Program-made: the position numbers and the translations under genes
Shown here: piece by piece, positions 1 to 64,000 of the stretch
Position numbering within the stretch: position 1 is the first letter of the stretch
Layout of the letters: each line of letters begins with the position of its first letter
The notes under the pieces: model-generated
Databases searched by the model: none
What the model was told of the DNA's origin: nothing
What the model saw: the letters and a program-made list of their open reading frames with translations, nothing else
From: Gemmatimonadota bacterium
GTDB lineage: Bacteria; JBHIER01; G020348925
Assembly (NCBI GenBank): GCA_020348925.1
Contig: CP070758.1
Span: forward strand, 2,929,688 to 2,993,687
Direction of reading: 5' to 3'
DNA: 64,000 nt

Positions 1-1182
1 CCCGTCAAACCGAAGGGCACTCACACCATCGAAAACCCAAACATAATCGTCATACGATAACTGGCACGACGTGGTATCACTGAAGACTTCTAAAATGACC
101 GTGTACAGTCCCGGTTCTTCGAATGTCCACGTTGGATTTCGTTCCTGAGAATCGGTGGTACCGTCGCTGTCGAAGTCCCAGGCCACAGAAGTCGCGGGCA
201 GGGGTGTATTCGAGAAATCGGTAGTGAAGCGGACGGTCAAGGGAGCGTGGCCTGTATTTTGATCCACACGCAGGGACGGTTCATATTTAAGCCTTTCGAT
301 GACGGCTGCGTCCATCCAGTAAATGTCGGCGTTCCTCGAAAAAAAGAAGCACTTCCCGTCGGGCGATACACTTGGGATGGCCTGCGACTCCGATGTATTT
401 ATCTCTTCACCCATGCCAATGGCCTGGGTCCACGTCCCGTCACTTCTTTTGTAACTGACGAACAGATCCGATAAGTATTCTCCTCGTGGTTGGGCGTCAA
501 AAATCAGGTAGCTTTCGTCGGGAGCGATATAGGGGTGGGCCGTGTTCGGTTGAAAATTTATCTCGTCTCCCAGTTGCATGGGTTCTTCATACCCGTCGTC
601 TCCATATCGTGAACAATAGATGCCGTCCTCTCCGGTAAAATAGAAGGTGCCGTCGATGGTTACCGAGGGATACATAACGAAGCGTTCCACAAAAGGGGAG
701 CCTAAGGGTTGTGGTTCTGACCAGCCGGTGTCCGTCTTCTCCAAATACCATTGATGCATATCGATGGCCGGGCCGTCCCCTTCAAAGGGTCTCATCGATC
801 CGAAATAGAGCCTCCGTCCGTCGGGCGTGATATGCGGTTCAAAATCGAAATAACCACCTGAGAAGGAGGCTATCGCCGGTTCTGTCCACTCATCATCAAC
901 TTTTCTGGTGACGTATATGGTGTTCGTGCCCGCTTGGGTCACCGGTCGCCTGGTGAAGTAGTATTCTCTGAAATCGGGGGAGAAAGTTCCCGCAAATTCT
1001 GCCTCGTCCGTCGATATCATACCGGGGGCAAAAATTTCAGGACTCAAACCGGGTTCACCCTGCCCGATATAATCAACCGCAAGCCCGTTGATACGTTGAT
1101 ATCCGGCTGTGTTTTGAGCGTCAGAAGCCCCTGCCGTAATGATGAGGCTCATGATGATACCGACCAAACTCCAACGGACCAT
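1..1182 (-). CDS. Secreted PD40/TolB-like beta-propeller + PKD (+ start of LamG) protein; runs off the window edge
   Basis: Not in the ORF track. Manual translation from ATG at 1182 (RBS GAGGGG) gives the signal peptide MVRWSLVGIIMSLIITAGASDA-Q, then PD40-like motifs (FAPGMIST, TFSPDFREYYF, PHITPDGRRLYFGS). A PKD domain follows (APLTVRF..WDFDSDGTTDS..NPTWTF), then VFDGVSALRFDG, as in the three neighbouring paralogs. Confidence 0.85.
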   Translation of the reverse strand, partial: MVRWSLVGIIMSLIITAGASDAQNTAGYQRINGLAVDYIGQGEPGLSPEIFAPGMISTDEAEFAGTFSPDFREYYFTRRPVTQAGTNTIYVTRKVDDEWTEPAIASFSGGYFDFEPHITPDGRRLYFGSMRPFEGDGPAIDMHQWYLEKTDTGWSEPQPLGSPFVERFVMYPSVTIDGTFYFTGEDGIYCSRYGDDGYEEPMQLGDEINFQPNTAHPYIAPDESYLIFDAQPRGEYLSDLFVSYKRSDGTWTQAIGMGEEINTSESQAIPSVSPDGKCFFFSRNADIYWMDAAVIERLKYEPSLRVDQNTGHAPLTVRFTTDFSNTPLPATSVAWDFDSDGTTDSQERNPTWTFEEPGLYTVILEVFSDTTSCQLSYDDYVWVFDGVSALRFDG

Positions 1183-1258
1183 ACATACCCCCTCTGGTCG
1201 TGGGTCACTCCAATCCGCTTCCCTTGCGGACATTCAATGTTTGGGTCTGTTTCGTGTT

Positions 1259-4200
1259 CTATTTTGCCAGAAGCATCTTCTTTGAGGCAGTGAAGTCCCC
1301 GGCCTTGATCCGGTAAAAGTAGACACCTGAGCTCACCGTCTTGCCGTATTCATCCGTTCCATCCCAGCGTATGGAGTGATATCCGGGTGCCCATTCACCT
1401 TCAATCAGCCCTTTCACACGCTCGCCTGTTATGTTGAAGATGGTCAGGGAGACGTGCGAAGAGATCGGTATCGCAAACTGAATGGTTGTCTCCGGGTTGA
1501 AGGGGTTGGGATAGTTCTGGGCCAGGCTGTACCGTGTCGGTGGAGCTGACTCCGCTTTGACGAGGGCCATGAACCGGTTAAAATCACCGGGAGAGAGATA
1601 CGGTTTGAGAGACCGGCAGAACTGCATCACTTCAGGCGTGATCGCAGTCGTGGAAAGGGCAGCGGCACAATTTCCGATACCCAGGATAGCGTTCACGATC
1701 CCTAACGCGTCGAGGATGTCGACACTGCCGTCATCGTTACAGTCGGCCCTCTCGAGAGGACTTCCCGCCAATAGCGTTGTGCCTAAGATGTGATTGACGA
1801 CGGCCAAGACATCAAGGACGTCGATGTCTCCCTGGCAGTCGATATTGCCTCGTTGGACATCGGCCTGATCGGGATTGGAGAGAGCAGGACAGTTGTCCTC
1901 CTGACAGGTATTGACCGCGTACCCGGGGTCGCCGTAGCCGTCACCGTCGGTGTCGGTGCAGGAGTCGCAGACATCGCCTGAACCGTCACCGTCATCGTCG
2001 ATCTGATCCGGATTTGGCTCGTGGGGGCAGTTGTCGCAGGCATCGCCGATACCGTCCGTGTCCGTATCGTCCTGCAATGGGTTGGCATCGTAAGGACAGT
2101 TGTCCTCAACATCAAGGATTCCATCCTCGTCGGTATCAGTGGTGAGTGGACTCAGACGAATGCCCTCCCGCCATAAGACGTCCCCTAAACTCCCATGATG
2201 TTCATGCGGAGATTTGTCGTGAATTGTCTGACCGACCCCTTCATTCATTTGCCAATAGCCCACCAGACCCACCTCGGTGCCGCTCAGACAGACATTCATA
2301 TTCCCCCGGATCTCCTCTGCGGAGCGAGCGCGATTCCAGATGCGAACCTCATCGATGAGTCCGACATATGTCCAGCCGTGGTCCGGAGAGCTTCCTATGA
2401 CGACATCATCATCGCCGTTCTCTCTGATGCCGCCCGAGGGGTGCGTCGTGTGGGATACGGTCTGTTCGACACCGTTGATGTACATCCGAACAGTGCCCTG
2501 ACCATCGTACGTCGCGGCGATATACTGCCACGCGTTCAGAACAATGGATTGCTCCGGCGTATGGGAATAGCTGACAGGCCCCTCGGCATGGACCATTTGA
2601 AGGGTGAGACAGTGCCGGTTGAAGGACAGGTATGAGTTCACGAGGTAGAGTGAGACGTTCATCTTATCGACGACCCGTCCGAGTCCGAAGGTTTCGAAAA
2701 CTCCCCAGTCGTGCGGGTTGATCCAGGCCTCGATCGTGAAGGCAGCGGTGAGCTCCAGGTCCGGAGCAGCTGCACACGTGACAAAGCTATTCGGGTTGTT
2801 GAAAAGCAGTGCACTTTCACCATCGAAGACATGAACGTACTCCTCGGATACGAGCGTCAGGGTATGATTCGTGTTGGATACATCCAATTGCACGGTATAC
2901 ACTCCGGGTTCCTCGTAGGTCCAAGACGGATTGTGTGCCTCAGAATCGAATGTTCCGTCAGTCTCAAAATCCCATTGCCAGGAGACGACATTTCCCAGTG
3001 TTCGATCCGTAAAATGCACCTCCAAGGGGGCGTGGCCGGTACGCGGCTCGGCGTCGAACTGGGGAAACAGCCCGGATATCTTAAACAGCCAGACATCGAA
3101 GTGACCCGCTCCGTAAGAATCTGTATACCCGGCAACGACGTAGTCCCCGGCCGGTGTGACACACAATGCGTTGCCCCAATCGGTGCCAGTGCCGCCGACA
3201 TGTCTTGTCCACAGAACGGCCCCGTCGGGGTCCGTCTTCAGGACAACCACGTCGTTTTTGCCGGTTTCCACATATTTCGTAATACCACAGAGTATGTAAC
3301 CGCCGTCATCTGTCTGACATATTGCGTTGCCAAAATCAAAGAACGTCTCTCCCAGATAGTGTTCCCACAGATGGTTTCCATCCGAATCGGTTTTTATCAT
3401 GTACATGTCCATGGGCCAGTTGACGCTGCCGTCACCGATCAAAATATATCCGCCGTCAGCGGTTGGGCAGACGTCGTTCCCCCAATCGAACGAGAAGAAA
3501 TATTCACCGTTGTAATTTCGGGACCAGCTGACATGTCCGTCGAGATCGGTCTTGATCAGGTAAAAATCGCGATTCGAGGCGATGAGATCTTCAGAACCGG
3601 CGGAGCCGAAAAAGAGCAATCCACCGTCCGGTGTCGTGCACACCGATCGACATGTTTCCGAGCGGTCGCCACCGAAGGTTTTCGTCCAGACCGTGTCGCC
3701 GTCGGAGTCTGTTTTTATGAAATAAAAATCGTCCTCACCGGCTCCGAAGGATTCGGTATAGCCCCCGACGATGAAATGACCGTCATCCGTTTCGACGACC
3801 GATCTTCCGACATCCGCACCGGGACCGCCGAGTGTTCAGGTCCAGGAGACGTCTCCGTTTGCATCGGTCTTGACGAGATAGACGTCCTTTGATCCCGCCC
3901 CGAAGGAGGTCGTATATCCGGTCGCAATGTACCCGCCGTCGCTGGTTTGGCAGGCCGAGTACCCGTACTCCCAGCCCTCACCGCCGTACGTCTGTGACCA
4001 TTCTTCATGTCCCTCCGCATCGGTCTTTATGACATACATATCGGCGTGGCCCGCTCCGTAGGAGAACGTATATCCGCACAGAACAAAGCCTCCATCGTCC
4101 GTTCCATTTACAGACATGCCTCCTTCCGAAGAGATGCCGCCAAAAGTTCTGGCCCATACGACCTCATCCTCCTGTTGTGAGCCGGATGCGCGAATGGGAC

Positions 4201-4873
4201 CAAGGGCCGTTTTTTTCTTGCCCTGCCTGTGAGCCCGCAGATGTTGCGTGTTTTCCAGAGCAGTGGCGACGGCCTCGATGTTTTGGACATGGTAATGGAG
4301 ATCCCTGACGCTTGTGACGATGTTTCCATCAATCACAGGAGCATGATCCTGGCCCACGTATACGGCGCCGGCGGCTTCATATTCATTTAGATACATATCC
4401 CTGTCTCCCCGCCTGCCTGTGATTGTGACGCCTTCGAGTCGGTTTGCAGCGGCCAATATGCGGGGACCTGCGCATACGGTATAGACGACCAGACCGGAAT
4501 CAACGGCAGTTGCAACAAGGTTGAGTGCCTGGGAGTCGTTTATGATATCATCGTACACATTGGCTCCCAGATCGCGCCAGCTTGAGGGCATGATGGCCAG
4601 AACGTCGTACTGGGTGATGTCTGTGATATCGGAAACCAAAACATCGACCGTCATGGGCAGAGCGGGAAAACTTGCACAGGGCTGGATTGTTTGTGTGATC
4701 CCGGCATAGGTGACATGCCACCCGTGATGCTCGAGGTTATCGTTGTTCAGGAACGTATTTCCGCCGTACCGGTCGGACATCAGTGCCAAAACGTTGATGT
4801 CTTGGGCGAATATCCCGGTCGTAAAACTTAGTGCGAAAACAGCACAGACGAGAGCGGCTATTGTTGTTTTCAT
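1259..4873 (-). CDS. Secreted DJ-1/PfpI-like + propeller repeats + PKD + LamG + TSP3 + dockerin + CTD protein, interrupted by one in-frame TGA at 3836-3838
   Basis: ORFs 3836..4873 and 1259..3643 share a frame. The intervening DNA reads VSWT*TLGGPGADVGRSVVETDDGHFIVGGY, continuing the IKTDxxG-W-xxTxGG repeats. Other motifs: nucleophile elbow VCAGP, DxDxDG/DNCP repeats, paired dockerin loops and the QNYPNPFNP..KKMLLAK tail. Confidence 0.85.
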
Positions 4874-5007
4874 CGGAATCCCTCCTTCGACCCTAAAGGA
4901 ATCACGTCTGGGGGCACATATCTTTTTTCGAGAAAGTGCTTCAATGATATTCTTCCGGTCTTCGGATCAAGATCGCATGAACAACAGCGGAGCATTCAAA
5001 CGCGAGC

Positions 5008-7938
5008 CTATTTTAAAAGAATCATCCGCTTCGTGGACGAGAATTTACCGACCGCAAGACGATAGAGGTAGATGCCACTGGCACATTCCGATCCGCTGTT
5101 ATCCTTTCCGTTCCAGTTTACCTTATACTGACCACCTTCTTTTCGATCATCCACCAGGATTCGCACCTCTTGCCCCAACAGGTTGTAAATTTTCAGGGTG
5201 GTGTGGACTGGGGAGTTCACATGCGGTATGTGGTACGTAATTTCTGTTTCCGGGTTGAAGGGATTGGGATAGTTCTGGGCTAAGGCATACTCAGCCGGTA
5301 GGGCCATCTCGTCTTCGACCAGGATCATGAATCGAGTGAAATCTTCCTTATCAAGATAGGCTTTGAGAGCCCTGCAGAATTGGATCACGTCGGTATTGAT
5401 GGTGGCATTGACCCTTTCGGGAAAACAGCCACCCGTACCCAGAATGGCGTTCACGATCCCCAAGGCGTCGAGGATGTTGACGCTGCCGTCAGTATTGCAG
5501 TCGGCCCGGCTGAGAGAACCGCCGATCAATGGGTTCGTGCCCAGGATGTGATTGACGACGGCCAGCACATCCAGGACATCGATGCCTCCCTGGCAGTCGA
5601 TGTCGCCTCTTTCGGCTTCAAACTGATCGGGATTGGGAACATGAGGGCAGTTGTCCTCCTGGCAGGTATTGAGCGCGTATCCGGGGTCGCCGTAGCCGTC
5701 ACCATCGGTGTCGGTGCACTGGTCGCAGAGGTCACCGCTTCCGTCGCCGTCTCCGTCGGTCTGATCCGAGTTGGCTTCATCCGGGCAGTTGTCACAGAAA
5801 TCCCCAACACCATCGGCGTCACCATCTTCCTGTTCCGGGTTGTAGACTTCGGGACAGTTGTCATCGATATCGTTGATCCCATCTTCGTCGTCATCCACTG
5901 ACGCCGGATGGAGGTGCACGCCTTGGATCCAGGTTGTCAGCACCGCCGTTCCGTCGTTTCCGTTTTGGGAGAGATCCGTAATTGTCTCACCGTTGCCCTC
6001 ATTCATCTGCCAGTTCCCGACCAAATGGGATTCGGACCCCTCCAGATAAGAATCCATAGTGGCCGAGATCTCCTCTCCGGTTCGAACGGCATCCCAGATC
6101 CGGACCTCATCGATGCTGCCTTCGTAGGGAAAACTCCGCCCGGCGTCATTTCCTATCACCAGATCGTTGGCGCTGTTGTCCGCGATGGGTCCTGAAGCTG
6201 AAGGTGCCTGTGAGAGGGTCTGTTCAACGCCGTTGAGATACATCCTGATGGTGCTGGTTGCGCCGTCGTACGTCACAGCGACGTGTTGCCAGGTATCGAG
6301 GAGGATGGAATTCTCCGGTGTGACGGTGAAACTGCCGCTGCCGTTGTCGTGGAAAAGTTGCAGTGCCAGACTGTGATCGTTGAAAGCCGGATGCGAGCCC
6401 ACCAGAAAGAGGGTGAATCGGCCTTTGTCAAGCACGCTTCCAAATCCGAGATTGACTAGTGGTCCCCAGCCGGCGGGATTGATCCAGGCCTCGATGGTCA
6501 GGGCCCCGGTGATATTCAAGGTGGGTGCAGCCGGACAGAGGAGAGAGCCGTTACCCCCGCCAAACTGAAGGGCACTTTCACCGTCGAAGACGCGAATGTA
6601 GCTCTCCCGGACTTGGGTGTAGGTGATGGTTCCGTCAGAGACTTTGAGGCTCACAGAGTAAATTCCCGGCTGCGTATACGTCCAGACCGGGTCATGTTCC
6701 TCGGAATCTGTGGTGCCGTCATTTTCGAAATCCCAGGCCCAGGAGGTGAGAGGCTGGAGGGCGTTTGAAAAGTTCGTGAACTGGATGGTCAGAGGCGCAT
6801 GACCGGACACTTCGTCCGTTTGAAAATAGGCACCGTACAAATTGTTCTCCCACCAGGAGATTTCGTTGCTGTAAATCGCAGCTGCCAGAACATCGGGATC
6901 CCCATCGCCGTCAAAATCGGCCACACACGGATATGTTGCACCCTGAAAGTCTTCCGAAAGATCGTGTTGAGTGAAAACCTGATCTCCGTCATTTTCCCAC
7001 CACCTGACAGTACCACCACCCTTGGCGGTTCCCAGAATATCGATATCGCCATCCAGGTCGAGATCGGCGGCATACACCCCGCGGGCTCTCAGAAAATCGA
7101 CGCCAATGACGTGGGGTGTGAAAGACTGACTCCCGTCGTTTTCGTACCACACAATTTGTCCGCCAAAACAGAGTGAGCACACCAGATCCATATGACCGTC
7201 TCGGTCAATGTCTTCGGCATACACGGCAGTCGGCCCATCCACACCGGATTGAACCACATGCTCTGTGAAGAGCCGGTCTCCGGTATTCTCGAACCATAAG
7301 ACCTGTCTTGATCCGGGACCTGTTCCTGCTATATCGATGTCACCGTCCCCATCGATATCTTTCGCATACAGACAGTTGGCTGCTGTCCAGTTTATTCTGA
7401 GGATATGCTCGGTGAAATTCTGGCCGCCGTCATTCTCGAACCAGACAGCTCTTGCAGCCTGGCATGAGGCCACAAGCACATCCATATCCTCGTCACCATC
7501 CATGTCTTCAGCCGCAACGTACGTTGGATTTTGCCAGTTGTCGGCGATGATGTGCTGTGAGAAATTCTGGGTGCCATCGTTTTCCCACCAGGCCACGGTA
7601 TCGCTTTGAAACCCCGCACCCACAACATCAATGTCTCCGTCCGAATCCAGGTCGACTCCGCAGATACCTTTCGGACCGCCAAAGCTGTTGGTGATGCTGT
7701 GTCCGATGAAGTTTTTGTTTCCGTCGTTCTCCCACCAGGCGATGCTGTTGGCCTCAAGAGCCGAACCCACTATATCGATATCCCCATCACCGTCCATATC
7801 GATGGCCACTGCATGCCATGGAGCGTTGAAGTCGTCTGTTACATTGTGTTCAGTGAAAAGAGGCTGCAAAAAGCCGGAGGTTACAAAACAGAAAAGCAAA
7901 ACAGAACATACGATCAAACTACGAAAAAGCGTTTTCAT
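5008..7938 (-). CDS. Secreted FG-GAP/VCBS repeat + PKD + LamG + TSP3 + dockerin + CTD protein
   Basis: Signal peptide, about seven DxDGDGDxD..WWENDG repeats, PKD WDFENDG, LamG TIEAWINP..IDEVRIW, DNCP repeats, dockerin and QNYPNPFNP tail. Confidence 0.92.
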   Translation of the reverse strand: MKTLFRSLIVCSVLLFCFVTSGFLQPLFTEHNVTDDFNAPWHAVAIDMDGDGDIDIVGSALEANSIAWWENDGNKNFIGHSITNSFGGPKGICGVDLDSDGDIDVVGAGFQSDTVAWWENDGTQNFSQHIIADNWQNPTYVAAEDMDGDEDMDVLVASCQAARAVWFENDGGQNFTEHILRINWTAANCLYAKDIDGDGDIDIAGTGPGSRQVLWFENTGDRLFTEHVVQSGVDGPTAVYAEDIDRDGHMDLVCSLCFGGQIVWYENDGSQSFTPHVIGVDFLRARGVYAADLDLDGDIDILGTAKGGGTVRWWENDGDQVFTQHDLSEDFQGATYPCVADFDGDGDPDVLAAAIYSNEISWWENNLYGAYFQTDEVSGHAPLTIQFTNFSNALQPLTSWAWDFENDGTTDSEEHDPVWTYTQPGIYSVSLKVSDGTITYTQVRESYIRVFDGESALQFGGGNGSLLCPAAPTLNITGALTIEAWINPAGWGPLVNLGFGSVLDKGRFTLFLVGSHPAFNDHSLALQLFHDNGSGSFTVTPENSILLDTWQHVAVTYDGATSTIRMYLNGVEQTLSQAPSASGPIADNSANDLVIGNDAGRSFPYEGSIDEVRIWDAVRTGEEISATMDSYLEGSESHLVGNWQMNEGNGETITDLSQNGNDGTAVLTTWIQGVHLHPASVDDDEDGINDIDDNCPEVYNPEQEDGDADGVGDFCDNCPDEANSDQTDGDGDGSGDLCDQCTDTDGDGYGDPGYALNTCQEDNCPHVPNPDQFEAERGDIDCQGGIDVLDVLAVVNHILGTNPLIGGSLSRADCNTDGSVNILDALGIVNAILGTGGCFPERVNATINTDVIQFCRALKAYLDKEDFTRFMILVEDEMALPAEYALAQNYPNPFNPETEITYHIPHVNSPVHTTLKIYNLLGQEVRILVDDRKEGGQYKVNWNGKDNSGSECASGIYLYRLAVGKFSSTKRMILLK

Positions 7939-7990
7939 AATGTGGCACCTTTCCTTTAAATGAAGGGACGAAAGTCTGTTCTCAAAAAGG

Positions 7991-10909
7991 CTATTTCACA
8001 AGGAGCATCTTTTTCGACTGGTTGAAACCTTGAGCCCTCAGCCTGTAAAAGTAAACACCTGAGCTCACCGTGTTGCCGTAATCATCCGTTCCATCCCAGC
8101 GTATGGAGTGATATCCGGGTGCCCGTTCACCTTCAATCAGCCCTTTCACACGCTCGCCTGTCATATTGAAGATGGCCAGGGAGACGTGTGAGGAGATCGG
8201 TATCGCAAACTGAATCGTAGTCTCTGGATTGAAGGGATTGGGATAGTTCTGGGTCAGACTGTACTGGGTCGGTAGAGCCGACTCCGCTTTGACGAGGGCC
8301 ATGAAGCGGGTAAAGTCCGCGGGAGAGAGATACGGTTTGAGGGACCGGCAGTAGTGGATCACATCGGGATCCATTCTTGGTCTGAATGCAGGGGAGCATT
8401 CACCAAGACCCAGGATGGCGTTCACGATCCCCAGGGCGTCGAGGATGTCGACACTGCCGTCGGTGTTGCAATCGGCCCGCTGTAGCGGTCCTCCGGTCAA
8501 CGGCGTCGTGCCCAGGATGTGGTTGACGACGGCTAGGACATCCAGGACATCGATACCTCCCTGGCAATCGATGTTGCCTGGCTCAACCTCGGCCTGATCC
8601 GGATTGGGGACGGACGGGCAATTGTCCTCCTGACAGGTATTGGCCGGGTATCCGGGGTCGCCGTAGCCGTCACCGTCGGTATCGGTGCAGTTGTCGCAGA
8701 CATCGCCTGAACCGTCACCGTCATCGTCGATCTGATCCGGATTTGGCTCATGGGGGCAGTTGTCGCAGACATCGCCGAGGCCGTCACCGTCCGCATCCGC
8801 CTGATCCGGATTGTGGTCATGGATACAGTTGTCGTCCACATCAAGGATTCCATCCTCGTCGGTATCGGTTGTCGCAGGATCAAGGTGCACGCCCTGAAAC
8901 CAGAGAGCATCAACGACGGTGCCGTCGTTCCCATTGCCCGACATGTCAGTCATCGTCGCACCAGTGCCTTCGTTCATCTGCCAGTAGCCGGCCAGGCCGG
9001 ATTCGTTTCCGACCAGATACCTGTCCCTGTGAGCCTGGATGTCCTCAGTCGAGCGAACCACATTCCAGAGTCGAACCTCATCGATGAGCCCTTCAAAGGT
9101 TAATCCGAGACTGACATCACTCCCGATGAAGAGATTGTCCGCCCCGTTGTCTCTCAGAATTCCTGAAGGAAGAGTGGGTTGGCTGAGCGTCTGCTCCTCG
9201 CCGTTCAAATATATTCTGACAGTGCTCGTGGCACCGTTATAGGTTGCGGCGATGTGTTGCCAGTCGTCCAGCACAATTGATTGTACCGGTGTGAGTGCAT
9301 AACTGCTTGAACCGTCATCGTGGAACAACTGGAGGATGAGGCTGTTATCATTGAAAGCCGCATGGGTGCCGACGAGATAAAGAACGCATCCACCCTTGTC
9401 GAGAATCCTGCCGAAGCCGAGATTGAATATTTCGCCCCAGCTTACGGGATGGATCCAGGCCTCGACGGTCAGGGCCTCAGTGATGTTCAGGGATGGAGCG
9501 GCCGGACAGGAGATATGGCTGTCCCGGCCGTTAAACTGGAGGGCACTCTCACCGTCAAAAACCCGAACGTAATCATCCCGGATCTGTGTATACGTGACGG
9601 ATTCATTCGACACTTCCAGTGCAACGGAATACGTTCCGGGGACCGTATACGTCCACGTCGGGTGTTGCTCCTCAGAATCGATGGACCCGTTATTTTCGAA
9701 ATCCCACAACCACGTTGTGAGAGGAGAGGAGGCGTTGGACAGATTTGTAAATTGAACCGAAAGCGGTGCATGCCCGGAGGTGACGTCCGGCTGAAATTCG
9801 GCCCCGTACAGTTTGTTCTCCCACCACGTGATCTGATTGCCGAATTGGGCCGCTCCCACAATGTCGACATCTCCGTCGGTGTCTATGTCTTCGGGATGAA
9901 GACTCGTGGCTCCGTTGAAATTGTCCGAGACGATGTGCTTTGTGAAATGCTGTGATCCGTCGTTTTCCCACCAGGCAATTTCGTCGCTATCGATGGCTGC
10001 TCCCAGAATGTCCGTGTCACCGTCATTGTCCATGTCCGCCGTCCGGACGAAGTGCGGTCTCATGAAATTTTCTCCGAGGACGTGTTGGGTGAACACCTCG
10101 TGGCCGTCGTTTTCAAACCAAGCGATCTGATTGACCTGACAGGCCGTCCCAAGCACATCGATATCGCCATCAAGGTCGACATCCGCTGCATCGACGCAGC
10201 TGGGACGCCCCCAACTACCCAAAATCGTATGTTCGGAAAAATTTTGATGACCGTCATTTTCGAACCATGAGATGTCGTTTGCGAAGGCGGCTGTGCCCAG
10301 TATATCCACATCCCCATCTGAGTCGACATCAGATGCATGAACACTATTGACGTGATCCCAATTCTGCTTCACCATATGCTCTGTGAAGTTCTGATGACCG
10401 TCGTTTTCATACCATGCTACTCTGTTGGAGCCGTCTTCGCATGCTGTTGCCAGAATATCCACGTCACCGTCTGAATCGACATCAATCGCATACACGTAAT
10501 TTGGAGAGAGCAAATTTGCGACGGCGTGTTCTGTGAAGTTTCCAAGTCCGTCGTTTTCATACCATACGATCCTATCCGCTTCCTGAAGGGTACAGACCAC
10601 ATCAACATCGTTGTCCGAATCAAGATCAATGGCATAGAGCCCCATGGCAAAAGTTGCCGCTGCTGAAATGATGTGCTCTGTAAAATGTTGGTGGCCATCG
10701 TTCTCCCACCAGGCAACGCGGCTGCCGAAACGGGTGGAGCCGAGCAGATCGGTATCGTTATCGTTATCCACATCAACGGCAAAGACACTCCAGGAATTGT
10801 ATTCTCCCGAAATTGGATGTTCTGTGAAGAAGATCTCCGCAGAGCCCAATGGAGTCAAGAGTATGATAAACGCGCAGATACCGATGGAGCACAGTACCAT
10901 GTTTTTCAC
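7991..10909 (-). CDS. Secreted FG-GAP/VCBS repeat + PKD + LamG + TSP3 + dockerin + CTD protein
   Basis: Same architecture as 5008..7938. Start moved to GTG at 10909 because it follows AAGGAGG and is followed by a signal peptide. Confidence 0.92.
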   Translation of the reverse strand: MKNMVLCSIGICAFIILLTPLGSAEIFFTEHPISGEYNSWSVFAVDVDNDNDTDLLGSTRFGSRVAWWENDGHQHFTEHIISAAATFAMGLYAIDLDSDNDVDVVCTLQEADRIVWYENDGLGNFTEHAVANLLSPNYVYAIDVDSDGDVDILATACEDGSNRVAWYENDGHQNFTEHMVKQNWDHVNSVHASDVDSDGDVDILGTAAFANDISWFENDGHQNFSEHTILGSWGRPSCVDAADVDLDGDIDVLGTACQVNQIAWFENDGHEVFTQHVLGENFMRPHFVRTADMDNDGDTDILGAAIDSDEIAWWENDGSQHFTKHIVSDNFNGATSLHPEDIDTDGDVDIVGAAQFGNQITWWENKLYGAEFQPDVTSGHAPLSVQFTNLSNASSPLTTWLWDFENNGSIDSEEQHPTWTYTVPGTYSVALEVSNESVTYTQIRDDYVRVFDGESALQFNGRDSHISCPAAPSLNITEALTVEAWIHPVSWGEIFNLGFGRILDKGGCVLYLVGTHAAFNDNSLILQLFHDDGSSSYALTPVQSIVLDDWQHIAATYNGATSTVRIYLNGEEQTLSQPTLPSGILRDNGADNLFIGSDVSLGLTFEGLIDEVRLWNVVRSTEDIQAHRDRYLVGNESGLAGYWQMNEGTGATMTDMSGNGNDGTVVDALWFQGVHLDPATTDTDEDGILDVDDNCIHDHNPDQADADGDGLGDVCDNCPHEPNPDQIDDDGDGSGDVCDNCTDTDGDGYGDPGYPANTCQEDNCPSVPNPDQAEVEPGNIDCQGGIDVLDVLAVVNHILGTTPLTGGPLQRADCNTDGSVDILDALGIVNAILGLGECSPAFRPRMDPDVIHYCRSLKPYLSPADFTRFMALVKAESALPTQYSLTQNYPNPFNPETTIQFAIPISSHVSLAIFNMTGERVKGLIEGERAPGYHSIRWDGTDDYGNTVSSGVYFYRLRAQGFNQSKKMLLVK

Positions 10910-11416
10910 GATATCCCTCCTTTGGTGAATGATTGAAAGTATGGACACTTTATACCACTCGGTCACGCTTTTCAGCCGGTTGCATCTGAGACACACATTT
11001 TTTTGTCAATGTTTCACGTCGCCCTGTTTCATTTCCTCTGCGTCTCCGTATCTAGTCTTTCGTTCAATTTCTGTGGAGCCCACGTGCGTTGCCTCTGTCT
11101 TTCGCAAAATACGTACCGACAAAGGATGTTACGTGTTCCCCAGGAGTTCTGTTTCGAAAGCATTGTGCCCCGGAGAGATTTTAGGGGCTGCTCACATATC
11201 TCGGTATCTGTCACGTCGGGTAAAGATGCAGGCGATTGCACGCTAAGGGGATGAAATCTGCAGCTCTTGGATGTTCATATTGGTCCCGGCATATGAGATG
11301 GATCATAGCTTTGTTGTTCGTCTTGCTTGCGGAAGTCTCAGTTCAATATACCCGGAGTCATGAAAGAGTTTCCGGCACCCGAAAAACGTGAAATCGAAGA
11401 TCTCAACGATTATGTG

Positions 11417-11445
11417 TTGACTTGTGACCGGTGAATATGTATACT
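11417..11445 (+). promoter_or_regulatory. Sigma70-like promoter
   Basis: TTGACT-17 nt-TATACT in the divergent intergenic region. Confidence 0.5.
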
Positions 11446-11988
11446 TAGGTTTCGTTTGACATTCAAACGGTGTTCTCAGGAGAAAAAATTTGAGGAAGAT
11501 ACACATATATTGTGTTCTCGGCATCTTTTTCCATCCTTTCATTGATCATACAGGAGTAGGACCACATCCTCCGTTTCAAACTGCTCCCTTTGAGATGAGG
11601 GTGATTGAGCAAGGGGAGGGAGCGGGGGACGGTAGGACTATCCAAAGTGTGGATCGATTTCGATGAGCAGAAATATACTGCGGAGATGGAGAGGACCGGG
11701 CCTGATGGTACGGATGAACTTCAGGAGATAAGGGTTTTGTTCTCAATGTATTACGAAGTTCGCACGTAAATCAGGAAAGGAACCGATTTTCCTCTGAAAA
11801 CAATCCTCGATCAGGGAAGCATGAAGAACATGACAGAGATTTGATACATCGCGGTGAATGTGAACATTGCCGGGCGGGTCTTCAACGTGCCGAAGGATTC
11901 TTCTTTCATAATAACGGTATATTGTAGACTGCCCACAACGTGTTCGCTTCTCTGCCACACAAGAAATCTAACAAAAGGAGAGTTACTC

Positions 11989-12435
11989 ATGGAAACACGA
12001 ATCGAAGAGCTTGAAAAGAGGCTCGAGGCGGAACCGGAAAATGTTGATGTGATGGTTGAATTGGCTTCTCTGTATGGGGAACGGAACGAGATACGGAAGG
12101 CGGTTGATCTCCTGGAGCAAATCCTCGGTATCGATCCGGAAAACACCACCGCCCATTACAACTTGGGAGTGTGCTACTTTAAAGTGCTCAAGAGTGACCT
12201 TGAGGTTTCAGAAATTTGGGAGGATAAAGCCGACGATGAGGAGTTTTTTGAGTTGGCCATCGTCGCTTTTCAGAGGGCGCTCGAGCTTGATTCCGAGTTT
12301 GTCGAGGCGTACAACAATTTAGGGACACTCTATGCTCTCAGGGGTTGGAACGAGGAGGCAAAGGAACAGTGGAAACGCTCCCTGGAACTGAACTCGAATC
12401 AACCGGAAATTCGTGAGAATTTAGCCAATCTGTAA
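11989..12435 (+). CDS. TPR-repeat protein
   Basis: AHYNLG and AYNNLG TPR motifs. ATG at 11989 follows AAGGAG. Confidence 0.85.
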   Translation: METRIEELEKRLEAEPENVDVMVELASLYGERNEIRKAVDLLEQILGIDPENTTAHYNLGVCYFKVLKSDLEVSEIWEDKADDEEFFELAIVAFQRALELDSEFVEAYNNLGTLYALRGWNEEAKEQWKRSLELNSNQPEIRENLANL

Positions 12436-12474
12436 CGGTTGGTGCGACCTTTCCGAAATACGTAAGGGGCTCGA

Positions 12475-14496
12475 ATGGGGAACGAGAACGAGATCTGTCT
12501 ACCGGAAAATGCCAGGCGGGAGCTGAAGGAGGGTGAACACTACAGCCCGATCATCACTGCCGAACGGGGTGTGGTGGAGGTGACGGTTCGGTCGATTGTA
12601 TTCGGGCTGTGTATGGCCGTCCTCTTTTCTGGAGCGGCAGCCTATATCGCTCTCAAACTGGGTCAGGGCATCGAGACGGCTATTCCTATTGCGATCCTGG
12701 CCATCGGATGTTCAGCCCTCCTCGCTCGAAAGAGCACACTCATTGAAAATGTGAACATTCTTTCCATTGGGGCGACCTCTGGAATCATTGTCGGCGGTTC
12801 GGTCTTCACCATGCCGGCCATCTATATCTTGGGGATCGAGAATCTCTCCAGTTTTTTTCAAATCTTCGTCGTGCCCCTCTTTGGGGCGGTTCTCGGGGTT
12901 TTGTTCTTAATTCCTTTTCGGCGCTACTTCGTGGCGGATATGCACGGGAAGCTCCCCTTCCCCGAGGCGACGGCTACGGCGGAAGTGTTGGTGACCGGGG
13001 AACGGGGGGGCAAACAAGCGAAGGTCTTGGCCTACGCCATGGCGATCGGTGCGGTCTTCGATTTTCTGGGACCTTCCATGCATGCCTGGGCCGAGAGTTT
13101 CACGACAGCCATGATTGGAGGTTTGTCAGCCGTCACCCACAGGGTGAAGGCGGTCTTCAGTCTGAACACGTCAGCGGCCATCTGTGGGCTCGGCTACCTC
13201 ATCGGCGTCCGTTATGCTGCCATCATAGTGGCAGGGTCCTTGATGTCGTGGTTCGTTCTCGTGCCCCTTTTCGCCCACCTTGGGAATTACATTGCCGGAC
13301 CGATCACGGAGGGAGCGGAACCTCTGTCCCAGATGCCTGCAGAAGATATCTTTTACAATTATGCCCGCTACGTCGGTATCGGTGGTATTTTTGCCGCCGG
13401 ACTCATCTCCATTCTCAAGATGTCGTCCGTGATCATGAAGGCCTTTCGTCAGGCTTTCGGAGAGATCTTTCGCCATCGAGCGCAGACGCGCGAAAAGACC
13501 ACAACAACCAGGGTTGACCGGGATATGAACATAACGACGGTCTTTGGCATGATCTTCGGCGTCGCTGTTCTGCTGTGGTTCTATTTTCGTTTCGTTGTTC
13601 TTGGAAATCAAGCGAATCCGACCACCCTCTCGATCGTCGCTATAGCCATCACCCTTGTCATCGCCTTTCTCTTTGCCGCTGTGTCAGCCTGGGCCATCGC
13701 CATGATCAGCGTCACGCCTATTTCAGGCATGACGCTGAGGACGTTGATTGTTACGGCCGTGCTCTTCTCTCAACTCGGACTCCGTGGTCCCACTGGAATG
13801 TTGGCGACGCTCCTTGTGGGAGGTGTGGTCTGTACGGCTTTATCCATGACGGGTACGCTTGTGACGGAGTTTAAAATCGCTTACTGGCTCGGAGCAACGC
13901 CCCGGACGATTCAATGGAGCAACATACTTGCCGCGGCCGTCTCTTCTGTAACAGTGACGGCCGTTATTATCCTGTTGGCCAAGGTGTACGGCTTTGCTCC
14001 ATCCCTCCATCATCCGACCCCCATGCCGGCACCGCAGCCCAATGCCATGGCCGCTGTTCTTTCCAGTCTCATGGGCGGAGGGAAAGCACCATGGTTTTTG
14101 TACGGCATCGGTGTCGTCTTTGCCGTTATTGTTGAAATGGTCGGGGTGTCCGGTCTTGCGTTCGCGCTCGGTATGTATTTGCCTATGGAGCTCAACTCCC
14201 CGATCTTGGTCGGTGCGATTGTGGCCTGGCTGGTCAAAAAATCGAGCACAGACGAGAGCATCTCCAAAGCTCGCCACGATAGGGGATTGCTGATCGCCTC
14301 GGGATTGATCGCCGGAGGGGCCATCATCGGTGTTGTGGCAGCCCTCCTCAAATTTTTCGAGGACAAGTACAGGACGCTCCTTATTCCCGATTTCAACAAT
14401 GTCGGTTCCGCCGGAAATTGGCTCGGACTGGTCGTATTCGTCCTCCTGTGTGTCTATATTTACTGGGATGCGCACCGGGAGGCCAGGGAAGCTTAA
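12475..14496 (+). CDS. OPT-family oligopeptide transporter
   Basis: Many TM helices and OPT motifs (EVTVRS, AIPIAIL, LPFPEATATAEVL, TPISGM, PAPQ). Confidence 0.92.
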   Translation: MGNENEICLPENARRELKEGEHYSPIITAERGVVEVTVRSIVFGLCMAVLFSGAAAYIALKLGQGIETAIPIAILAIGCSALLARKSTLIENVNILSIGATSGIIVGGSVFTMPAIYILGIENLSSFFQIFVVPLFGAVLGVLFLIPFRRYFVADMHGKLPFPEATATAEVLVTGERGGKQAKVLAYAMAIGAVFDFLGPSMHAWAESFTTAMIGGLSAVTHRVKAVFSLNTSAAICGLGYLIGVRYAAIIVAGSLMSWFVLVPLFAHLGNYIAGPITEGAEPLSQMPAEDIFYNYARYVGIGGIFAAGLISILKMSSVIMKAFRQAFGEIFRHRAQTREKTTTTRVDRDMNITTVFGMIFGVAVLLWFYFRFVVLGNQANPTTLSIVAIAITLVIAFLFAAVSAWAIAMISVTPISGMTLRTLIVTAVLFSQLGLRGPTGMLATLLVGGVVCTALSMTGTLVTEFKIAYWLGATPRTIQWSNILAAAVSSVTVTAVIILLAKVYGFAPSLHHPTPMPAPQPNAMAAVLSSLMGGGKAPWFLYGIGVVFAVIVEMVGVSGLAFALGMYLPMELNSPILVGAIVAWLVKKSSTDESISKARHDRGLLIASGLIAGGAIIGVVAALLKFFEDKYRTLLIPDFNNVGSAGNWLGLVVFVLLCVYIYWDAHREAREA

Positions 14497-14846
14497 CCGA
14501 AGAGAATGGTCCTTCAACAGCCCTATAAAGAGAAAGGGGAGCAACAAGTCTCAAGGGAAAACCCTCGTCCCTGGGCGGACAATGTGACCTCCCCCTTGAC
14601 GTGCGCTGAAGCAACGGTTCACCTTGGTCCAAGGGCGCAAATCAGTGAGAGTATGTTTTTCAAGGAACAATCTTGCCTTTTCTTTATGTAGTGCAAAGGC
14701 TTAGATTTTAAAAAATAGTCCTTGCGTCCGCTCAAGATGTGTCTTATCTTGACGTCTCGAAATGAAGGCAACAGCTTTTTTCTGATTGGGTTAGATGATG
14801 TCATGGGTGATATGGATGAACCAGGAGTGAAGTTGCCAGGGATTCG

Positions 14847-15365
14847 ATGATGCGCACACCAAAGAATTGTACGAAAGAGGAACTCCTTGAACTTCTGAGA
14901 GATGCAGCCAAAAATTGGTTGGCCCACGATGGCTTATGGTTCCTGGAAGTTGAGCATGATGCCGATCTGGAGACCGCTCTGGAGCTTGACCGGAACGCCT
15001 GGGAGAAATTTACGGTCATAGAAGCCAGACGGATCATGGAGAGGCTCCGTCTGGAGTCGGGGGGTGGCATTCCTGCTCTCACAGAGGCCTTAGGTTTTCG
15101 GCTGTACGCTTATATCAATGAGCAGGCGATCACCGAGGTGACCGACTCGCGCTGCATCTTCACCATGAAGTCCTGCCGGGTGCAGACGGCGCGGAAGAGA
15201 AAGGGCTTGCCTGACTTCCCCTGCAAGCCAATCGGCATCGTCGAATATTCCGGTTTCGCCAAAACTATCGATCCTCGTCTCGAGACGAGATGTATTGTCT
15301 GTCCTCCTGACGAGCATCCGGACAGCCTGTGGTGTTCGTGGGAATTTACTCTGCGTGGTTCGTGA
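14847..15365 (+). CDS. DUF6125-like protein
   Basis: WLAHDGLWF, CRVQ.AR.RKG, PCKP and CPPD motifs. Confidence 0.75.
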   Translation: MMRTPKNCTKEELLELLRDAAKNWLAHDGLWFLEVEHDADLETALELDRNAWEKFTVIEARRIMERLRLESGGGIPALTEALGFRLYAYINEQAITEVTDSRCIFTMKSCRVQTARKRKGLPDFPCKPIGIVEYSGFAKTIDPRLETRCIVCPPDEHPDSLWCSWEFTLRGS

Positions 15366-15367
15366 TT

Positions 15368-16033
15368 ATGAGAGGGAAAAACTTTATTCGATTTCGAGCA
15401 CTGATCCTTGTTGCGGTATGCTCAGGGGTGTGGGGCTGCCCGCAGAGTGTGAAGGCCCAATGGAAAGTGGGCGCTGATCTTGTTGTAGCCATCCCAATGG
15501 CTGAGTTTACCGAAGTGACGGATACCGGAACAGGCCTTGAACTGAAGGGACACTATGGGTTGCGCAATCTTCCAAATGTGTCCCTGGGCGCCGATGCAAT
15601 CTTCATTACGTATCAGTATGAACCATACTTTGAGCCAGGTTTTATGGTTGAGACGCGTACCCAGTCGATCCGATTCACCCTGGGTCCGCAGCTCTCGGCG
15701 TACTATCGGCGGACTGAGCTGTATCTGTCCGCCAAGTATGGGCTCTATTACTTTTACACCCACGACGATATATTCGATGGCTTCGGAATCTGGCTGACGA
15801 GAACGCGGAACAGCAACACCGAGTTCGGTTGGAACGTGACAAGCGGCCTCGTCGTCGGTATTGCCCGCATGCCGAAAAAGAACTTCGATCTTGCCGTACA
15901 TGTCGGAGGATCATGGCATGTGGTTCGTGACGGTTTCAAGACTGTGATTGAAACCGAGGGGGATCCCATCGATGTCAGGCGGGATATTGAGGAGTTCTGC
16001 ATTCATGCAGGTCTTGTGTTTCTCTTTCGGTAG
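15368..16033 (+). CDS. Outer-membrane beta-barrel protein
   Basis: Signal peptide ending VKA-Q, amphipathic strands and a C-terminal GLVFLFR. Confidence 0.7.
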   Translation: MRGKNFIRFRALILVAVCSGVWGCPQSVKAQWKVGADLVVAIPMAEFTEVTDTGTGLELKGHYGLRNLPNVSLGADAIFITYQYEPYFEPGFMVETRTQSIRFTLGPQLSAYYRRTELYLSAKYGLYYFYTHDDIFDGFGIWLTRTRNSNTEFGWNVTSGLVVGIARMPKKNFDLAVHVGGSWHVVRDGFKTVIETEGDPIDVRRDIEEFCIHAGLVFLFR

Positions 16034-16086
16034 GGATGGCATCCATACGTCTGAAGATCCACTGATGGAGCGCGGAGGAGAGTTTC

Positions 16087-17061
16087 ATGGATGATTTGAA
16101 ACGTTCAGCCCTCATTGCCGTGAAGGATTGTATGGGGCTCAAGCCCGGTGAGACATTCCTGGTTATTACCGACGAACCATTGCGCAACATAGGGTACGCC
16201 TTGTGGGAAGCGGGGATCGGGCTGGGAGCAGAATCGATGCTTGTGGAGATGATTCCGAGACCGGGACACGGTCAAGATCCACCCTCGGCTGTCGCCGAGA
16301 TGATGAAGATGGTGGATGTCGTACTCTGTCCGACATCCAAGTCGTTGACCCACACGAAGGCCCGTCGTGAGGCTTGTGAAGCCGGGGCAAGGATCGGGAC
16401 GTTGCCAGGTATTACGGTGGAAGTGATGGCTCGAACCTTATCAGCTGACTATCACGCCATCGCTGACCGGACGAGGCACGTGTGCGAAGTTGTTGGGGGT
16501 GGAAGAAGCGTTCGCCTCACCGCGCCCAACGGCACCGATCTGACGATGTCCATTGAGGGACGCGACTGTATTGCCAGCACAGGACTCATCCTCAACCCCG
16601 GTGATTTTGGCAATCTGCCGTCGGGGGAAGCCTACCTGGCTCCTGTCGAAGGAACGGCCAACGGTGTTTTCGTCGTCGATGGATCCTTTGCAGGGGTGGG
16701 TGTGGTTGAAGAGCCTCTGAAATTGGAGGTGAAGGATGGTTTTGTGACGAGCATATCGGGTGGTGAGGAAGCCGAAAAACTGAGGAGACTCTTGGAGCCC
16801 CACGGTCGAGACGCATTCAATATCGCGGAGCTGGGTATTGGAACAAACGATGCGGCTCAGATCAGTGGAATTCTCCTGGAGGACGAAAAAGTCGCCGGCA
16901 CGGTCCATATTGCCGTGGGCAACAACGCCTCAATGGGTGGATCCGTTACTGTGCCGGTTCATTTGGATGGTGTCATAAAGGGCCCGACACTGTCCGTTGA
17001 TGATCAGGTGATTATGAAGGATGGGAAATTGCTCATTTCTTTGGAACGATCACTTACGTGA
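16087..17061 (+). CDS. M29-like (aminopeptidase T family) metallo-aminopeptidase
   Basis: NLPSGE, IAELGIGTN and EDEKVAGTVHIAVG motifs. Confidence 0.88.
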   Translation: MDDLKRSALIAVKDCMGLKPGETFLVITDEPLRNIGYALWEAGIGLGAESMLVEMIPRPGHGQDPPSAVAEMMKMVDVVLCPTSKSLTHTKARREACEAGARIGTLPGITVEVMARTLSADYHAIADRTRHVCEVVGGGRSVRLTAPNGTDLTMSIEGRDCIASTGLILNPGDFGNLPSGEAYLAPVEGTANGVFVVDGSFAGVGVVEEPLKLEVKDGFVTSISGGEEAEKLRRLLEPHGRDAFNIAELGIGTNDAAQISGILLEDEKVAGTVHIAVGNNASMGGSVTVPVHLDGVIKGPTLSVDDQVIMKDGKLLISLERSLT

Positions 17062-17188
17062 GGCGTTTCATTGGGCTGAGGCCTTGCTAAGGCTCGCAAG
17101 TGGAACGAGATTTCCGATCGCTTGAAAAGGGCGGATCTCGTTTAATGGTAATATGTTAGACTCAAGTATTAAGGCGGGTGATGTTCCA

Positions 17189-17401
17189 ATGGCAGTAAAG
17201 TCAGCCAGAGCGAGGAAAAGAGCAAAGCGATTATGTCTCATCTGTGGTCGATCGATTCCCCAGGCCAGGCTCAAGGTTTTGCCGGATACCGAAACCTGTG
17301 TGAGGTGCGCCTCTGTGGAGCGATATTCGAAGCTGGATGTACCGGACTATGCTTTTGCCCAGCATCCTGAGGCTTCGCGACCCGAAGACGATGACTCGTA
17401 G
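17189..17401 (+). CDS. TraR/DksA C4-type zinc-finger protein
   Basis: CLICGRSIPQARLKVLPDTETCVRCA. Confidence 0.8.
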   Translation: MAVKSARARKRAKRLCLICGRSIPQARLKVLPDTETCVRCASVERYSKLDVPDYAFAQHPEASRPEDDDS

Positions 17402-17504
17402 ATCGCTTTTGAGTTAAGGGGCGTCTCTCTGCCCTGAAACGGCTGATCCTTTTGATAATCGGTCTTGAAGGCCGTCCCATCCTCAACCACCAAAAACGAG
17501 ACCG

Positions 17505-19694
17505 ATGAAATTCCGATTCGAGAAACGTAAGAACGGTGGTTCCAGACCACCACTTTCAGAACTGGTGGTCTGGGCATTCTGTCTTGGTGTGATTTTCACA
17601 GGCCCCGTGATGTCCCAAGAGGGGAGTGGGCCAAAGATTGACGTGTCTCAGGAGATGTGGGACTTTGGCACCATTCGACGGGGTGAGGAAGTGACCTGTC
17701 CCCTTGTTATTGCAAACATGGGAAAAGGGACCTTGCATATCACACAGGTACGGAGCAGTTGCACCACCTGCAGTGTGGTGAAAGGGTACAAAGAAAGACT
17801 CGGACCGGGTGAGTCGACCGATGTCAAGGTGACTTTTCGGGCCGAGGGCAGAAAAGGGAGGATCACCAAGACAATCTATATCGATTCGAACGATCCTGAC
17901 CAGCCTCGGACAGTCTTTCGCGTTACAGGAATTGTCGAAAAGAGCGAAGCTCCCGAAATCGTCGTCGATCCCAACCCGTGGTACCCCGATTCCATTACGA
18001 CCGATCCGCGCAGCGGTGGAGAGCTCCTCATCACCAATGACGGTTTGACCGACCTCATCGTGAAAAAGATGGAGGCGGCGGGCTGTGTGGTCAAGGAGAC
18101 GTCAATACCTGCCATCGGCCCTGGGGATTCTGCTGTGGTGCATGTCTCGTTCAATCTGAAATCCATGGTATGGGAGGGTGAACGGTATGTGATGTTTCAT
18201 TCGAATGACCCCTACCAGCGGGAGCTGAAAGTAAAGATTAGGGGAGATGTGGTCTCGACTGGTTCCCAGGACACGACGCGCGTCTGTTCCCTGATTTTCC
18301 TGTCAAAGGACTGTACGGAGTGCGCCTATGTCATGAGTCAGGTCGTTGCTCCTTTGCAGAAGATGTATCCGGGGCTCCAGATCAGAACGATAGCCGTCGA
18401 TGATCCACACAACTACAATCTCTTGACGAACCTTGAAAAAAAGTACAAAGACACGAGTAACGAAATCCCTGTTCTATTCATCGATACCTTTGTCTTAGGG
18501 GGAAGAAAGGAGATCGAGAGGGATCTCGTGGGGCGAATTACAGGCTGTATTGAGAAGGGCGGATGTGCGTTTCCTGAATATGACGAGGAAAAGCCTTCCG
18601 GGCGGAAATCCGTGAAAAAACCGATTTACATGGCATATTTCTATCAGCCTGGTTGTAAGCAATGTGATCGCGTCAACCATATGTTGAAAAGTTTGCGAAA
18701 GCGTTATGAGAAGTTGCATATCAAAGAGTTCAATATCGGAACAATAGAGAATAAGCTCTTGAATGAATCAATCGGCGAGCTTTTAAAAGTACCGGATAAA
18801 AAGCGGCTGTTGACTCCGGCCTTGGTGGTTGGGGATCAGTACTTCGTTCAGCATGATATTACCGACCAGCGGGTCCAAAGTGCAGTCGAAGGCTTCCGGG
18901 ATACGGGGAGTATGTGCTCCTGGGATGAAGCAAAGGATCTCCAAGCTGAAGCCAAAATGAGCATCATTGAGCGTTTCAAAGCTTTTGGCCCAATCACTGT
19001 TCTCCTGGGCGGTCTCGTTGATGGGGTGAACCCCTGCGCGTTCGCAACAATAATCTTTTTTATATCATATCTTACCTATATCGGGCGCAAGGGGAAAGAT
19101 CTGCTTTACGTGGGTCTTGCTTTTACGGTGGCTGTTTTTATGACGTACCTTCTGGTCGGTTTCGGTATCTTTAATTTCATTCAGTCCCTGAAGATTTTCG
19201 ATGTTGTGAGCATGATCATCTATGTCGTAACCGCAGCCTTGGCGTTCATTCTTGGCACTTACAGTGTCTATGATATGCTGAAGATCAGACGAGGTCGCGT
19301 GAGTGAAATCACGCTTCAGCTGCCGAACTTTCTCAAAAAGCGTATCCATAAAACGATTCGGAAGAGAGCCAGAATGCGGCGTTACGTGTTGGCCGCGTTT
19401 ATCACCGGATGGATTGTGTCGCTGTTAGAATTGTTCTGTACGGGACAAGTGTATCTGCCCACGATTGCTTTTGTAACCGGTGTTCCCGAATTACGGCTCC
19501 ACGCCTTTTATTATCTAGTATTGTACAACCTCATGTTCGTTCTGCCTCTCTGCATTGTTTTTGGCCTGACGTACTACGGGACGACTTCGGAACAGATCGC
19601 CGGCTGGATGAAGCGACATATTATTGCAATGAAAGCAGCGTTGGCGATGTTCTTTTTCTGTCTTGGCGGATTTTTGTTGTCCGTCATTTTTTAA
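17505..19694 (+). CDS. Fusion of DUF1573-like Ig domains, two thioredoxin-like CxxC domains and a CcdA/DsbD-like membrane domain
   Basis: WDFGTI..SSCTTC..SNDP (DUF1573-like); CTEC and CKQC motifs; membrane domain with DGVNPCAF and ELFCTGQVYLP. Confidence 0.8.
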   Translation: MKFRFEKRKNGGSRPPLSELVVWAFCLGVIFTGPVMSQEGSGPKIDVSQEMWDFGTIRRGEEVTCPLVIANMGKGTLHITQVRSSCTTCSVVKGYKERLGPGESTDVKVTFRAEGRKGRITKTIYIDSNDPDQPRTVFRVTGIVEKSEAPEIVVDPNPWYPDSITTDPRSGGELLITNDGLTDLIVKKMEAAGCVVKETSIPAIGPGDSAVVHVSFNLKSMVWEGERYVMFHSNDPYQRELKVKIRGDVVSTGSQDTTRVCSLIFLSKDCTECAYVMSQVVAPLQKMYPGLQIRTIAVDDPHNYNLLTNLEKKYKDTSNEIPVLFIDTFVLGGRKEIERDLVGRITGCIEKGGCAFPEYDEEKPSGRKSVKKPIYMAYFYQPGCKQCDRVNHMLKSLRKRYEKLHIKEFNIGTIENKLLNESIGELLKVPDKKRLLTPALVVGDQYFVQHDITDQRVQSAVEGFRDTGSMCSWDEAKDLQAEAKMSIIERFKAFGPITVLLGGLVDGVNPCAFATIIFFISYLTYIGRKGKDLLYVGLAFTVAVFMTYLLVGFGIFNFIQSLKIFDVVSMIIYVVTAALAFILGTYSVYDMLKIRRGRVSEITLQLPNFLKKRIHKTIRKRARMRRYVLAAFITGWIVSLLELFCTGQVYLPTIAFVTGVPELRLHAFYYLVLYNLMFVLPLCIVFGLTYYGTTSEQIAGWMKRHIIAMKAALAMFFFCLGGFLLSVIF

Positions 19695-19707
19695 GGGAGA
19701 TGAATCG

Positions 19708-20802
19708 ATGATGAATGTTCACCATAAAATATGCGTGGCCTTCCTGTGCACTTGGTTCTGGCTAATATTCTGTGCCCTTTCCCAGGGCCATTCCGATCCT
19801 CTTTTCGTGTCCAGAGCCGATACGACGGGGTGTGAGGGCAAGTGGTTGATATTTTCGATATACGCCGATGCCCTCTTTCCGGATGACGAGCTGGAGTTCG
19901 ATATGGAGAGTGCCCCTGAAGGGGCACTGCTTGAAAACCTTGGTAAATGTGGGTGACCGGTGAGCTCTATCCGCTGGGAGGCGGAATTCACGCTTCAAGG
20001 GCAAGATGCAGTTGCCGGTTTATACGAAGTCGTTTTTTATGTTTTCGATCAGTATGGAGGAATGGATAGCCATACCATGTCCATTGAAATTGTAGGAGGT
20101 ACTCCCATTGCCGGATTTACGGGCTCTCCCCTCATCGGGTGTGTGCCTTTGAGGGTTGACTTTACGGATCAGTCCAGCATGAGTCCCACGAGTTGGTCGT
20201 GGAGCTTTGGTGATGAGGACTCGAGCAGCCAGGAGCATCCATCGCACACGTACAGTTTTCCCGGTACGTACGAGGTGACTTTATCCGTCAGGAACGTGTG
20301 CGGTTCGGATGATGAGATCAAAAACAATTATATCACCGTCGGTGCGGCTCCGGTGGCCGGGTTCTCCGGCTCTCCAACAGAGGGGTGTATGCCCTTGAGG
20401 GTGGACTTCATCGATGAGAGCAGCGGGAATGTGACCGGTTGGTCCTGGAGCTTCGGCGATGGGGATTCAAGCGCCCAGCAGAATCCGTCGCACACGTATG
20501 ACAGCCTTGGAACGTACACCGTTACTTTAATTGCAAGCAACACATGTGGCTCCGACGAGGAGAGTGCCCCGGCTTTCATCGTGGTCTCCTCCTGTGCAAT
20601 CCGGGGTGATGTGAACAGCGATGGGGATGTCGATCTTCTGGACATTATTACCACAGCCAATCACATACTGGGAATCGTGACCTTAGAGGGAGATGCCCTG
20701 TGGGCCGCCGATTGTAACGGTGACGGTGATATCGATCTTCTCGATCTTATTCGTATTGCCAATGTCATCTTAGGACTTGGATCATGTGCCCCCGTGGATT
20801 AA
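19708..20802 (+). CDS. Secreted Ig-like + 2 PKD + dockerin protein with in-frame UGA at 19954-19956 (probable selenocysteine, C-G-U)
   Basis: ORFs 19663..19956 and 19960..20802 are in frame. The cadherin/He_PIG-like Ig domain spans the stop. RBS and signal peptide exist only upstream of the TGA, and a hairpin follows it. Confidence 0.75.
19960..19991 (+). other. Putative bacterial SECIS element
   Basis: Upper stem TCCGCT/GGCGGA closes a GGGA loop that starts 19 nt after the UGA. Lower stem is GTGAG/TTCAC. Confidence 0.6.
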
Positions 20803-21515
20803 CAATTGACCCTCATCTGTGAAGCATTGAGGATTTTTAGATCCTTGCACTCGTCATGAGGGGTTCCCTCGTTCTCCAAGTGAATGATATTCTCAAAGGG
20901 TCTCTTGGATTTTGGGACAAGCACAGGATGGCCCGGAATGATCTCATATGAAAGGGGGGATCAATGCTCAAGGGCGTCATTTTATAACAGTTTTTGAACC
21001 CGAAAGAATTGTGTCGCACATGCATCGGCGTTCTGTCCCTGCAGCGGACTCCTTATCGAACGTTATGTGTTTAACGACCATCCTTTTTGATACTCCTGTC
21101 TTGTCACCGTAATATCACCCCGATTTTTCCTGACGTTGAGCGCCCTCATATTTCTTTATTGGCGTTCGAAAAATCTGTTATGATCAGTCCAAGTTTTCGG
21201 ACATGCGGAACTCTGTCGTTTGACAATTATTGAAATCAACAATAATTCAACTTGACAGAGGCCCTCGATTTGTATTTATTTAAGGCGAATTTTTAATTCT
21301 CAAACGGAACATATCACCCGTTGCGTTATAGCCATGCTTTGTTCCTAAATCGTTTCAATAAGTGTACGGTCTGAACTATGTCGACACTTGGGATGTCTCA
21401 GTCGAAACTGGCGAATGTCAAGAAATTTGAAAATGTACTGAATTTCCGAATAATATTCATGGAATCGTTTCTCCGTTTTTGTCTTGGTCGTACAGCGTTC
21501 ATGTTCTTGAGGAAC

Positions 21516-22583
21516 ATGAGATTCCTCATTGTTTTTTGTGTGTTGTCTCAAAGCAGCACGGTTTTTTCCGATCACGTAATTCCATCAGATGCTGTCACAA
21601 CCTCGCTCAATGTGAGGTCCTCCCCTTCAGGAGGGAGTCGCGTAGTTGCGACACTCTTCCCCGGCCAAAAAGCAGAATACATTGCTACTGTTGATGATTG
21701 GTATGAAGTGAGACTGTCGACTGGCATGAGAGGATTTGTGAGTAAATCTTGGACAAGAATAGTTGAAGAACAAACAGCGAACGAAGAACCGGTCAGAGAT
21801 TTGACAAGAGAGGCAATTTTATCTGAGCAGGTCCAGACCCTATCCGATAGTCTCAAAAAGTTAAATGATGATATTGACAGTCTTACAAAATATATTAAGA
21901 ATCTCAATGATGAGCCTCAGAGGTATGTCCCTTTTCAAGAACCTAATATGTTGTACATTGTTTCGATTCTCGCTGTTGCGCTCGTTGTAATAATTACCCT
22001 TTTTTCAATCCGATTGGTGCATTTAAAAAGAGATCTCCGGGAAGAGAGACTGAAACTCGCAGAAGAACTGGAGCACGGGGAAGATCTAAAAGTCAAAGAA
22101 GGCCAGAAAGACGAAAAGATGAGGCGGAGGTCCTACTTCGTTGCTTCATCGCCTCGTCTTGTCCAAACGCATGACACCTTCTGCAGTCTTCATATCAATG
22201 TAATAAACTCAGGCGATAATCCAGCTATTTCTCTCAAGACGAATGTCTACATGATAGATATAGGAACATCCCAGGCAACACTTTTCAAAGAATTTCATTT
22301 TAGCACAGCGAACCCAATTGCAAGCAAACAAGATATTACCTTTTCAGAAGAGAATATTGACTTCAGAAGCGAATGCACACCAAAATTTGTTTTGATCGCC
22401 TTGGATTACTTTGATAACTTGTTGAATAAAAAGTTTCAACAGAGGTTTTCATATAAATGGCCGGGAGTCACGATGGGAGAAGCGAGTAAGAATTTTGAAC
22501 ATGTCGACAAAGAAAGAAGCTTGCAGTTGTGGTTGAAGTTCAGAGAATTGAAGTGGGAACGAAAAAGGAGTTCGGGGATGTAA
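21516..22583 (+). CDS. SH3-domain, coiled-coil, single-TM protein
   Basis: SH3_3 motif LNVRSSPS..WYEVRL..GFVSKSW, a coiled coil and a TM segment. Start codon uncertain (21378/21501/21516). Confidence 0.7.
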   Translation: MRFLIVFCVLSQSSTVFSDHVIPSDAVTTSLNVRSSPSGGSRVVATLFPGQKAEYIATVDDWYEVRLSTGMRGFVSKSWTRIVEEQTANEEPVRDLTREAILSEQVQTLSDSLKKLNDDIDSLTKYIKNLNDEPQRYVPFQEPNMLYIVSILAVALVVIITLFSIRLVHLKRDLREERLKLAEELEHGEDLKVKEGQKDEKMRRRSYFVASSPRLVQTHDTFCSLHINVINSGDNPAISLKTNVYMIDIGTSQATLFKEFHFSTANPIASKQDITFSEENIDFRSECTPKFVLIALDYFDNLLNKKFQQRFSYKWPGVTMGEASKNFEHVDKERSLQLWLKFRELKWERKRSSGM

Positions 22584-22922
22584 GGGATTCGGAGTTTGGA
22601 ATATGGAAGCCAACACCAGAGGGTAGCTAAGATAGTGATGCGTAGGAATAAGAGCAAGAAGGAGGTGAAGAGTTGATGGAAGCAATGTTCGGTCATTGGC
22701 TCGATGTGGTTATGTTTGGGATCACGGCATGGGCATTGTTTTTCTGAGGGTATTGCAAACCTAAATAATTGGTGCATCACTATGATGATTGCAAAGTACA
22801 AGGATTCGATGGACTTTTTGCCTTGAGTCCGTTCTATGTCCCAATGCGGAACGGGAGAGGTGTTCTTGCCATTCGAATCAAAGCGAGGTGTGATAAAAAC
22901 TTCAAACCGAAGGAGGGTTGAC

Positions 22923-23135
22923 ATGAGTGACGTACAACAAGGGGGAGAGGTTCTGGTAGTTGTTTCAAAGTTGAAAGGTTACATTCGCACAAAGTCAGGA
23001 ATGAACACTTCGGGGAATGTCGCCCCGGTTTTGTCGGACATTGTCCGCGGATTGTGCGACCAGGCGATAGAAAAGGCGAGAGAAGCCGGTCGCAAGACGG
23101 TCATGGACAGAGATTTTAAATCCGATGAGATGTAA
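22923..23135 (+). CDS. Bacterial histone-fold protein (Bd0055/HBb type)
   Basis: EVLVVVSKLKGYIRTKSGMNTS..AIEKAREAGRKTVMDRD matches the recalled Bdellovibrio Bd0055 pattern (LVVxSK, MNTS, RKTVxxxD). RBS AGGAGG. Confidence 0.88.
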   Translation: MSDVQQGGEVLVVVSKLKGYIRTKSGMNTSGNVAPVLSDIVRGLCDQAIEKAREAGRKTVMDRDFKSDEM

Positions 23136-23276
23136 AGGTGAAATCGGAGCTCTCTTGAAGATTTCCAAGTAAAAATGTTTGGCATTCGAAGGCTGCCCTT
23201 TGTTAGGGTAGCCTTTTTTCATGCTCTTCGATTTCAAAATGTTGTGCAGAAGGTGAGGTCGTATCTGAAATATAAG

Positions 23277-23777
23277 ATGGTTGCGTACAAAAAAGTTCGC
23301 CGGTTTTTTCTACCGTCTTTAACTTTAAAGTTCCTGTTGCGCGCCTCATTGGTGGCGATCGTCGCATATCTTTTTTTTGGCCGTGTCTGCATACCCCTCC
23401 GCATTCAGGGCTCCAGCATGGAACCGGCATACCGCAACGGCGGCATCAATTTCTGCTGGAGACCCCGTTATCTGTTTTCAGAACCCCAACGGGACGATGT
23501 GGTGGCGGTTCGTCTTGCCGGAAGGAAAGTGATGCTGCTGAAACGTATCGTCGCGGTTGAAGGTGAACGCGTCGAATTTCGTGATGGAAAGCTTTTTGTT
23601 GACGGGGCAGAGGTGGATGAGCCCTATGTCAGGTACGCGGGTGACTGGAACCTACCGTCTCGTCAGGTTGAAAAGGATCATGTGTATGTCGTCGGGGATA
23701 ACAGGAGCATGGACCTGGAGCACCATGATTTCGGACAGGTTTCGGTAGATCGCATTATCGGAGGACCGCTGTGGTGA
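23277..23777 (+). CDS. lepB: Signal peptidase I
   Basis: GSSMEP (catalytic Ser), LKRIVAVEGE (catalytic Lys), GDNR box and an N-terminal TM. Confidence 0.88.
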   Translation: MVAYKKVRRFFLPSLTLKFLLRASLVAIVAYLFFGRVCIPLRIQGSSMEPAYRNGGINFCWRPRYLFSEPQRDDVVAVRLAGRKVMLLKRIVAVEGERVEFRDGKLFVDGAEVDEPYVRYAGDWNLPSRQVEKDHVYVVGDNRSMDLEHHDFGQVSVDRIIGGPLW

Positions 23778-24271
23778 GGTTGAGATACGCTGTGACAATG
23801 GTCGTGATGATGACATCGGGGACAATGGCTATCCTGTGCTCCTCTCCGGGCGAAGAGGGAAAGGTGAAAAAGCAGTTTCATTTCTTATCGGAGTGGGTGT
23901 CGAAGGATCGCGGGGAAAAACCCCTCACCACGGCGCGAAAGATCCGGAATATCAGGATCCTGTTTGCCCGGGAATGCGCGCTGAAAGCCCACATCGATTC
24001 GTATTCGGGGACGTACACGCCCGACGAGATCGCCGGTCATGCCGCGGCAGTCCGTTCGCGATTTTCGAGCGTTTCTCTGAGTTTTTATGACTTCAACATC
24101 GACTTTCCGGAAGAGGGGTCGGCCAACGTCAATGTCACGGCCAGGCTGACCGGAATCTCCACAACCGGAGAGCGGGTTGATGATGCCCATGAGCTGGAGT
24201 GTCTCCTGAAGTGCGCCGAGGAAAAGTGGATTTTCACTCAGGTTGAGGTGATCGATGTCTTAAGAAGGTAA
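23771..24271 (+). CDS. Exported NTF2/SnoaL-like fold protein
   Basis: Overlaps the lepB stop. Hydrophobic N-terminus with Cys and an NTF2-like end (EEKWIFTQVEV). Confidence 0.55.
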   Translation: MVRLRYAVTMVVMMTSGTMAILCSSPGEEGKVKKQFHFLSEWVSKDRGEKPLTTARKIRNIRILFARECALKAHIDSYSGTYTPDEIAGHAAAVRSRFSSVSLSFYDFNIDFPEEGSANVNVTARLTGISTTGERVDDAHELECLLKCAEEKWIFTQVEVIDVLRR

Positions 24272-24623
24272 GAAGAATATGAGGGGACAGGATCCTTTTT
24301 CGAGAGCTGAGAAAATCCTTTGACCAAACGGTGCCATGAAAAAGTGCGTCAGGAGAGCTCGGAATACGGGCTCGAACCATAAAGGAAATCCAAACAGATT
24401 CGATACGCAAGACTATAATAGTTATGGATATTACGTCAATGTACTGTGGTTGTCTTAATCTTTCCCACATGTTCAAGATGAGCCCAAAAATGGAAAAGTG
24501 TCTTAAGGTACTCTTATTTCATAATCTCTTATAGCAGAAGTCGTTGACATGTAACAGCAGTTACAATGTGCCGAAGCTTTCTACTATTGACTGCCCATAT
24601 TTGTAAAAAATTGGGAAATAAAC

Positions 24624-24652
24624 TTGACACTTCTGGTATTTTTATGTATATT
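24624..24652 (+). promoter_or_regulatory. Sigma70-like promoter
   Basis: TTGACA-17 nt-TATATT. Confidence 0.7.
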
Positions 24653-24668
24653 GGTTGCATTGAACCTA

Positions 24669-24683
24669 GTATACCTGGTATAT
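24669..24683. promoter_or_regulatory. Palindromic operator (GntR-type), copy 1
   Basis: GTATAC-CTG-GTATAT just downstream of the promoter; near-identical to 35277-35291. Confidence 0.7.
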
Positions 24684-24750
24684 CAAATTTCTAATCCATC
24701 CAATTGAGCTCAAGGTTTCTTGTATTTCCGAACTTTGGGAGTTGAGTAAC

Positions 24751-25545
24751 ATGTCAATCGATTTTGAAAATCCTACGCCACTCTACCTTCAAATCGCATC
24801 CGATATTCGAGAACAAATAGAGACAAACACATTCACTGTTGGGGAAAAAATTGCATCACAATCGGAGTTGTGTCAGTCCTACGGCGTAAGTTTGATGACT
24901 GTTAAAAAGGCTCTGTCTGAATTGGTCAATGAGAAATATCTTTATATCAGGACGGGCAAGGGCACCTGTGTCGCAGATATCAACAAGCAAAGCAACTTGA
25001 TTTGGAGAAGAATAAAAGTATAGGTGTTGTATTGAAAGATCTTTCGAGCCCATTTTTTTCATTCATCATTAAGGGGGTTGAGGCGGCTACTCATAAAAAT
25101 GGTTACAACCTGTTAGTGTCTCATACTGCCGGTAAAATGGAGAAGGAAGAGAAGCAGGTTGAACATTTGAGGAACATCGGTGTGAAAGGTCTCATTATCG
25201 CTTCGATGTTTCATACCTATCGGGATATGAAATCGGGTTTCGTTTTCCGGAACTGAAATGTCGAGCAGAAGCGCCCTTCTCTTACAATGATCTCTCGGCT
25301 CTTGATTTTCAAAGGTAGTGTTAGAGAGGGGAAGGGAGGTTCGCCAGGATTTTATCTTCGTGGGTTTCAATGATATTCAAATGAGTTCCCAGCCTGCAAT
25401 TACACTGACGTCAGTCAGGCAGCCAACTTTTGAAATAGGTAAAAAAGTATTCGAGTTCTTCTATCAAAATTGAATAGGAATAAAAAGTATATTGGACATC
25501 TGTTTAAACCAGGACTCATTATACGGAAATCTTGGAATGCCTAAT
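24751..25545 (+). pseudogene. Pseudogene of the GntR-LacI regulator (paralog of 35355..36464)
   Basis: Shared start MSIDFENPTPLYLQIASDI. One-base frameshift near 24990, an internal deletion of about 300 nt at the CATACCTAT/CGGG junction (about 25220), and a degenerate C-terminus (YNDLSAL, RQPTFEIG). Confidence 0.88.
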
Positions 25546-25741
25546 AGAATACTGCGAACGAATGAAAAATGCAAGAGAGTTCAATACTTAATGATCGATA
25601 GTCATTTCCTCATGCCAAGTAATAAAAAAGGGAAAACAAGAGAATTCTTCAAAAAGTTATTTATCCTGTTAAGAGATATATTATTCAACGGCAATATTTG
25701 TATTTGTGAATCCATACCTTAAGAAAAAGCGAGGGCATCAT

Positions 25742-28642
25742 ATGTTCATTCGATTTTGCTTTTCGAAAACTGTGATTGTGCTCATGCTCATGATAACACT
25801 GGTTCTTGGATCTGTTGTTGTATACGGAGCTGAGAAAGGTCAGATCACAGGTTATGTGAAAGCAGCGGAATCGGGTGATCCTCTGCCTGGTGCCAATGTA
25901 ACCCTGGAAAAAACTACTCTGGGAGCTGCAACGGACTTATACGGTAAATACCGTATTCTGGAAGTTCCCCAAGGTACGTATGACTTGGTCATATCCTATG
26001 TCGGATATCAGAAAACAAAATTTCAAGTCATTGTGGAAGCAGGGCAAACAGTACGACAGGACGCTGAGCTCCAGTTCGATGTCATTCAACTCAAAGAGAT
26101 CGTTGTAACGGAACAGTTGGAAGGTCAGGCTAAGGCTATCAATCAGCAGTTGTCGGCAAATACAATTGTTAATGTCGTATCACCGGACAAGATCCATGAA
26201 CTCCCTGACCAAAATGCCGCTGAGTCCGTGGGCCGCTTGCCTGGAATTTCGATACAACGCAATGCCGGTGAAGGCCAGAAAGTGATTGTTCGTGGTTTGT
26301 CCCCACGGTTCAACTCGATAACCGTGAATGGTGAACGGATCCCTTCAACTGATTCTCAGGATCGTTCCGTCGATTTAAGCATGCTGTCCCCGGATGTTCT
26401 GGCGGGCATAGAGGTTTACAAGGCGTTGACTCCTGATAAAGACGGAGATGCGATAGGAGGGACTGTTAACTTCGTAACGAAGAAAGCTAGAGAAGGATTA
26501 CGATTGGACGTCCGCATGCAATCGGGATACAATGGACATGACGATAAGTATGGACAATATAAGAACAGCATCAGTTTCAGTAACCGATATTGGGACAATA
26601 AGCTCGGCGCCGTGATCACCGGAAGTATGCAGCGTGCCAACCGGGGTTCCGACTATATGGAGGCTGATTATATCATCGACGGAGAAAAAGAGGACGGAAC
26701 AGCAAATATACTGGTGAAGAATCTGAATCTGGGTGACCGGCTTGAAGTTAGAAAACGTTACAGTGTCAGTCTGACTCTTGATTATGAACTGGGTCTGGGT
26801 GACCTGTTTCTAAATAGCTTTTGGGGAAAGACAGACCGGGATGAACTGAGACGAAGACGGCGATACAATCTTGAGGCGAATCGACAGGAACGAACGATGC
26901 GAAGCCGTCAACTCTTGACGAACATGTGGACAAACTCAATGAACGGTCAACACTATCTCTTTCCCTTGGGTCATGCCGTACAGATGAATTGGCGAGCTTC
27001 GTATTCACGGACTATTCAGGAGACACCTTTTTCGCATACCACCCGTTTTTACGAACTCAGTGCCTTCAAGGCAGACATTATTATGGATCAGGGTCCGATC
27101 TATATTCCCCTGGCCGCGAACAACAGGCTCGATGAAACGTATTTTAAAAGCAGTCTTTTTGAAGAAGAGAGGGTTGATGATGAGGATATGACCGCGCAAG
27201 TTGATTTCCAACTCCCGTTCACAGTCGGTGACGACGTTTCAGGACATGTGAAGATGGGAGGAAAATTTCGGGGTAAGAACAGGGACAGGGAAGTATCAGC
27301 ACTCGGAACGACATCCTTTGGCCTTGTATGGGATCTTCCTGAAAAATATCCGGATCGCTGGGACCTGGATTCTGAGGGGCGGATTCTCGTCAGCAATTTC
27401 GTAGATACCGGGTTTGAGGCGAACGATTTCGTAAAAGGTGAATACGAGTTTGGCCCAGGCCTGGATGAATCCCAGCTCAACGATTTTTTCGCTATATATC
27501 GGAATGAAACCTTTGGTCAAGATCCTGCGAGCGCTGGACCTTTATATATTTATGATTCCGAAGTCCTGATCGGGAGTTATGAAGCAAGCGAAAAGATTTC
27601 TGCTAGTTATCTCCTTGTGGAACTCAATCTCGGGAACACCTTCTTGTTCCTACCAGGTGTCCGTTATGAAAAAACGACGAATGATTACGCGGCCACCTAC
27701 GCCACGCCGATTGAGACCGAGGATGAAGAGAAACTTATTATGCGGGGGGTGATCGATACCACCGGCGTTAGAAGTTATGAAAAATTCCTGCCGATGTTTC
27801 ATATCCGATATAAACCAAAAACTTGGTTTGACATACGGCTGGCTGCAACAAGAACCCTATCCAGGCCGAATTATTACAATCTTGTACCCTGGCGAACGTT
27901 TACAAACGAAGGTGCCACGCTTGAGCAGGGGAATCCTGATTTGAAACCGGTGATAAGTTGGAATTATGATTGTTTCTTGTCATTTAACAACCGCCTCGGA
28001 TTGTTTACGATCGGGCTTTTCACCAAAGAAGTGGAGAACGTCGATTACACACGGACGCGTCATGTCGAAAAAGAAGAGGATCTTGGGAAAATCACCATAA
28101 TCATTCAACCTGAAAATGTAGAAAAGACAACGCATGTGAAAGGATATGAAGTTGAGCTGCAGACCAATCTGAAGACTTTGCCAAGTCCTTTCAATGGAGT
28201 GGTGATCTATGCCAATTATTCTCATATTTCATCTGAAACGTTCTATCCCTTTCTCCTCGTGGAACATGGTCCGCCTCCCTTTTTCATGCCGATATTCATC
28301 GATACATTACGCACTGCACCAATGATAGGACAGTCAGATCACATTGCCAATCTTTCCCTCGGATATGAGAAAGGCGGTTTTTCGGGCCGCGTTTCAATGA
28401 TCTACCAGGGAAACATACTGAACCAGGTGGATATACGGGAGCAACTGGATGAGTACAAAAGCGATTTCATACGTTGGGATATTGCTCTGCAGCAGAGAGT
28501 TCATAAGGGAGTGAGTCTTTTTGTAAACCTCAATAATATATCTGATCGATCGGAAGGGACGTTTCTTTGGAAGGAGATGTTTCCGACAAACGATGAATTT
28601 TTTGGCTGGACTGCCGATCTTGGAATACGCTACAAGTTCTGA
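25742..28642 (+). CDS. TonB-dependent receptor
   Basis: CarboxypepD_reg-like N-domain, plug motif (LPDQNAAESVGRLPG, VRGL), GNPDLKP and C-terminal GIRYKF. Confidence 0.93.
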   Translation: MFIRFCFSKTVIVLMLMITLVLGSVVVYGAEKGQITGYVKAAESGDPLPGANVTLEKTTLGAATDLYGKYRILEVPQGTYDLVISYVGYQKTKFQVIVEAGQTVRQDAELQFDVIQLKEIVVTEQLEGQAKAINQQLSANTIVNVVSPDKIHELPDQNAAESVGRLPGISIQRNAGEGQKVIVRGLSPRFNSITVNGERIPSTDSQDRSVDLSMLSPDVLAGIEVYKALTPDKDGDAIGGTVNFVTKKAREGLRLDVRMQSGYNGHDDKYGQYKNSISFSNRYWDNKLGAVITGSMQRANRGSDYMEADYIIDGEKEDGTANILVKNLNLGDRLEVRKRYSVSLTLDYELGLGDLFLNSFWGKTDRDELRRRRRYNLEANRQERTMRSRQLLTNMWTNSMNGQHYLFPLGHAVQMNWRASYSRTIQETPFSHTTRFYELSAFKADIIMDQGPIYIPLAANNRLDETYFKSSLFEEERVDDEDMTAQVDFQLPFTVGDDVSGHVKMGGKFRGKNRDREVSALGTTSFGLVWDLPEKYPDRWDLDSEGRILVSNFVDTGFEANDFVKGEYEFGPGLDESQLNDFFAIYRNETFGQDPASAGPLYIYDSEVLIGSYEASEKISASYLLVELNLGNTFLFLPGVRYEKTTNDYAATYATPIETEDEEKLIMRGVIDTTGVRSYEKFLPMFHIRYKPKTWFDIRLAATRTLSRPNYYNLVPWRTFTNEGATLEQGNPDLKPVISWNYDCFLSFNNRLGLFTIGLFTKEVENVDYTRTRHVEKEEDLGKITIIIQPENVEKTTHVKGYEVELQTNLKTLPSPFNGVVIYANYSHISSETFYPFLLVEHGPPPFFMPIFIDTLRTAPMIGQSDHIANLSLGYEKGGFSGRVSMIYQGNILNQVDIREQLDEYKSDFIRWDIALQQRVHKGVSLFVNLNNISDRSEGTFLWKEMFPTNDEFFGWTADLGIRYKF

Positions 28643-28852
28643 CGTTGAGAGAGTTGCACGGAAGTTCGAAATGACGGACCTGACGTTTGCACCACGCTGT
28701 ATCAGAAGGGTATGAGAAGAATATGAGCGAAAATAAGAATAATCAAAATTTCACAGATCAACTTTAACTCATTCAAAGGAGGAAATCAATGTAGAGAATT
28801 CCTGTCGCATCACTATCGTGCTGTTTCACAATATTATAGGGGGTAAAGAAAA

Positions 28853-30334
28853 ATGAAATCTCGCATTCACTATACGTGTATCGCATGTGTCTGTGCTGTT
28901 TTTGGATTGTCCAGCATGGCGAGCGGTCAGCGGATCGTCCATGTATCACCAACGGAATTCGGCATATTGAATAGAGTCATCGCAAATGACACACTGGGAA
29001 ACGGTGAGCGGGTCGATCCCAACACCATCTATGAGCTGGAAAGGGGACCGTATGCGTACTATGTTTTAAGTAGCAGCATTAAAAACAACGGGTATCACCT
29101 GACAATCGTGGCCGAAGACGGTGACGGCGAGCGGCCGAAAATTGTTCCGGGAGTGGTTTCCGGCGGAGAATCATCTCGCTGTTTTCGCCCCTCCAGTGAT
29201 CTGACCCTTAAGGGATTATACGTTACCAACGTTGATCAATCCGGTGCATGGTTCCCGAAAAATATCATAAGACTACAGGGAGAAGGAATCCGTCTTGTTG
29301 TGGATGATTGTCATCTCGATGGCGATATTCAATCCCATGTCCGGTTCGACGCTCACGATCAGCGTGTTTTCATAACCAATTCCGTTCTCAGCAACAGTCT
29401 CTATAACGGTCGAAGTCTCGACCGCCGGGGAAACAGAGTCGATACTCTTGTCGTTGAAAACTGTACTTTTTACAATCTGATCAGTGAGGTTGTGCGGGAG
29501 GGCGATAGCGGATTCGTCAGGTATTTCAAATTCAACCACAACACGGTCGTTAATGTAGGCGTGGAATTTTGCGAGATTGGTGAGACCGTCACCTGCATCT
29601 TTACCAATAACCTGATTGTCAATACCGGCTTTTTTGGTGACAGGACCGACACTCCTGGTTCCAATCATATCCTAGAAATATTTCCGATCACAAGCTGGCA
29701 GCTTGCAGGATTGACACAGACCATCGAATTTCGCAACAATAACTTTTATACGGATTCAGAAATCATTGAGACACAGGCGAATCTTGTGTTGGATGGTTTT
29801 GAAATCAGACCTCTTCCTATGATTGACGATGTCGGAAACGCGCTTGTCGATACGTCACAGTTTATCCACGAGCGCATTCCATTTACCACCGGACCGAGTC
29901 TTGACACGACATTGAACATTATTCGGGTGGTCTGGGAAGACCATGATGGCGACAAGGATTTTGCATCACCTTTTGATAACAGGAATGTCGGTTCATTCGG
30001 GGAGGAAGGATTTGGAACCGTTCCTTTCGATTTTTCCTATCCGGCATCCACCCTTTCCTACACGTCCGCAGACGGTAACCTACCACTCGGGGATCTGAAC
30101 TGGTTTGATATTGAGATTTCTGAAGGAAGAAAGGGTGATGTCGACGGAAATGGGGATGTCGATGTGCTGGATGTGTTGTCCGTGGTCAATCATATTTTAG
30201 GGACAGTTCCCATTACGGATCCCGATGCCCTCTGGCGTGCCGATTGTAATGATGACGACCAGGTCAACGTGCTGGATGCCTTGGGTATTGTGAACGTCAT
30301 CCTTGGAAGCGGTGAATGTGCATCAGGAAATTGA
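28853..30334 (+). CDS. Secreted right-handed beta-helix protein with C-terminal dockerin
   Basis: Signal peptide ending ASG-Q, beta-helix-like ENCTFYN/NHNTVVN/TNNLIVN, GDLNWF, then the dockerin KGDVDGNGDVDVLD..ADCNDDDQVNVLD. Confidence 0.85.
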   Translation: MKSRIHYTCIACVCAVFGLSSMASGQRIVHVSPTEFGILNRVIANDTLGNGERVDPNTIYELERGPYAYYVLSSSIKNNGYHLTIVAEDGDGERPKIVPGVVSGGESSRCFRPSSDLTLKGLYVTNVDQSGAWFPKNIIRLQGEGIRLVVDDCHLDGDIQSHVRFDAHDQRVFITNSVLSNSLYNGRSLDRRGNRVDTLVVENCTFYNLISEVVREGDSGFVRYFKFNHNTVVNVGVEFCEIGETVTCIFTNNLIVNTGFFGDRTDTPGSNHILEIFPITSWQLAGLTQTIEFRNNNFYTDSEIIETQANLVLDGFEIRPLPMIDDVGNALVDTSQFIHERIPFTTGPSLDTTLNIIRVVWEDHDGDKDFASPFDNRNVGSFGEEGFGTVPFDFSYPASTLSYTSADGNLPLGDLNWFDIEISEGRKGDVDGNGDVDVLDVLSVVNHILGTVPITDPDALWRADCNDDDQVNVLDALGIVNVILGSGECASGN

Positions 30335-30378
30335 AAACAGTGATTCCTTGCCAGATGATGACATTTTTCAGATGAGCC

Positions 30379-30565
30379 TATTCGCGAGTATAGAGCTATC
30401 AAATCCTTTTCATCCTGGGATACCTTTTAAAGTTGGATTTTCGCGAAAAAAAGCTAAAATGGCCAGGCTTCCTTCAGGAAGATGACACCGGGCAAATATG
30501 AGTTTCTTCGGGGGAAGGATGAGAACAGTGCTTTTATGAGGGATGAAGTGTCCCCAAATAAATAC
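30379..30565 (+). pseudogene. Decayed CTD (FlgD-Ig/T9SS-like) remnant downstream of the dockerin stop
   Basis: With a one-base gap the DNA reads YSRV*SY(P)NPFHP versus YSLAQNYPNPFNP. It later reads PGKYEFLRGKDEN..EVS..Y versus PGYHSIRWDGTDE..VSSGVY. Confidence 0.55.
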
Positions 30566-30607
30566 AGCGACATAGAGGAGATTTCGCTCACAATAGAGGA
30601 AGTGGCA

Positions 30608-32380
30608 ATGAAGACATATCGAGTTCGCAAGTTTATGAACCCACATTTTCTATTGGCGATTGCAACACTCACACTTGGATGCTCCCGCCAACCAAGAGCA
30701 CCAGGTATTCTGATTGGGCCTTATGTGCAGAACGTCAAGACGAACAGCATCACAATTATGTGGGAGAGCAGTAAACCGGAAAATGGAAAAGTCCTCTATG
30801 GAGAGAAGAGATCGCTTGACGGCGAGACAGATGAAAAAGGTTTGAGTACTATTCATGAAATCACCTTAACCGGACTAAAAAGTGAAACGAGATACTATTA
30901 CCGGGTCCAGTCAGGAAAAGATGTCAGCGATGTCTATTCTTTCAAAACAGCCGTTATGAAGGAATCGCCTTTTTCCTTTGCCAGTTATGGTGACAATAGA
31001 GATGGGCCGGTTATGCACAGGAAGATAACGAATCTCATTGCTTCAAAAAATCCTGATTTTGTCATTCATAATGGTGATCTGGTCAATAAAGGTCCCGTAC
31101 AAAAGCAGTGGGGACTGTTGTTCTTTAATCCCGCTCATCGGTTGATGAGTCAATTTCCGCTCTATCCCGTGCTTGGGAATCATGAAGAAAATTCGGAACA
31201 CTTCTATAATTTTTTTTCATTGCCAAATAACGAGAGATGGTATTCCTTCGATTACGGAAAAGCCCACTTTATTATGCTCGATTCCGATGATGAAGGATTG
31301 TTTGAGAATGGAGTGCAACACACCTGGCTGATCGATGACCTGAAAAAGAAATCGGCGACGTGGACATTCGTCACCTTGCACGTCCCTCCTTTCACGGCGG
31401 GAGGAAACTACTATAAAAGGAGACGTATTCGGTTGAAAAATGTGTTGCACACTTTAATGGAAAGGTATGGTGTGGATATTGTGTTCAGCGGTCACGATCA
31501 CAATTACGAACGGACTCGACCCATTGTCTCGAAAAACGGTGCCCATCCAGTAACGTATGTGATTGCGGGAAACGGTGGAACTCCGATGCGATATATCGGC
31601 CATCGTGAATGGACTCTCTACGCGGAACGGGTCTTTGGATTCGTATTGGTCCAGGTTGATGGGAAAAAACTCCTTCTACGCGGGATGAACATTGAAAATG
31701 AGGTGATCGATGAGTTAATCCTGGACAAAGATGATCCCGCGTCCATGGCCTCATACGAAGAGAAACGAGTCTTTTTTGAGGATATCGTTGATCCGGTTGA
31801 AACTGCCAAATATTATGGGGATGGGGATGATCTTGTTGACGAGGAGCGATATGAAGAGGCTATCATACTGCTTGAAAAAGCATATGCCGCCGATACGACT
31901 TGCATTCAAGCTCTTGCCGGAGTTGCCAGATGTCGATACGAACTGGGACAGTATGAGGAAGCGCTCTCATACGCCATGAGGGGAATTCGAAAAATGCCAA
32001 ATTACCCTGACAGCTATGAGGTCCTGATAGATGTGTTGATCAATCACGGAAAATATGATGAGGCACTGGAATGGTGTCAGAAATGGCTGTTGATTGAACC
32101 CGATAGCCCGGATGCCAATGAAACCATGTCGAAGATTTATGAGGAACAGAAGCAGTATGATTTGGCGATTGAGGAAATGATGAAAGCCTTGGCCATACTT
32201 CCATCCGAAGCTGATCTCTATTTCCGCCTTGGCCAGCTTTATGAAACCGTCGGACAGACAGGGAAAGCGGTGAAGGCCTATCAAATGGGTCTGGATTGGT
32301 TTACTGATGATGAACCGAAAAAAATGAGAAGAATGGAAAAAGTGAAGTCGAGGATTCAGCAGATATCATCAATGCGGTAA
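30608..32380 (+). CDS. Purple-acid-phosphatase-like metallophosphoesterase (FN3 + calcineurin-like) with C-terminal TPRs; probable lipoprotein
   Basis: Lipobox LTLGC; GD, GDLV, GNHE and GHDHNYER motifs; TPR helices. Confidence 0.85.
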   Translation: MKTYRVRKFMNPHFLLAIATLTLGCSRQPRAPGILIGPYVQNVKTNSITIMWESSKPENGKVLYGEKRSLDGETDEKGLSTIHEITLTGLKSETRYYYRVQSGKDVSDVYSFKTAVMKESPFSFASYGDNRDGPVMHRKITNLIASKNPDFVIHNGDLVNKGPVQKQWGLLFFNPAHRLMSQFPLYPVLGNHEENSEHFYNFFSLPNNERWYSFDYGKAHFIMLDSDDEGLFENGVQHTWLIDDLKKKSATWTFVTLHVPPFTAGGNYYKRRRIRLKNVLHTLMERYGVDIVFSGHDHNYERTRPIVSKNGAHPVTYVIAGNGGTPMRYIGHREWTLYAERVFGFVLVQVDGKKLLLRGMNIENEVIDELILDKDDPASMASYEEKRVFFEDIVDPVETAKYYGDGDDLVDEERYEEAIILLEKAYAADTTCIQALAGVARCRYELGQYEEALSYAMRGIRKMPNYPDSYEVLIDVLINHGKYDEALEWCQKWLLIEPDSPDANETMSKIYEEQKQYDLAIEEMMKALAILPSEADLYFRLGQLYETVGQTGKAVKAYQMGLDWFTDDEPKKMRRMEKVKSRIQQISSMR

Positions 32381-32490
32381 TTTCTGACTAAAGTACGGGA
32401 AACGTCCGAGTAGGATTTCTTTTCTTTCAATGAAGGGGAACATATTCTTGCCGAAAGTGCCGAGAGAAGAATTCAACTCTTAGAGGAACT

Positions 32491-33207
32491 GTGACAATAC
32501 GATTGAAACTCAATCAGGATGATCATTTTTTCGGGTTCGGCGTAAAATTCGGTACCCTTGACAAAGTTGGGACATACGTTGAATGCATGAACAGGGAGCT
32601 TGGGGACGGTTACGGTTATGAAACCTATGGAAATGTTCCTTTTTTCATAAACCCGAAAGGCTATGATCTTTTTTTCCATAGCACATGGAGAACTGAGTAT
32701 CATTTAGGTGACATCTCCGGAGAGTGGTTCGCGGATGGCGGAGACGTGGAATTCTTTTTTATCTTTGGTTCTGCTGACTCAAACTGTGACGATCTTACGG
32801 GTTCTGACTATTTCTGGCATTCCAGCCATCCAGACCTGGTCTCCATGTTTGAAAGGTGCAGCGGCCGAGCTTTAAAATGTCTCTTCATGATCGGCCGATT
32901 CCGTATGGCGCACTGGGAAGGTATCCATTGAGAGTGGGTTCGCTGTCCCACTCCAGTACGAGTATCTGGATTTTTCCGTCTCTGAGGCTGCCGAATGGTG
33001 GTGGCGCCGCTACGAGGTGCTGAGGGGCATGGACGTGAACGCTTTTTTTTACGGGTACACCAATCCCAGCCTGCTCGCATACAGATGGACCGGAAAAAAG
33101 CAAGGTGCTTTGATGAGACATCGTACTGGGATAAAGCCGAACTGGGTTGGATCTACAACAAGGACAAGCAGAGTGGAAAAAGAAGTACCTTTTTGGGGGA
33201 AAATTGA
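32491..33207 (+). pseudogene. GH31 alpha-glycosidase relic
   Basis: GH31 N-domain-like FFGFG..YGNVPFFINPKGY. No catalytic barrel; only short broken fragments follow. Confidence 0.6.
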
Positions 33208-33210
33208 ATC

Positions 33211-35106
33211 ATGCGAATGATTCAGATATGTTTGCTCATATTCATCTTAGCTGAAGTCTTGAACAGAGATGGTTATAGTCAATCTGTGGGAGAAAAAGTC
33301 TCTTTAAAAACCGAATGTTCGCAGACACTTCGTGTTCTTGTGGACGGCTTGGTTGATTTGCAGGTTACTAGCGTCTCGGATTCTAATTTTGGGGCTCTTC
33401 ATTGTAAACATTGTAATGTCTATCATACCCGAGCCGCTGAAGTGGTTTATCCGTTTGCAGTCGTCTTCAAACAAACGGGTGATCCCAAATATCTGATAGC
33501 TGCAAAACATCTGGGAAATTGGCTCATCAGACAGCAGCTCCCGGAGGGTTCATGGAAAGAGACTCCGGAAGAATGGACGGGGACAACGACCGACCAACTG
33601 TTAATGATGGCTTGTGCTTATCCACTTATGAGGGATCATCTATCTGAAACCGAGAAAGAACACTGGAAGTTCTCAATAACCGGAGCGGCTGATTATCTTG
33701 TCAATGTCATGAATCCTGAATTCGCCAGTATCAATTATTGCGCTACAACCACTGCGACATTAGCGTTGACGCACCGGGTTATTCCTGCTGAGGAGTATCT
33801 GAGAAAGGCAAGTGAACTGGCCATACAGGTTATATCTAAGATGGATGAGGATGGTTTCATAACAGGGGAAGGAGGAAGAATTCGAGGGGTGAAATACGGT
33901 GTCGATGTGGGATACGACTTGGATATGTCGCTGTGGGGGTTGGGACTTTACGCTCACGAAACAGGCGATTCTCTTGTGAATCGATATGTTCTGAATGCCC
34001 TGGAAAATCATCTCTATTTTGTTTTTCCAGACGGTTCGATCGATGGATCATGGGGTATTCGATCCAACAAATGGACAACGTATGGCAGCCAGACGGCAGA
34101 TGGGTGCCAAATCCTTTTCAGCCTGTATGCGCACGAGGATGCTCGGTATCGAACTGCGGCCTTTCGGAATTTGGCATATCTGCGGACGATGATTGAAGAT
34201 GATCTTGTCGGATATGGACCTCACTATTGGGATCTCTTTGATATCACTCCGTGTATTTACCCAACCTTTGCTCGATCGAAAAATCTGGCTCTCGCTGTTG
34301 AGTTTGGTGATCAAACGGAAGGATTAATCGCCCCTTTGCCGACAGAAGACGTTGGCTGGACACGCCATTTTCCTACAGTAGATGTGGTTCTAACTCGTAC
34401 AAGAAATTTGATAGCTTCAATTACTGCCTACGATTACAAGGACGTGAAAAGGAGAGATCGAAGTAAATACATGTACCGACCCTCAGGGGGATCCATAAGT
34501 AATTTGTGGGTCCAGAATCATGGTTTCTTACAGATTTCAAGTCAAACAGTCTACCATCGCTGGGAACCGATGCATTTCCCCGAAGTGAAAGACACTGTCA
34601 TATGTTTAACGCCACGAATTGAATTTACTGACGAAAGCGGTTACTATACTAATCTGTATGAATTTGATGGCCGGATTTCGATTCATCGGGATGAGCAGTT
34701 AGGTGCAATTGTTTCAACTTCAGGTGAACTAAAAGATAATCGGCAGTATCCAGGTGGTGTGGCGTATGTTTGGACTCACACCTTTACCGATGATGCGATT
34801 GAAAAATCGGTTCTACTGCGGTACCACGGTAAAAAAACAGAAGTACGAATAATTGAACCTATTGTGCAGCAACATAATATGAGATTTCAATTGCTGAATC
34901 CCGGGGCGGTCTCAATCCAGGGTGGCAACCGGGATTTTCGTTTGGAGGTCGTGGAAGGCGATGTCCGGCTTGAAATAGGGCAAGATGAATCCCTCTACTG
35001 GTTTCCCTTACCCGCTGTGAAGTGCTACCCACTAATACTGTATGTTGACATTCCGAAGCGTTGGTTCGAACAGGAGATTATCTATCGAATTTCGGTTCTT
35101 AAATGA
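33211..35106 (+). CDS. Secreted (alpha/alpha)-toroid-like protein, possibly glycan-active
   Basis: Signal peptide; helical repeats (LGNWLIRQQLPEGSW, PDGSIDGSWG) followed by a beta-rich C-terminus; position in the TBDR locus. Confidence 0.6.
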   Translation: MRMIQICLLIFILAEVLNRDGYSQSVGEKVSLKTECSQTLRVLVDGLVDLQVTSVSDSNFGALHCKHCNVYHTRAAEVVYPFAVVFKQTGDPKYLIAAKHLGNWLIRQQLPEGSWKETPEEWTGTTTDQLLMMACAYPLMRDHLSETEKEHWKFSITGAADYLVNVMNPEFASINYCATTTATLALTHRVIPAEEYLRKASELAIQVISKMDEDGFITGEGGRIRGVKYGVDVGYDLDMSLWGLGLYAHETGDSLVNRYVLNALENHLYFVFPDGSIDGSWGIRSNKWTTYGSQTADGCQILFSLYAHEDARYRTAAFRNLAYLRTMIEDDLVGYGPHYWDLFDITPCIYPTFARSKNLALAVEFGDQTEGLIAPLPTEDVGWTRHFPTVDVVLTRTRNLIASITAYDYKDVKRRDRSKYMYRPSGGSISNLWVQNHGFLQISSQTVYHRWEPMHFPEVKDTVICLTPRIEFTDESGYYTNLYEFDGRISIHRDEQLGAIVSTSGELKDNRQYPGGVAYVWTHTFTDDAIEKSVLLRYHGKKTEVRIIEPIVQQHNMRFQLLNPGAVSIQGGNRDFRLEVVEGDVRLEIGQDESLYWFPLPAVKCYPLILYVDIPKRWFEQEIIYRISVLK

Positions 35107-35236
35107 GGAGGAGAGTACTTCTCAGTAAGGAAAGATCTCCTGAAACAAAAGATAAGGACTGAATTGGAAACGTTCTGACAGCATGGCAAATGTACTCGTA
35201 AATATGAAAAATAAGTTGAAATACATTTGAAAAAAG

Positions 35237-35291
35237 TTGACAATGAAATACGAAGATTATATTTTAAGTAAACCTGATATACTTGGTATAT
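35237..35291 (+). promoter_or_regulatory. Promoter plus palindromic operator, copy 2
   Basis: TTGACA at 35237, TATATT/TATTTT near 35258-35265, and the perfect inverted repeat ATATAC-TTG-GTATAT at 35277-35291. Confidence 0.7.
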
Positions 35292-35354
35292 TGAGTTTCT
35301 CTGGAACTATTTTAAGGACGACAGTCAGCGTACTCACCGTCGGAGAATCAAAAT

Positions 35355-36464
35355 ATGTCAATCGATTTTGAAAATCCTACGCCGCTCTACCTTCAAATTG
35401 CTTCCGATATCCGCAAAAAAATAGATGAAAACATATTATCCGTCGGAGAAAAGATTCCTTCGCAAGCAGAACTCAGTCAGTCCTACGACGTCAGTTTGAT
35501 TACTGTAAAAAAGGCTCTCTCAGAACTGGTCAATCAGAAATATCTTTTCAGCAGGGCGGGCAAGGGCACCTACGTGGCAGATATTAACAAATCAAGGCAA
35601 CTTGATTTGGAGAAGAATAAAAGTATAGGTGTCGTTCTAAAGGATCTTTCGAGCCCGTTCTTTTCCCTCATCATTAAGGGCGTCGAGGCAGCGGCTTATA
35701 AAAATGGGTACAACCTGTTGGTGTCTCATACAGCAGACAAAATGGAAAAGGAGGAAAAGCAGGTTGAACATTTCAAAGACATCGGTGTGAAAGGATTGAT
35801 TATTGCATCGATGCTTCATACCTATAGAAAAACGGATTACATGAGAGAACTCCAGGATGCGGGATTCCCTTTTGTGCTTGTTTCATATATTGAGGATGAT
35901 GATGTCGATTACGTCGGTGTTGATCACGAGATGGGGGCATACCTGGCAGGAAAGCATCTGGTAAAACTCGGCCACGAACGAATCGGGTATATCCAGAGTG
36001 AGAAGGGCAATGTTTTGGGTGAAGTACGTTTTGCAGGATTCATAAAGGCCATGAATGAGTACGGAAAAAAAGTGAATGAGGATGATATATATTACCTGCC
36101 CTATAAAGGGGAGCAGAATTATTTCAAATCGGGTCATGAAATAGGTAATCGCTTTGCATTATTACATGAACGACCAACTGCTTTATGTACCTACAACGAT
36201 CTTTCAGCACTGGGATTCAAGAAAGCAGTGCTTGAGAAGGGTATACGAATTCCTGATGACGTTGCCCTTGTGGGTTTCGATGATATCGAGATGAGCTCTC
36301 AATCGGCGATTACGTTGACAACAGTGCGGCAGCCGACATTTGAAATTGGGAAAAAAGCTTTTGAGATTCTACTGAGCAAACTGAATGGTGACACAAAGAA
36401 TCAAAGATATCTGTTCAAACCAAAACTCATCATCAGGAAATCTTGTGGGGCTCTATTAAAGTAA
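35355..36464 (+). CDS. GntR-HTH + LacI-type sugar-binding transcriptional regulator (AraR-like architecture)
   Basis: GntR wHTH (PLYLQI, VSLITVKKAL, GKGTYV) plus LacI domain (YNDLSA, ALVGFDD, LTTVRQP). Confidence 0.92.
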   Translation: MSIDFENPTPLYLQIASDIRKKIDENILSVGEKIPSQAELSQSYDVSLITVKKALSELVNQKYLFSRAGKGTYVADINKSRQLDLEKNKSIGVVLKDLSSPFFSLIIKGVEAAAYKNGYNLLVSHTADKMEKEEKQVEHFKDIGVKGLIIASMLHTYRKTDYMRELQDAGFPFVLVSYIEDDDVDYVGVDHEMGAYLAGKHLVKLGHERIGYIQSEKGNVLGEVRFAGFIKAMNEYGKKVNEDDIYYLPYKGEQNYFKSGHEIGNRFALLHERPTALCTYNDLSALGFKKAVLEKGIRIPDDVALVGFDDIEMSSQSAITLTTVRQPTFEIGKKAFEILLSKLNGDTKNQRYLFKPKLIIRKSCGALLK

Positions 36465-36502
36465 ATAATACAAGAAACTGCAGAGTGAAGGATGTAGAAA
36501 AA

Positions 36503-39085
36503 ATGAAAACACACAGGTATCTGGCTCTGATGGTTGTGGGTTCTTTTCTGTTCTGTTCGGGAGTACTTGCAGGTACTACGGGCAAGATATCCGGGACAGT
36601 GCGAGACGCCGACAACGGTGAGCCACTTCCAGGGGCGAACGTTATCATTGAAGGAACGACTTTGGGGGCGGCGACGAATATGGAGGGATTCTACTTCATC
36701 ATTAATGTCCCACCGGGCACGTATTCACTGAGAGCCACGATGGTGGGATATACGCCCCAGAGCAAAACCCAGGTGAAAGTGTCAACTGATGTGACAACGA
36801 AACTCGATTTCGAATTGTCCACGACAGTAGTCGAATTGGGATGTGTCACTGTGACGGCCGAGCGACCGGCGATTCAGAAGGATCTCACATCCAGTCTTCA
36901 GGCTTTCGGGGGCCAGGAGATAGCCGAGGCACCTGTCGAGCAATTGTCAGAAATGATTGAAATTCAAGCGGGTGTCAATCAAATGGGGTCGGAGGCCAGT
37001 GGTTTCGTGAGTGGAGCTCCAGGTGATGGTCTCCACATACGAGGCGGTCGTGAAAATGAGACGGTCTTTCTACTGGACGGTGTAAAAGTGGGGGATGATG
37101 TATACGGCGGATCCCGATACATACAAAACACTTCAGGTAGTACCATTGATGAAATGAAGACCATCATTGGCACCTTCAATGCGGAGTACGGTGGAAAGAC
37201 TGGTGGAGTGATCAGTGTTATCACGAAGGATGCCTCACCGAAATTTTCAGGAAGTTTCAGTGGATATACGGATAACTTTGGAATTGATGACTATGATCGA
37301 GATACGTTCCAGGGTGAGTTTAGCCTGAGTGGTCCCATACCGAGTCTCAAAAAGCTCTCCTTTTTCGTTAACGGCCAAATGAAGTCCACCGATGGGCGTT
37401 CTGACATTTTTGGCGTTGAAATTCCCGGCTGGAAGGATTCCGAGGGGCGTGTGGGTCGCGTTCCCGACGAGAACGTTCCCGATGATTGGAAAGTCCCCCT
37501 GGACTGGGAAGACAAATGGAATGGTATGGCCAAACTTATCTACAAGCCTACCCCCAGCTTGAAATTTACTTCGAGTTATTTTTATTCCCGTAACAAGGAT
37601 GGGAAATACAGACACGAATACAGGTATCTGCCCTATCATATGCCCTGGGTGGACACGGAAAACTTCGGTGTCATTGTTAAGATGGTGCATACAGTCAGTT
37701 GCAATACGTTCTATGAACTGATGGGATCGTATCAAAAAACCGATTTTTTCTACGGGACGACCAAGGATCGGGAGAAAAAGCCCCTCTATGGGGATAGAAT
37801 TACATACCAGGATTATTATGTTTCCGGTGCCGTTCATGATTACAACACCGATTCTCTGTCGACTTGGCAACTTGTCGGCAACCTGACCAGCCAGGTCACC
37901 AAGAACCATCAGATCAAGACGGGATTGGAAGTCCGATGGCTTGATGTCTTTCACCGCATGGATATGGCCGGCGGCTCACCTATCCAGGAGATCGACGGCG
38001 AGATCTACGAGGTCCATCTTTCCTATGCCGGACGAAAACCCACAGAAATCGCAGGGTACATCCAGGATAAAATGGAGTTCGATGAGTTGGGCATGATTAT
38101 GAACGCCGGTGTTCGCTTGGAACTCTGGGATCCGAATATGGAGTATATGCTGGACCCAAATCTTCCCTATACTACCGATATGATTCCCACGGAGAAAAAA
38201 TTCCGAATCAGTCCACGTTTCGGTATCTCTTACCCAGTTTCGGACAAGGCCGCGTTCCACCTGGCCTACGGCCATTTTTATCAGTTACCGAAATACATGG
38301 AGCTGCTCTCCTGCCTGACCGACGAGGGGTATTACGCCGGCCGACCGAATCTGGCCGCTTCTCAGGATCCAGGCATTTCAAATCCAAATGCAGAGCCGGA
38401 GAAAACGGTTTCCTATGAGGCGGGTATTCAGTTCCAGTTGACTGAAGAGATGTCAATGAACCTTACGCCATTTTACCGGGAGATGGGTGAACTCATGGGG
38501 GTCTTGTGGTTGGATGGAGGCGGGGGATATGTTTACCTTGACAATATTGATTTTGGGAACGCCAAAGGTATTGAGTTGATGGTGGACAAACGACTGAGTG
38601 GTTACTGGTCAGCCCGCTTTAATTATGCGTGGTCCACTGCCAAAATTAGCACATCAAGTCCGTTAAATGCAGCCCAGAAAAACCGATTCATCGCCTATCG
38701 AACCTTTCTGGCCGATTGGGACCGTCCCCATGATATCAGTCTCTTCCTTCTCTTCAGTGATCCACAAAGCTGGGGGATAAGTGCCATCACCAGTGTCCGA
38801 TCAGGACGTCCCTATACGGTTCTCGCGGAACAATTGAACACCGAACGTATGCCCTGGGAAATTACGACGGACGTGAGGCTCAGCAAGTATTTCAACCTCT
38901 TCGGTCTCAAAGAGACTTTCTATATAAAAATCGATAATATCTTTAACCGTAGAAATGTTCGGAGTGTATACTCACAGACGGGCAAGTGGGATGTCGATGG
39001 CGAATCGGAGAGGCATCTGACGGCTGTACCGACGAGAATTTCCGATGGGAGGACGGTCCGCCTTGGCTTCAAATTCAGCTTTTAA
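36503..39085 (+). CDS. TonB-dependent receptor
   Basis: GKISGTV..PLPGANV N-domain, HIRGGR plug, FNAEYG, SPRFGISYP and C-terminal FKFSF. Confidence 0.92.
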   Translation: MKTHRYLALMVVGSFLFCSGVLAGTTGKISGTVRDADNGEPLPGANVIIEGTTLGAATNMEGFYFIINVPPGTYSLRATMVGYTPQSKTQVKVSTDVTTKLDFELSTTVVELGCVTVTAERPAIQKDLTSSLQAFGGQEIAEAPVEQLSEMIEIQAGVNQMGSEASGFVSGAPGDGLHIRGGRENETVFLLDGVKVGDDVYGGSRYIQNTSGSTIDEMKTIIGTFNAEYGGKTGGVISVITKDASPKFSGSFSGYTDNFGIDDYDRDTFQGEFSLSGPIPSLKKLSFFVNGQMKSTDGRSDIFGVEIPGWKDSEGRVGRVPDENVPDDWKVPLDWEDKWNGMAKLIYKPTPSLKFTSSYFYSRNKDGKYRHEYRYLPYHMPWVDTENFGVIVKMVHTVSCNTFYELMGSYQKTDFFYGTTKDREKKPLYGDRITYQDYYVSGAVHDYNTDSLSTWQLVGNLTSQVTKNHQIKTGLEVRWLDVFHRMDMAGGSPIQEIDGEIYEVHLSYAGRKPTEIAGYIQDKMEFDELGMIMNAGVRLELWDPNMEYMLDPNLPYTTDMIPTEKKFRISPRFGISYPVSDKAAFHLAYGHFYQLPKYMELLSCLTDEGYYAGRPNLAASQDPGISNPNAEPEKTVSYEAGIQFQLTEEMSMNLTPFYREMGELMGVLWLDGGGGYVYLDNIDFGNAKGIELMVDKRLSGYWSARFNYAWSTAKISTSSPLNAAQKNRFIAYRTFLADWDRPHDISLFLLFSDPQSWGISAITSVRSGRPYTVLAEQLNTERMPWEITTDVRLSKYFNLFGLKETFYIKIDNIFNRRNVRSVYSQTGKWDVDGESERHLTAVPTRISDGRTVRLGFKFSF

Positions 39086-39143
39086 AGATGGAATGCCAAT
39101 GAACAAGAGCATCAATAATGAAGAGCCTGAGGAGGTTTATTGA

Positions 39144-41507
39144 ATGTGTACCGGAAAGCGAGTGATATCTATCGGAGGCGTTATTCTTCTTCTGTCCCTG
39201 GCTTTGATTTCCTGTCTGTATGGCCAGGCCCAGGAGCCGAGGGACTATCAGCGTTGGGGAAAATTCGGTGTCGGTAAACTGGTCACCACCCAGAACAACC
39301 TGAACTGTATCGGTGACGGCCAGATGCGCTGGCCGGTCTGGGCCCATCATCCGGCCATGGAGTATCCCTATAATCCCGAACCCGGGGGCCGACACATCAT
39401 GTACACCGTGGGTATGTCCTTCCATATCGGCGGCTACTGTGAAGACTACGGGCCGGCCTTTGATCCGGCGCAGAGCCAGGCCGGTGATAATCCAACCGAG
39501 ACGCCCCGTTTTGAAAGCGCGGACAGGACCTACTATCGTTACTATGACGGTTTTCACTTTGATGGATTACCGGAATATGTGGCCCCTGCCGAAGATGCCA
39601 GCGTTCCCGTCAGCGATGATCCGTCAACCTGGCCGGCCCTCTGGCCTGAGCAGTACCCGGCGGAAGACTGGTATCATTCCAGCCGATACCCGGAATATCG
39701 CAATGTCTATCAATCGGGATTGACCTCCCCGGTTCCTCTGCTTATCGATTCAACAACGGGTTGGCCCGGAGTGGGGCCCCATGGTGAGCTTCTCGCCGAC
39801 CAGGAAAGTTTTTCGGTCAACTTCTCGAGGAACAGGGAAGTGGTCGAAGACCCTGACCTGGATGACGGTAAATTGATGGTCTATACAATCCTGAGGGGCC
39901 TCTCCTATGGTGGGGATTTTTATGATGATTTTCTCGTGTACCAGTGGGCCGTGACCAATATCTCCCCCAAACCGATTACGGAGACATATCTGGGCATGCT
40001 GGTCGATTTCGATTTTCCCTGGGCCTGCTACGCCGGGTACAGCAGTTACAATGAGACCGATTGCTATGCCTACGATCATGCCATGCAGATGGCCTACGGC
40101 TGGGACGGGGACGGCGAAGTAGCCGGCGCGACATACGGGGACTGGGATCACCCGGAACCTGCAAAATTGACGGATGAATCTATCGTCGAAAATCCGGCGC
40201 TGGCCGGCGTCATGTTCCTCAAGACACCGCAGAAGGACGACGGCTCAGGCGAGCTGGGAGTGACGAGTTTCGATGCCTTTTATATCAAGCTGAAAGACAG
40301 TGAATACGGCATGGGCAGCTCTCATTATGAATTTTACTGGAACAATGTCGCCAATAATCGGTTCGCAACCGGCGAGCCTGGCCGGGATCCGGATGACCTG
40401 GACGGTGACGGTATAGATGACTGGACGTGGGAGCATCCCTTTCCTGTGGGAAACGAAGCCGTCTACCGTGAGGGCCACAAATGCGAGTTTACCATCAATA
40501 CCGGTCCCTTCACCCTGGAACCTGGGGAGACGGAGACATTGACCGTGGCCGTTGTCATGGGGGAAAGTCGGGATGCCTTATTCAAGAACGCCCGTTTTGC
40601 CCAACAGTTGTATGATAATGATTGGAAGCCCTTGAAACCGCCCCTTGATCCTGTGGTCAGGACGGAGGTGGGTAGTGGATATGTGAGGTTGATCTGGGAT
40701 GATCGGAGCGAGAGCGATTCGCTCAATACCCTCTATAATCGTGAGCCCTTTGAGGGATACAAGATATATCGGAGTAAAGACGGGGGATTGACCTGGGGAT
40801 CACTGCCCATCACCGATGAGAACGGGACCACAGTCGATTATGTGCCTCTGGGACAGTGGGATTTGGCCAACGGTATCACTGGGGCGTCTTCCGTTCTGCC
40901 GACCTTTCAACGAGGGACAGACAGCGGTCTGGGCGAACTCCTGGAAGTCGTGGATTCTGATACGGCTATCATTGAGGTGGTCGATGGGGATACGATTTTT
41001 TACGGTGAGTTTTTCGCCGGTGACACGACTGGGCGTCGGATTTTCCTCGACGAGAGCGTTATTGATGGTTTCACCTACCGGTATGCTGTGGTGGCCTACA
41101 GTGCAGGCAATGAGGAAACCGAGATTCCTCCTGTGCAGAGCTCGAAATCAACCGGAACTCAGATCGTGTCAGTGGTGCCCCACGGTGATAAAGCCACCAT
41201 TGCATCGGAGCTGGATCTGATCCGGGTGGTGCCTAATCCTTACCGGGTCATCGCCGACTGGGAGCTGTCCCAGGATGAGCGGATGATCAAATTCACCCGT
41301 TTGCCCCAGCGGTGCACAATTCAGATTTACAACGTGGCCGGCGAGTGGATAAGAACCCTGGAACACAATGAAAATTCTCCTGTCGATTCAGAAGAGGTCT
41401 GGAATCTGAGAACCCACGAAAATCGTGAGGTGGCACCGGGGCTCTATTTCTATTACATCACATCAGCTTTGGGCGCAAAAACAGGTAAGTTTGTGATCAT
41501 AAAATAG
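39144..41507 (+). CDS. Large secreted protein with FN3-like domain and T9SS-like tail
   Basis: Signal peptide; FEGYKIYRS; tail VVPNPY..IYNVAGE..VAPGLYFY..GKFVIIK. Confidence 0.8.
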   Translation: MCTGKRVISIGGVILLLSLALISCLYGQAQEPRDYQRWGKFGVGKLVTTQNNLNCIGDGQMRWPVWAHHPAMEYPYNPEPGGRHIMYTVGMSFHIGGYCEDYGPAFDPAQSQAGDNPTETPRFESADRTYYRYYDGFHFDGLPEYVAPAEDASVPVSDDPSTWPALWPEQYPAEDWYHSSRYPEYRNVYQSGLTSPVPLLIDSTTGWPGVGPHGELLADQESFSVNFSRNREVVEDPDLDDGKLMVYTILRGLSYGGDFYDDFLVYQWAVTNISPKPITETYLGMLVDFDFPWACYAGYSSYNETDCYAYDHAMQMAYGWDGDGEVAGATYGDWDHPEPAKLTDESIVENPALAGVMFLKTPQKDDGSGELGVTSFDAFYIKLKDSEYGMGSSHYEFYWNNVANNRFATGEPGRDPDDLDGDGIDDWTWEHPFPVGNEAVYREGHKCEFTINTGPFTLEPGETETLTVAVVMGESRDALFKNARFAQQLYDNDWKPLKPPLDPVVRTEVGSGYVRLIWDDRSESDSLNTLYNREPFEGYKIYRSKDGGLTWGSLPITDENGTTVDYVPLGQWDLANGITGASSVLPTFQRGTDSGLGELLEVVDSDTAIIEVVDGDTIFYGEFFAGDTTGRRIFLDESVIDGFTYRYAVVAYSAGNEETEIPPVQSSKSTGTQIVSVVPHGDKATIASELDLIRVVPNPYRVIADWELSQDERMIKFTRLPQRCTIQIYNVAGEWIRTLEHNENSPVDSEEVWNLRTHENREVAPGLYFYYITSALGAKTGKFVIIK

Positions 41508-41552
41508 TATCATATGACCCCAGGAGGGATAAATCATGAAAAAATATAGTGA

Positions 41553-41865
41553 TGTCAAGTTGATTTTTCAAGGTTTTTCTCCCTGGGTATTAGATCGAGG
41601 TATTGTTGAACCACTTTTTTACTGAGTNNNNNNNNNNNNNNNNNNNNNNNNNNNNNNNNNNNNNNNNNNNNNNNNNNNNNNNNNNNNNNNNNNNNNNNNN
41701 NNNNNNNNNNNNNNNNNNNNNNNNNNNTCCGAAAGGGCACCCCTTTCATCACCCAGACAGTGCACATCATTTCAATCCATAGAGGCACATCTCCCTTAAT
41801 GCATTGAAATACAGAGAATTCAGTTATTCCTGTTAAATATTGTCCTTTTGAAAAATGAACTGGCA
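41553..41865. mobile_element. Probable IS element collapsed into the assembly gap
   Basis: Imperfect inverted repeats TGTCAAGTTGATTTTTCAA (41553-41571) and TTGAAAAATGAACTGGCA (41848-41865) flank the N run. The left one interrupts an ORF starting MKKY at 41536 (RBS GGAGG). Confidence 0.55.
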
Positions 41866-42087
41866 CGGGGTTTGCAATTTATTTGGAAAAAATGGACAAT
41901 GTTTGCTGAAGAAAGGAGATGGACCATGAAAGGAGAGGAGAGAGTTCAGATGTGGATGTCATCGATATGTCGTTGGTTTACAGGTGGTTTTGTAGTATCG
42001 GATGACACGATGAAAGAGGGGGATCAATCGTCCGCAGCAGCTATAATACGATGGCGGACATTACGGTACGTGAGGAGGGTATTCGGA

Positions 42088-42579
42088 ATGAAAAGAGCAA
42101 TAGCAGTGTTGATTTCTTTTACAGTGCTCTGGTGTGTGCCCATGAATTCGAGTCATGCGGAGGATGAGGGCCAAGCCGGGGCTTTCACCGTTGAGGAGGT
42201 GGAAGGGAGCGCTCTCCAAAAAAAGAGCGAGAAGGACACCCTCATCCAGGTCAGCGTCGGTGAGGAAATTAGTCAGGATGCGGTCCTTCGTATTGCAAAG
42301 GACGCCTCCCTGAAGCTGAAAAAGGCGTCCGGGGAGATTGTGGTCCTGGGTGGACCCTCTCAAGGGGAACTCCAGGATCTTCTGAAGGCGAAAACGTCAC
42401 CTTCCGAGGATTTCATCAAAAAGACACTCTCAAAAATTCCGGCAGTCGAGGGTGATGAGAAGAAGGTGGATATATCCACCCAGTCCACCGGTCTGACCCG
42501 AGGCGCACACAGCCCCCGGAAATCGATGCCGTATATATGGAAGGTGAAAAAGAACGCGGCGGCATCGGAAAAGAAATAG
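42088..42579 (+). CDS. Small secreted protein, FecR-like N-terminal pattern
   Basis: RBS GAGGAGG, signal peptide, VEEVEG..VGEEI..LKL pattern. Confidence 0.55.
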   Translation: MKRAIAVLISFTVLWCVPMNSSHAEDEGQAGAFTVEEVEGSALQKKSEKDTLIQVSVGEEISQDAVLRIAKDASLKLKKASGEIVVLGGPSQGELQDLLKAKTSPSEDFIKKTLSKIPAVEGDEKKVDISTQSTGLTRGAHSPRKSMPYIWKVKKNAAASEKK

Positions 42580-42806
42580 ATGTTCGAAGGAAGCGAGCGT
42601 ATGCTGATCCAGACATATATAAAAAGGAAAGCCGAGCCGATGGATAGGCCCCGATCACCTGATGAGACGTTGATCGGATATCGGTCCTCTCCAGTATCGG
42701 GTTTCTGTTCCTCCCGGCTTTTCACGAACAATTCGGCCGCGGCGGCAAGCATTGTGCACTCGGGAGCCTGTTGAGCAGCGAAAATTACGGGGAGGTGAGT
42801 CATCCT

Positions 42807-43718
42807 ATGCTGAAAAGAAGTTGTGACGTGAAGGTCAAAAATCTATTTACGAAAGAGCTCTTTTTCATCCTGACACTCATCCTTTTTCTTCTTACCCAAT
42901 TCAACGGGTGTTCTCAAGAGGACAATGCATCCGTCAGCCCCCTGTACCAGGCCCGGGAGAATGGGTCCTATGCGCAGGATTCAATTCTCTGTTCCCTGCG
43001 CGGTGAGACGCTCTTCGTGACGCACCAGGATGCCTATTATCAGTGCTGCCTCGAATCGAAAATAGTGGTGCACAAGACGGGGTTTTCCATCGACCTAATC
43101 GAATATGATGTGGGACATCCCTGTGACTGTATGTGTCCCTTCGATCTGACCACCGCCATTACGGGTTTATCCTCCGGCACGTATACGATAAAAGTGTGGA
43201 ATGAGTACGGCGGGCTGTACGGGGAATGTGAGGCCACCATCCTGAAGAATCCCCGTCTGGCAGGATTGTCCCAGAGCGAATGTCTCTCATATCCCAAGGT
43301 CATCACCACCGCATCGAAGGATGATTCGATTGTCGCGGTCTATGAGAACGATACGCTCTCTGTGTTCCACTTCGACGCGTTCTACAATTGTTGTTTTCAC
43401 ATTGATGTGGCCTTTGAGCACAACGGGCCCATACTCAATTTCATCGAACACCCCAGCGGTGAGCCGTGCCGCTGCATGTGTTACTTCAATATCGCCTCAA
43501 CCGTAGTCGGATTGGCGCCGGGGGCCTACACAGTGAGAGTCTGGAATGAAGACCTTTCGACTCTTTTCGGCGAAGTGGACATTACGATTCAGCCCGAATT
43601 GGCAGCCAAAACAATATTGGAGAACGATGATCCTTCGCCTTCCGGACCGCGCTGGCGGTATGTTTCCGGTCAGATCGGCTGTAAAGAATATCCGAAAAAA
43701 AAGGTTCAACAAAAATGA
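42807..43718 (+). CDS. Cys-rich putative lipoprotein with two internal repeats
   Basis: FNGC lipobox-like motif and two copies of HxDAxYxCC..PCxCMCxF..GxYTxxVWNE. Confidence 0.7.
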   Translation: MLKRSCDVKVKNLFTKELFFILTLILFLLTQFNGCSQEDNASVSPLYQARENGSYAQDSILCSLRGETLFVTHQDAYYQCCLESKIVVHKTGFSIDLIEYDVGHPCDCMCPFDLTTAITGLSSGTYTIKVWNEYGGLYGECEATILKNPRLAGLSQSECLSYPKVITTASKDDSIVAVYENDTLSVFHFDAFYNCCFHIDVAFEHNGPILNFIEHPSGEPCRCMCYFNIASTVVGLAPGAYTVRVWNEDLSTLFGEVDITIQPELAAKTILENDDPSPSGPRWRYVSGQIGCKEYPKKKVQQK

Positions 43719-44132
43719 ACTCCTATCGAATGTACCTGAATGTGCATGGATGTGCAAAACAGAAAGGAGGGATGGGTACGATAACGGTCCTATGCATGGA
43801 AATCATGTGTAGAGTAGGGATGATCTCTTTCGGACGTTCCTCGAATTTCCGAAAGGGAGAGAGATGTTTGAGGTTCCGAAGGAATTCGGGGCTTCATATG
43901 GTAACGGCGAAGCGATCCGGTCGAGTGGAGGATCGCCAAGCGCCGGAGAATCGGTTTTCAGAGAGAACGGTTGAAAAATGGACTGAAAAACACCCGCAGG
44001 CGAGTAGCCGGGTTATGACAAAACGATATGCTAACCTACCTACTTGTCCTACCAAATGTTCCGCATTTTCCGCTATTGTTCCCTCTTTGGCGAAAGCCTG
44101 CGGTGTTTTTCAAACCTGAGGAGGTAAACGGC

Positions 44133-47100
44133 ATGAAGGCTCGATTGATTTTGAACATTCTTATTTTACTCGTCGTGACGGTTCCCCTTGTCTCGGTTCC
44201 GTGCTATCCCCACGAGGGGAACACCTTTGCCACGAAAATATCCAAGGTGAAATGGATGATGATCTCCCAGAGCAGAGAGAATTTGTTTGGGACGACAGAG
44301 GGTGGAGCCATCACGGGAAAAGTATACGCAGACAATTCCGACGATGAGGGGGAGCCGATTCGGGAGGCCTGGGTTGTGGCCACGCTGTCACCGGACGGTG
44401 AACCGGTGGGCTGGGCGCTCTCAGGTTGGAACGGGACATACCTCATCGCCGGACTGCCGTCTGGAGAGTACTTTCTCCAGGCTTCGTCTCCGGGATTCAT
44501 TCCGGAGTTTTTCGACGACGCCATAGAGCCACGCGAGGCGACCCCGGTGGAGGTGTCGGATGAGGGCACTGTGGATGATATCGATTTTCATTTGGCCCAT
44601 CACGGCCAGCATCACGGGGAGGGATCCATTTCGGGTTTTGTCATCGATGATGATTCCGGAGATGCCATCGAAGGAGCCCATGTTTTGGCCGTAACCCTCA
44701 CCACCGATGATCCGGACTCATTGTTCTGGATGGGTGAGGCTATTACCGGATCCGGAGGAACTTATAAAATCGATGGTCTCATAAGCGGTGATTACATTGT
44801 CTCCGTATCCGCCTACCAATACCTGCCCGAGTATTACGATGATGTCTATACCTTTGAGGAGGCTACGCCCGTCCGCGTGGATGAGCCAAGGAATACGTCG
44901 CGCATTGATTTCGGGTTGTCGCAGATCGAGTCCGGGCGAGGTTCGATCTCGGGCGTGGTACTTGCCGAAACCGACAGCACCATTATCGAGGACGCCTATG
45001 TCTCGGCCTATTCACCTGTCTACTCATTTCTTCCGGACGTCGTCAGGGTCAAGTCGGACGGGACGTATCGGATCGAGGGATTGATGTCAGGTGACTACTT
45101 CGTCGTAGCCCGGGCCCCGAACTACCATGCCGAATGGTACGACAATGTCAAGACGGAGGATGAGGCCACCTTCGTACCTGTGACCTCTCCTGATGAGACG
45201 CCCGGTATCGATTTTTATCTGGGCCATCTGGGCTCAATCTCAGGTCTCGTCACCTCAGAGGCCGATGGGACGCCCATCGCCGAGGCCCTTGTGTGCGCTG
45301 TCCCTGTTGGAGATACGGTCTACATCGATCCTGATGTGACGAATCCCAATTTCATAGAACCCGGCTTCGCTCCGACGGTTTGGTTTCGATGCGCAGTCAC
45401 TGACTCGAACGGGGCGTTCGAGTTGAAGGGTTTGGCTGCCGGCGAGTATTTCGTCGGTGTCTGGGCCCTGGGATTTTTGAACGAGTGGTACGATAATATC
45501 AGGAATTTTGAAGAGGCGCATGCTGTGACGGTGCTCGAATCCCAGACGACGCCGGACATTGACTTTGCCTTGAGCACAGGTGGATCGATCTCCGGGCGTG
45601 TGGTGGTGGCATCCGATGGTCATCCTATTTCGAATGGACATGTCTGTGCCATCCCGCTGGCCGATTCGACGTGGATTCCGGGAGGCCCGATCGGGCCGGA
45701 CGAAACCTTCTGGCCGGATCGGTGGGCATGTGGCACAACGGACGATGAGGGGTACTATACGGTGACCGGTCTTGTGACCGGTGAATATTACGTTCACGTC
45801 TGGGCGGAGGGGTTCCTGCCCGAGTGGTACGACGGCGTTCACTTCAGGCAGGATGCCACCCCTGTCGCGGTTACCGAACCGGAGGAGACGTCGGGTATCA
45901 ATTTTGCCCTGGGCACCGGGGGTTCGATCTCCGGCCAGGTGAGATCCGAGGTCGATGATCGACCGATTCCCGACGTGACCGTATGCGTCTTCTCTGTCAG
46001 AGACAGTCTGTGGTTTCAGGAGGGGAACATATGGCCCGGTTATGATGAGCTTCTTGGTCCCGACATATTTCACTGCGTCAGAACCGACGGGGAGGGACGG
46101 TACGAGATCGGCAGGCTCCCCACCGGAGAGTACTATGTCGTTGCGTGGATGGAGGATTTTCTGCCTGAATGGTTCGACGACGCTCCCGGTTGGAAGGAGG
46201 CCACGCCGGTCGCAGTGGTCGATCCTGAGCAGACGCCTGACATCGATTTTCGGCTGAGCACGGGTGGATCGATCTCCGGTCATGTATTGTCGGGTTCTCA
46301 AGGGAGTCCGGTATTCGCCACGGTGTGCGCCTTTCAGATGAATGGGACTCCCTCCGGCGAGATCGGTTCCTTCGGGACGACCCATTGTACCGAGACGGAC
46401 GAGCACGGCAGGTACGTGCTCACCGGATTGAAATCCGGCACGTATCACGTCGTGGCCCACGCTCGGGGTTATGAGGAGCAGTGGTACGATCATGCGGACA
46501 CTCAGATAGATGCCACGCCTGTGGAGGTCGTTGTGCCGGAGGAGACGGCGGGGATCAATTTCACATTGAAAGCGTGGGGTGGTGAGGGCGCAATCAGCGG
46601 GCGGGTCGTTGATGAGGGTGATGGTCATCCGATTGCCAGGGCTTTGGTTGAAGCCCGCCGGGGCGATGGGTGGTGGACCGGCATCGCGTTGACGCAGGAT
46701 GACGGTACGTACGTGATTCCGAATCTTCCTTCCGGCAATTACTTCGTCTCGGTGAGGGCGGAGGGCTATTTTCATGAGTTCTACGACAACGTCCGCAATG
46801 CCAAAGACGCCACCTATGTCGAGGTCGCGGGACCCGGCAGCACGCCGGATATCAATTTCGAATTGACCAAACACCGGCAACAGGGATCCGAAGGCGGTAT
46901 CGCGGGCTATGTGACTGCTGTGAGTCCGGAATCCGATACCCTGACCGTTGCGGAAGCCTTCGTCTTCGCGTTTTCCGTGCAACAGAACAGCATCTCCGAT
47001 CGGAATGACGCTGCCGGGATGGCGGTCGCAGACGAACGAGGCTATTACGTCATCGAGAATCTGCCTCAAGGTCAGTACGTCGTCATGTGTTTTGCCTCGG

Positions 47101-47867
47101 GTTTTATCGGTGAGCTGTACGACGATGTTCTCAACCCCAAAGACGCCACACTCGTCAGAGTTCTTCCGCCGGATGTCACCCCGGGCATCGACTTCGAATT
47201 GTCGGCTGTTGCATGGGAGGGCGGCGGATCGATTTCCGGAACCATCTATGAGGCGGACGGCGCGACCCCTGTCTCGAATGTGTGGGTCTATGCCCTCGAT
47301 AGAAACTCTCGCCCGGTCGCTTGGGATCAGACCGGTCCGAACGGGACCTATGTTCTGAGCGGCCTGGCCCCTGGCCAATACACCGTGCAGGCGTCGGAGG
47401 TCGCCAACGGTGTGGCCAGATCAACCTACTGGGCAGGCTCGGACTCCGACGGCGTGGATACCTTTGAGGAATCGGAACCTGTTGATGTGGGACCGACGGT
47501 TTTTTCAGGTGTGGACCTGGTTATGAGAGAATCCACCTTGACGGGCGTCGATGATGATACCGCGCCGGATGTGATCCCTGAGGGTTTCGCCCTGGAGCAA
47601 AACCGTCCCAATCCCTTCAATCCGACGACTGATATCCGGTATGCCGTGGTCAGTCAGCAATCCCAGGGACATGTCAGCCTTAAGGTCTATAACCTTTTAG
47701 GGCAGGAGGTGCGGACGCTGGTGGATGAGCTCCAGGAATCCGGGCACTATACCGTCACCTGGGATGGTCGGGATAACACCGGGGGACGTGTGGCCAGCGG
47801 GTATTACTTCTGTCGGCTTCAGGCAGGAACGTATGCTGCGACCATTAAAATGATTCTTATGAAGTAG
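44133..47867 (+). CDS. Secreted protein with ten carboxypeptidase-regulatory-like beta-sandwich repeats + CTD
   Basis: Ten GSISG.V..GxYxIxGLxxGxY..EWYD..ATPVxV..IDFxL units and a QNRPNPFNP tail. ATG at 44133 follows GAGGAGG. Confidence 0.88.
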   Translation: MKARLILNILILLVVTVPLVSVPCYPHEGNTFATKISKVKWMMISQSRENLFGTTEGGAITGKVYADNSDDEGEPIREAWVVATLSPDGEPVGWALSGWNGTYLIAGLPSGEYFLQASSPGFIPEFFDDAIEPREATPVEVSDEGTVDDIDFHLAHHGQHHGEGSISGFVIDDDSGDAIEGAHVLAVTLTTDDPDSLFWMGEAITGSGGTYKIDGLISGDYIVSVSAYQYLPEYYDDVYTFEEATPVRVDEPRNTSRIDFGLSQIESGRGSISGVVLAETDSTIIEDAYVSAYSPVYSFLPDVVRVKSDGTYRIEGLMSGDYFVVARAPNYHAEWYDNVKTEDEATFVPVTSPDETPGIDFYLGHLGSISGLVTSEADGTPIAEALVCAVPVGDTVYIDPDVTNPNFIEPGFAPTVWFRCAVTDSNGAFELKGLAAGEYFVGVWALGFLNEWYDNIRNFEEAHAVTVLESQTTPDIDFALSTGGSISGRVVVASDGHPISNGHVCAIPLADSTWIPGGPIGPDETFWPDRWACGTTDDEGYYTVTGLVTGEYYVHVWAEGFLPEWYDGVHFRQDATPVAVTEPEETSGINFALGTGGSISGQVRSEVDDRPIPDVTVCVFSVRDSLWFQEGNIWPGYDELLGPDIFHCVRTDGEGRYEIGRLPTGEYYVVAWMEDFLPEWFDDAPGWKEATPVAVVDPEQTPDIDFRLSTGGSISGHVLSGSQGSPVFATVCAFQMNGTPSGEIGSFGTTHCTETDEHGRYVLTGLKSGTYHVVAHARGYEEQWYDHADTQIDATPVEVVVPEETAGINFTLKAWGGEGAISGRVVDEGDGHPIARALVEARRGDGWWTGIALTQDDGTYVIPNLPSGNYFVSVRAEGYFHEFYDNVRNAKDATYVEVAGPGSTPDINFELTKHRQQGSEGGIAGYVTAVSPESDTLTVAEAFVFAFSVQQNSISDRNDAAGMAVADERGYYVIENLPQGQYVVMCFASGFIGELYDDVLNPKDATLVRVLPPDVTPGIDFELSAVAWEGGGSISGTIYEADGATPVSNVWVYALDRNSRPVAWDQTGPNGTYVLSGLAPGQYTVQASEVANGVARSTYWAGSDSDGVDTFEESEPVDVGPTVFSGVDLVMRESTLTGVDDDTAPDVIPEGFALEQNRPNPFNPTTDIRYAVVSQQSQGHVSLKVYNLLGQEVRTLVDELQESGHYTVTWDGRDNTGGRVASGYYFCRLQAGTYAATIKMILMK

Positions 47868-47896
47868 GACTCCTTGTCAGAAAGGCGGTCTGAAAT

Positions 47897-47979
47897 GATG
47901 AAGGAGGAGAGGAACGGAATATGCATGGATGGTGCATCTTCGAAGGAGTCCCACAAAAATAAATCTCTCCTCCTTCATC
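47897..47979 (+). repeat. Long-stem element, copy 1
   Basis: Perfect 15-bp inverted repeat GATGAAGGAGGAGAG/CTCTCCTCCTTCATC around a 53-nt loop containing GGTGCATCTTCGAAGGAGT. Confidence 0.75.
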
Positions 47980-48075
47980 TGCCACAAGAGCAGGACGGGT
48001 GCAATCTGTGCGGCACCGTGTCTGGATTTCTTCTCGGACGGAAAGGTTTTTAACGGAGGAAAGGAGGTGTGAGTT

Positions 48076-48885
48076 ATGTTTCAGAAGTTTCCTCCCTTCG
48101 ATGTGATGAACAGAGTTTTCGTTGTTGCCGTTGGTCTGCTGTTGACCTTCCCAGTCCTTCTGGGCGCAGTCGGATCCGGAGACAGGGCGGTCGTGGAGCT
48201 TTCTTCGAGCGAGGTACGAACCGATCTGTCCGTGAGGACAGTTCAGGTTCCGGTGGCTGTCTCGAACACGAAGGTTATGGCGGGCGTCCAGCTCTCTGTG
48301 AAGTTCGATACCGAAGGCATGGTTCCCGGGGAACCGGAGTTGACGGCTCGCAGTGCAAGCATGTCGATCGCCTCCAATTCGAAAGACGGCGAGATGGTTG
48401 TTCTGCTGTACAGCACCGATGGAAAAGGTATTTCCCCCGGTGACGGACCGATCGTGTCGCTCTCTTTCGCCATCATGGATGGGATGGATGCAACAGGCGC
48501 GATCCGATTGGAGAAGGTCATCTTGGCCAGCCCGGAGGCCACAGCTCTTCCTGCTGTCGTCAGGCCAACGACGATATCCGTTGGGTCGCGGACGCCCACC
48601 CGTTATGACTTGACCCAGAACTATCCCAATCCCTTCAATCCGACAACCAGTATTCGGTATGCGGTGGTCGGTGATCAGTCCCCCCCGCACGTTACCCTGA
48701 AGATCTATACCGTGCTCGGGCAGGAGGTGCAGACGCTGGTGGATGAGCCGCAGAAATCGGGGTACTACACGATCGATTGGGATGGGCGAGACCAATACGG
48801 CGCACAGGTAGCGAGCGGTATCTACTTCTGCCGGCTCCGGGCCGGAGACTATGCGGCCACCATCAGGATGGTCCTGATGAAATAA
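48076..48885 (+). CDS. Single cohesin-like domain + CTD protein
   Basis: Signal peptide; cohesin-like VQVPVAVSN..AGVQLSVKFD..GDGPIVSLSF..IRLEKV; QNYPNPFNP..RMVLMK tail. Confidence 0.78.
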   Translation: MFQKFPPFDVMNRVFVVAVGLLLTFPVLLGAVGSGDRAVVELSSSEVRTDLSVRTVQVPVAVSNTKVMAGVQLSVKFDTEGMVPGEPELTARSASMSIASNSKDGEMVVLLYSTDGKGISPGDGPIVSLSFAIMDGMDATGAIRLEKVILASPEATALPAVVRPTTISVGSRTPTRYDLTQNYPNPFNPTTSIRYAVVGDQSPPHVTLKIYTVLGQEVQTLVDEPQKSGYYTIDWDGRDQYGAQVASGIYFCRLRAGDYAATIRMVLMK

Positions 48886-48914
48886 GGATCGCTGCTCGGA
48901 CTTGTTGAAACTGC

Positions 48915-48996
48915 GGGTGAAGGGGGAGAGACATGGGATGGGGATCGAAGGTGCGTCTTCAAAGGAGTTTCATGAAGACGATCTCCTCCTTCATCC
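48915..48996 (+). repeat. Long-stem element, copy 2
   Basis: GGGTGAAGGGGGAGA/TCTCCTCCTTCATCC (15 pairs, two G-U) around a 52-nt loop containing GGTGCGTCTTCAAAGGAGT. Confidence 0.75.
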
Positions 48997-49368
48997 ACTC
49001 CTGGGGCTCGAGGGTGGAAGCGGCTTTGAATGATTGAGAGGCATCTTGGAAAAGTTCCTGCGGGTTCCGAACCAGCATGTTTTGAGTCTGACTGCCAATG
49101 CGGCAACAGGTTTCACGATGAGAAGGGTTCCTTTATCGTCAAGTATCTGACACATATTCGGGTGAAATCCATGATACATCACTGTGCAGTTTGAAAGGAG
49201 CTCGATAATTGACCATCCATCCAGCCAGCGCGTTGGAACGAAAAACAGAGGAGGTACGATTCCCAAACGATAATTGGCCAAAATTCGAACGGCAGAGACC
49301 ATAATCAACATGAAGCATAAAAATCAGAGGGTGTTTCTTTGAGACCTTTTGAATACTGAAGCGGGGAG

Positions 49369-52300
49369 GTGCGCACCATGACGAGACCGAGTTGGTTTTT
49401 TGCAGGGCTTCTCATTGTGATTCTCGGCCTGTTCTGTGTGAACAGGATACCGGCCCAGGACATGATTGCCGATATTACCGAAGATGTGGAGACCGAGTTC
49501 GGGACATATCATCCATTTCTTGTGGAGATCGAGCCCGCCGCTGAGCCGTATACGGTCGAGCCCGATTTCAGCAATGTGGTCAATTTCTCGGACTTCGGCT
49601 TCACTGCTGTCGAAGAGAGTCTTCTGTCGGCCCACTATTTTGTCGTCTCGCCGACTCGGCATGACGGGGGGTCTGGCTACAAGGAGATATACGATATCTA
49701 TAATGAATGCAGGGAGCAGGACGTGCCCATATTTGTCACCACGGACGCCATGCTCCATACCTTTCATCTGCTCTTCGACAGGATCCTCAAGACCATTGAA
49801 ACGAAGCGCCTGTTCGTTGATCTCCAGGGGCTCCTCGGGGCGCTCTTCTTTGAGACGTTGAACCAGTACGGGGCTGCCCAGGATGCCTCCGTTCGAGCCG
49901 CCCTTGAACGGAACATCGATTATCTCATCGTCGCCGCCTCGCTGCTTGATTCGACATACGATGCGGGGAGCTACGGGATCGTGTATCAGGATGAACTCGA
50001 CCTTATCGCCCAGCATGCAGGTTTTGAAACTTCGCCCATTTTCATGTACGATGAGGATTACAGTCAGTATATCCCGCGGGGTCATTATACCGACAGCGAT
50101 TCGCTCCGGCACTATTTCCTGTCCATGATGTGGCTCGGGCGCATGACCTTTGATGCCGAGGCGCCGGAACCGACGCGCAGCGCCGTTCTCCTGGTCCAGG
50201 CTCTGGACAAGGCGGCCGCGAATATTATTCCGGCGTTGGCGCTCTGGGAGCGCATCTACCTGCCCACGGTCTTCTTCGTGGGCAAATCCGACGATATCAA
50301 TTTTTATCAGTACAAAGAGTTGGCCGTGCAGGTCTATGGTTCGGATTTTGCCAACCTGGTGCCGGACGATTTTGCGGATGAGGCCAAGCTCGAAGCGTTT
50401 CTCGAACTCGCCGAGGATCTCCCCGAGCCCGGCATTACGTACCCCGGTCAGCCCAGCAAGGGTTACCGTCTCATGGGCCAGCGCTTCATTCCGGACTCCT
50501 ACGTTTTGGATCACATGGTCATGCCCTACACCGGACGAATGATGCCCAAAGGTCTCGATGTCATGTCGGTCTTAGGATCGGCCCGGGCCTGGCAGATTCT
50601 GGACGAGGTCTACCACGATCTTGCTGCGGATCAGTTGATGAATTTGAAAGCCGAGTTCGAGGCCTATCCGGATTCGGTCTGGGCTCAGAACGTCTACTGG
50701 AACTGGCTCTACTCATTGATGCCGCTCCTGTTTGAGAAAGGGCAGGGTTTTCCGCCGTTTATGCAGAACCAGGCCTGGACGGACAAGGAGTTAAACGACG
50801 CGCTCGGTTCGTGGGCCGAGCTGCGGCACGATACGATTTTATATGCCAAGCAAGGCGGCTGGGAGAGCGTTCCCCCATACTCCGGTTTGGTGCAGGGCTA
50901 TGTGGAACCCAATCCGTACTTTTACGCCCGCTTGGCCTCCCTCGACGATCTCATGATCACCGGCCTGGAGGATCAGGGGCTGCTTTTTCCACGTTTTGAA
51001 CCGAGTCTCACCTCGCTCAAGGAGTTGTTGCTGACACTGAAGACCATCTCTGAAAAGGAGCTGACCAATCAGTCTCTGACGTTTGACGAGTACGAAGTCA
51101 TCTGCAATATCGGCGAGACCATTGAGACAATTGTTGAATTCGAGACGTGGACGGAAGGCCCCGGCCCGAACAACGAGGAGATGCCGGTCATCGCCGACGT
51201 CCATACGGATCCTCTGAGTGGCACCTGTCTGGAGGAGGGTGTTGGCTATCCGATGAATATCTACGTCATCTGCGATGTCGAGGGGGAGCTGCGGCTGACG
51301 CGAGGCGCGGTGTTTTCGTACTACGAGTTCGAGTGGCCGCTCAACGATCGTCTCACGGACGAGAAGTGGATTGAACTGCTTCAAGGCGAAGATCCCCCTG
51401 CACCGCCCATCTGGACCGCCAGTTTTCTGGACTATTCGACGAACTGGGGCAACCCAGATCCTCGTTTCTATTACTGGCAAAAGCAGGGATTGGTCGGCGT
51501 TGTGGCGACGGTTGAAGGCGAGGAATTTACCGTCGGTGATATGGTGAGTATCCGAATTCGCTCCTCAAGTCCCTTCGCTGAGAGCCCGGCGGTTGCAATT
51601 TTCCCGAGTACGGGGGATCCCTTCAGCCTGACGGATATTCAATCGGAGGGTGACGATTTTCTTGCGTATCTCAATACGTCCGGGATGAGTCCCGGCGAAG
51701 TCGGAGTTTATGTGACAGCGGAGGTGGGGCAATACGAAACGACGACAATCTCCTATCGAACGAAGTTTTTGCTTCATCCGGGGGTAGACATCAAGGGTGA
51801 TGTGAGTGGTGACGGGCAGATCGATATTCAGGACGTCGTATTGACGGTCAACATCGTCCTCAATACACTGGAGCCCACTCCGGAGCAATTCTGGGCGGCC
51901 GATTGGAACGATGACGAGGGGATCGATATCTTGGACGTGGTCGGTTTGATACGATTCATTCTCGGTATTGGGGACAGGACCTTTGTGGATTTTGAAGATG
52001 TCGAAGACTACGGGAACTTTTGTGTTATCCCAAAGGGAACTGCCGTAATAACCTCGGATTCGGAGTGGACGAACCTGTGGGAGCTCTACTGGAACGTAAC
52101 CGACGGCTATGGGAACAAGACACCGCCCGCGGAAATCGATTTTGATGAGGCGATGGTCATCGGGGTGTTCTGGGGTGGCGGATGCATCTATTCCGGCTGC
52201 ACAAATCGGAGCCCGTCAATCGGGTCGGTCTGGATTGCGAGCGATACCCTGCGGGTCAGCGTGGGCGAGATGGAGGATCTCGGGCCGTGTGACGCGTGCG

Positions 52301-52371
52301 TCTGTCCGCTGCATTTAATAAAAACTCAGAAATTGAATCTGCCGATACAATTCACGGGAGAAGTGCCATGA
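49369..52371 (+). CDS. DUF3160 protein + Ig-like + dockerin + PrcB-C-like domain
   Basis: DUF3160 motifs RGHY, GQRF, ELRHDTILYAKQ, ADVHTD and SYYEF; dockerin KGDVSGDG; C-terminal IDFDEAMVIGVFWG..SGC. Confidence 0.85.
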   Translation: MRTMTRPSWFFAGLLIVILGLFCVNRIPAQDMIADITEDVETEFGTYHPFLVEIEPAAEPYTVEPDFSNVVNFSDFGFTAVEESLLSAHYFVVSPTRHDGGSGYKEIYDIYNECREQDVPIFVTTDAMLHTFHLLFDRILKTIETKRLFVDLQGLLGALFFETLNQYGAAQDASVRAALERNIDYLIVAASLLDSTYDAGSYGIVYQDELDLIAQHAGFETSPIFMYDEDYSQYIPRGHYTDSDSLRHYFLSMMWLGRMTFDAEAPEPTRSAVLLVQALDKAAANIIPALALWERIYLPTVFFVGKSDDINFYQYKELAVQVYGSDFANLVPDDFADEAKLEAFLELAEDLPEPGITYPGQPSKGYRLMGQRFIPDSYVLDHMVMPYTGRMMPKGLDVMSVLGSARAWQILDEVYHDLAADQLMNLKAEFEAYPDSVWAQNVYWNWLYSLMPLLFEKGQGFPPFMQNQAWTDKELNDALGSWAELRHDTILYAKQGGWESVPPYSGLVQGYVEPNPYFYARLASLDDLMITGLEDQGLLFPRFEPSLTSLKELLLTLKTISEKELTNQSLTFDEYEVICNIGETIETIVEFETWTEGPGPNNEEMPVIADVHTDPLSGTCLEEGVGYPMNIYVICDVEGELRLTRGAVFSYYEFEWPLNDRLTDEKWIELLQGEDPPAPPIWTASFLDYSTNWGNPDPRFYYWQKQGLVGVVATVEGEEFTVGDMVSIRIRSSSPFAESPAVAIFPSTGDPFSLTDIQSEGDDFLAYLNTSGMSPGEVGVYVTAEVGQYETTTISYRTKFLLHPGVDIKGDVSGDGQIDIQDVVLTVNIVLNTLEPTPEQFWAADWNDDEGIDILDVVGLIRFILGIGDRTFVDFEDVEDYGNFCVIPKGTAVITSDSEWTNLWELYWNVTDGYGNKTPPAEIDFDEAMVIGVFWGGGCIYSGCTNRSPSIGSVWIASDTLRVSVGEMEDLGPCDACVCPLHLIKTQKLNLPIQFTGEVP

Positions 52372-52386
52372 AAAAAATTTCCCTGT

Positions 52387-52464
52387 ATCCCTCCTTCGAC
52401 AAGCTCAGGGCAGGCTCTTTGAAAAAGGGGGATGCTATGAGTCCCCTCCTTTTACAAAGGAGGG
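52387..52464. repeat. REP-like palindromes, one with a nested 21-nt insert
   Basis: CCCTCCTTT-TAC-AAAGGAGGG hairpin at 52444-52464. A second hairpin ATCCCTCTTT-GAA-AAAGGGGGAT is split by CTTCGACAAGCTCAGGGCAGG. Confidence 0.6.
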
Positions 52465-52501
52465 CCAGGCAGGATTGTTTCTTTTCTAAAGGAGGAGACA
52501 G

Positions 52502-53323
52502 ATGAATCGACACAGTTCAGCAAAGTTCTTCGCTGTGGTCACACTCTTAGTGACGAATATGGTTTTGATCGTCACCCCAATGAGCATATGGGCTCTTGAA
52601 AAGAGAGCCGCTCATAATGAATCCCCGGCTTCCTACTATCCGCTTCAAGTGGGCAACAGCTGGACCTTCTCTGATGTCGAGGATTTTACGGAGACGATCG
52701 TTGATACGCAACGCATCAGTCAAGAATTGTACTTCGAATTTGATCAGGCGAGACATTTTCCGGGGGTTCTTTTCCGGATGTCGGAGGACAGGAAACTCAT
52801 GATGCTCACGGGTGGCGCGGAGCAGGTCTGGCTCGATTTTTCGGCTGAGGTGGGCGATACGTGGAATGTCGCAATCCCTGGTGGCGAGCGGTGGCTTGTT
52901 CATCTTGAGAGCACCGAGGATACTGTTTCGGTTCCCGCCGGGACTTTTACGAAGTGCCATTGCTTCTGGTTCGAATTTGAAGGTGCAGACAATGACTGGG
53001 TGGAATGGTATGCCCCCGGTGTAGGACCTGTGAAACGAACCTTACTTGGTTTTGGAGTTATTGAGTATCCGTTACAACGTGCAATCATCGACGGCGTTGC
53101 GATACCGGGATTGAAGGGCGATGTGGACGGTAACGGCGTTCTGGATGTGAGCGATGTCATGCTTGTCGTGAACATCATCCTCGGTCTGTTGGAGCCTAAG
53201 TCCGATCGATTCTGGGTTGCCGACTTGAATGAGAATGGTGTCATAGACATACTTGATGTCGTGGATCTTGTGAGATACATTTTGGGGGAAGAACCTAAGA
53301 TGTCAAGGAGAATGCTGAAGTGA
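52502..53323 (+). CDS. Secreted beta-rich protein with C-terminal dockerin
   Basis: SYYPLQVGNSWTF..VPAGTF..WYAPGVG, followed by the dockerin KGDVDGNG. Confidence 0.8.
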   Translation: MNRHSSAKFFAVVTLLVTNMVLIVTPMSIWALEKRAAHNESPASYYPLQVGNSWTFSDVEDFTETIVDTQRISQELYFEFDQARHFPGVLFRMSEDRKLMMLTGGAEQVWLDFSAEVGDTWNVAIPGGERWLVHLESTEDTVSVPAGTFTKCHCFWFEFEGADNDWVEWYAPGVGPVKRTLLGFGVIEYPLQRAIIDGVAIPGLKGDVDGNGVLDVSDVMLVVNIILGLLEPKSDRFWVADLNENGVIDILDVVDLVRYILGEEPKMSRRMLK

Positions 53324-53365
53324 GATGACCCGCCATTCAAAGAATTCAAAAGGAGGTCTATCATA

Positions 53366-55849
53366 ATGGTTCTCTTGAGAAGGATTCATCATAATGCGAC
53401 GTGCGTTGTCGTAATCGGCTTCGTCTTTTGCTCGACTGTTCTGGGCCAAGGGATGATTGCCGACATTACCCTGGATGTGGCGACCGAATTCGGCACGTAT
53501 CGTCCTTACCTCGCTGATTTCTCGCCCAATGCACCTGAATACACCGTTGAGCCGGATTTGAGCAACGTCGTGAACTACTCAGATGTGGCGTGGAGGCTGG
53601 GTGCGGCTGATTCGATATTTCTCCTGCAAAACCACTTCACGGTGAAAAAGAGCCAGTACAAACAACTGTACGACATATATAATGAATCCACCTGGAATGC
53701 TACGCCTATCTTTGTAACGACTGATGCCGTTCTTCATATCTATCATGTTCTTTACGACGGTCTCCTGTCCAAGATCGAAGTTCAGAAGTTTGTCGAGACG
53801 CTGGCCCTTTTAACCGAAACTCTTATCGATTCTACTGCTTCCCTGCACAGTCAATCGAAAAAACCTGAAACCCGGGAGGCACTGCTTCATAATCTGGCAT
53901 TCCTGAGCGTGGGTAAAAAACTTTTGAAAGGGGCTGATGCGTCCGTTCCGGAGATCGTGTCGGCCTTCGTGGATTCCGAACTTGTTCTCATCTCCGACCA
54001 TGACGGCTTCCATTGCTCACCCGTTCTGGGTCCTTTCTCGGAGTTGGATTACAGTCAGTTTCAACCGAGGGGACACTACACAAGGAACGATACGCTCGAA
54101 GCCTATTTTCAGACGATGATGTGGTACGGCTGGACGATCTTTACCATGGAGCCCGAACTGTTCGGAGAATTGGCATCACGCCATACATTACAGGCGCTGC
54201 TTCTGGTTCAGATGCTTTATGCGCTTGAATCGAATGGTTCGACTCAGGTGGAATTGTGGGGGAGCATCTACGAATCCACCGTCTTTTTTGTGGGCAAGAC
54301 CGACGATCCGAATGTCCGGGATTACAGGAATATTGCTGACATGATTTATGGGTCTGACTTTCTCAGCCTCCCTCCGGACAGTCTGGCCGATGCCTCCCTT
54401 CTGGAATCCTTCATGACCGAGGCCCAAAAGCTGCCGGAACCGGCCATCCCAAACTGGATCTACGGGACGTTTCTTACGTATAAGGGTTTTCGTTTCATGG
54501 GACAGCGGTTTATCCCCGACTCCTATATGTTCGCCCGTCTTGTGCTGCCTGAGGTCGAAGGCCGTCTTTTCCCAAAGGGGTTGGACGTTATGGCCATTTT
54601 GGGGTCGGAGAGAGCTTACACGCTCCTGGATTCTTTATACGAAGAGACATCCTATCCCAATTATTCCCCAAGAATGACTGAGTTCAAAACTGAGTTTTCG
54701 AACAAACCGCCTGAGGAATGGGCTCAGAATCTGTATTGGAACTGGCTCTACTGTCTTATGCCGCTGCTTTACACAAAGGGAGCGGGCTATCCTTTCTTTA
54801 TGCGGACCCTGGCATGGGCGGACAAAGAGCTCTTGACCGCCTTGGCCTCCTGGGCCGAGCTACGACACGATACGATTCTCTATGCCAAGCAGAGTATGAG
54901 CCCGTGCGGTATTCCCCCGGGACCTCCGAAAAGTTATGTGGAACCAAACCCCCATCTGTACGCTCGGTTGGCCAGCCTTGTCCGGTACACTCGCGAGGGC
55001 CTTCATTCCAGAGATTTGCTTTTGGAAGAATTTCGTGAGAAGCTCGAGCTGTTTGAAACACTGCTCCTCTTCTTGAGGGATATTTCCATCAAAGAGCTGG
55101 AAAATATTCCTCTCTCCGCAACTGAGTATGAAAACATCTTTTGTTTTGGCCGGCTTCTGGAGTTTCTCGTCTCCGATAGTCAGGATCCGCAACACCTCTG
55201 GGACGCAAATACGGAGGATATGGCTGTCGTTGCCGATGTCCACACGGATTCCAACACGGATCAATGTCTGGAGGAGGGGGTTGGTTATCCGCTCGAGATT
55301 TTTGTCATTGTTCATGAGGGCGGGATAACCCGAATCACTCAGGGTGCTATCTTTTCCTACTACGAATTTCCCCAACCCATCGCCGAGCGATTGACCGACG
55401 AAACCTGGCGGGAGATGCTGACCGGAGATGCCCCGCCCCCAATGCCAGAATGGGTTTCCAGTTTTATGGACGTGGAGGCGTCTCAGCCGGCTTTTGCTCA
55501 GCAGTCCCCGGACAATCTTTATCATCACGAATTCACCTCCGTGGGAACAGACGAAATCCATGCGATTCCAGGAGAGATCCGGCTCGTGCAAAATTACCCG
55601 AACCCGTTCAATTCAGAGACGATGATTCGCTTTGACCTCGTCGGTGATTCCCATGTCAAGCTCGTCATTTACAATATCCTTGGTCAAAAAATACGAGTGC
55701 TTTGGAATGAGCAATGTATTTCTGGGACTCATACCGTCAGATGGGACGGTAGAGACTCTTCGGGTCAGACCCTGCCCAGTGGAGTGTACTTGGTCAGAGT
55801 AGAGGCGGAAGCATACGTCCAAACGAACAGGATGGTGCTTCTGAAATAG
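53366..55849 (+). CDS. DUF3160 protein + CTD
   Basis: Same DUF3160 motifs; QNYPNPFNS..RMVLLK tail; no dockerin. Confidence 0.87.
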   Translation: MVLLRRIHHNATCVVVIGFVFCSTVLGQGMIADITLDVATEFGTYRPYLADFSPNAPEYTVEPDLSNVVNYSDVAWRLGAADSIFLLQNHFTVKKSQYKQLYDIYNESTWNATPIFVTTDAVLHIYHVLYDGLLSKIEVQKFVETLALLTETLIDSTASLHSQSKKPETREALLHNLAFLSVGKKLLKGADASVPEIVSAFVDSELVLISDHDGFHCSPVLGPFSELDYSQFQPRGHYTRNDTLEAYFQTMMWYGWTIFTMEPELFGELASRHTLQALLLVQMLYALESNGSTQVELWGSIYESTVFFVGKTDDPNVRDYRNIADMIYGSDFLSLPPDSLADASLLESFMTEAQKLPEPAIPNWIYGTFLTYKGFRFMGQRFIPDSYMFARLVLPEVEGRLFPKGLDVMAILGSERAYTLLDSLYEETSYPNYSPRMTEFKTEFSNKPPEEWAQNLYWNWLYCLMPLLYTKGAGYPFFMRTLAWADKELLTALASWAELRHDTILYAKQSMSPCGIPPGPPKSYVEPNPHLYARLASLVRYTREGLHSRDLLLEEFREKLELFETLLLFLRDISIKELENIPLSATEYENIFCFGRLLEFLVSDSQDPQHLWDANTEDMAVVADVHTDSNTDQCLEEGVGYPLEIFVIVHEGGITRITQGAIFSYYEFPQPIAERLTDETWREMLTGDAPPPMPEWVSSFMDVEASQPAFAQQSPDNLYHHEFTSVGTDEIHAIPGEIRLVQNYPNPFNSETMIRFDLVGDSHVKLVIYNILGQKIRVLWNEQCISGTHTVRWDGRDSSGQTLPSGVYLVRVEAEAYVQTNRMVLLK

Positions 55850-55903
55850 TATATAACATAAGTATCAATGAAAAACTGTTCCTGAAAACGAGGAGTTGTT
55901 ACG

Positions 55904-58513
55904 ATGAGAGTGAAATTGATGTGTGTTCTATTCTTCGCTATCCTCTGCCTGTTTGTCAGTGTAGGGTTAACACAGATGATTGCCGATATTACCGAAGATG
56001 TGGAGACCGAATTCGGGACGTATCATCCCTATTTGGTTGAAATTGTTCCGGACGCTGCGCAGTATACGGTCGAACCGGACTTCAGCAACGTCGTCAATTT
56101 TTCTGATTTCGGGTTCACCGAGGCGGAAGAGAGCCTTCTGGCATCACACTATTTCGTCGTGTCACCGGTGAGAGATATAGGCGGTACGGGTTACAAGGAG
56201 ATATATGATATCTACAATGAATGTCGGGAGTTTGGGATTCCTATTTTCGTGACCACGGACGCCGTGCTCCACACCTATCATCTCTGCTTCGATAAGATCC
56301 TCAAGACAATCGAGCAACAGAAACTCTTCGGCGACCTGCACGACATGCTGTTGTCTCTTTTCGATGAGACGGTTGCTCAATACGAGGCCGCCCAGGACAG
56401 CAGCGTTCGGGACGCTTTAACACGAAATCTCAATTACCTCGTCGTGGCCGCGACCCTTCTGGACAGCACCTTCGATTCGGGGATCAACGGCGGTCCGTTC
56501 CTGGCAGAGCTCACGCTCATTCAGGAACACACGGGCTTTGAAATATCGCCCATTTTCGATTATGCTGAAGATTACAGTCAATATATACCACGTGGGCATT
56601 ACACCGACTCCGATTCGCTCAGGCATTACTTTTTGTCCATGATGTGGCTGGGGCGAATGACCTTCGCCGCGGACCCGATGGAGCCTGAAAGAAGCCGGGA
56701 GGCGACCCTCAGCGCGATCCTCCTCCTCCAGGCCTTCGACCGGACCGATGTTCTTCAGGTATGGGAAAATATTTACCTGCCGACGGTCTTTTTTGTGGGG
56801 AAATCGGACGACATCGATTCCTATCAGTACCTGGACATCGCAGAACACGTTTATGGTGAAGGCTTTTCGGAATTTTCACCGGACAGTTTTTCGGAGCGCT
56901 CGTCCTTTGACGAGTTCCTGGATCTGGCCATGAACCTGCCCGGTCCGAAGATCTCCTATCCGGGACAACCGAAGGGTTTTCGACTCATGGGGCAGCGATT
57001 CATTCCGGATTCGTACATTCTCGATCAATTGGTTATGCTCTTCACGTCTCGTCTCCTGCCAAAAGGTCTGGATGTCATGTCGGTCCTGGGATCGGACCGG
57101 GCGTACGAGATCCTGGATGAGGTCTACGGCGAGATGCGCGATCCGGCCTACGTTCAGCAGATGGCCAAGCTGAAAGCAGAATTCGAGGCATACCCTGATA
57201 GCATATGGGCCCAGAATGTCTACTGGAACTGGCTCTACTCGTTGATGCCGCTCCTGTTTGAGAAGGGTGAGGGCTATCCGCCCTTTATGCAGAACCAGGC
57301 CTGGACGGACAAGGATCTCAATGCGGCCCTGGGATCTTGGACCGAGCTGCGGCATGACACCATCCTCTATGCCAAACAGAGCGGCACCGAGACGAGCATA
57401 CCGCCGGCGTCGTACCTCGAACAGGGCTATGTCGAACCCAATCCGTTTCTCTATGCGCGGCTGGCCGCCCTTGACCAGTTGATGATCACCGGATTGGATG
57501 ATCAAGGGCTCCTCTTTCCCTCCTTCGGCCAATCTCTGGAGACGCTGCGGGATCTCCTCTTGTCTTTCAAGACGATTTCGGAGAAGGAGCTGACAAACCA
57601 GCCGCTGACCGGCGAGGAATATGACGTCATCTGTAACGTCGGCCTGACCATTGAGGCCATCGTCGAGTTTCAGCCGCCTGAATGGATCGCAGGGCCGATG
57701 CCCGATTCGGAGGACGAGATGCCGGTGGTGGCCGATGTGCACACCGATGCCAATTCCGGACAGGTCCTGGAGGAGGGCGTCGGGTATCCCTTCAGTATAT
57801 TTGTGATCTGCAATGTCGAAGGTCAGTTGAAAGTGACGCGGGGAGCGGTCTTCTCCTATTACGAATTTCCCTGGCCGATGAGCGATCGTCTGACCGACGA
57901 GGCCTGGATCGGTATGCTCCGGAGTGAGGAGCCGCCGCAGCTCCCCGTGTGGACCGGCAGCTTTCTCGATCAGAACCACCCGCTGCTGAATGACGATCCC
58001 TGGCCCTATATGTGGGGGAAACAGGGGTACATCAGTGCTGCCGTTACGCTTGATGAGGATCGTTACACCATAGGCGACACGGTGACGGTTCATGTCAGTT
58101 CCTATGCCACCATGTCCGCCGAACCGACGATTCGGGTCATCGCCCCGGATGGTTCGTCTTTTATGGTGACGGCCCTGTGGGAGGAAGGTGATGGCTACGC
58201 CGGGAGGTTCACCACCCAGGGTTTGATGACAGGGACCGTGCACCTTGAGAGCGAGATATGTTTTGCCTGGGAACCTCCTGACTGTATCACCTATCGAACC
58301 GGGTTCCCCCTCGATCCCGTCGAAGCGTTGAAAGGGGACATCACGGGTGACGGTGTCGTTGATATTTCGGATGTGATGTTCGCCGTCAATATCATTCTCA
58401 ATCTTTTCGATCCCGCACCCCTTCAGTTCTGGGCGGCGGATATGAATGGAGATAGCACGGTGGATGTTTTGGATATTGTCATGATGGTCAATCAGATTCT
58501 GGAGGGATTATGA
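55904..58513 (+). CDS. DUF3160 protein + Ig-like + dockerin
   Basis: Close paralog of 49369..52371; ends in the dockerin KGDITGDG..ADMNGD. Confidence 0.87.
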   Translation: MRVKLMCVLFFAILCLFVSVGLTQMIADITEDVETEFGTYHPYLVEIVPDAAQYTVEPDFSNVVNFSDFGFTEAEESLLASHYFVVSPVRDIGGTGYKEIYDIYNECREFGIPIFVTTDAVLHTYHLCFDKILKTIEQQKLFGDLHDMLLSLFDETVAQYEAAQDSSVRDALTRNLNYLVVAATLLDSTFDSGINGGPFLAELTLIQEHTGFEISPIFDYAEDYSQYIPRGHYTDSDSLRHYFLSMMWLGRMTFAADPMEPERSREATLSAILLLQAFDRTDVLQVWENIYLPTVFFVGKSDDIDSYQYLDIAEHVYGEGFSEFSPDSFSERSSFDEFLDLAMNLPGPKISYPGQPKGFRLMGQRFIPDSYILDQLVMLFTSRLLPKGLDVMSVLGSDRAYEILDEVYGEMRDPAYVQQMAKLKAEFEAYPDSIWAQNVYWNWLYSLMPLLFEKGEGYPPFMQNQAWTDKDLNAALGSWTELRHDTILYAKQSGTETSIPPASYLEQGYVEPNPFLYARLAALDQLMITGLDDQGLLFPSFGQSLETLRDLLLSFKTISEKELTNQPLTGEEYDVICNVGLTIEAIVEFQPPEWIAGPMPDSEDEMPVVADVHTDANSGQVLEEGVGYPFSIFVICNVEGQLKVTRGAVFSYYEFPWPMSDRLTDEAWIGMLRSEEPPQLPVWTGSFLDQNHPLLNDDPWPYMWGKQGYISAAVTLDEDRYTIGDTVTVHVSSYATMSAEPTIRVIAPDGSSFMVTALWEEGDGYAGRFTTQGLMTGTVHLESEICFAWEPPDCITYRTGFPLDPVEALKGDITGDGVVDISDVMFAVNIILNLFDPAPLQFWAADMNGDSTVDVLDIVMMVNQILEGL

Positions 58514-59142
58514 GAGAGAAGATAATGCTGCTTGCTGTTATTCTTATTTCCGTTGCCTTTCCCGTTCGTTTTGCCCACAGTCAACTTTCGGGTAATATTG
58601 AAACTGGGTTTACCTATTTCAAGGTCGGAATTCACGAGCAGCCGTCCGTACCCGTATATGAATATACCGTAGCGACCAATGACAGCGAGGTGATAGCCCA
58701 GTGTCTGGAGCAATTGTCGTTGCCCGAGGATCTGCGCGATCTCCATATCAACGGTGCTATCGACTGGGGTGACGGAGGCTTCAATACATCCTGGAGCTGG
58801 CATATTGTTCCTGACGACTGGCATCTGGCCGGAATGTCGGCTGAGGTGTGTGACGGCTCTCCGCAATTTGTCGAGGAAAATCTTGAGTACTGGATCAACG
58901 CGGTTGGTCGTTATTGTTGCTATGACAGTTACATCAAAGGCCAAGTGAAGATTGGTGATGTCAATGGGGACGGTGCCATAGATATCCTGGACGTGATGTT
59001 TGTGGTGAACATCATCCTCGAACTGACACAGCCCACACCCGACCAGATCTGGGCGGCGGATTCCAACAATGACGGCGTCGTCGACATTTTCGATATTTTT
59101 GGGATAGTTGAAATAATCTTGGGCAATGATGGGTTGCAATGA
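58510..59142 (+). CDS. BP74-N-like domain + dockerin secreted protein
   Basis: HINGAI..FNTSWSWH..AEVCDG.P.FVE motif; dockerin GDVNGDG; 4-nt overlap with the upstream stop. Confidence 0.7.
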   Translation: MREKIMLLAVILISVAFPVRFAHSQLSGNIETGFTYFKVGIHEQPSVPVYEYTVATNDSEVIAQCLEQLSLPEDLRDLHINGAIDWGDGGFNTSWSWHIVPDDWHLAGMSAEVCDGSPQFVEENLEYWINAVGRYCCYDSYIKGQVKIGDVNGDGAIDILDVMFVVNIILELTQPTPDQIWAADSNNDGVVDIFDIFGIVEIILGNDGLQ

Positions 59143-59406
59143 AAACCGGACCCGTCCCAAAAAATCTGCATAGAAAAGAGATGTATTGCTCAGTGCATGA
59201 ATAGAGTCCGGGCTTCTCTCAGCACGTGGGATGAACCGTGCGTTTCATCGCAGTTTGTGGTACATCCGGTATGCCTGAAGCAATGCAAGGCAGACAGGTG
59301 AATGCTCTTCTGTCCAGCCTGCCTTTTTTCGGCTGAAGTGACGGACAGCGCTCACATTGTCTCAATGATTTTGGTGGCGTGGACGCGCTTCAACAAAGGG
59401 GGAAGC

Positions 59407-60764
59407 ATGCATGTCCTGATCTCAGCGCGGAGGATTGCTGGATGTCCCTTCAGATTCATATTCTTGATGCTTATCGTTCAGATGCTCTGTGGTGAAGCGG
59501 TTCGTGCACAACCGGGATATATGACTGAAGTCATCGAGGGATACCTGGTCACAGCTCCCAATGGAAACGCGTTGTGGGTCAATATCATTCAACCCCGGGC
59601 AGATCTGTACCCGGGCCAGTCCTTTCCGGCCATCGTGGATGTGGGTGGTGGACTGGGATTCGGTGAGAACAGCAGCCTCCACCTGGCCGGGGACGGCTTC
59701 GTCGAATTTCACTTCAATCCTGAAGGTCGCGGTCGCGATCATATCAGTGAAGGCGAGGAGGACTACAACGGCTTCGTCCACCAGGACGATCTGAAGGCCG
59801 TCATCGAGTACGCCTATTCCCGGCCGAATGTAATTCAAGACAACATCGGTGTCATGACGCACAGCTACGGCATCACTCTGGGAGCCGGGTGCCTGGGGCG
59901 TTACCCTGAGCTGCCGGTGAAATATCTTATCGATGTCGAAGGCCCGTCTGAGAGTTTCGTGACGTGTCACGAGCCCTGGTCATTGGATGACGATCCGTCC
60001 AATGACAAGATCGAGATCGCCTTCAACAACTTCGGACATTACAGTATTTACCGCAATACCTCGCAGGCCAATCGCACCTTCTGGGAGCAGCGGGAAGCGA
60101 CGCGCTCCATCGGGCATATCCGCTGCCGGTACCTGCGCCTTCAGGCCGAGTGGGACCACGCCCAGCCGCCCAGCGCCCAGTACCCTGAGTTCGATTACCC
60201 ACCCTTATGGTACCAGTGCAAACATGGTATCGACCTGGTGAATCTGGCGACCCAGGGTTCGGCACCTTGGACCCGGATGAATGTCTCGTCCCTGGGGAAT
60301 CCCATCAACACTCTCTACAGCCGTGAAGATCCCCCGCTTTACTATCAGGGCTATCTCAGGGACAATGATGATGCCCAACAATTGGCGGTGAAGGAGATGG
60401 CCGGGATGCCGCCCCTGAATGATCCCTCCGGCGGGACGGAGGACTCACCCTTCGGTTTTCATCCGGCAAAGGTTGCGAGACCGGGTTATCCGGATAACGG
60501 GTATATCGATGCAACCAATATCGGGATCGGCTGGACCCGGGAAGGCTTGTACGCTTTCTGGTTTCTCGTGCAACCGGACCTTGAGCAGCCGGTCTATGAT
60601 TTCACCGTGTATGACGAGCAATGGAGCGCTGTTCCTGCTGAGATGAGAATTCTGGGAAATATCGCTCCTCAGGGTCCCAGGGATGAGGGGCGGTGCCTGC
60701 CCGGTTCCTGGCTGCCCGTTGATGAAGTTCAGTATGTGGATTTTGTGAAAGCAACGGTAGAGCG
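59407..60764 (+). CDS. Secreted alpha/beta-hydrolase fused to a probable clan GH-A TIM-barrel start; truncated by the gap
   Basis: THSYG elbow, GRG oxyanion region and EWDH, then SPFGFHP..WTR..W..VQP..YDF. Confidence 0.65.
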
Positions 60765-60864
60765 NNNNNNNNNNNNNNNNNNNNNNNNNNNNNNNNNNNN
60801 NNNNNNNNNNNNNNNNNNNNNNNNNNNNNNNNNNNNNNNNNNNNNNNNNNNNNNNNNNNNNNNN

Positions 60865-61103
60865 ATGTAGGCACGGCCGGTATAGGAGTTATAGTCCTTA
60901 GCCCCGACAATCACATCATCGTACCCATCATTGTTCACATCACCAGCTCCGGAAACAGACCTGCCAAAATAACTTTTACCTGTCGCATTTGATTCGGTGA
61001 AGGTTTGAAGCAGGATGACACTGGCCGTCGCCCCGGGTACACTTAGACACCATGTCAATAACACGGCGACCACAAACAGAACAGCAGGTCTCACTTTCCC
61101 CAT
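60865..61103 (-). CDS. FG-GAP (integrin-alpha-like) repeat protein, N-terminal part; truncated by the gap
   Basis: RBS GGAGGAG, signal peptide, FGRSVSGAGDVNNDGYDDVIVGA. Confidence 0.8.
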
Positions 61104-61420
61104 AGTGCTCCTCCTTTGTAATATGAGATCTGTTGAGGGTTAAATAGAACATCTGCAGGTTTATTGGCTTGATCCTTGTAAGGTTACAAAATCTAGTTAT
61201 GAGAAACTGATCCAAAGTTATTTTATTTTTGGGTTATTGTCAAGCATATTATGAAGCATCAACATTACGTGGACGGGAGTTTGTATCTTGGGCTGGATGT
61301 ATATCATGCAAAAAGTAAAATAGGACATACTCATTCCCTCACGCTACAAATTGAGGAGAATCCGGAGTGACTTGCCTTTTGGATTTCTTGAAACTTAAAA
61401 ATGAACTACACCTGCAAAAA

Positions 61421-62293
61421 CTACAACCACGACTCACTGATCTTTCGATGGAGTGTGACCTCAATATAGTGTTCCCACTCCTCACTCCGCTCGGTATCTT
61501 TACTATCAAGAATCCTTTCCTGTGATTCAAACTCATTCCCTTCTTTTTTCCTCGATCTAACACCCCATTCAAGCACTGGACCGACTCCCTGAGCAATCAA
61601 CACCTTGCTTTGCAGGATGAGTGCGTCCGGCACAATCAAGTCCGTTCCCCCAAAAGCAACCGTCTTGTCTGCGGATAGAGTTATATCATAGAGCAGCGCA
61701 AACACGGCGAAGGAATCCAATAACACTGAACCTTTTTGCTCCAATACCAGACGGACCCGCGTTTTCTGCTCCTGCCTGAAGGAATCAATGGTGGCATCCC
61801 AGACCTTCGGAATCTGCTCATGTACAAAGGTCGTATCCAGATTGCTCACATTCTTCGGGATCAAGACCAGGGGCGGCTCATAAACCGTCAATTGATCTGT
61901 CGAGTCACGAGTCTCATATCCTACAAGCATGATCCCTTCCTTTCCGAAGCGATAAAACTCCCTTGTAATAGCCCCGCTATCGTGAAGGACCTCCTGGTCC
62001 ACTTGGCCAAGCGGCTCTTGATATGGGTGCCCTGTGAACGTACGGTGCTTCGTCACCGTTATCTTCGGACTTACGGTGTCCGGCGGCTGAGGGAGGATCC
62101 AACACCCCGCTTGTGTCTGAAGAACAGACGTGCTGTCTGCAACCGGAATTTCCCAGGAAATGTCTTGAAAAGTCGTTCCACTCTCCGGCCAGAAAGGTGG
62201 AGGGTTGCTCTGATGACAGACCACGACCAATAGAATCGAGGTGGTCCAGAAACACTTTCGAAGCGATTGTAATTTCGTCCGATCCATCACCAT
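61421..62293 (-). CDS. Hypothetical exported protein
   Basis: 290-aa ORF with RBS AAGGAG, hydrophobic N-terminus and a beta-rich body with GVGPV. Confidence 0.6.
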   Translation of the reverse strand: MVMDRTKLQSLRKCFWTTSILLVVVCHQSNPPPFWPESGTTFQDISWEIPVADSTSVLQTQAGCWILPQPPDTVSPKITVTKHRTFTGHPYQEPLGQVDQEVLHDSGAITREFYRFGKEGIMLVGYETRDSTDQLTVYEPPLVLIPKNVSNLDTTFVHEQIPKVWDATIDSFRQEQKTRVRLVLEQKGSVLLDSFAVFALLYDITLSADKTVAFGGTDLIVPDALILQSKVLIAQGVGPVLEWGVRSRKKEGNEFESQERILDSKDTERSEEWEHYIEVTLHRKISESWL

Positions 62294-62502
62294 CTACACT
62301 CCTTCTTTTAGGCTGATTCGAATGACACCAAAACAGAAGACCACTAAATATGAACACAAAACATGAATCTGTCAACCAATAAAGACCTTATCATCCCACA
62401 AAATAAGGGGACAGGCAAGACAGGTTCTTTAAAATCCAACTTATTATTTTCGTTCTGTTTGCGAACAAGGTCAATAGAGAAACCGAGCTTCTCCAGACAA
62501 TG

Positions 62503-62527
62503 CATTCCCAGGCAGAGTTTGGGAATG
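62503..62527. repeat. REP-like palindrome
   Basis: CATTCCCAGG-CAGAG-TTTGGGAATG. Confidence 0.5.
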
Positions 62528-62806
62528 AGGAATACCCCAAACTATAGTTCGGGTGTCCCGCCCGACTATTATTAGGAGTGTAAGAAGAATGTTTTTGCCA
62601 AAGGAGGATCGCTTTAGATTCAATACCTTGGCAATCCTAACCTCGTTCATTAGCCACAGGCAAGAGTGATTTCTATCATTTTTGGGCAGCGTATACGATT
62701 TTGGTTGTAATTCTTCTATATGGTATGATATAAGGCTTATAATAGTAAGGGGTTGCATAGTAGACCGTGTTTACTTAGCGTGTTGAACATGCTAAGGGGG
62801 TCTATT

Positions 62807-63931
62807 ATGCGAAGAAAGCGCTGTATTTTTTGCGGCAATCTCAATACAAGAAAACACGATAAGAGAACGAAGAAAAGAGCCACATCTTTTGGAAAGAGAG
62901 AGTGTTGTTATCAGCGTTGGTTCTGTAAAAGCTGTAATCGTGCTTTTAAACCGGATGAAGGTCATTCAATCAATTTCTCTCTCAAAGTCAAAGCCTGTGA
63001 GTTATACTATGATAGGGAATCCAGTTATCGAGCAGTTGGTCGTCAACTTCGAATAGCGCCCTATCGAGTGTTTCAGATCATCAATGCATTGGGTGCCAAT
63101 TGCAAATCTACGATTGAAATGGCCAGAGAGTTAAATCCTCACTGGTCAGGATATCTGTTTATAGATGAAAAATGCATCTGGATAAAAGGTGATGAATGGT
63201 ATCTCCTCATTGCTGTGGACTTGGGAACGCAAGACATTGTTCATTGGGACTTGGTTTCCAGGGAAGACGAAGTTAACGTGGCGTGGTTTCTCATAATTAT
63301 CAAGATGGTAATAAAATATCCATTCAAGGGACTCATCAGTGATCTGGCGGAAGTGTTTTATGCGACAACTCGATGGCTGCTAGCCGGGATACCTCATCAA
63401 TTCTGCACGTATCATGCCTACAATATCACTGAATATTATTTCAAATACCGTTACACCGTTGGTGGCCACACGCTCTGGGTTCAACGGTTTCTTACTGTTA
63501 CCAGGATTATCTGCAGATGCAATAAATTTGAGACGGCCTTAAGAGCTCTGGACTATTTGGAGCACCATCAAGATGAAATCAAAAAAGCTAAGCTCATCAA
63601 ACGGATGAATATCCTCAGACTCAGGTTTCCGTACCTTGTCAGGCGCTTCAAAGACCCAAATCTAAAACCTGATAATAACATTATTGAAAATGTCATCAGA
63701 CAATTGAACCAGAAGTTAAAGAAAATCGCCGGATTTCAATCATACCAAACAGCCCACAATTCTCTTAGTCTTTTGGTCATGCGATACAGATTTCACAAAT
63801 TCGACTGTTCAAGAATTCCTGGCAACAACAGAAAATCACCGCTTGTGCTTGCTGGAGTTAATACCTCAACAATGAATTGGGTACGGTTCTCCCAAAAAAC
63901 CAAACGTGCTCACAATACAAAGAAAATATGA
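62807..63931 (+). mobile_element. DDE transposase with N-terminal Zn ribbon (IS256/Mutator-like variant)
   Basis: CxxC..CxxC, HTH, FIDEK, ISDL, CxxH (CTYH) and NNIIEN; visibly AT-rich. IS ends not identified. Confidence 0.8.
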
Positions 63932-64000
63932 CTCAGTCAGCACCCAATTCCGGATACGCTCCCCCAAAATGATAGAATTCGGTCATACAAAGTCACTCCA

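Follow-up and report, generated by a model that had tools for sequence, protein, structure and literature searches.

Cohesin-CTD proteins as candidate surface anchors in a non-cellulosomal cohesin-dockerin system of a sediment bacterium

Dockerin and cohesin genes in the window

We analysed a stretch of 64,000 nucleotides (the window) by Pfam searches on its open reading frames. All nine genes for which a dockerin had been predicted scored above the gathering score of Dockerin_1 (PF00404; 22.9 bits), and both Ca-loop plus helix repeats are visible in the alignment of the dockerins. These are nine dockerins in 58 kb, versus about 3.3 expected from the genome average (289 frames in 5.04 Mb). Three of the proteins (1259, 5008 and 7991) carry in addition, as proposed, a FlgD_ig/Por_Secre_tail CTD at the extreme C-terminus, which in the 1259-3643(-) gene obtained 27.3 bits with Por_Secre_tail, over the cut-off of 27. 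The six others, all on the plus strand (19960-20802, 28853-30334, 49369-52371, 52502-53323, 55904-58513 and 58510-59142), lack a CTD, again as predicted. Among the cargo domains named in the original prediction, FG-GAP, DUF3160, BP74_N and PKD were recovered by Pfam, but a beta-helix was not: in 28853-30334 no beta-helix family was found at E≤0.01. DJ-1 (3836-4873) joins the 1259-3643(-) gene only on readthrough of an in-frame TGA (3836-3838), across which the repeat pattern runs on. Another in-frame TGA, at 19954-19956, parts the start at 19708, with its signal peptide, from the PKD-dockerin reading frame. Three CTD genes were added to the earlier list, 44028-47867 and 53366-55849 by Pfam and 39144-41507 by our own HMM, the last having no Pfam family at E≤0.001.

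Table 1. Features of the window
Position	Strand	Feature	Basis
1259..4873	-	Signal peptide, DJ-1, repeats, PKD, LamG, TSP3, dockerin, 56-aa helical module, CTD	Pfam
5008..7938	-	FG-GAP, PKD, LamG, dockerin (Cys type), helical module, CTD	Pfam and own HMMs
7991..10996	-	FG-GAP, PKD, LamG, TSP3, dockerin (Cys type), helical module, CTD	Pfam and own HMMs
19708..20802	+	Signal peptide, in-frame TGA 19954-19956, two PKD, C-terminal dockerin	Pfam on 19960-20802
28853..30334	+	Secreted protein, C-terminal dockerin (Dockerin_1 28.6 bits, sole Pfam family)	Pfam
39144..41507	+	787-aa protein with CTD (own CTD HMM 54.3 bits)	Genome-trained HMM only
41628..41727	.	100-N assembly gap between the two halves of the finding	N run
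41848..42579	+	Small conserved protein, first block gene past the gap	G001 counterpart, 45% identity
42771..43718	+	Cys-rich, internally duplicated protein, lipobox-like N-terminus; member of the conserved block	G001 ortholog, same order, 53% identity
44028..47867	+	1279-aa protein, nine CarboxypepD_reg repeats and CTD (Por_Secre_tail 27.0 bits, at cut-off)	Pfam
48076..48885	+	Minimal cohesin-CTD gene: signal-like N-terminus, cohesin ~48223-48540, T9SS-type CTD ~48622-48882	Pfam, own HMMs
49369..52371	+	DUF3160 (611.7 bits), non-Cys-type dockerin (29.0 bits), 135-aa tail without assigned domain; no CTD	Pfam
52502..53323	+	Small secreted protein ending in dockerin (33.6 bits)	Pfam
53366..55849	+	DUF3160 paralog (636.1 bits) with CTD instead of dockerin (FlgD_ig 36.2, Por_Secre_tail 27.9 bits)	Pfam
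55904..58513	+	DUF3160 (640.1 bits), C-terminal dockerin (35.5 bits)	Pfam
58510..59142	+	BP74_N (87.4 bits), C-terminal dockerin (42.9 bits); used in the complex prediction	Pfam

The gene at 48076-48885 had been read as signal peptide, cohesin and CTD, and this architecture was upheld by Pfam together with a hydrophobic signal-like segment at the N-terminus. Its cohesin (PF00963, residues 55-141) obtained 25.2 bits, 1.1 bits over the cut-off of 24.1, and its CTD, which reaches the last residue of the protein, obtained 39.4 bits with FlgD_ig (cut-off 27) and 20.8 bits, under the cut-off of 27, with Por_Secre_tail (PF18962); with our own HMMs the two domains scored 81.6 and 126.2 bits, respectively. 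A profile of 27 homologs compared with the PDB matched best the cohesins 2xdh_A (E 2.5e-6) and 4uyp_A (E 1.1e-5). In the ESM Atlas, whose model of the protein has a pLDDT of 0.76, neighbours aligned over residues 25-180 with TM 0.75-0.79 belong to clusters that carry Cohesin and Por_Secre_tail, with the aligned part earning the name Cohesin in two rows, and NCBI gives homologs the name 'T9SS type A sorting domain-containing protein'. The sequence comparisons support the domain as a cohesin, and the gene represents the cohesin-CTD cassette at its smallest. In G001, the only other genome of the phylum, its ortholog (53% identity, Cohesin 30.9 bits) has the same signal-cohesin-CTD architecture and lies in a syntenic block that runs from a small protein and a Cys-rich protein (neither 41848-42579 nor 42771-43718 matched a Pfam family) through a CarboxypepD_reg-CTD protein (the conserved upstream neighbour 44028-47867, 61% identity at the same position) and the cohesin-CTD gene to a dockerin-only gene.

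The genome record consists of 206 pieces joined by 205 gaps of 100 N and is 96.3% complete. Two of these gaps lie in the window (41628-41727 and 60765-60864), and the first, as had been pointed out, parts the two halves of the finding. No contig from the public runs bridges it, the depth of the contig that holds the last 126 bases ahead of it is high (81 versus 11), and the window shows two unlinked pieces of the genome. The public-run contigs also break at 48615-48649, where the depth is 155 versus about 12 and the two sides overlap by 26 bases (48615-48640), as might be seen if the fusion of cohesin and CTD, or its adjacency to the DUF3160 cluster, were a mis-join at the highly repeated DNA of CTD starts. 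Such an artefact is extremely improbable, since the G001 ortholog has the same architecture on its own contig, Cohesin is joined to a CTD also in the metagenomic homologs P0002, P0006 and P0010, and an 877-base contig spans 48615-49491 in two runs of one study, possibly the source of the DNA.

Downstream of 48076, the DUF3160 proteins at 49369, 53366 and 55904 form one paralog family with two dockerin members and one CTD member, and mixed tails of dockerin or CTD occur within other cargo paralog families too. In the original prediction, the monovalent cohesin-CTD protein, encoded directly in front of this dockerin-rich cluster, was an adaptor that catches dockerin-only cargo for display or co-export. 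A role as surface adaptor for dockerin proteins is the reading that we keep as the most economical, but a dedicated link between 48076 and the DUF3160 cluster found no genome-wide support: 6 of the 76 cohesin and CTD genes lie within 500 bp of a dockerin-only gene versus a random mean of 2.9 (six or more were reached in 11 of 200 random draws), and 14 of 76 lie within 5 kb versus 12.2 at random, which is no clear enrichment. Nor do the four dockerins of the cluster form a locus-specific type, their nearest relatives (55-67% identity) being scattered over the genome, and it is upstream of 48076 that the neighbouring genes are conserved. In favour of a dedicated link, a dockerin-only gene again follows the G001 ortholog, but with other cargo.

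The 48076 cohesin (residues 25-180), the 58510 dockerin and two Ca were modelled as a complex alongside three controls, and the prediction passed weakly, with a score of 0.32 versus 0.01 for the best control, 100% contact agreement between runs, a pLDDT of at least 83 for the partner and of 72-74 for the cohesin chain. In the calibration, 116 of 157 solved complexes passed, as did 2 of 215 mismatched pairs; at scores up to 0.60, 18 of the 157 solved complexes pass, and both passing mismatches fall there. As cohesin-dockerin complexes have already been solved, the pass may reflect likeness only.

Cohesin, dockerin and CTD cassettes across the genome

Genome-wide searches with our own HMMs on six-frame translations (5.04 Mb) gave 289 dockerin, 102 cohesin and 263 CTD frames, counts that may be too high because Pfam recognised no cohesin at E≤0.001 in 6 of 20 hand-picked cohesin frames. 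Together these frames hold 21.6% of the genome bases. With Pfam, Cohesin had 96 matches, 73 of them over the cut-off, and Dockerin_1 at least 153, with 150 of 527 candidates scored. A CTD is present in 76 of the 102 cohesin frames, or in 40 of 50 when only cohesins over the Pfam cut-off are considered, and of all 263 CTDs 259 end within 3 aa of the C-terminus. The C-termini come as recurrent cassettes: dockerin alone; dockerin, a helical module of about 45 aa and CTD; dockerin, cohesin and CTD; one or more cohesins and CTD; and CTD alone. Between two and six cohesins, as in scaffoldins, were found in 42 of the 102 cohesin frames, and Pfam placed four to five cohesin stretches in each of two proteins (L076 and L078). 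Twenty hand-picked cohesin proteins contained no CBM family; HYDIN/DUF1573/ASH Ig-like domains were found instead. The 175 dockerin-only frames are strongly clustered: 78 of them lie within 500 bp of another, whereas 7.4 would do so on average at random. Forty frames drawn at random from the 169 outside the window included four M28, two M14 and two C25 peptidases, as well as FG-GAP/LamG/PKD proteins and propellers. As anticipated for a non-cellulase cargo, glycoside hydrolases were absent from these 40 frames and from all nine window proteins. Both C25 peptidases end in a dockerin, not in a CTD.

The dockerin-like EF-hand duplications could be Ca-dependent stabilising or ligand-binding elements and the cohesin-like beta-sandwiches spacers, co-occurring with CTDs through the size of the secretome. 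The low cohesin scores and the weak complex score would fit this, and Peer et al. reportedly described, in 2009, cohesin- and dockerin-like modules outside cellulosomes for which no partner was proven. We nevertheless regard the absence of pairing as very unlikely, given that cohesins and dockerins alike are expanded in each of the phylum's two genomes (56 cohesin and 88 dockerin matches in G001), that the cassettes are regular with fixed spacing, and that the dockerins retain both of their repeats.

If the modules pair, the cohesins beside the CTD might mainly serve to join proteins bearing both a dockerin and a cohesin into chains or sheets on the cell. Dockerin, cohesin and CTD occur in one frame in 36 frames, with a dockerin-to-cohesin spacing of 8-28 aa (mode 15); the last cohesin lies within 40 aa of the CTD in 51 of the 76 frames with cohesin and CTD; and the 48076 cohesin belongs to this CTD-proximal subfamily, as 23 of its 24 best non-self BLAST matches are CTD-proximal, mostly in dockerin-cohesin-CTD proteins. 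These features are consistent with a self-assembling surface lattice, in which 48076 would be a chain end or nucleation point rather than a cargo adaptor. We find the lattice unlikely: it presumes a putative cognate pairing of one protein's own dockerin and cohesin types, the short linker could equally permit intramolecular binding, and the 175 dockerin-only proteins, cargo-like in look, are left without an account.

Secretion machinery and the dockerin-only proteins

T9SS machinery was detected in part. SprA (TIGR04189) obtained 568.4 and 135 bits in one frame of 2000 aa (cut-off 200) and PorU 738.3 bits (cut-off 420), and a PorV-like gene that starts 120 bp downstream of PorU obtained 190.3 bits, under its cut-off of 250. 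In Bacteroidota, GldK/L/M/N make up the motor and ring of the T9SS at the inner membrane. Of these, GldL, GldN and GldM (TIGR03517 and PF12081) had no match in the genome, and GldK had a best match of 94.9 bits against a cut-off of 350; this is weak evidence of absence that allows for divergent homologs, since the controls of three of the models matched no genome. As these components were not detected, 'T9SS-like' is the right wording.

For the dockerin-only proteins no other export route was detected, which makes their co-export a real question. Dockerin-only proteins might bind cohesin-CTD proteins in the periplasm, which both partners share, and pass SprA as folded complexes, so that the cohesin-CTD protein would be carrier as well as anchor. 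Among the 175 dockerin-only frames, 142 end within 20 aa of the dockerin and have no room for a hidden tail, and a crude heuristic found a lipobox-like motif in just 3 of 141 signal-like N-termini. No type II secretion system was found in the genome: the sole secretin locus, which is PilQ-like and lies in a pilM-Q operon, and the GspE-like ATPase are parts of type IV pilus operons, and a PilB/PilT/PilC operon is present. Cargo of these folds is also found with a CTD, as is DUF3160 at 53366-55849, which indicates that they can pass the translocon, and a dockerin-only gene follows a cohesin-CTD gene in two genera (the window and G001). According to the excerpted text of PMC9251779, the T9SS passes folded proteins through the 36-strand SprA barrel. 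However, titles, openings of abstracts and that same text gave no precedent for hitchhiking on the T9SS, and the lack of clear enrichment of cohesin and CTD genes near dockerin-only genes does not favour it. Alternative routes are vesicles, lysis, the pilus secretin or a system that escaped recognition, and a type II system could be missing from the assembly, given its completeness and fragmentation. Co-export through the T9SS is speculative, and we judge it improbable.

A surface-anchoring reading and its known relatives

The reading that we favour, and hold to be somewhat probable, is that CTD-exported cohesin proteins are surface anchors for dockerin proteins. It is the most economical one because 48076 is a cohesin by sequence with a terminal CTD, SprA, PorU and a PorV-like gene are present, most cohesin frames carry a CTD and the cargo is non-cellulolytic. 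All cassette proteins would reach the periplasm via Sec; those with a CTD, most cohesin proteins among them, would cross the outer membrane via the SprA translocon with PorV, and PorU would cut off the CTD, the proteins remaining at the cell surface. There the cohesins may bind Ca-dependent dockerins, whose bearers include peptidases, DUF3160 proteins and FG-GAP/LamG/PKD binding proteins, and the outcome would be a surface network that is non-cellulolytic and serves mainly proteolysis and adhesion. We observed the architectures and how often they occur, the SprA/PorU/PorV genes and the conservation in the sister genome; we infer that the CTD directs export, that the proteins are retained at the surface and that cohesins bind dockerins. 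Against the anchor reading, it leaves the 175 dockerin-only proteins without a route across the outer membrane and does not explain how partners that fold in one periplasm would put off their assembly until they have been exported; the low Cohesin score of 48076, the values of Por_Secre_tail and PorV under their cut-offs and the undetected GldK/L/M/N also count against it.

The system resembles clostridial cellulosomes in its duplicated dockerins with Ca-binding loops, its cohesins of predicted beta-sandwich fold, its scaffoldins with several cohesins (up to six here) and its proteins with both module types, with a repertoire of similar or larger size. It differs in the diderm envelope, in a proposed T9SS-type CTD anchoring rather than SLH modules or sortase, and in its peptidase and binding/propeller cargo; scaffoldin-like proteins are present, but neither dockerin-bearing glycoside hydrolases (nine window and 40 sampled proteins) nor CBMs (20 scanned cohesin proteins) were found. 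The closest solved sequence relative of the 48076 cohesin, the archaeal, non-cellulosomal 2xdh, is likewise a single cohesin of a non-cellulolytic organism; it is not known to come with a CTD, a diderm envelope or a large partner repertoire. With the Bacteroidota T9SS (SprA, the PorV shuttle, the PorU sortase and PorKLMN/GldKLMN) the system shares the extreme C-terminal CTD, SprA and PorU over curated cut-offs, the PorU-PorV pair and C25 gingipain-like peptidases in the secretome. In contrast, GldK/L/M/N were not detected here, the CTD fits FlgD_ig better than Por_Secre_tail, and the two sampled C25 peptidases (2 of 40 frames) are dockerin-tailed. For co-export only, Tat hitchhiker and T2SS folded-oligomer export offer an analogy, in which, as the excerpted PMC9251779 has it, a signal-less partner leaves folded with a signal-bearing one, but at another membrane and by another machine, with no T9SS example found in that text or in the titles and abstract openings.

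A similar logic of surface anchoring has already been proposed in silico for Cloacimonadota, where, in the excerpted text of Williams et al. (2021; PMC8542988), a cellulosome-like complex is predicted for Ca. Stygibacter. There, too, an uncultured-lineage diderm possesses a protein resembling a scaffoldin that bears cohesins and a T9SS CTD suggested for attachment to the surface, and signal-peptide enzymes with C-terminal dockerins, S8 and C25 peptidases included. In the excerpts, a single scaffoldin of 3,755 aa bears CBM2/CBM3, the dockerin enzymes are few, GH18 and GH57 being among them, and nothing is said on how dockerin-only proteins are exported. Here, in contrast, we find 102 cohesin frames (50 by the Pfam cut-off) and about 289 dockerin frames, no glycoside hydrolase among the dockerin proteins of sample and window, many dockerin-CTD and dockerin-cohesin-CTD proteins, and small monovalent cohesin-CTD proteins.

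The window is a small sample of a genome-wide system. Its host, a sediment bacterium of a barely sampled phylum, has a cohesin and dockerin set among the largest known, in which the sockets mostly bear a T9SS export tail and the plugs sit on peptidases and binding proteins, not on cellulases.

Dockerin, cohesin and CTD genes in the window

The original prediction placed in the window nine dockerin genes, three with and six without a C-terminal domain of the FlgD_ig/Por_Secre_tail type (CTD), a tail associated with export by type IX secretion systems (T9SS). Pfam found Dockerin_1 over its cut-off in nine ORFs, divided in this way, and the domain is followed by a terminal FlgD_ig/Por_Secre_tail match in the three; three additional CTD genes were found. 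Among the proposed cargo domains FG-GAP, PKD, DUF3160 and BP74_N were borne out by Pfam, together with LamG, but no beta-helix family was found in 28853-30334. Two dockerin genes contain one in-frame TGA each. In the 1259 gene the TGA (3836-3838) falls between the DJ-1 part and the rest, so that the predicted DJ-1 domain lies in the same frame but in a separate ORF (3836-4873) with its own signal peptide; the repeat motif runs on across this TGA, which occupies a position that is K or R in sister repeats. In the other gene, the predicted start at 19708 and the signal peptide are parted from the PKD-dockerin ORF by a TGA at 19954-19956. Recoding was considered and rejected: TGA terminates 6 of the 19 window genes, and same-frame neighbouring long frames show no TGA excess genome-wide. 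Both in-frame TGAs therefore look like pseudogenes or assembly errors.

The prediction that the gene at 48076 encodes just a signal peptide, a cohesin and a CTD held. Its product of 269 aa has a hydrophobic, signal-like N-terminus and matches Cohesin (25.2 bits, cut-off 24.1), FlgD_ig (39.4 bits) and, under the cut-off, Por_Secre_tail (20.8 bits). When a profile of 27 homologues was compared with the PDB, the top matches were the solved cohesins 2xdh_A (E 2.5e-6) and 4uyp_A (E 1.1e-5), and the tail matched FlgD and the PorU C-terminus. The ESM Atlas model of the exact protein (pLDDT 0.76) resembles, over residues 25-180, clusters with Cohesin and Por_Secre_tail at TM 0.75-0.79, matches that serve as leads only; some of these clusters are labelled Latescibacterota or Fidelibacterota. 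A predicted complex of residues 25-180 with the 58510-59142 dockerin and two Ca scored 0.32, and the best of three controls 0.01, with 100% contact agreement between runs and partner pLDDT of at least 83. Of 157 solved complexes, 116 attained the mark for such predictions, as did 2 of 215 mismatched pairs; 18 of the 157 and both passing mismatches attained it with scores of 0.60 or less, and the use of our own alignments and of riding Ca departs from the calibration conditions. As cohesin-dockerin complexes have already been solved, the prediction shows likeness rather than binding and lends weak support.

Interspersed with the dockerin genes are genes for an OPT oligopeptide transporter, for DUF6125 and for an M29-like peptidase, and two for TonB-dependent receptors whose N-termini match CarboxypepD_reg; the transporter, peptidase and receptors fit peptide uptake and a peptide-based lifestyle. 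The third window piece contains a DDE transposase-like ORF with weak IS66/IS240 matches. Facing the CarboxypepD_reg and DUF3160 genes on the other strand are long ORFs (396-707 aa), most probably mere shadows of these sense genes without coding function.

Coordinates of the features discussed, in window numbering unless the host genome (G000) is named; identities are to the counterparts on contig C47 of G001, the only other species genome of the phylum
Feature	Position	Strand	Identity or source
Dockerin + terminal CTD	1259-3643, 5008-7938, 7991-10996	-	Pfam
Dockerin, no CTD	19960-20802, 28853-30334, 49369-52371, 52502-53323, 55904-58513, 58510-59142		Pfam
Additional CTD genes	39144-41507, 44028-47867, 53366-55849		
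Helix-like module of ~45 aa, between dockerin and CTD	1427-1594, 5176-5343, 8159-8326 (approximate)		
Cohesin-CTD gene	48076-48885		53% identity
Conserved block	41848-48885; G001:C47 3745-10262 (locus L089)		
Block: small protein			45% identity
Block: Cys-rich duplicated lipoprotein-like protein			53% identity
Block: CarboxypepD_reg (x10 in G001) + CTD			61% identity
OPT transporter, DUF6125, M29-like peptidase, TonB-dependent receptors	12475-17061, 25706-28642, 36443-39085		
DDE transposase-like ORF	62753-63931		
Antisense ORFs	45255-47378, 49324-50514, 56876-58243	-	
SprA/PorU/PorV-like and type IV pilus loci	G000 3287811-3292174, 4277832-4283474, 3826185-3831505, 4466355-4470764		

Genome-wide census, terminal cassettes and cargo

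The window proved to be one sample from a system spread over the whole genome. The genome (5.04 Mb, 49.7% GC, 96.3% complete) consists of 206 pieces with 205 joins of 100 N. Pfam gave 96 cohesin matches genome-wide, 73 of them over the cut-off, and 153 dockerin matches with 150 of 527 candidates scored. We built our own HMMs from the window dockerins, the window CTDs and 53 of the 73 cut-off cohesin matches (at least 100 aa), and iterated them over every stop-to-stop frame of 50 aa or more. They reported 294 dockerins (289 frames), 169 cohesins (102 frames) and 263 frames with a CTD. The 464 tagged frames make up 21.6% of the genome's bases and comprise 175 with a dockerin only, 61 with dockerin and CTD, 40 with cohesin and CTD, 36 with cohesin, dockerin and CTD, 17 with cohesin and dockerin, 9 with a cohesin only and 126 with a CTD only. 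Of 40 random dockerin-only frames, Pfam recovered the dockerin in 29 (E≤1e-5), and the 11 misses were eight full-length two-repeat dockerins (at least 47 bits with our HMM) and three fragments; the cohesin was recovered at E≤0.001 in 14 of 20 hand-picked frames. About 75-80% of the cohesin frames carry a CTD, a proportion that is robust even if the totals are not, since 40 of 50 frames carry one when Pfam-cut-off cohesins alone are used. Our signal-peptide heuristic is permissive (137 of 300 random long frames were signal-like) and was used for the low lipobox count alone.

The modules are arranged in regular terminal cassettes. No more than 3 aa follow the CTD in 259 of the 263 CTD frames, and 142 of the 175 dockerin-only frames end within 20 aa after the dockerin. 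Dockerin and CTD stand 55-60 aa apart in 60 of the 61 dockerin+CTD frames, separated by a conserved, helix-like module of ~45 aa with an F-M-A-L-V-K-like motif. This module, which has no Pfam family, may serve to stabilise the dockerin, to mask it or to indicate the region where PorU cleaves; the same dockerin-module-CTD cassette occurs in the metagenomic homologues P0008, P0011, P0021, P0039 and P0044. Dockerins come in two types, Cys-bearing (58 of 60 in dockerin-module-CTD frames) and non-Cys, to which the four dockerins of the DUF3160 cluster (the dockerin-rich genes at 49369-59142) belong. Where cohesins precede a CTD, the last one lies within 40 aa of it in 51 of 76 frames, and 23 of the 24 best non-self matches of the 48076 cohesin are CTD-proximal, mostly within dockerin-cohesin-CTD proteins. 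By these matches the 48076 cohesin belongs to a CTD-proximal subfamily, which makes the gene a free-standing version of a common terminal cassette; our HMMs found seven such small monovalent cohesin-CTD frames, 48076 included. Dockerin and cohesin are linked by 8-28 aa in the dockerin-cohesin-CTD proteins (36 frames, e.g., loci L068, L069, L070 and L072), a cassette that could bind itself or polymerise. On a bold reading, which we consider improbable, these proteins would be joined head to tail as a lattice on the surface.

To survey the cargo, we drew 40 frames at random from the 169 outside the window that have a dockerin only. Eight encode peptidases (four M28, two M14 and two gingipain-like C25), and the sample also included FG-GAP/LamG/PKD proteins, several beta-propellers, one beta-helix, a metallophosphatase, a metallo-beta-lactamase-fold protein, a cupredoxin and a Fib_succ_major protein; none of the 40 is a glycoside hydrolase. 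The 20 cohesin proteins scanned carry HYDIN/DUF1573/ASH Ig-like domains and no CBM. The DUF3160 trio (49369, 53366 and 55904) has two dockerin tails and one CTD tail, and several other paralogue families mix dockerin, dockerin+CTD and CTD members. These mixed tails suggest that cargo of the same kind is addressed by a dockerin or, alternatively, by a CTD.

The neighbourhood of the 48076 gene

As 48076 had been proposed as an adaptor for dockerin-only cargo, with the DUF3160 cluster next to it, we examined such neighbourhoods genome-wide. Six of 76 cohesin+CTD genes lie within 500 bp of a dockerin-only gene, where random placement averages 2.9 and gets to 6 in 11 of 200 draws, and 14 of 76 lie within 5 kb, versus 12.2; a genome-wide enrichment is thus not clear. 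Dockerin-only genes cluster with one another (78 of 175 versus 7.4 at random), and CTD-only genes cluster with them (20 of 126 versus 5.3). A locus-specific dockerin type was rejected, the closest relatives of the DUF3160-cluster dockerins being scattered over the genome at 55-67% identity. No terminator-like site was found between 48885 and 49369, a result that is uninformative.

The phylum has two species genomes in the set of 199,900, and the other 29 relatives share the domain only. The second genome, G001, has 56 cohesin and 88 dockerin matches, and a block of four genes ending in the cohesin-CTD gene is conserved across the two genera. A CHASE2 sigma-54 activator lies upstream of the block in G001. 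There, the cohesin-CTD gene is followed after 105 bp by a dockerin-only gene whose cargo part is not DUF3160 but an arylsulfotransferase-like propeller; its dockerin, 42% identical to that of 49369 and 28-45% to the other window dockerins, shows no special closeness to the former. With the block shared and the downstream cargo different, the conserved partners of 48076 are the upstream genes, and the four genes may form one functional unit. The repeated occurrence of a dockerin-only gene 3′ of the cohesin-CTD gene, in two related genomes, is suggestive.

The window has 100-N gaps at 41628-41727 and 60765-60864. We found near-identical DNA in contigs of public runs labelled sediment metagenome, with no RNA run among those listed: run X1 has a single 4642-base contig over 43999-48640, and X1 and X2 have an 877-base contig over 48615-49491, the contig breaks coinciding with repeated DNA that encodes the CTD start. 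In runs X3 and X4, from a second study, several stretches of 41502-52061 are matched by short contigs that carry 0-5 differences, and parts of 51100-53500 have little or no contig cover in the four runs. None of their listed contigs lies on both sides of 41628-41727, so the dockerin genes to the left and right of this gap are putatively linked; the contig to its right starts 659 bases into the record. On its left, the final 126 bases (41502-41627) are part of a contig of depth 81 (flanks ~11) that runs on into different sequence, as a multi-copy element at a contig end. A search of metagenome contigs for a cohesin-domain pattern gave 598 stretches, none of them confirmed.

Secretion machinery and a proposed surface-anchor model

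Of the machinery for the predicted T9SS-like export, outer-membrane components are present, but GldK, GldL, GldM and GldN were not detected. SprA scored 568 and 135 bits in a single frame of 2000 aa (cut-off 200) and PorU 738 bits (cut-off 420), and 120 bp 3′ of PorU lies a PorV-like gene (190 bits, under the cut-off of 250). GldM, GldL and GldN had no match in the genome, and the best GldK match reached 94.9 bits (cut-off 350); this negative is weak, as three of these searches were silent in control genomes too. The system is best called T9SS-like, an outer-membrane set without a recognised motor. The PorV model had 16 matches genome-wide, most of them covering the N-terminal half of the model in frames 310-390 aa long; the sequences suggest a PorV/FadL-like family of outer-membrane paralogues. 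The GspD model matched one locus, PilQ-like by NCBIfam and 3′ of a PilM gene, and the GspE-like ATPase proved to be PilB (740 bits, over cut-off), encoded next to PilT and PilC. These matches therefore belong to a type IV pilus, and no type II secretion system was found in the 96.3% complete genome.

From the gene content, the best-supported model is one in which CTD-bearing cohesin proteins would be exported via SprA/PorV/PorU and retained at the surface, where their cohesins would capture dockerin-bearing peptidases and binding proteins; 48076 would be the minimal monovalent anchor. A cohesin-CTD anchor logic has already been proposed in silico for Ca. Stygibacter, in the part of PMC8542988 consulted, and the kind of system is therefore known; the scale, cassettes, cargo and lineage are new. 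Literature searches for Latescibacteria with cohesin/dockerin and for Zixibacteria with type IX secretion found no papers, and an Omnitrophota giant-gene preprint considered as related concerns, in the portion available, other proteins.

The surface-anchor model leaves unexplained how dockerin-only proteins leave the periplasm and how premature cohesin-dockerin assembly is avoided there. Both gaps would be addressed if dockerin-only proteins docked on cohesin-CTD proteins in the periplasm and crossed via SprA as folded complexes, the co-export put forward in the original prediction, which gains interest as no type II system was detected. No precedent for T9SS co-export appeared in the titles and abstract openings of the literature on hitchhiking or on cohesin/dockerin with T9SS, or in PMC9251779 as far as consulted; we consider this hitchhiking improbable. 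If true, the cohesin-dockerin pair would act in trans as a transferable signal for secretion by a T9SS-like system, and this where no type II system is detectable.

To our knowledge, cohesin-dockerin systems come almost entirely from Gram-positive cellulose degraders. The cohesin/dockerin set described here is among the largest known. Its host is a diderm, its modules sit on peptidases and binding proteins, and they are combined with the address tag of another secretion system. The set raises the question of how ~175 proteins equipped with nothing but a Sec signal and a dockerin get across the outer membrane where no type II system was found. For surface display in Gram-negative hosts it offers a parts list: the small cohesin-CTD anchors with a single cohesin, the dockerin-module-CTD cassette and the dockerin-cohesin-CTD cassette. 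It is also a first point of entry to function in a phylum-level lineage that has only two species genomes among 199,900.

Follow-up and report, generated by a model that had tools for sequence, protein, structure and literature searches.

The window, that is, the whole stretch of 64,000 nucleotides of DNA that was analyzed, carries at 19708-20802 of its forward strand (+) a gene of 364 codons plus a TAA stop codon (20800-20802), provided that TGA is read as selenocysteine (Sec, U). Between the ATG at 19708 and this TAA the frame is interrupted only by the TGA at 19954-19956, and the initial annotation was correct in reporting this codon, situated between LGKCG and PVSSIRW, as the single in-frame TGA. 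It becomes U83 of the 364-residue read-through product, in the context ...ENLGKCGUPVSSIRWEAEF.... The triplets TGT GGG TGA at 19948-19956 (+) correspond to Cys81-Gly82-Sec83, aligned to a P-G-Y turn in the nearest ordinary repeats. A further cysteine codon, TGT at 19831-19833 (+), encodes Cys42 within a CEG motif; this residue is invariant in the five family members, and distant repeats have Gln, Thr or Ala instead. Gene callers divide the gene into two ORFs, 19708-19956 (82 aa) and 19960-20802 (280 aa). Contigs from other public runs span the TGA with 0 differences (X2, covering 19400-20512, and X9, covering 19821-20044 and stemming from a different study). Contig X8 (19951-20208) likewise showed 0 differences, with the TGA positioned 3 bases from the contig end, and X3 leaves the TGA site uncovered. 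Since the contigs of other runs carry identical bases, the TGA cannot be put down to faulty assembly in a single data set. The initial annotation had raised the question of whether reads might reveal a sense codon at this place; the contigs from other samples show TGA.

An RBS-like motif (GGGAG), read from the sequence, is located at 19695-19699 (+), 8 nt 5' of ATG 19708, and this ATG begins 13 nt past the stop of an upstream gene, whose TAA ends at 19694. The upstream gene (17505-19694, +) encodes a protein of 729 aa with a signal/anchor sequence, two DUF1573 domains, which are Ig-like (Pfam, 90.2 bits), two thioredoxin/glutaredoxin-like regions (Glrx-like in Pfam) that include CxxC motifs, and, at the C-terminus, a CcdA-like membrane domain that is polytopic and contains conserved Cys residues. 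Comparison with the NCBIfam OS_HP2 domain gave 75.3 bits, which is under the cut-off of 100. For the membrane domain, 843 homologues were retrieved at E <= 0.001; JGI labels them as 'cytochrome c biogenesis protein CcdA' or 'thiol-disulfide isomerase/thioredoxin'. An orthologue of the upstream gene also lies directly 5' of the homologous gene in the metagenome locus L017 (77% identity over the 301 residues covered), so that the two genes adjoin in 2 of the 2 loci for which DNA is at hand. From this adjacency we propose the upstream gene product as a redox partner of the downstream protein. Speaking against this link, a hairpin resembling a terminator, with a run of T, is present at 19664-19686, although such sites are no more frequent here than in shuffled sequences (6 versus 4.4).

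The N-terminus of the downstream gene product, MMNVHHKICVAFLCTWFWLIFCALSQG followed by HS, looks signal-peptide-like by eye. A Sec-type signal peptide is predicted for residues 1-27 (19708-19788, +), with a presumed cleavage site after ALSQG, as the initial annotation had suggested for the segment preceding the TGA, and a comparable basic-then-hydrophobic start is common to 4 of 4 N-terminal homologues. The possibility of a lipoprotein was dismissed because the signal peptide has no lipobox ahead of its Cys residues. The modules assigned earlier to the region past the TGA were recovered by profile searches. Two PKD domains are located at 20101-20574 (+) (PF18911, two stretches, E 8.4e-37, 125.5 bits; PF00801, E 2.1e-25, 89 bits) and are followed by a type I dockerin at residues 300-354 (20605-20769, +; PF00404, E 5.9e-09, 36.4 bits, cut-off 22.9), which was also retrieved by a genome-wide search at C1:2950292-2950456. 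Both the PKD and the dockerin matches are above the gathering score. With respect to the TGA, the signal peptide is confined to the N-terminal piece and the extracellular PKD and dockerin modules to the downstream piece.

The region between signal peptide and PKD domains, residues about 28-131 (19789-20100, +), was assigned by phmmer and alignments to a divergent Ig-like domain of the He_PIG/Big_9 type, which spans the TGA. The earlier description of an Ig-like domain around the TGA holds with regard to the alignments, which run across the TGA into He_PIG/Big_9 repeats, but it is not backed by a direct Pfam match. Residues 1-134 remained without a Pfam match even at E <= 10, except for DUF4625 (E 0.12), and neither the He_PIG (PF05345) nor the Big_9 (PF17963) model detected them, so that the homology is transitive. 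In phmmer searches the N-terminal domain matched multi-repeat surface proteins with E values of 1e-14 to 1e-10, and the aligned repeats of these proteins are classified as He_PIG/Big_9 by Pfam. Pairwise alignments to these repeats cross the TGA position uninterrupted, and 58 instances of distant repeats, taken from 33 proteins, can be aligned before and after the TGA without any change in length. The segment GKCGUPVSSIRW pairs with SRPGYVEYKLRW in distant He_PIG/Big_9 repeats. Gly82 falls into a column occupied by Gly in 24 of 31 aligned distant repeats, while the most common residues were Tyr in the Sec83 column (14/32), Pro in the Cys81 column (10/31) and Gln in the Cys42 column (12/36). This alignment of distant repeats implies that Sec83 and its neighbouring Cys are substitutions in the turn of an ordinary Ig-like repeat. 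Location of the UGA at 19954 inside a single Ig-like domain of the He_PIG/Big_9 type is strongly supported. The protein had no thioredoxin-family match in Pfam or NCBIfam and does not belong to the thioredoxin-fold oxidoreductases with CxxU or UxxC, its motif being C-x-U in the beta-turn of an Ig-like domain. A sequence search against the PDB returned nothing meaningful (best E 0.032).

Conservation of the stop was assessed by a full HMMER pass with the N-terminal 134 residues against 1.84 billion representative proteins, which resulted in 61 matches. All four close N-terminal homologues, P0003 (71% identity), P0004 (55%), P0016 (45%) and P0029 (42%), stop at query residue 82, immediately before the TGA column; their lengths are 82, 82, 77 and 81 aa and they end with ...KCG, ...KCG, ...SCG and ...PPG, respectively. 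A fifth match, P0019 (198 aa), represents the opposite part, as it starts at query residue 85 and has a PKD-dockerin tail very similar to that of the window protein. The remaining 56 of the 61 matches are large multi-repeat surface proteins. The stop codon itself was read in DNA for two of five members, namely the window gene and L017, which encodes P0004; for P0003, P0016 and P0029 the end of the protein marks the position of the stop. A scan of metagenomes for further DNA of the family yielded L017 alone, and scans of genome contigs yielded none. L017 has TGA at the identical codon, so that both loci for which DNA is at hand carry TGA. Trp, Arg or Gly at this column, residues that the initial annotation had listed as evidence against Sec, did not occur in the close homologues, 4 of 4 of which end there. 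Conservation of the stop among homologues down to about 40% identity is strongly supported by these sequence comparisons.

The frame of L017 stays open for 160 codons past the TGA, up to the contig end. Over 133 residues the L017 and window domains share 51% identity, and the residues just past the TGA are conserved in L017 (PGTSVRWEANF...GLYEVVFFV). No in-frame ATG, GTG or TTG was found within the first 22 codons following the L017 TGA. Differences between window and L017 at codon positions 1/2/3 amounted to 25/26/56 before the TGA and to 18/13/30 in the 50 codons past it. This third-position-biased divergence on both sides of the TGA implies that the frame is translated on both sides, and continuation of the coding sequence in frame past the TGA is strongly supported.

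The search for homologues with TGA or a cysteine codon at this column had been proposed together with the initial annotation. TGA occupies the column in L017 and all four close homologues end there, but no Cys form was detected. Outside the four N-terminal fragments, none of 57 matches has CxC at the loop. A word-indexed protein search provided 26 candidate proteins of 200-637 aa, none of which was a Cys form or a full-length form, and a second search of this kind returned only the window's own 82-aa piece. The lack of a homologue that has Cys in place of Sec is a point against the reading as Sec, as selenoprotein families do not usually show it, and judging from the available sequences the family has so far been seen only with the stop. 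Furthermore, P0029 has no Cys81 while retaining Cys42, which indicates that the Cys81-Sec83 pair is not universal. G001, an 87% complete genome and the phylum's only other one among those compared, yielded neither of the two genes with these queries.

A hairpin with the sequence UCCGCU-GGGA-GGCGGA, comprising 6 bp with a folding energy of -8.4 kcal/mol, is situated at 19970-19985 (+) downstream of the UGA. The initial annotation had described a hairpin with a G-initiated GGGA loop that begins 19 nt downstream. The hairpin is real and its loop does start 19 nt past the UGA; the stem, however, begins at 13 nt. Counted from the U of the UGA, the GGGA loop occupies nt 23-26. For 14 selenoprotein genes validated in this genome, the best perfect hairpins have energies of -6.8 to -11.7 kcal/mol, stems of 6-9 bp and loop starts between nt 18 and nt 37, and the candidate hairpin ranks 9th of 15 among the selenoprotein hairpins of the genome. 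The SECIS loops of this genome mostly contain G-U (GGUC, GUC, GUU, CGUGA), with GGC occurring twice, so the GGGA loop is unusual for the genome yet in range. A background was defined by perfect hairpins at least as stable as this one, with G among the first two bases of the loop and a loop start at nt 18-40. By this definition, an equally good hairpin was present after 1.5% of the in-frame TGAs (3977 sampled) and after 2.0% of randomly chosen in-frame positions in coding sequence (about 4000). L017 has the identical loop at the identical distance, with a C.A mismatch in the stem and an energy of -5.4 kcal/mol. As the bases of the hairpin encode the conserved residues R-W-E-A, conservation of the hairpin and of the protein are inseparable. 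Two other structures were discarded as SECIS candidates: a long-range fold CCGG...CCGG, which had a z of -2.8 in the window and of -0.06 in L017, and a second local hairpin, GAGGCG-GAAUUCA-CGCUUC (-7.4 kcal/mol), which is missing from L017.

In the SECIS of E. coli fdhF, numbered in the same way, the characteristic positions are G23, U24 and the bulged U17. The structure found here resembles the fdhF-type SECIS in being a small hairpin directly past the UGA and in having G at nt 23 (the U of UGA being 1), and differs from it in its GGGA instead of GGUC loop, in the lack of a bulged U and in being weaker in L017. The hairpin is consistent with a SECIS element and is more than expected by chance, although it is not decisive alone. 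Haft and Gwadz likewise describe in a preprint that true selenoproteins were missed by server-based SECIS prediction (10.1101/2022.07.06.499078).

The host genome (5.04 Mb, one contig, 96.3% complete) possesses the genes required to decode UGA as Sec, a point that had been left for checking by the initial annotation. All 4 of 4 components of the Sec machinery were detected above curated cut-offs: tRNA-Sec (65.8 bits, cut-off 47) with the anticodon TCA, SelA (520.8 bits), the SelB wing domain (76.3 bits) and SelD (372 bits), whose own gene includes 1 in-frame TGA. Genetic codes 4 and 25, in which TGA is a sense codon, were ruled out by the fact that TGA is the most common stop, terminating 1035 of 2404 long ORFs.

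Scanning for in-frame TGA codons, combined with Pfam and NCBIfam searches of the read-through translations, showed that the genome has at least 17 other genes that probably encode selenoproteins. A family match spans the TGA in 16 of these 17 genes, and L034 was admitted on the basis of a motif common to such genes. These candidates comprise FdhA-like (1), FlpD (2), HdrA-like (2), AhpD/CMD (2), SelD (1), thioredoxin-TPR (1), Thioredoxin_3 (1), DUF1573/OS_HP2 (1), AhpC/TSA (1) and DUF1223/Omp28-related (2) proteins and a beta-propeller family with FHCPGGU (3). At least six of these other candidates bear a dockerin, namely L039 (AhpC/TSA with UGFC), L049 and L050 (DUF1223/Omp28-related with UxGC), and L034, L035 and L038 (beta-propeller proteins with FHCPGGU). 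Moreover, at least 148 dockerin matches were obtained from the genome, with 150 of 527 candidates scored, alongside 73 cohesin matches above the cut-off. These numbers imply that dockerin tagging is a general route of surface mounting in this organism.

Taken together, we conclude that 19708-20802 is very probably one gene for a secreted selenoprotein, in which the TGA is decoded as Sec. Three other explanations were weighed against this. The locus could instead harbor two genes, one for an 82-residue secreted peptide ending at the TGA and one for a separately initiated 280-residue PKD-dockerin protein starting at GTG 19960, with the stop being conserved as a terminator. This GTG indeed lies 2 codons past the TGA in the window, and gene callers split every member accordingly (proteins of 82, 82, 77, 81 and 198 aa). 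However, the stop would then fall within one Ig-like domain whose two flanks both align to 58 ordinary repeats, L017 offers no start-like codon for 22 conserved codons past its TGA, and the downstream piece has no signal peptide in spite of its extracellular modules, which makes the arrangement improbable. Even less credit is given to a pseudogene with a nonsense mutation or to a sequencing or assembly error. A lone TGA in an otherwise intact frame does resemble a fresh nonsense mutation, and no Cys homologue is known. Such an event is very hard to reconcile with a stop at the identical position in 4 of 4 close homologues of 42-71% identity, with the TGA of L017 at 51% protein identity and third-position-biased divergence on both sides, and with identical base calls in contigs of other samples. 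The conserved stop, the continuation of the frame in L017 and the matching contigs jointly make it unlikely that the locus is a pseudogene, stems from misassembly or consists of two independent genes.

Translation past the stop might also be brought about by programmed UGA read-through with a near-cognate tRNA for Trp, Cys or Arg, which might adjust how much short product is made relative to the long one, and Sec would then play no part. UGA followed by C, the arrangement present here, is the leakiest bacterial stop context, and the modest hairpin with a loop atypical for the genome would also fit such a process. However, fdhA and flpD selenoprotein genes of this genome have UGA-C too, the genome maintains a full Sec system with at least 17 other Sec genes, and a Cys two residues away is the usual context of Sec. 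Read-through of this type is therefore regarded as improbable, to the same degree as the arrangement in two genes, and decoding of the TGA as Sec is retained as the preferred explanation.

The protein had initially been annotated as not belonging to a described selenoprotein family, which agrees with our comparisons. NCBIfam release 20.0 contains no selenoprotein family for the window protein or its L017 orthologue, and among the 119 families and subfamilies of Table 1 in the 2026 review PMC13188914 none is Ig-like, He_PIG, PKD or dockerin. These terms do not occur in the main text of the BSepDB paper either, and the records reached by a full-text literature search combining dockerin with selenocysteine or selenoprotein describe no such proteins. 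As far as NCBIfam and Table 1 of PMC13188914 show, the selenoprotein family is previously uncatalogued.

The nearest concept is provided by the DUF1573/OS_HP2 selenoproteins (PF07610, NF041425; PMC13188914), which are secreted, have an Ig-like beta-sandwich and no thioredoxin fold, and place Sec one Gly away from Cys (U-G-C there versus C-G-U here). The genome has a DUF1573/OS_HP2 selenoprotein of its own (L041, 104.8 bits, cut-off 100), and the two DUF1573 domains of the upstream gene are of the Cys type. In contrast to this family, the N-terminal domain described here has no DUF1573 match, the order of the motif is reversed, and PKD domains and a dockerin come after the He_PIG/Big_9-like domain. 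The Omp28-related 'hypothetical protein GOS_C' (NF045500, UxxC) is similarly secreted, has its Sec close to the N-terminus, is divided by gene callers and bears a dockerin in this genome (L049, L050); unlike the protein studied here, it has a thioredoxin-like DUF1223/Omp28 fold with UxxC, and the two share no homology. Families with CxU in PMC13188914 are rhodanese-like form 3 (NF041203), UshA-like (NF041198), ferredoxin-thioredoxin reductase (NF041072) and thioredoxin-like Sec.1 (PF13192). They also have one residue between Cys and Sec, in the setting of other folds, and their models did not match the window protein or the L017 orthologue (E <= 0.1 or 0.001).

The extracytoplasmic selenoproteins SaoB/SaoX of the SAO system (10.1101/2022.07.06.499078) are alike in being exported, in having a non-thioredoxin fold with Sec adjoining Cys and in being truncated in databases. 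They differ in their ABC substrate-binding folds, their nine-gene locus and their CU dipeptide, and they lack Ig-like, PKD or dockerin modules. Haft and Gwadz read the CU/CC motifs as heavy-metal ligands (10.1101/2022.07.06.499078).

A sequence of events can be envisaged for the selenoprotein. SelB with Sec-tRNA(Sec) would be recruited by the hairpin at 19970-19985 and Sec83 would be inserted at the UGA. The 27-residue signal peptide would carry the protein across the inner membrane, and the C-terminal dockerin would plug into one of the organism's many cohesin-bearing surface proteins. There, the Cys81-Gly-Sec83 turn may form a reversible selenenylsulfide and thereby give the cell surface a redox-active site, which the CcdA-like electron conduit and the CxxC thioredoxin-like domains of the upstream protein would keep reduced. 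Exposure of the loop and the geometry of Cys42, Cys81 and Sec83 are inferred from the alignment. Provided that the gene does encode a selenoprotein, we consider the chances about even that the exposed Cys81-Gly-Sec83 turn is a surface redox site kept reduced by the product of the upstream gene. The main alternative function, suggested by analogy with the CU and CC motifs of the SAO selenoproteins, would be binding of soft metals or metalloids by the thiol/selenol pair. What is unusual is the fold and the display on the surface; decoding follows the ordinary mechanism.

More speculatively, this sparsely sampled lineage of the FCB type might display at least seven selenoproteins on its cohesin-dockerin surface scaffold as an extracellular selenium-based redox apparatus, fed by CcdA-like/thioredoxin membrane relays. 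The set would consist of the Ig-domain C-G-U protein, the peroxiredoxin-like protein, the two Omp28/DUF1223-like proteins and the three beta-propeller proteins with FHCPGGU. Within this tentative picture, the external substrates of the apparatus in sulfidic sediment might be polysulfide, sulfur, metal(loid)s or oxidants, and Sec might have been recruited into a non-enzymatic Ig fold of the adhesion type.

Gene callers end a gene at UGA, and search methods lean on thioredoxin-like folds and Cys homologues; both restrict the discovery of bacterial selenoproteins. The Ig-like C-G-U family has neither a thioredoxin-like fold nor Cys homologues, and every known member is truncated in databases. The cassette of two genes, a CcdA-like/thioredoxin relay and a Sec protein, is amenable to biochemical testing. 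If confirmed, the family would add one more to the about 119 already catalogued and would demonstrate that Sec can be built into scaffolds of the adhesion type. Together with the six other dockerin-bearing candidates, it would point to selenium chemistry performed outside the cell on a cohesin-dockerin scaffold.

Immediately upstream of the selenoprotein gene, window 17505-19694 encodes a 729-aa fusion protein in which a pair of DUF1573 domains is joined to a pair of thioredoxin-like domains with CxxC and to a CcdA-like membrane domain. In the first DUF1573 domain, cysteine (RSSCTTC) stands at the place where L041, a selenoprotein of the DUF1573-type family OS_HP2 from the same genome, carries RSSUGC. 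Within the final codons of this upstream gene, directly before the ribosome-binding site of the selenoprotein gene, lies a hairpin that resembles a terminator and has a T run (window 19664-19686). Judged by eye, L017, the metagenome locus encoding the orthologue, does not retain this hairpin.

In the L017 orthologue, the shared Ig-like domain is followed by a Big_9-like domain (L017 1320-1651) instead of the PKD domains of the window protein, which implies that the Sec domain is retained in this family while the C-terminal modules vary. Comparative evidence from relatives is nearly nil, since the phylum is represented by only two genomes in the GTDB-based set, the source genome included.

The cohesin-dockerin set of the source genome is very large: genome-wide, at least 148 matches to dockerin and 73 to cohesin exceed the cut-off, and T9SS sorting domains are likewise used. 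The window itself contains dockerins at 1682-1831 (-), 5440-5607 (-), 8411-8560 (-), 58331-58501 (+) and 58954-59097 (+), and a cohesin at 48238-48501 (+). Elsewhere on the contig, a dockerin match in a 160-aa frame includes a TGA (4080164-4080334); a weak tRNA-like match (4080520-4080602) adjoins it.

Three dockerin-tagged candidates of the same contig are selenoprotein kinds already known, here mounted on dockerins: an AhpC/TSA protein with U-G-F-C (L039, 2672880-2673632) and two DUF1223/Omp28-related proteins with U-x-G-C (L049, 4778512-4780524; L050, 4776490-4778502), both related to the Omp28-related selenoprotein model NF045500 and scoring under its cut-off.

Three further candidates, L034 (1815892-1818720), L035 (1818787-1821348) and L038 (2669849-2671258), are secreted, Vgb-lyase-like beta-propeller proteins, each with a dockerin and a T9SS sorting domain. 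No selenoprotein family for them was found in NCBIfam, and no entry of a 119-family selenoprotein table resembled them. All three have an in-frame TGA at a conserved FHCPGG-U motif, with strong hairpins 3' of it, and these beta-propellers may constitute a second new selenoprotein family.
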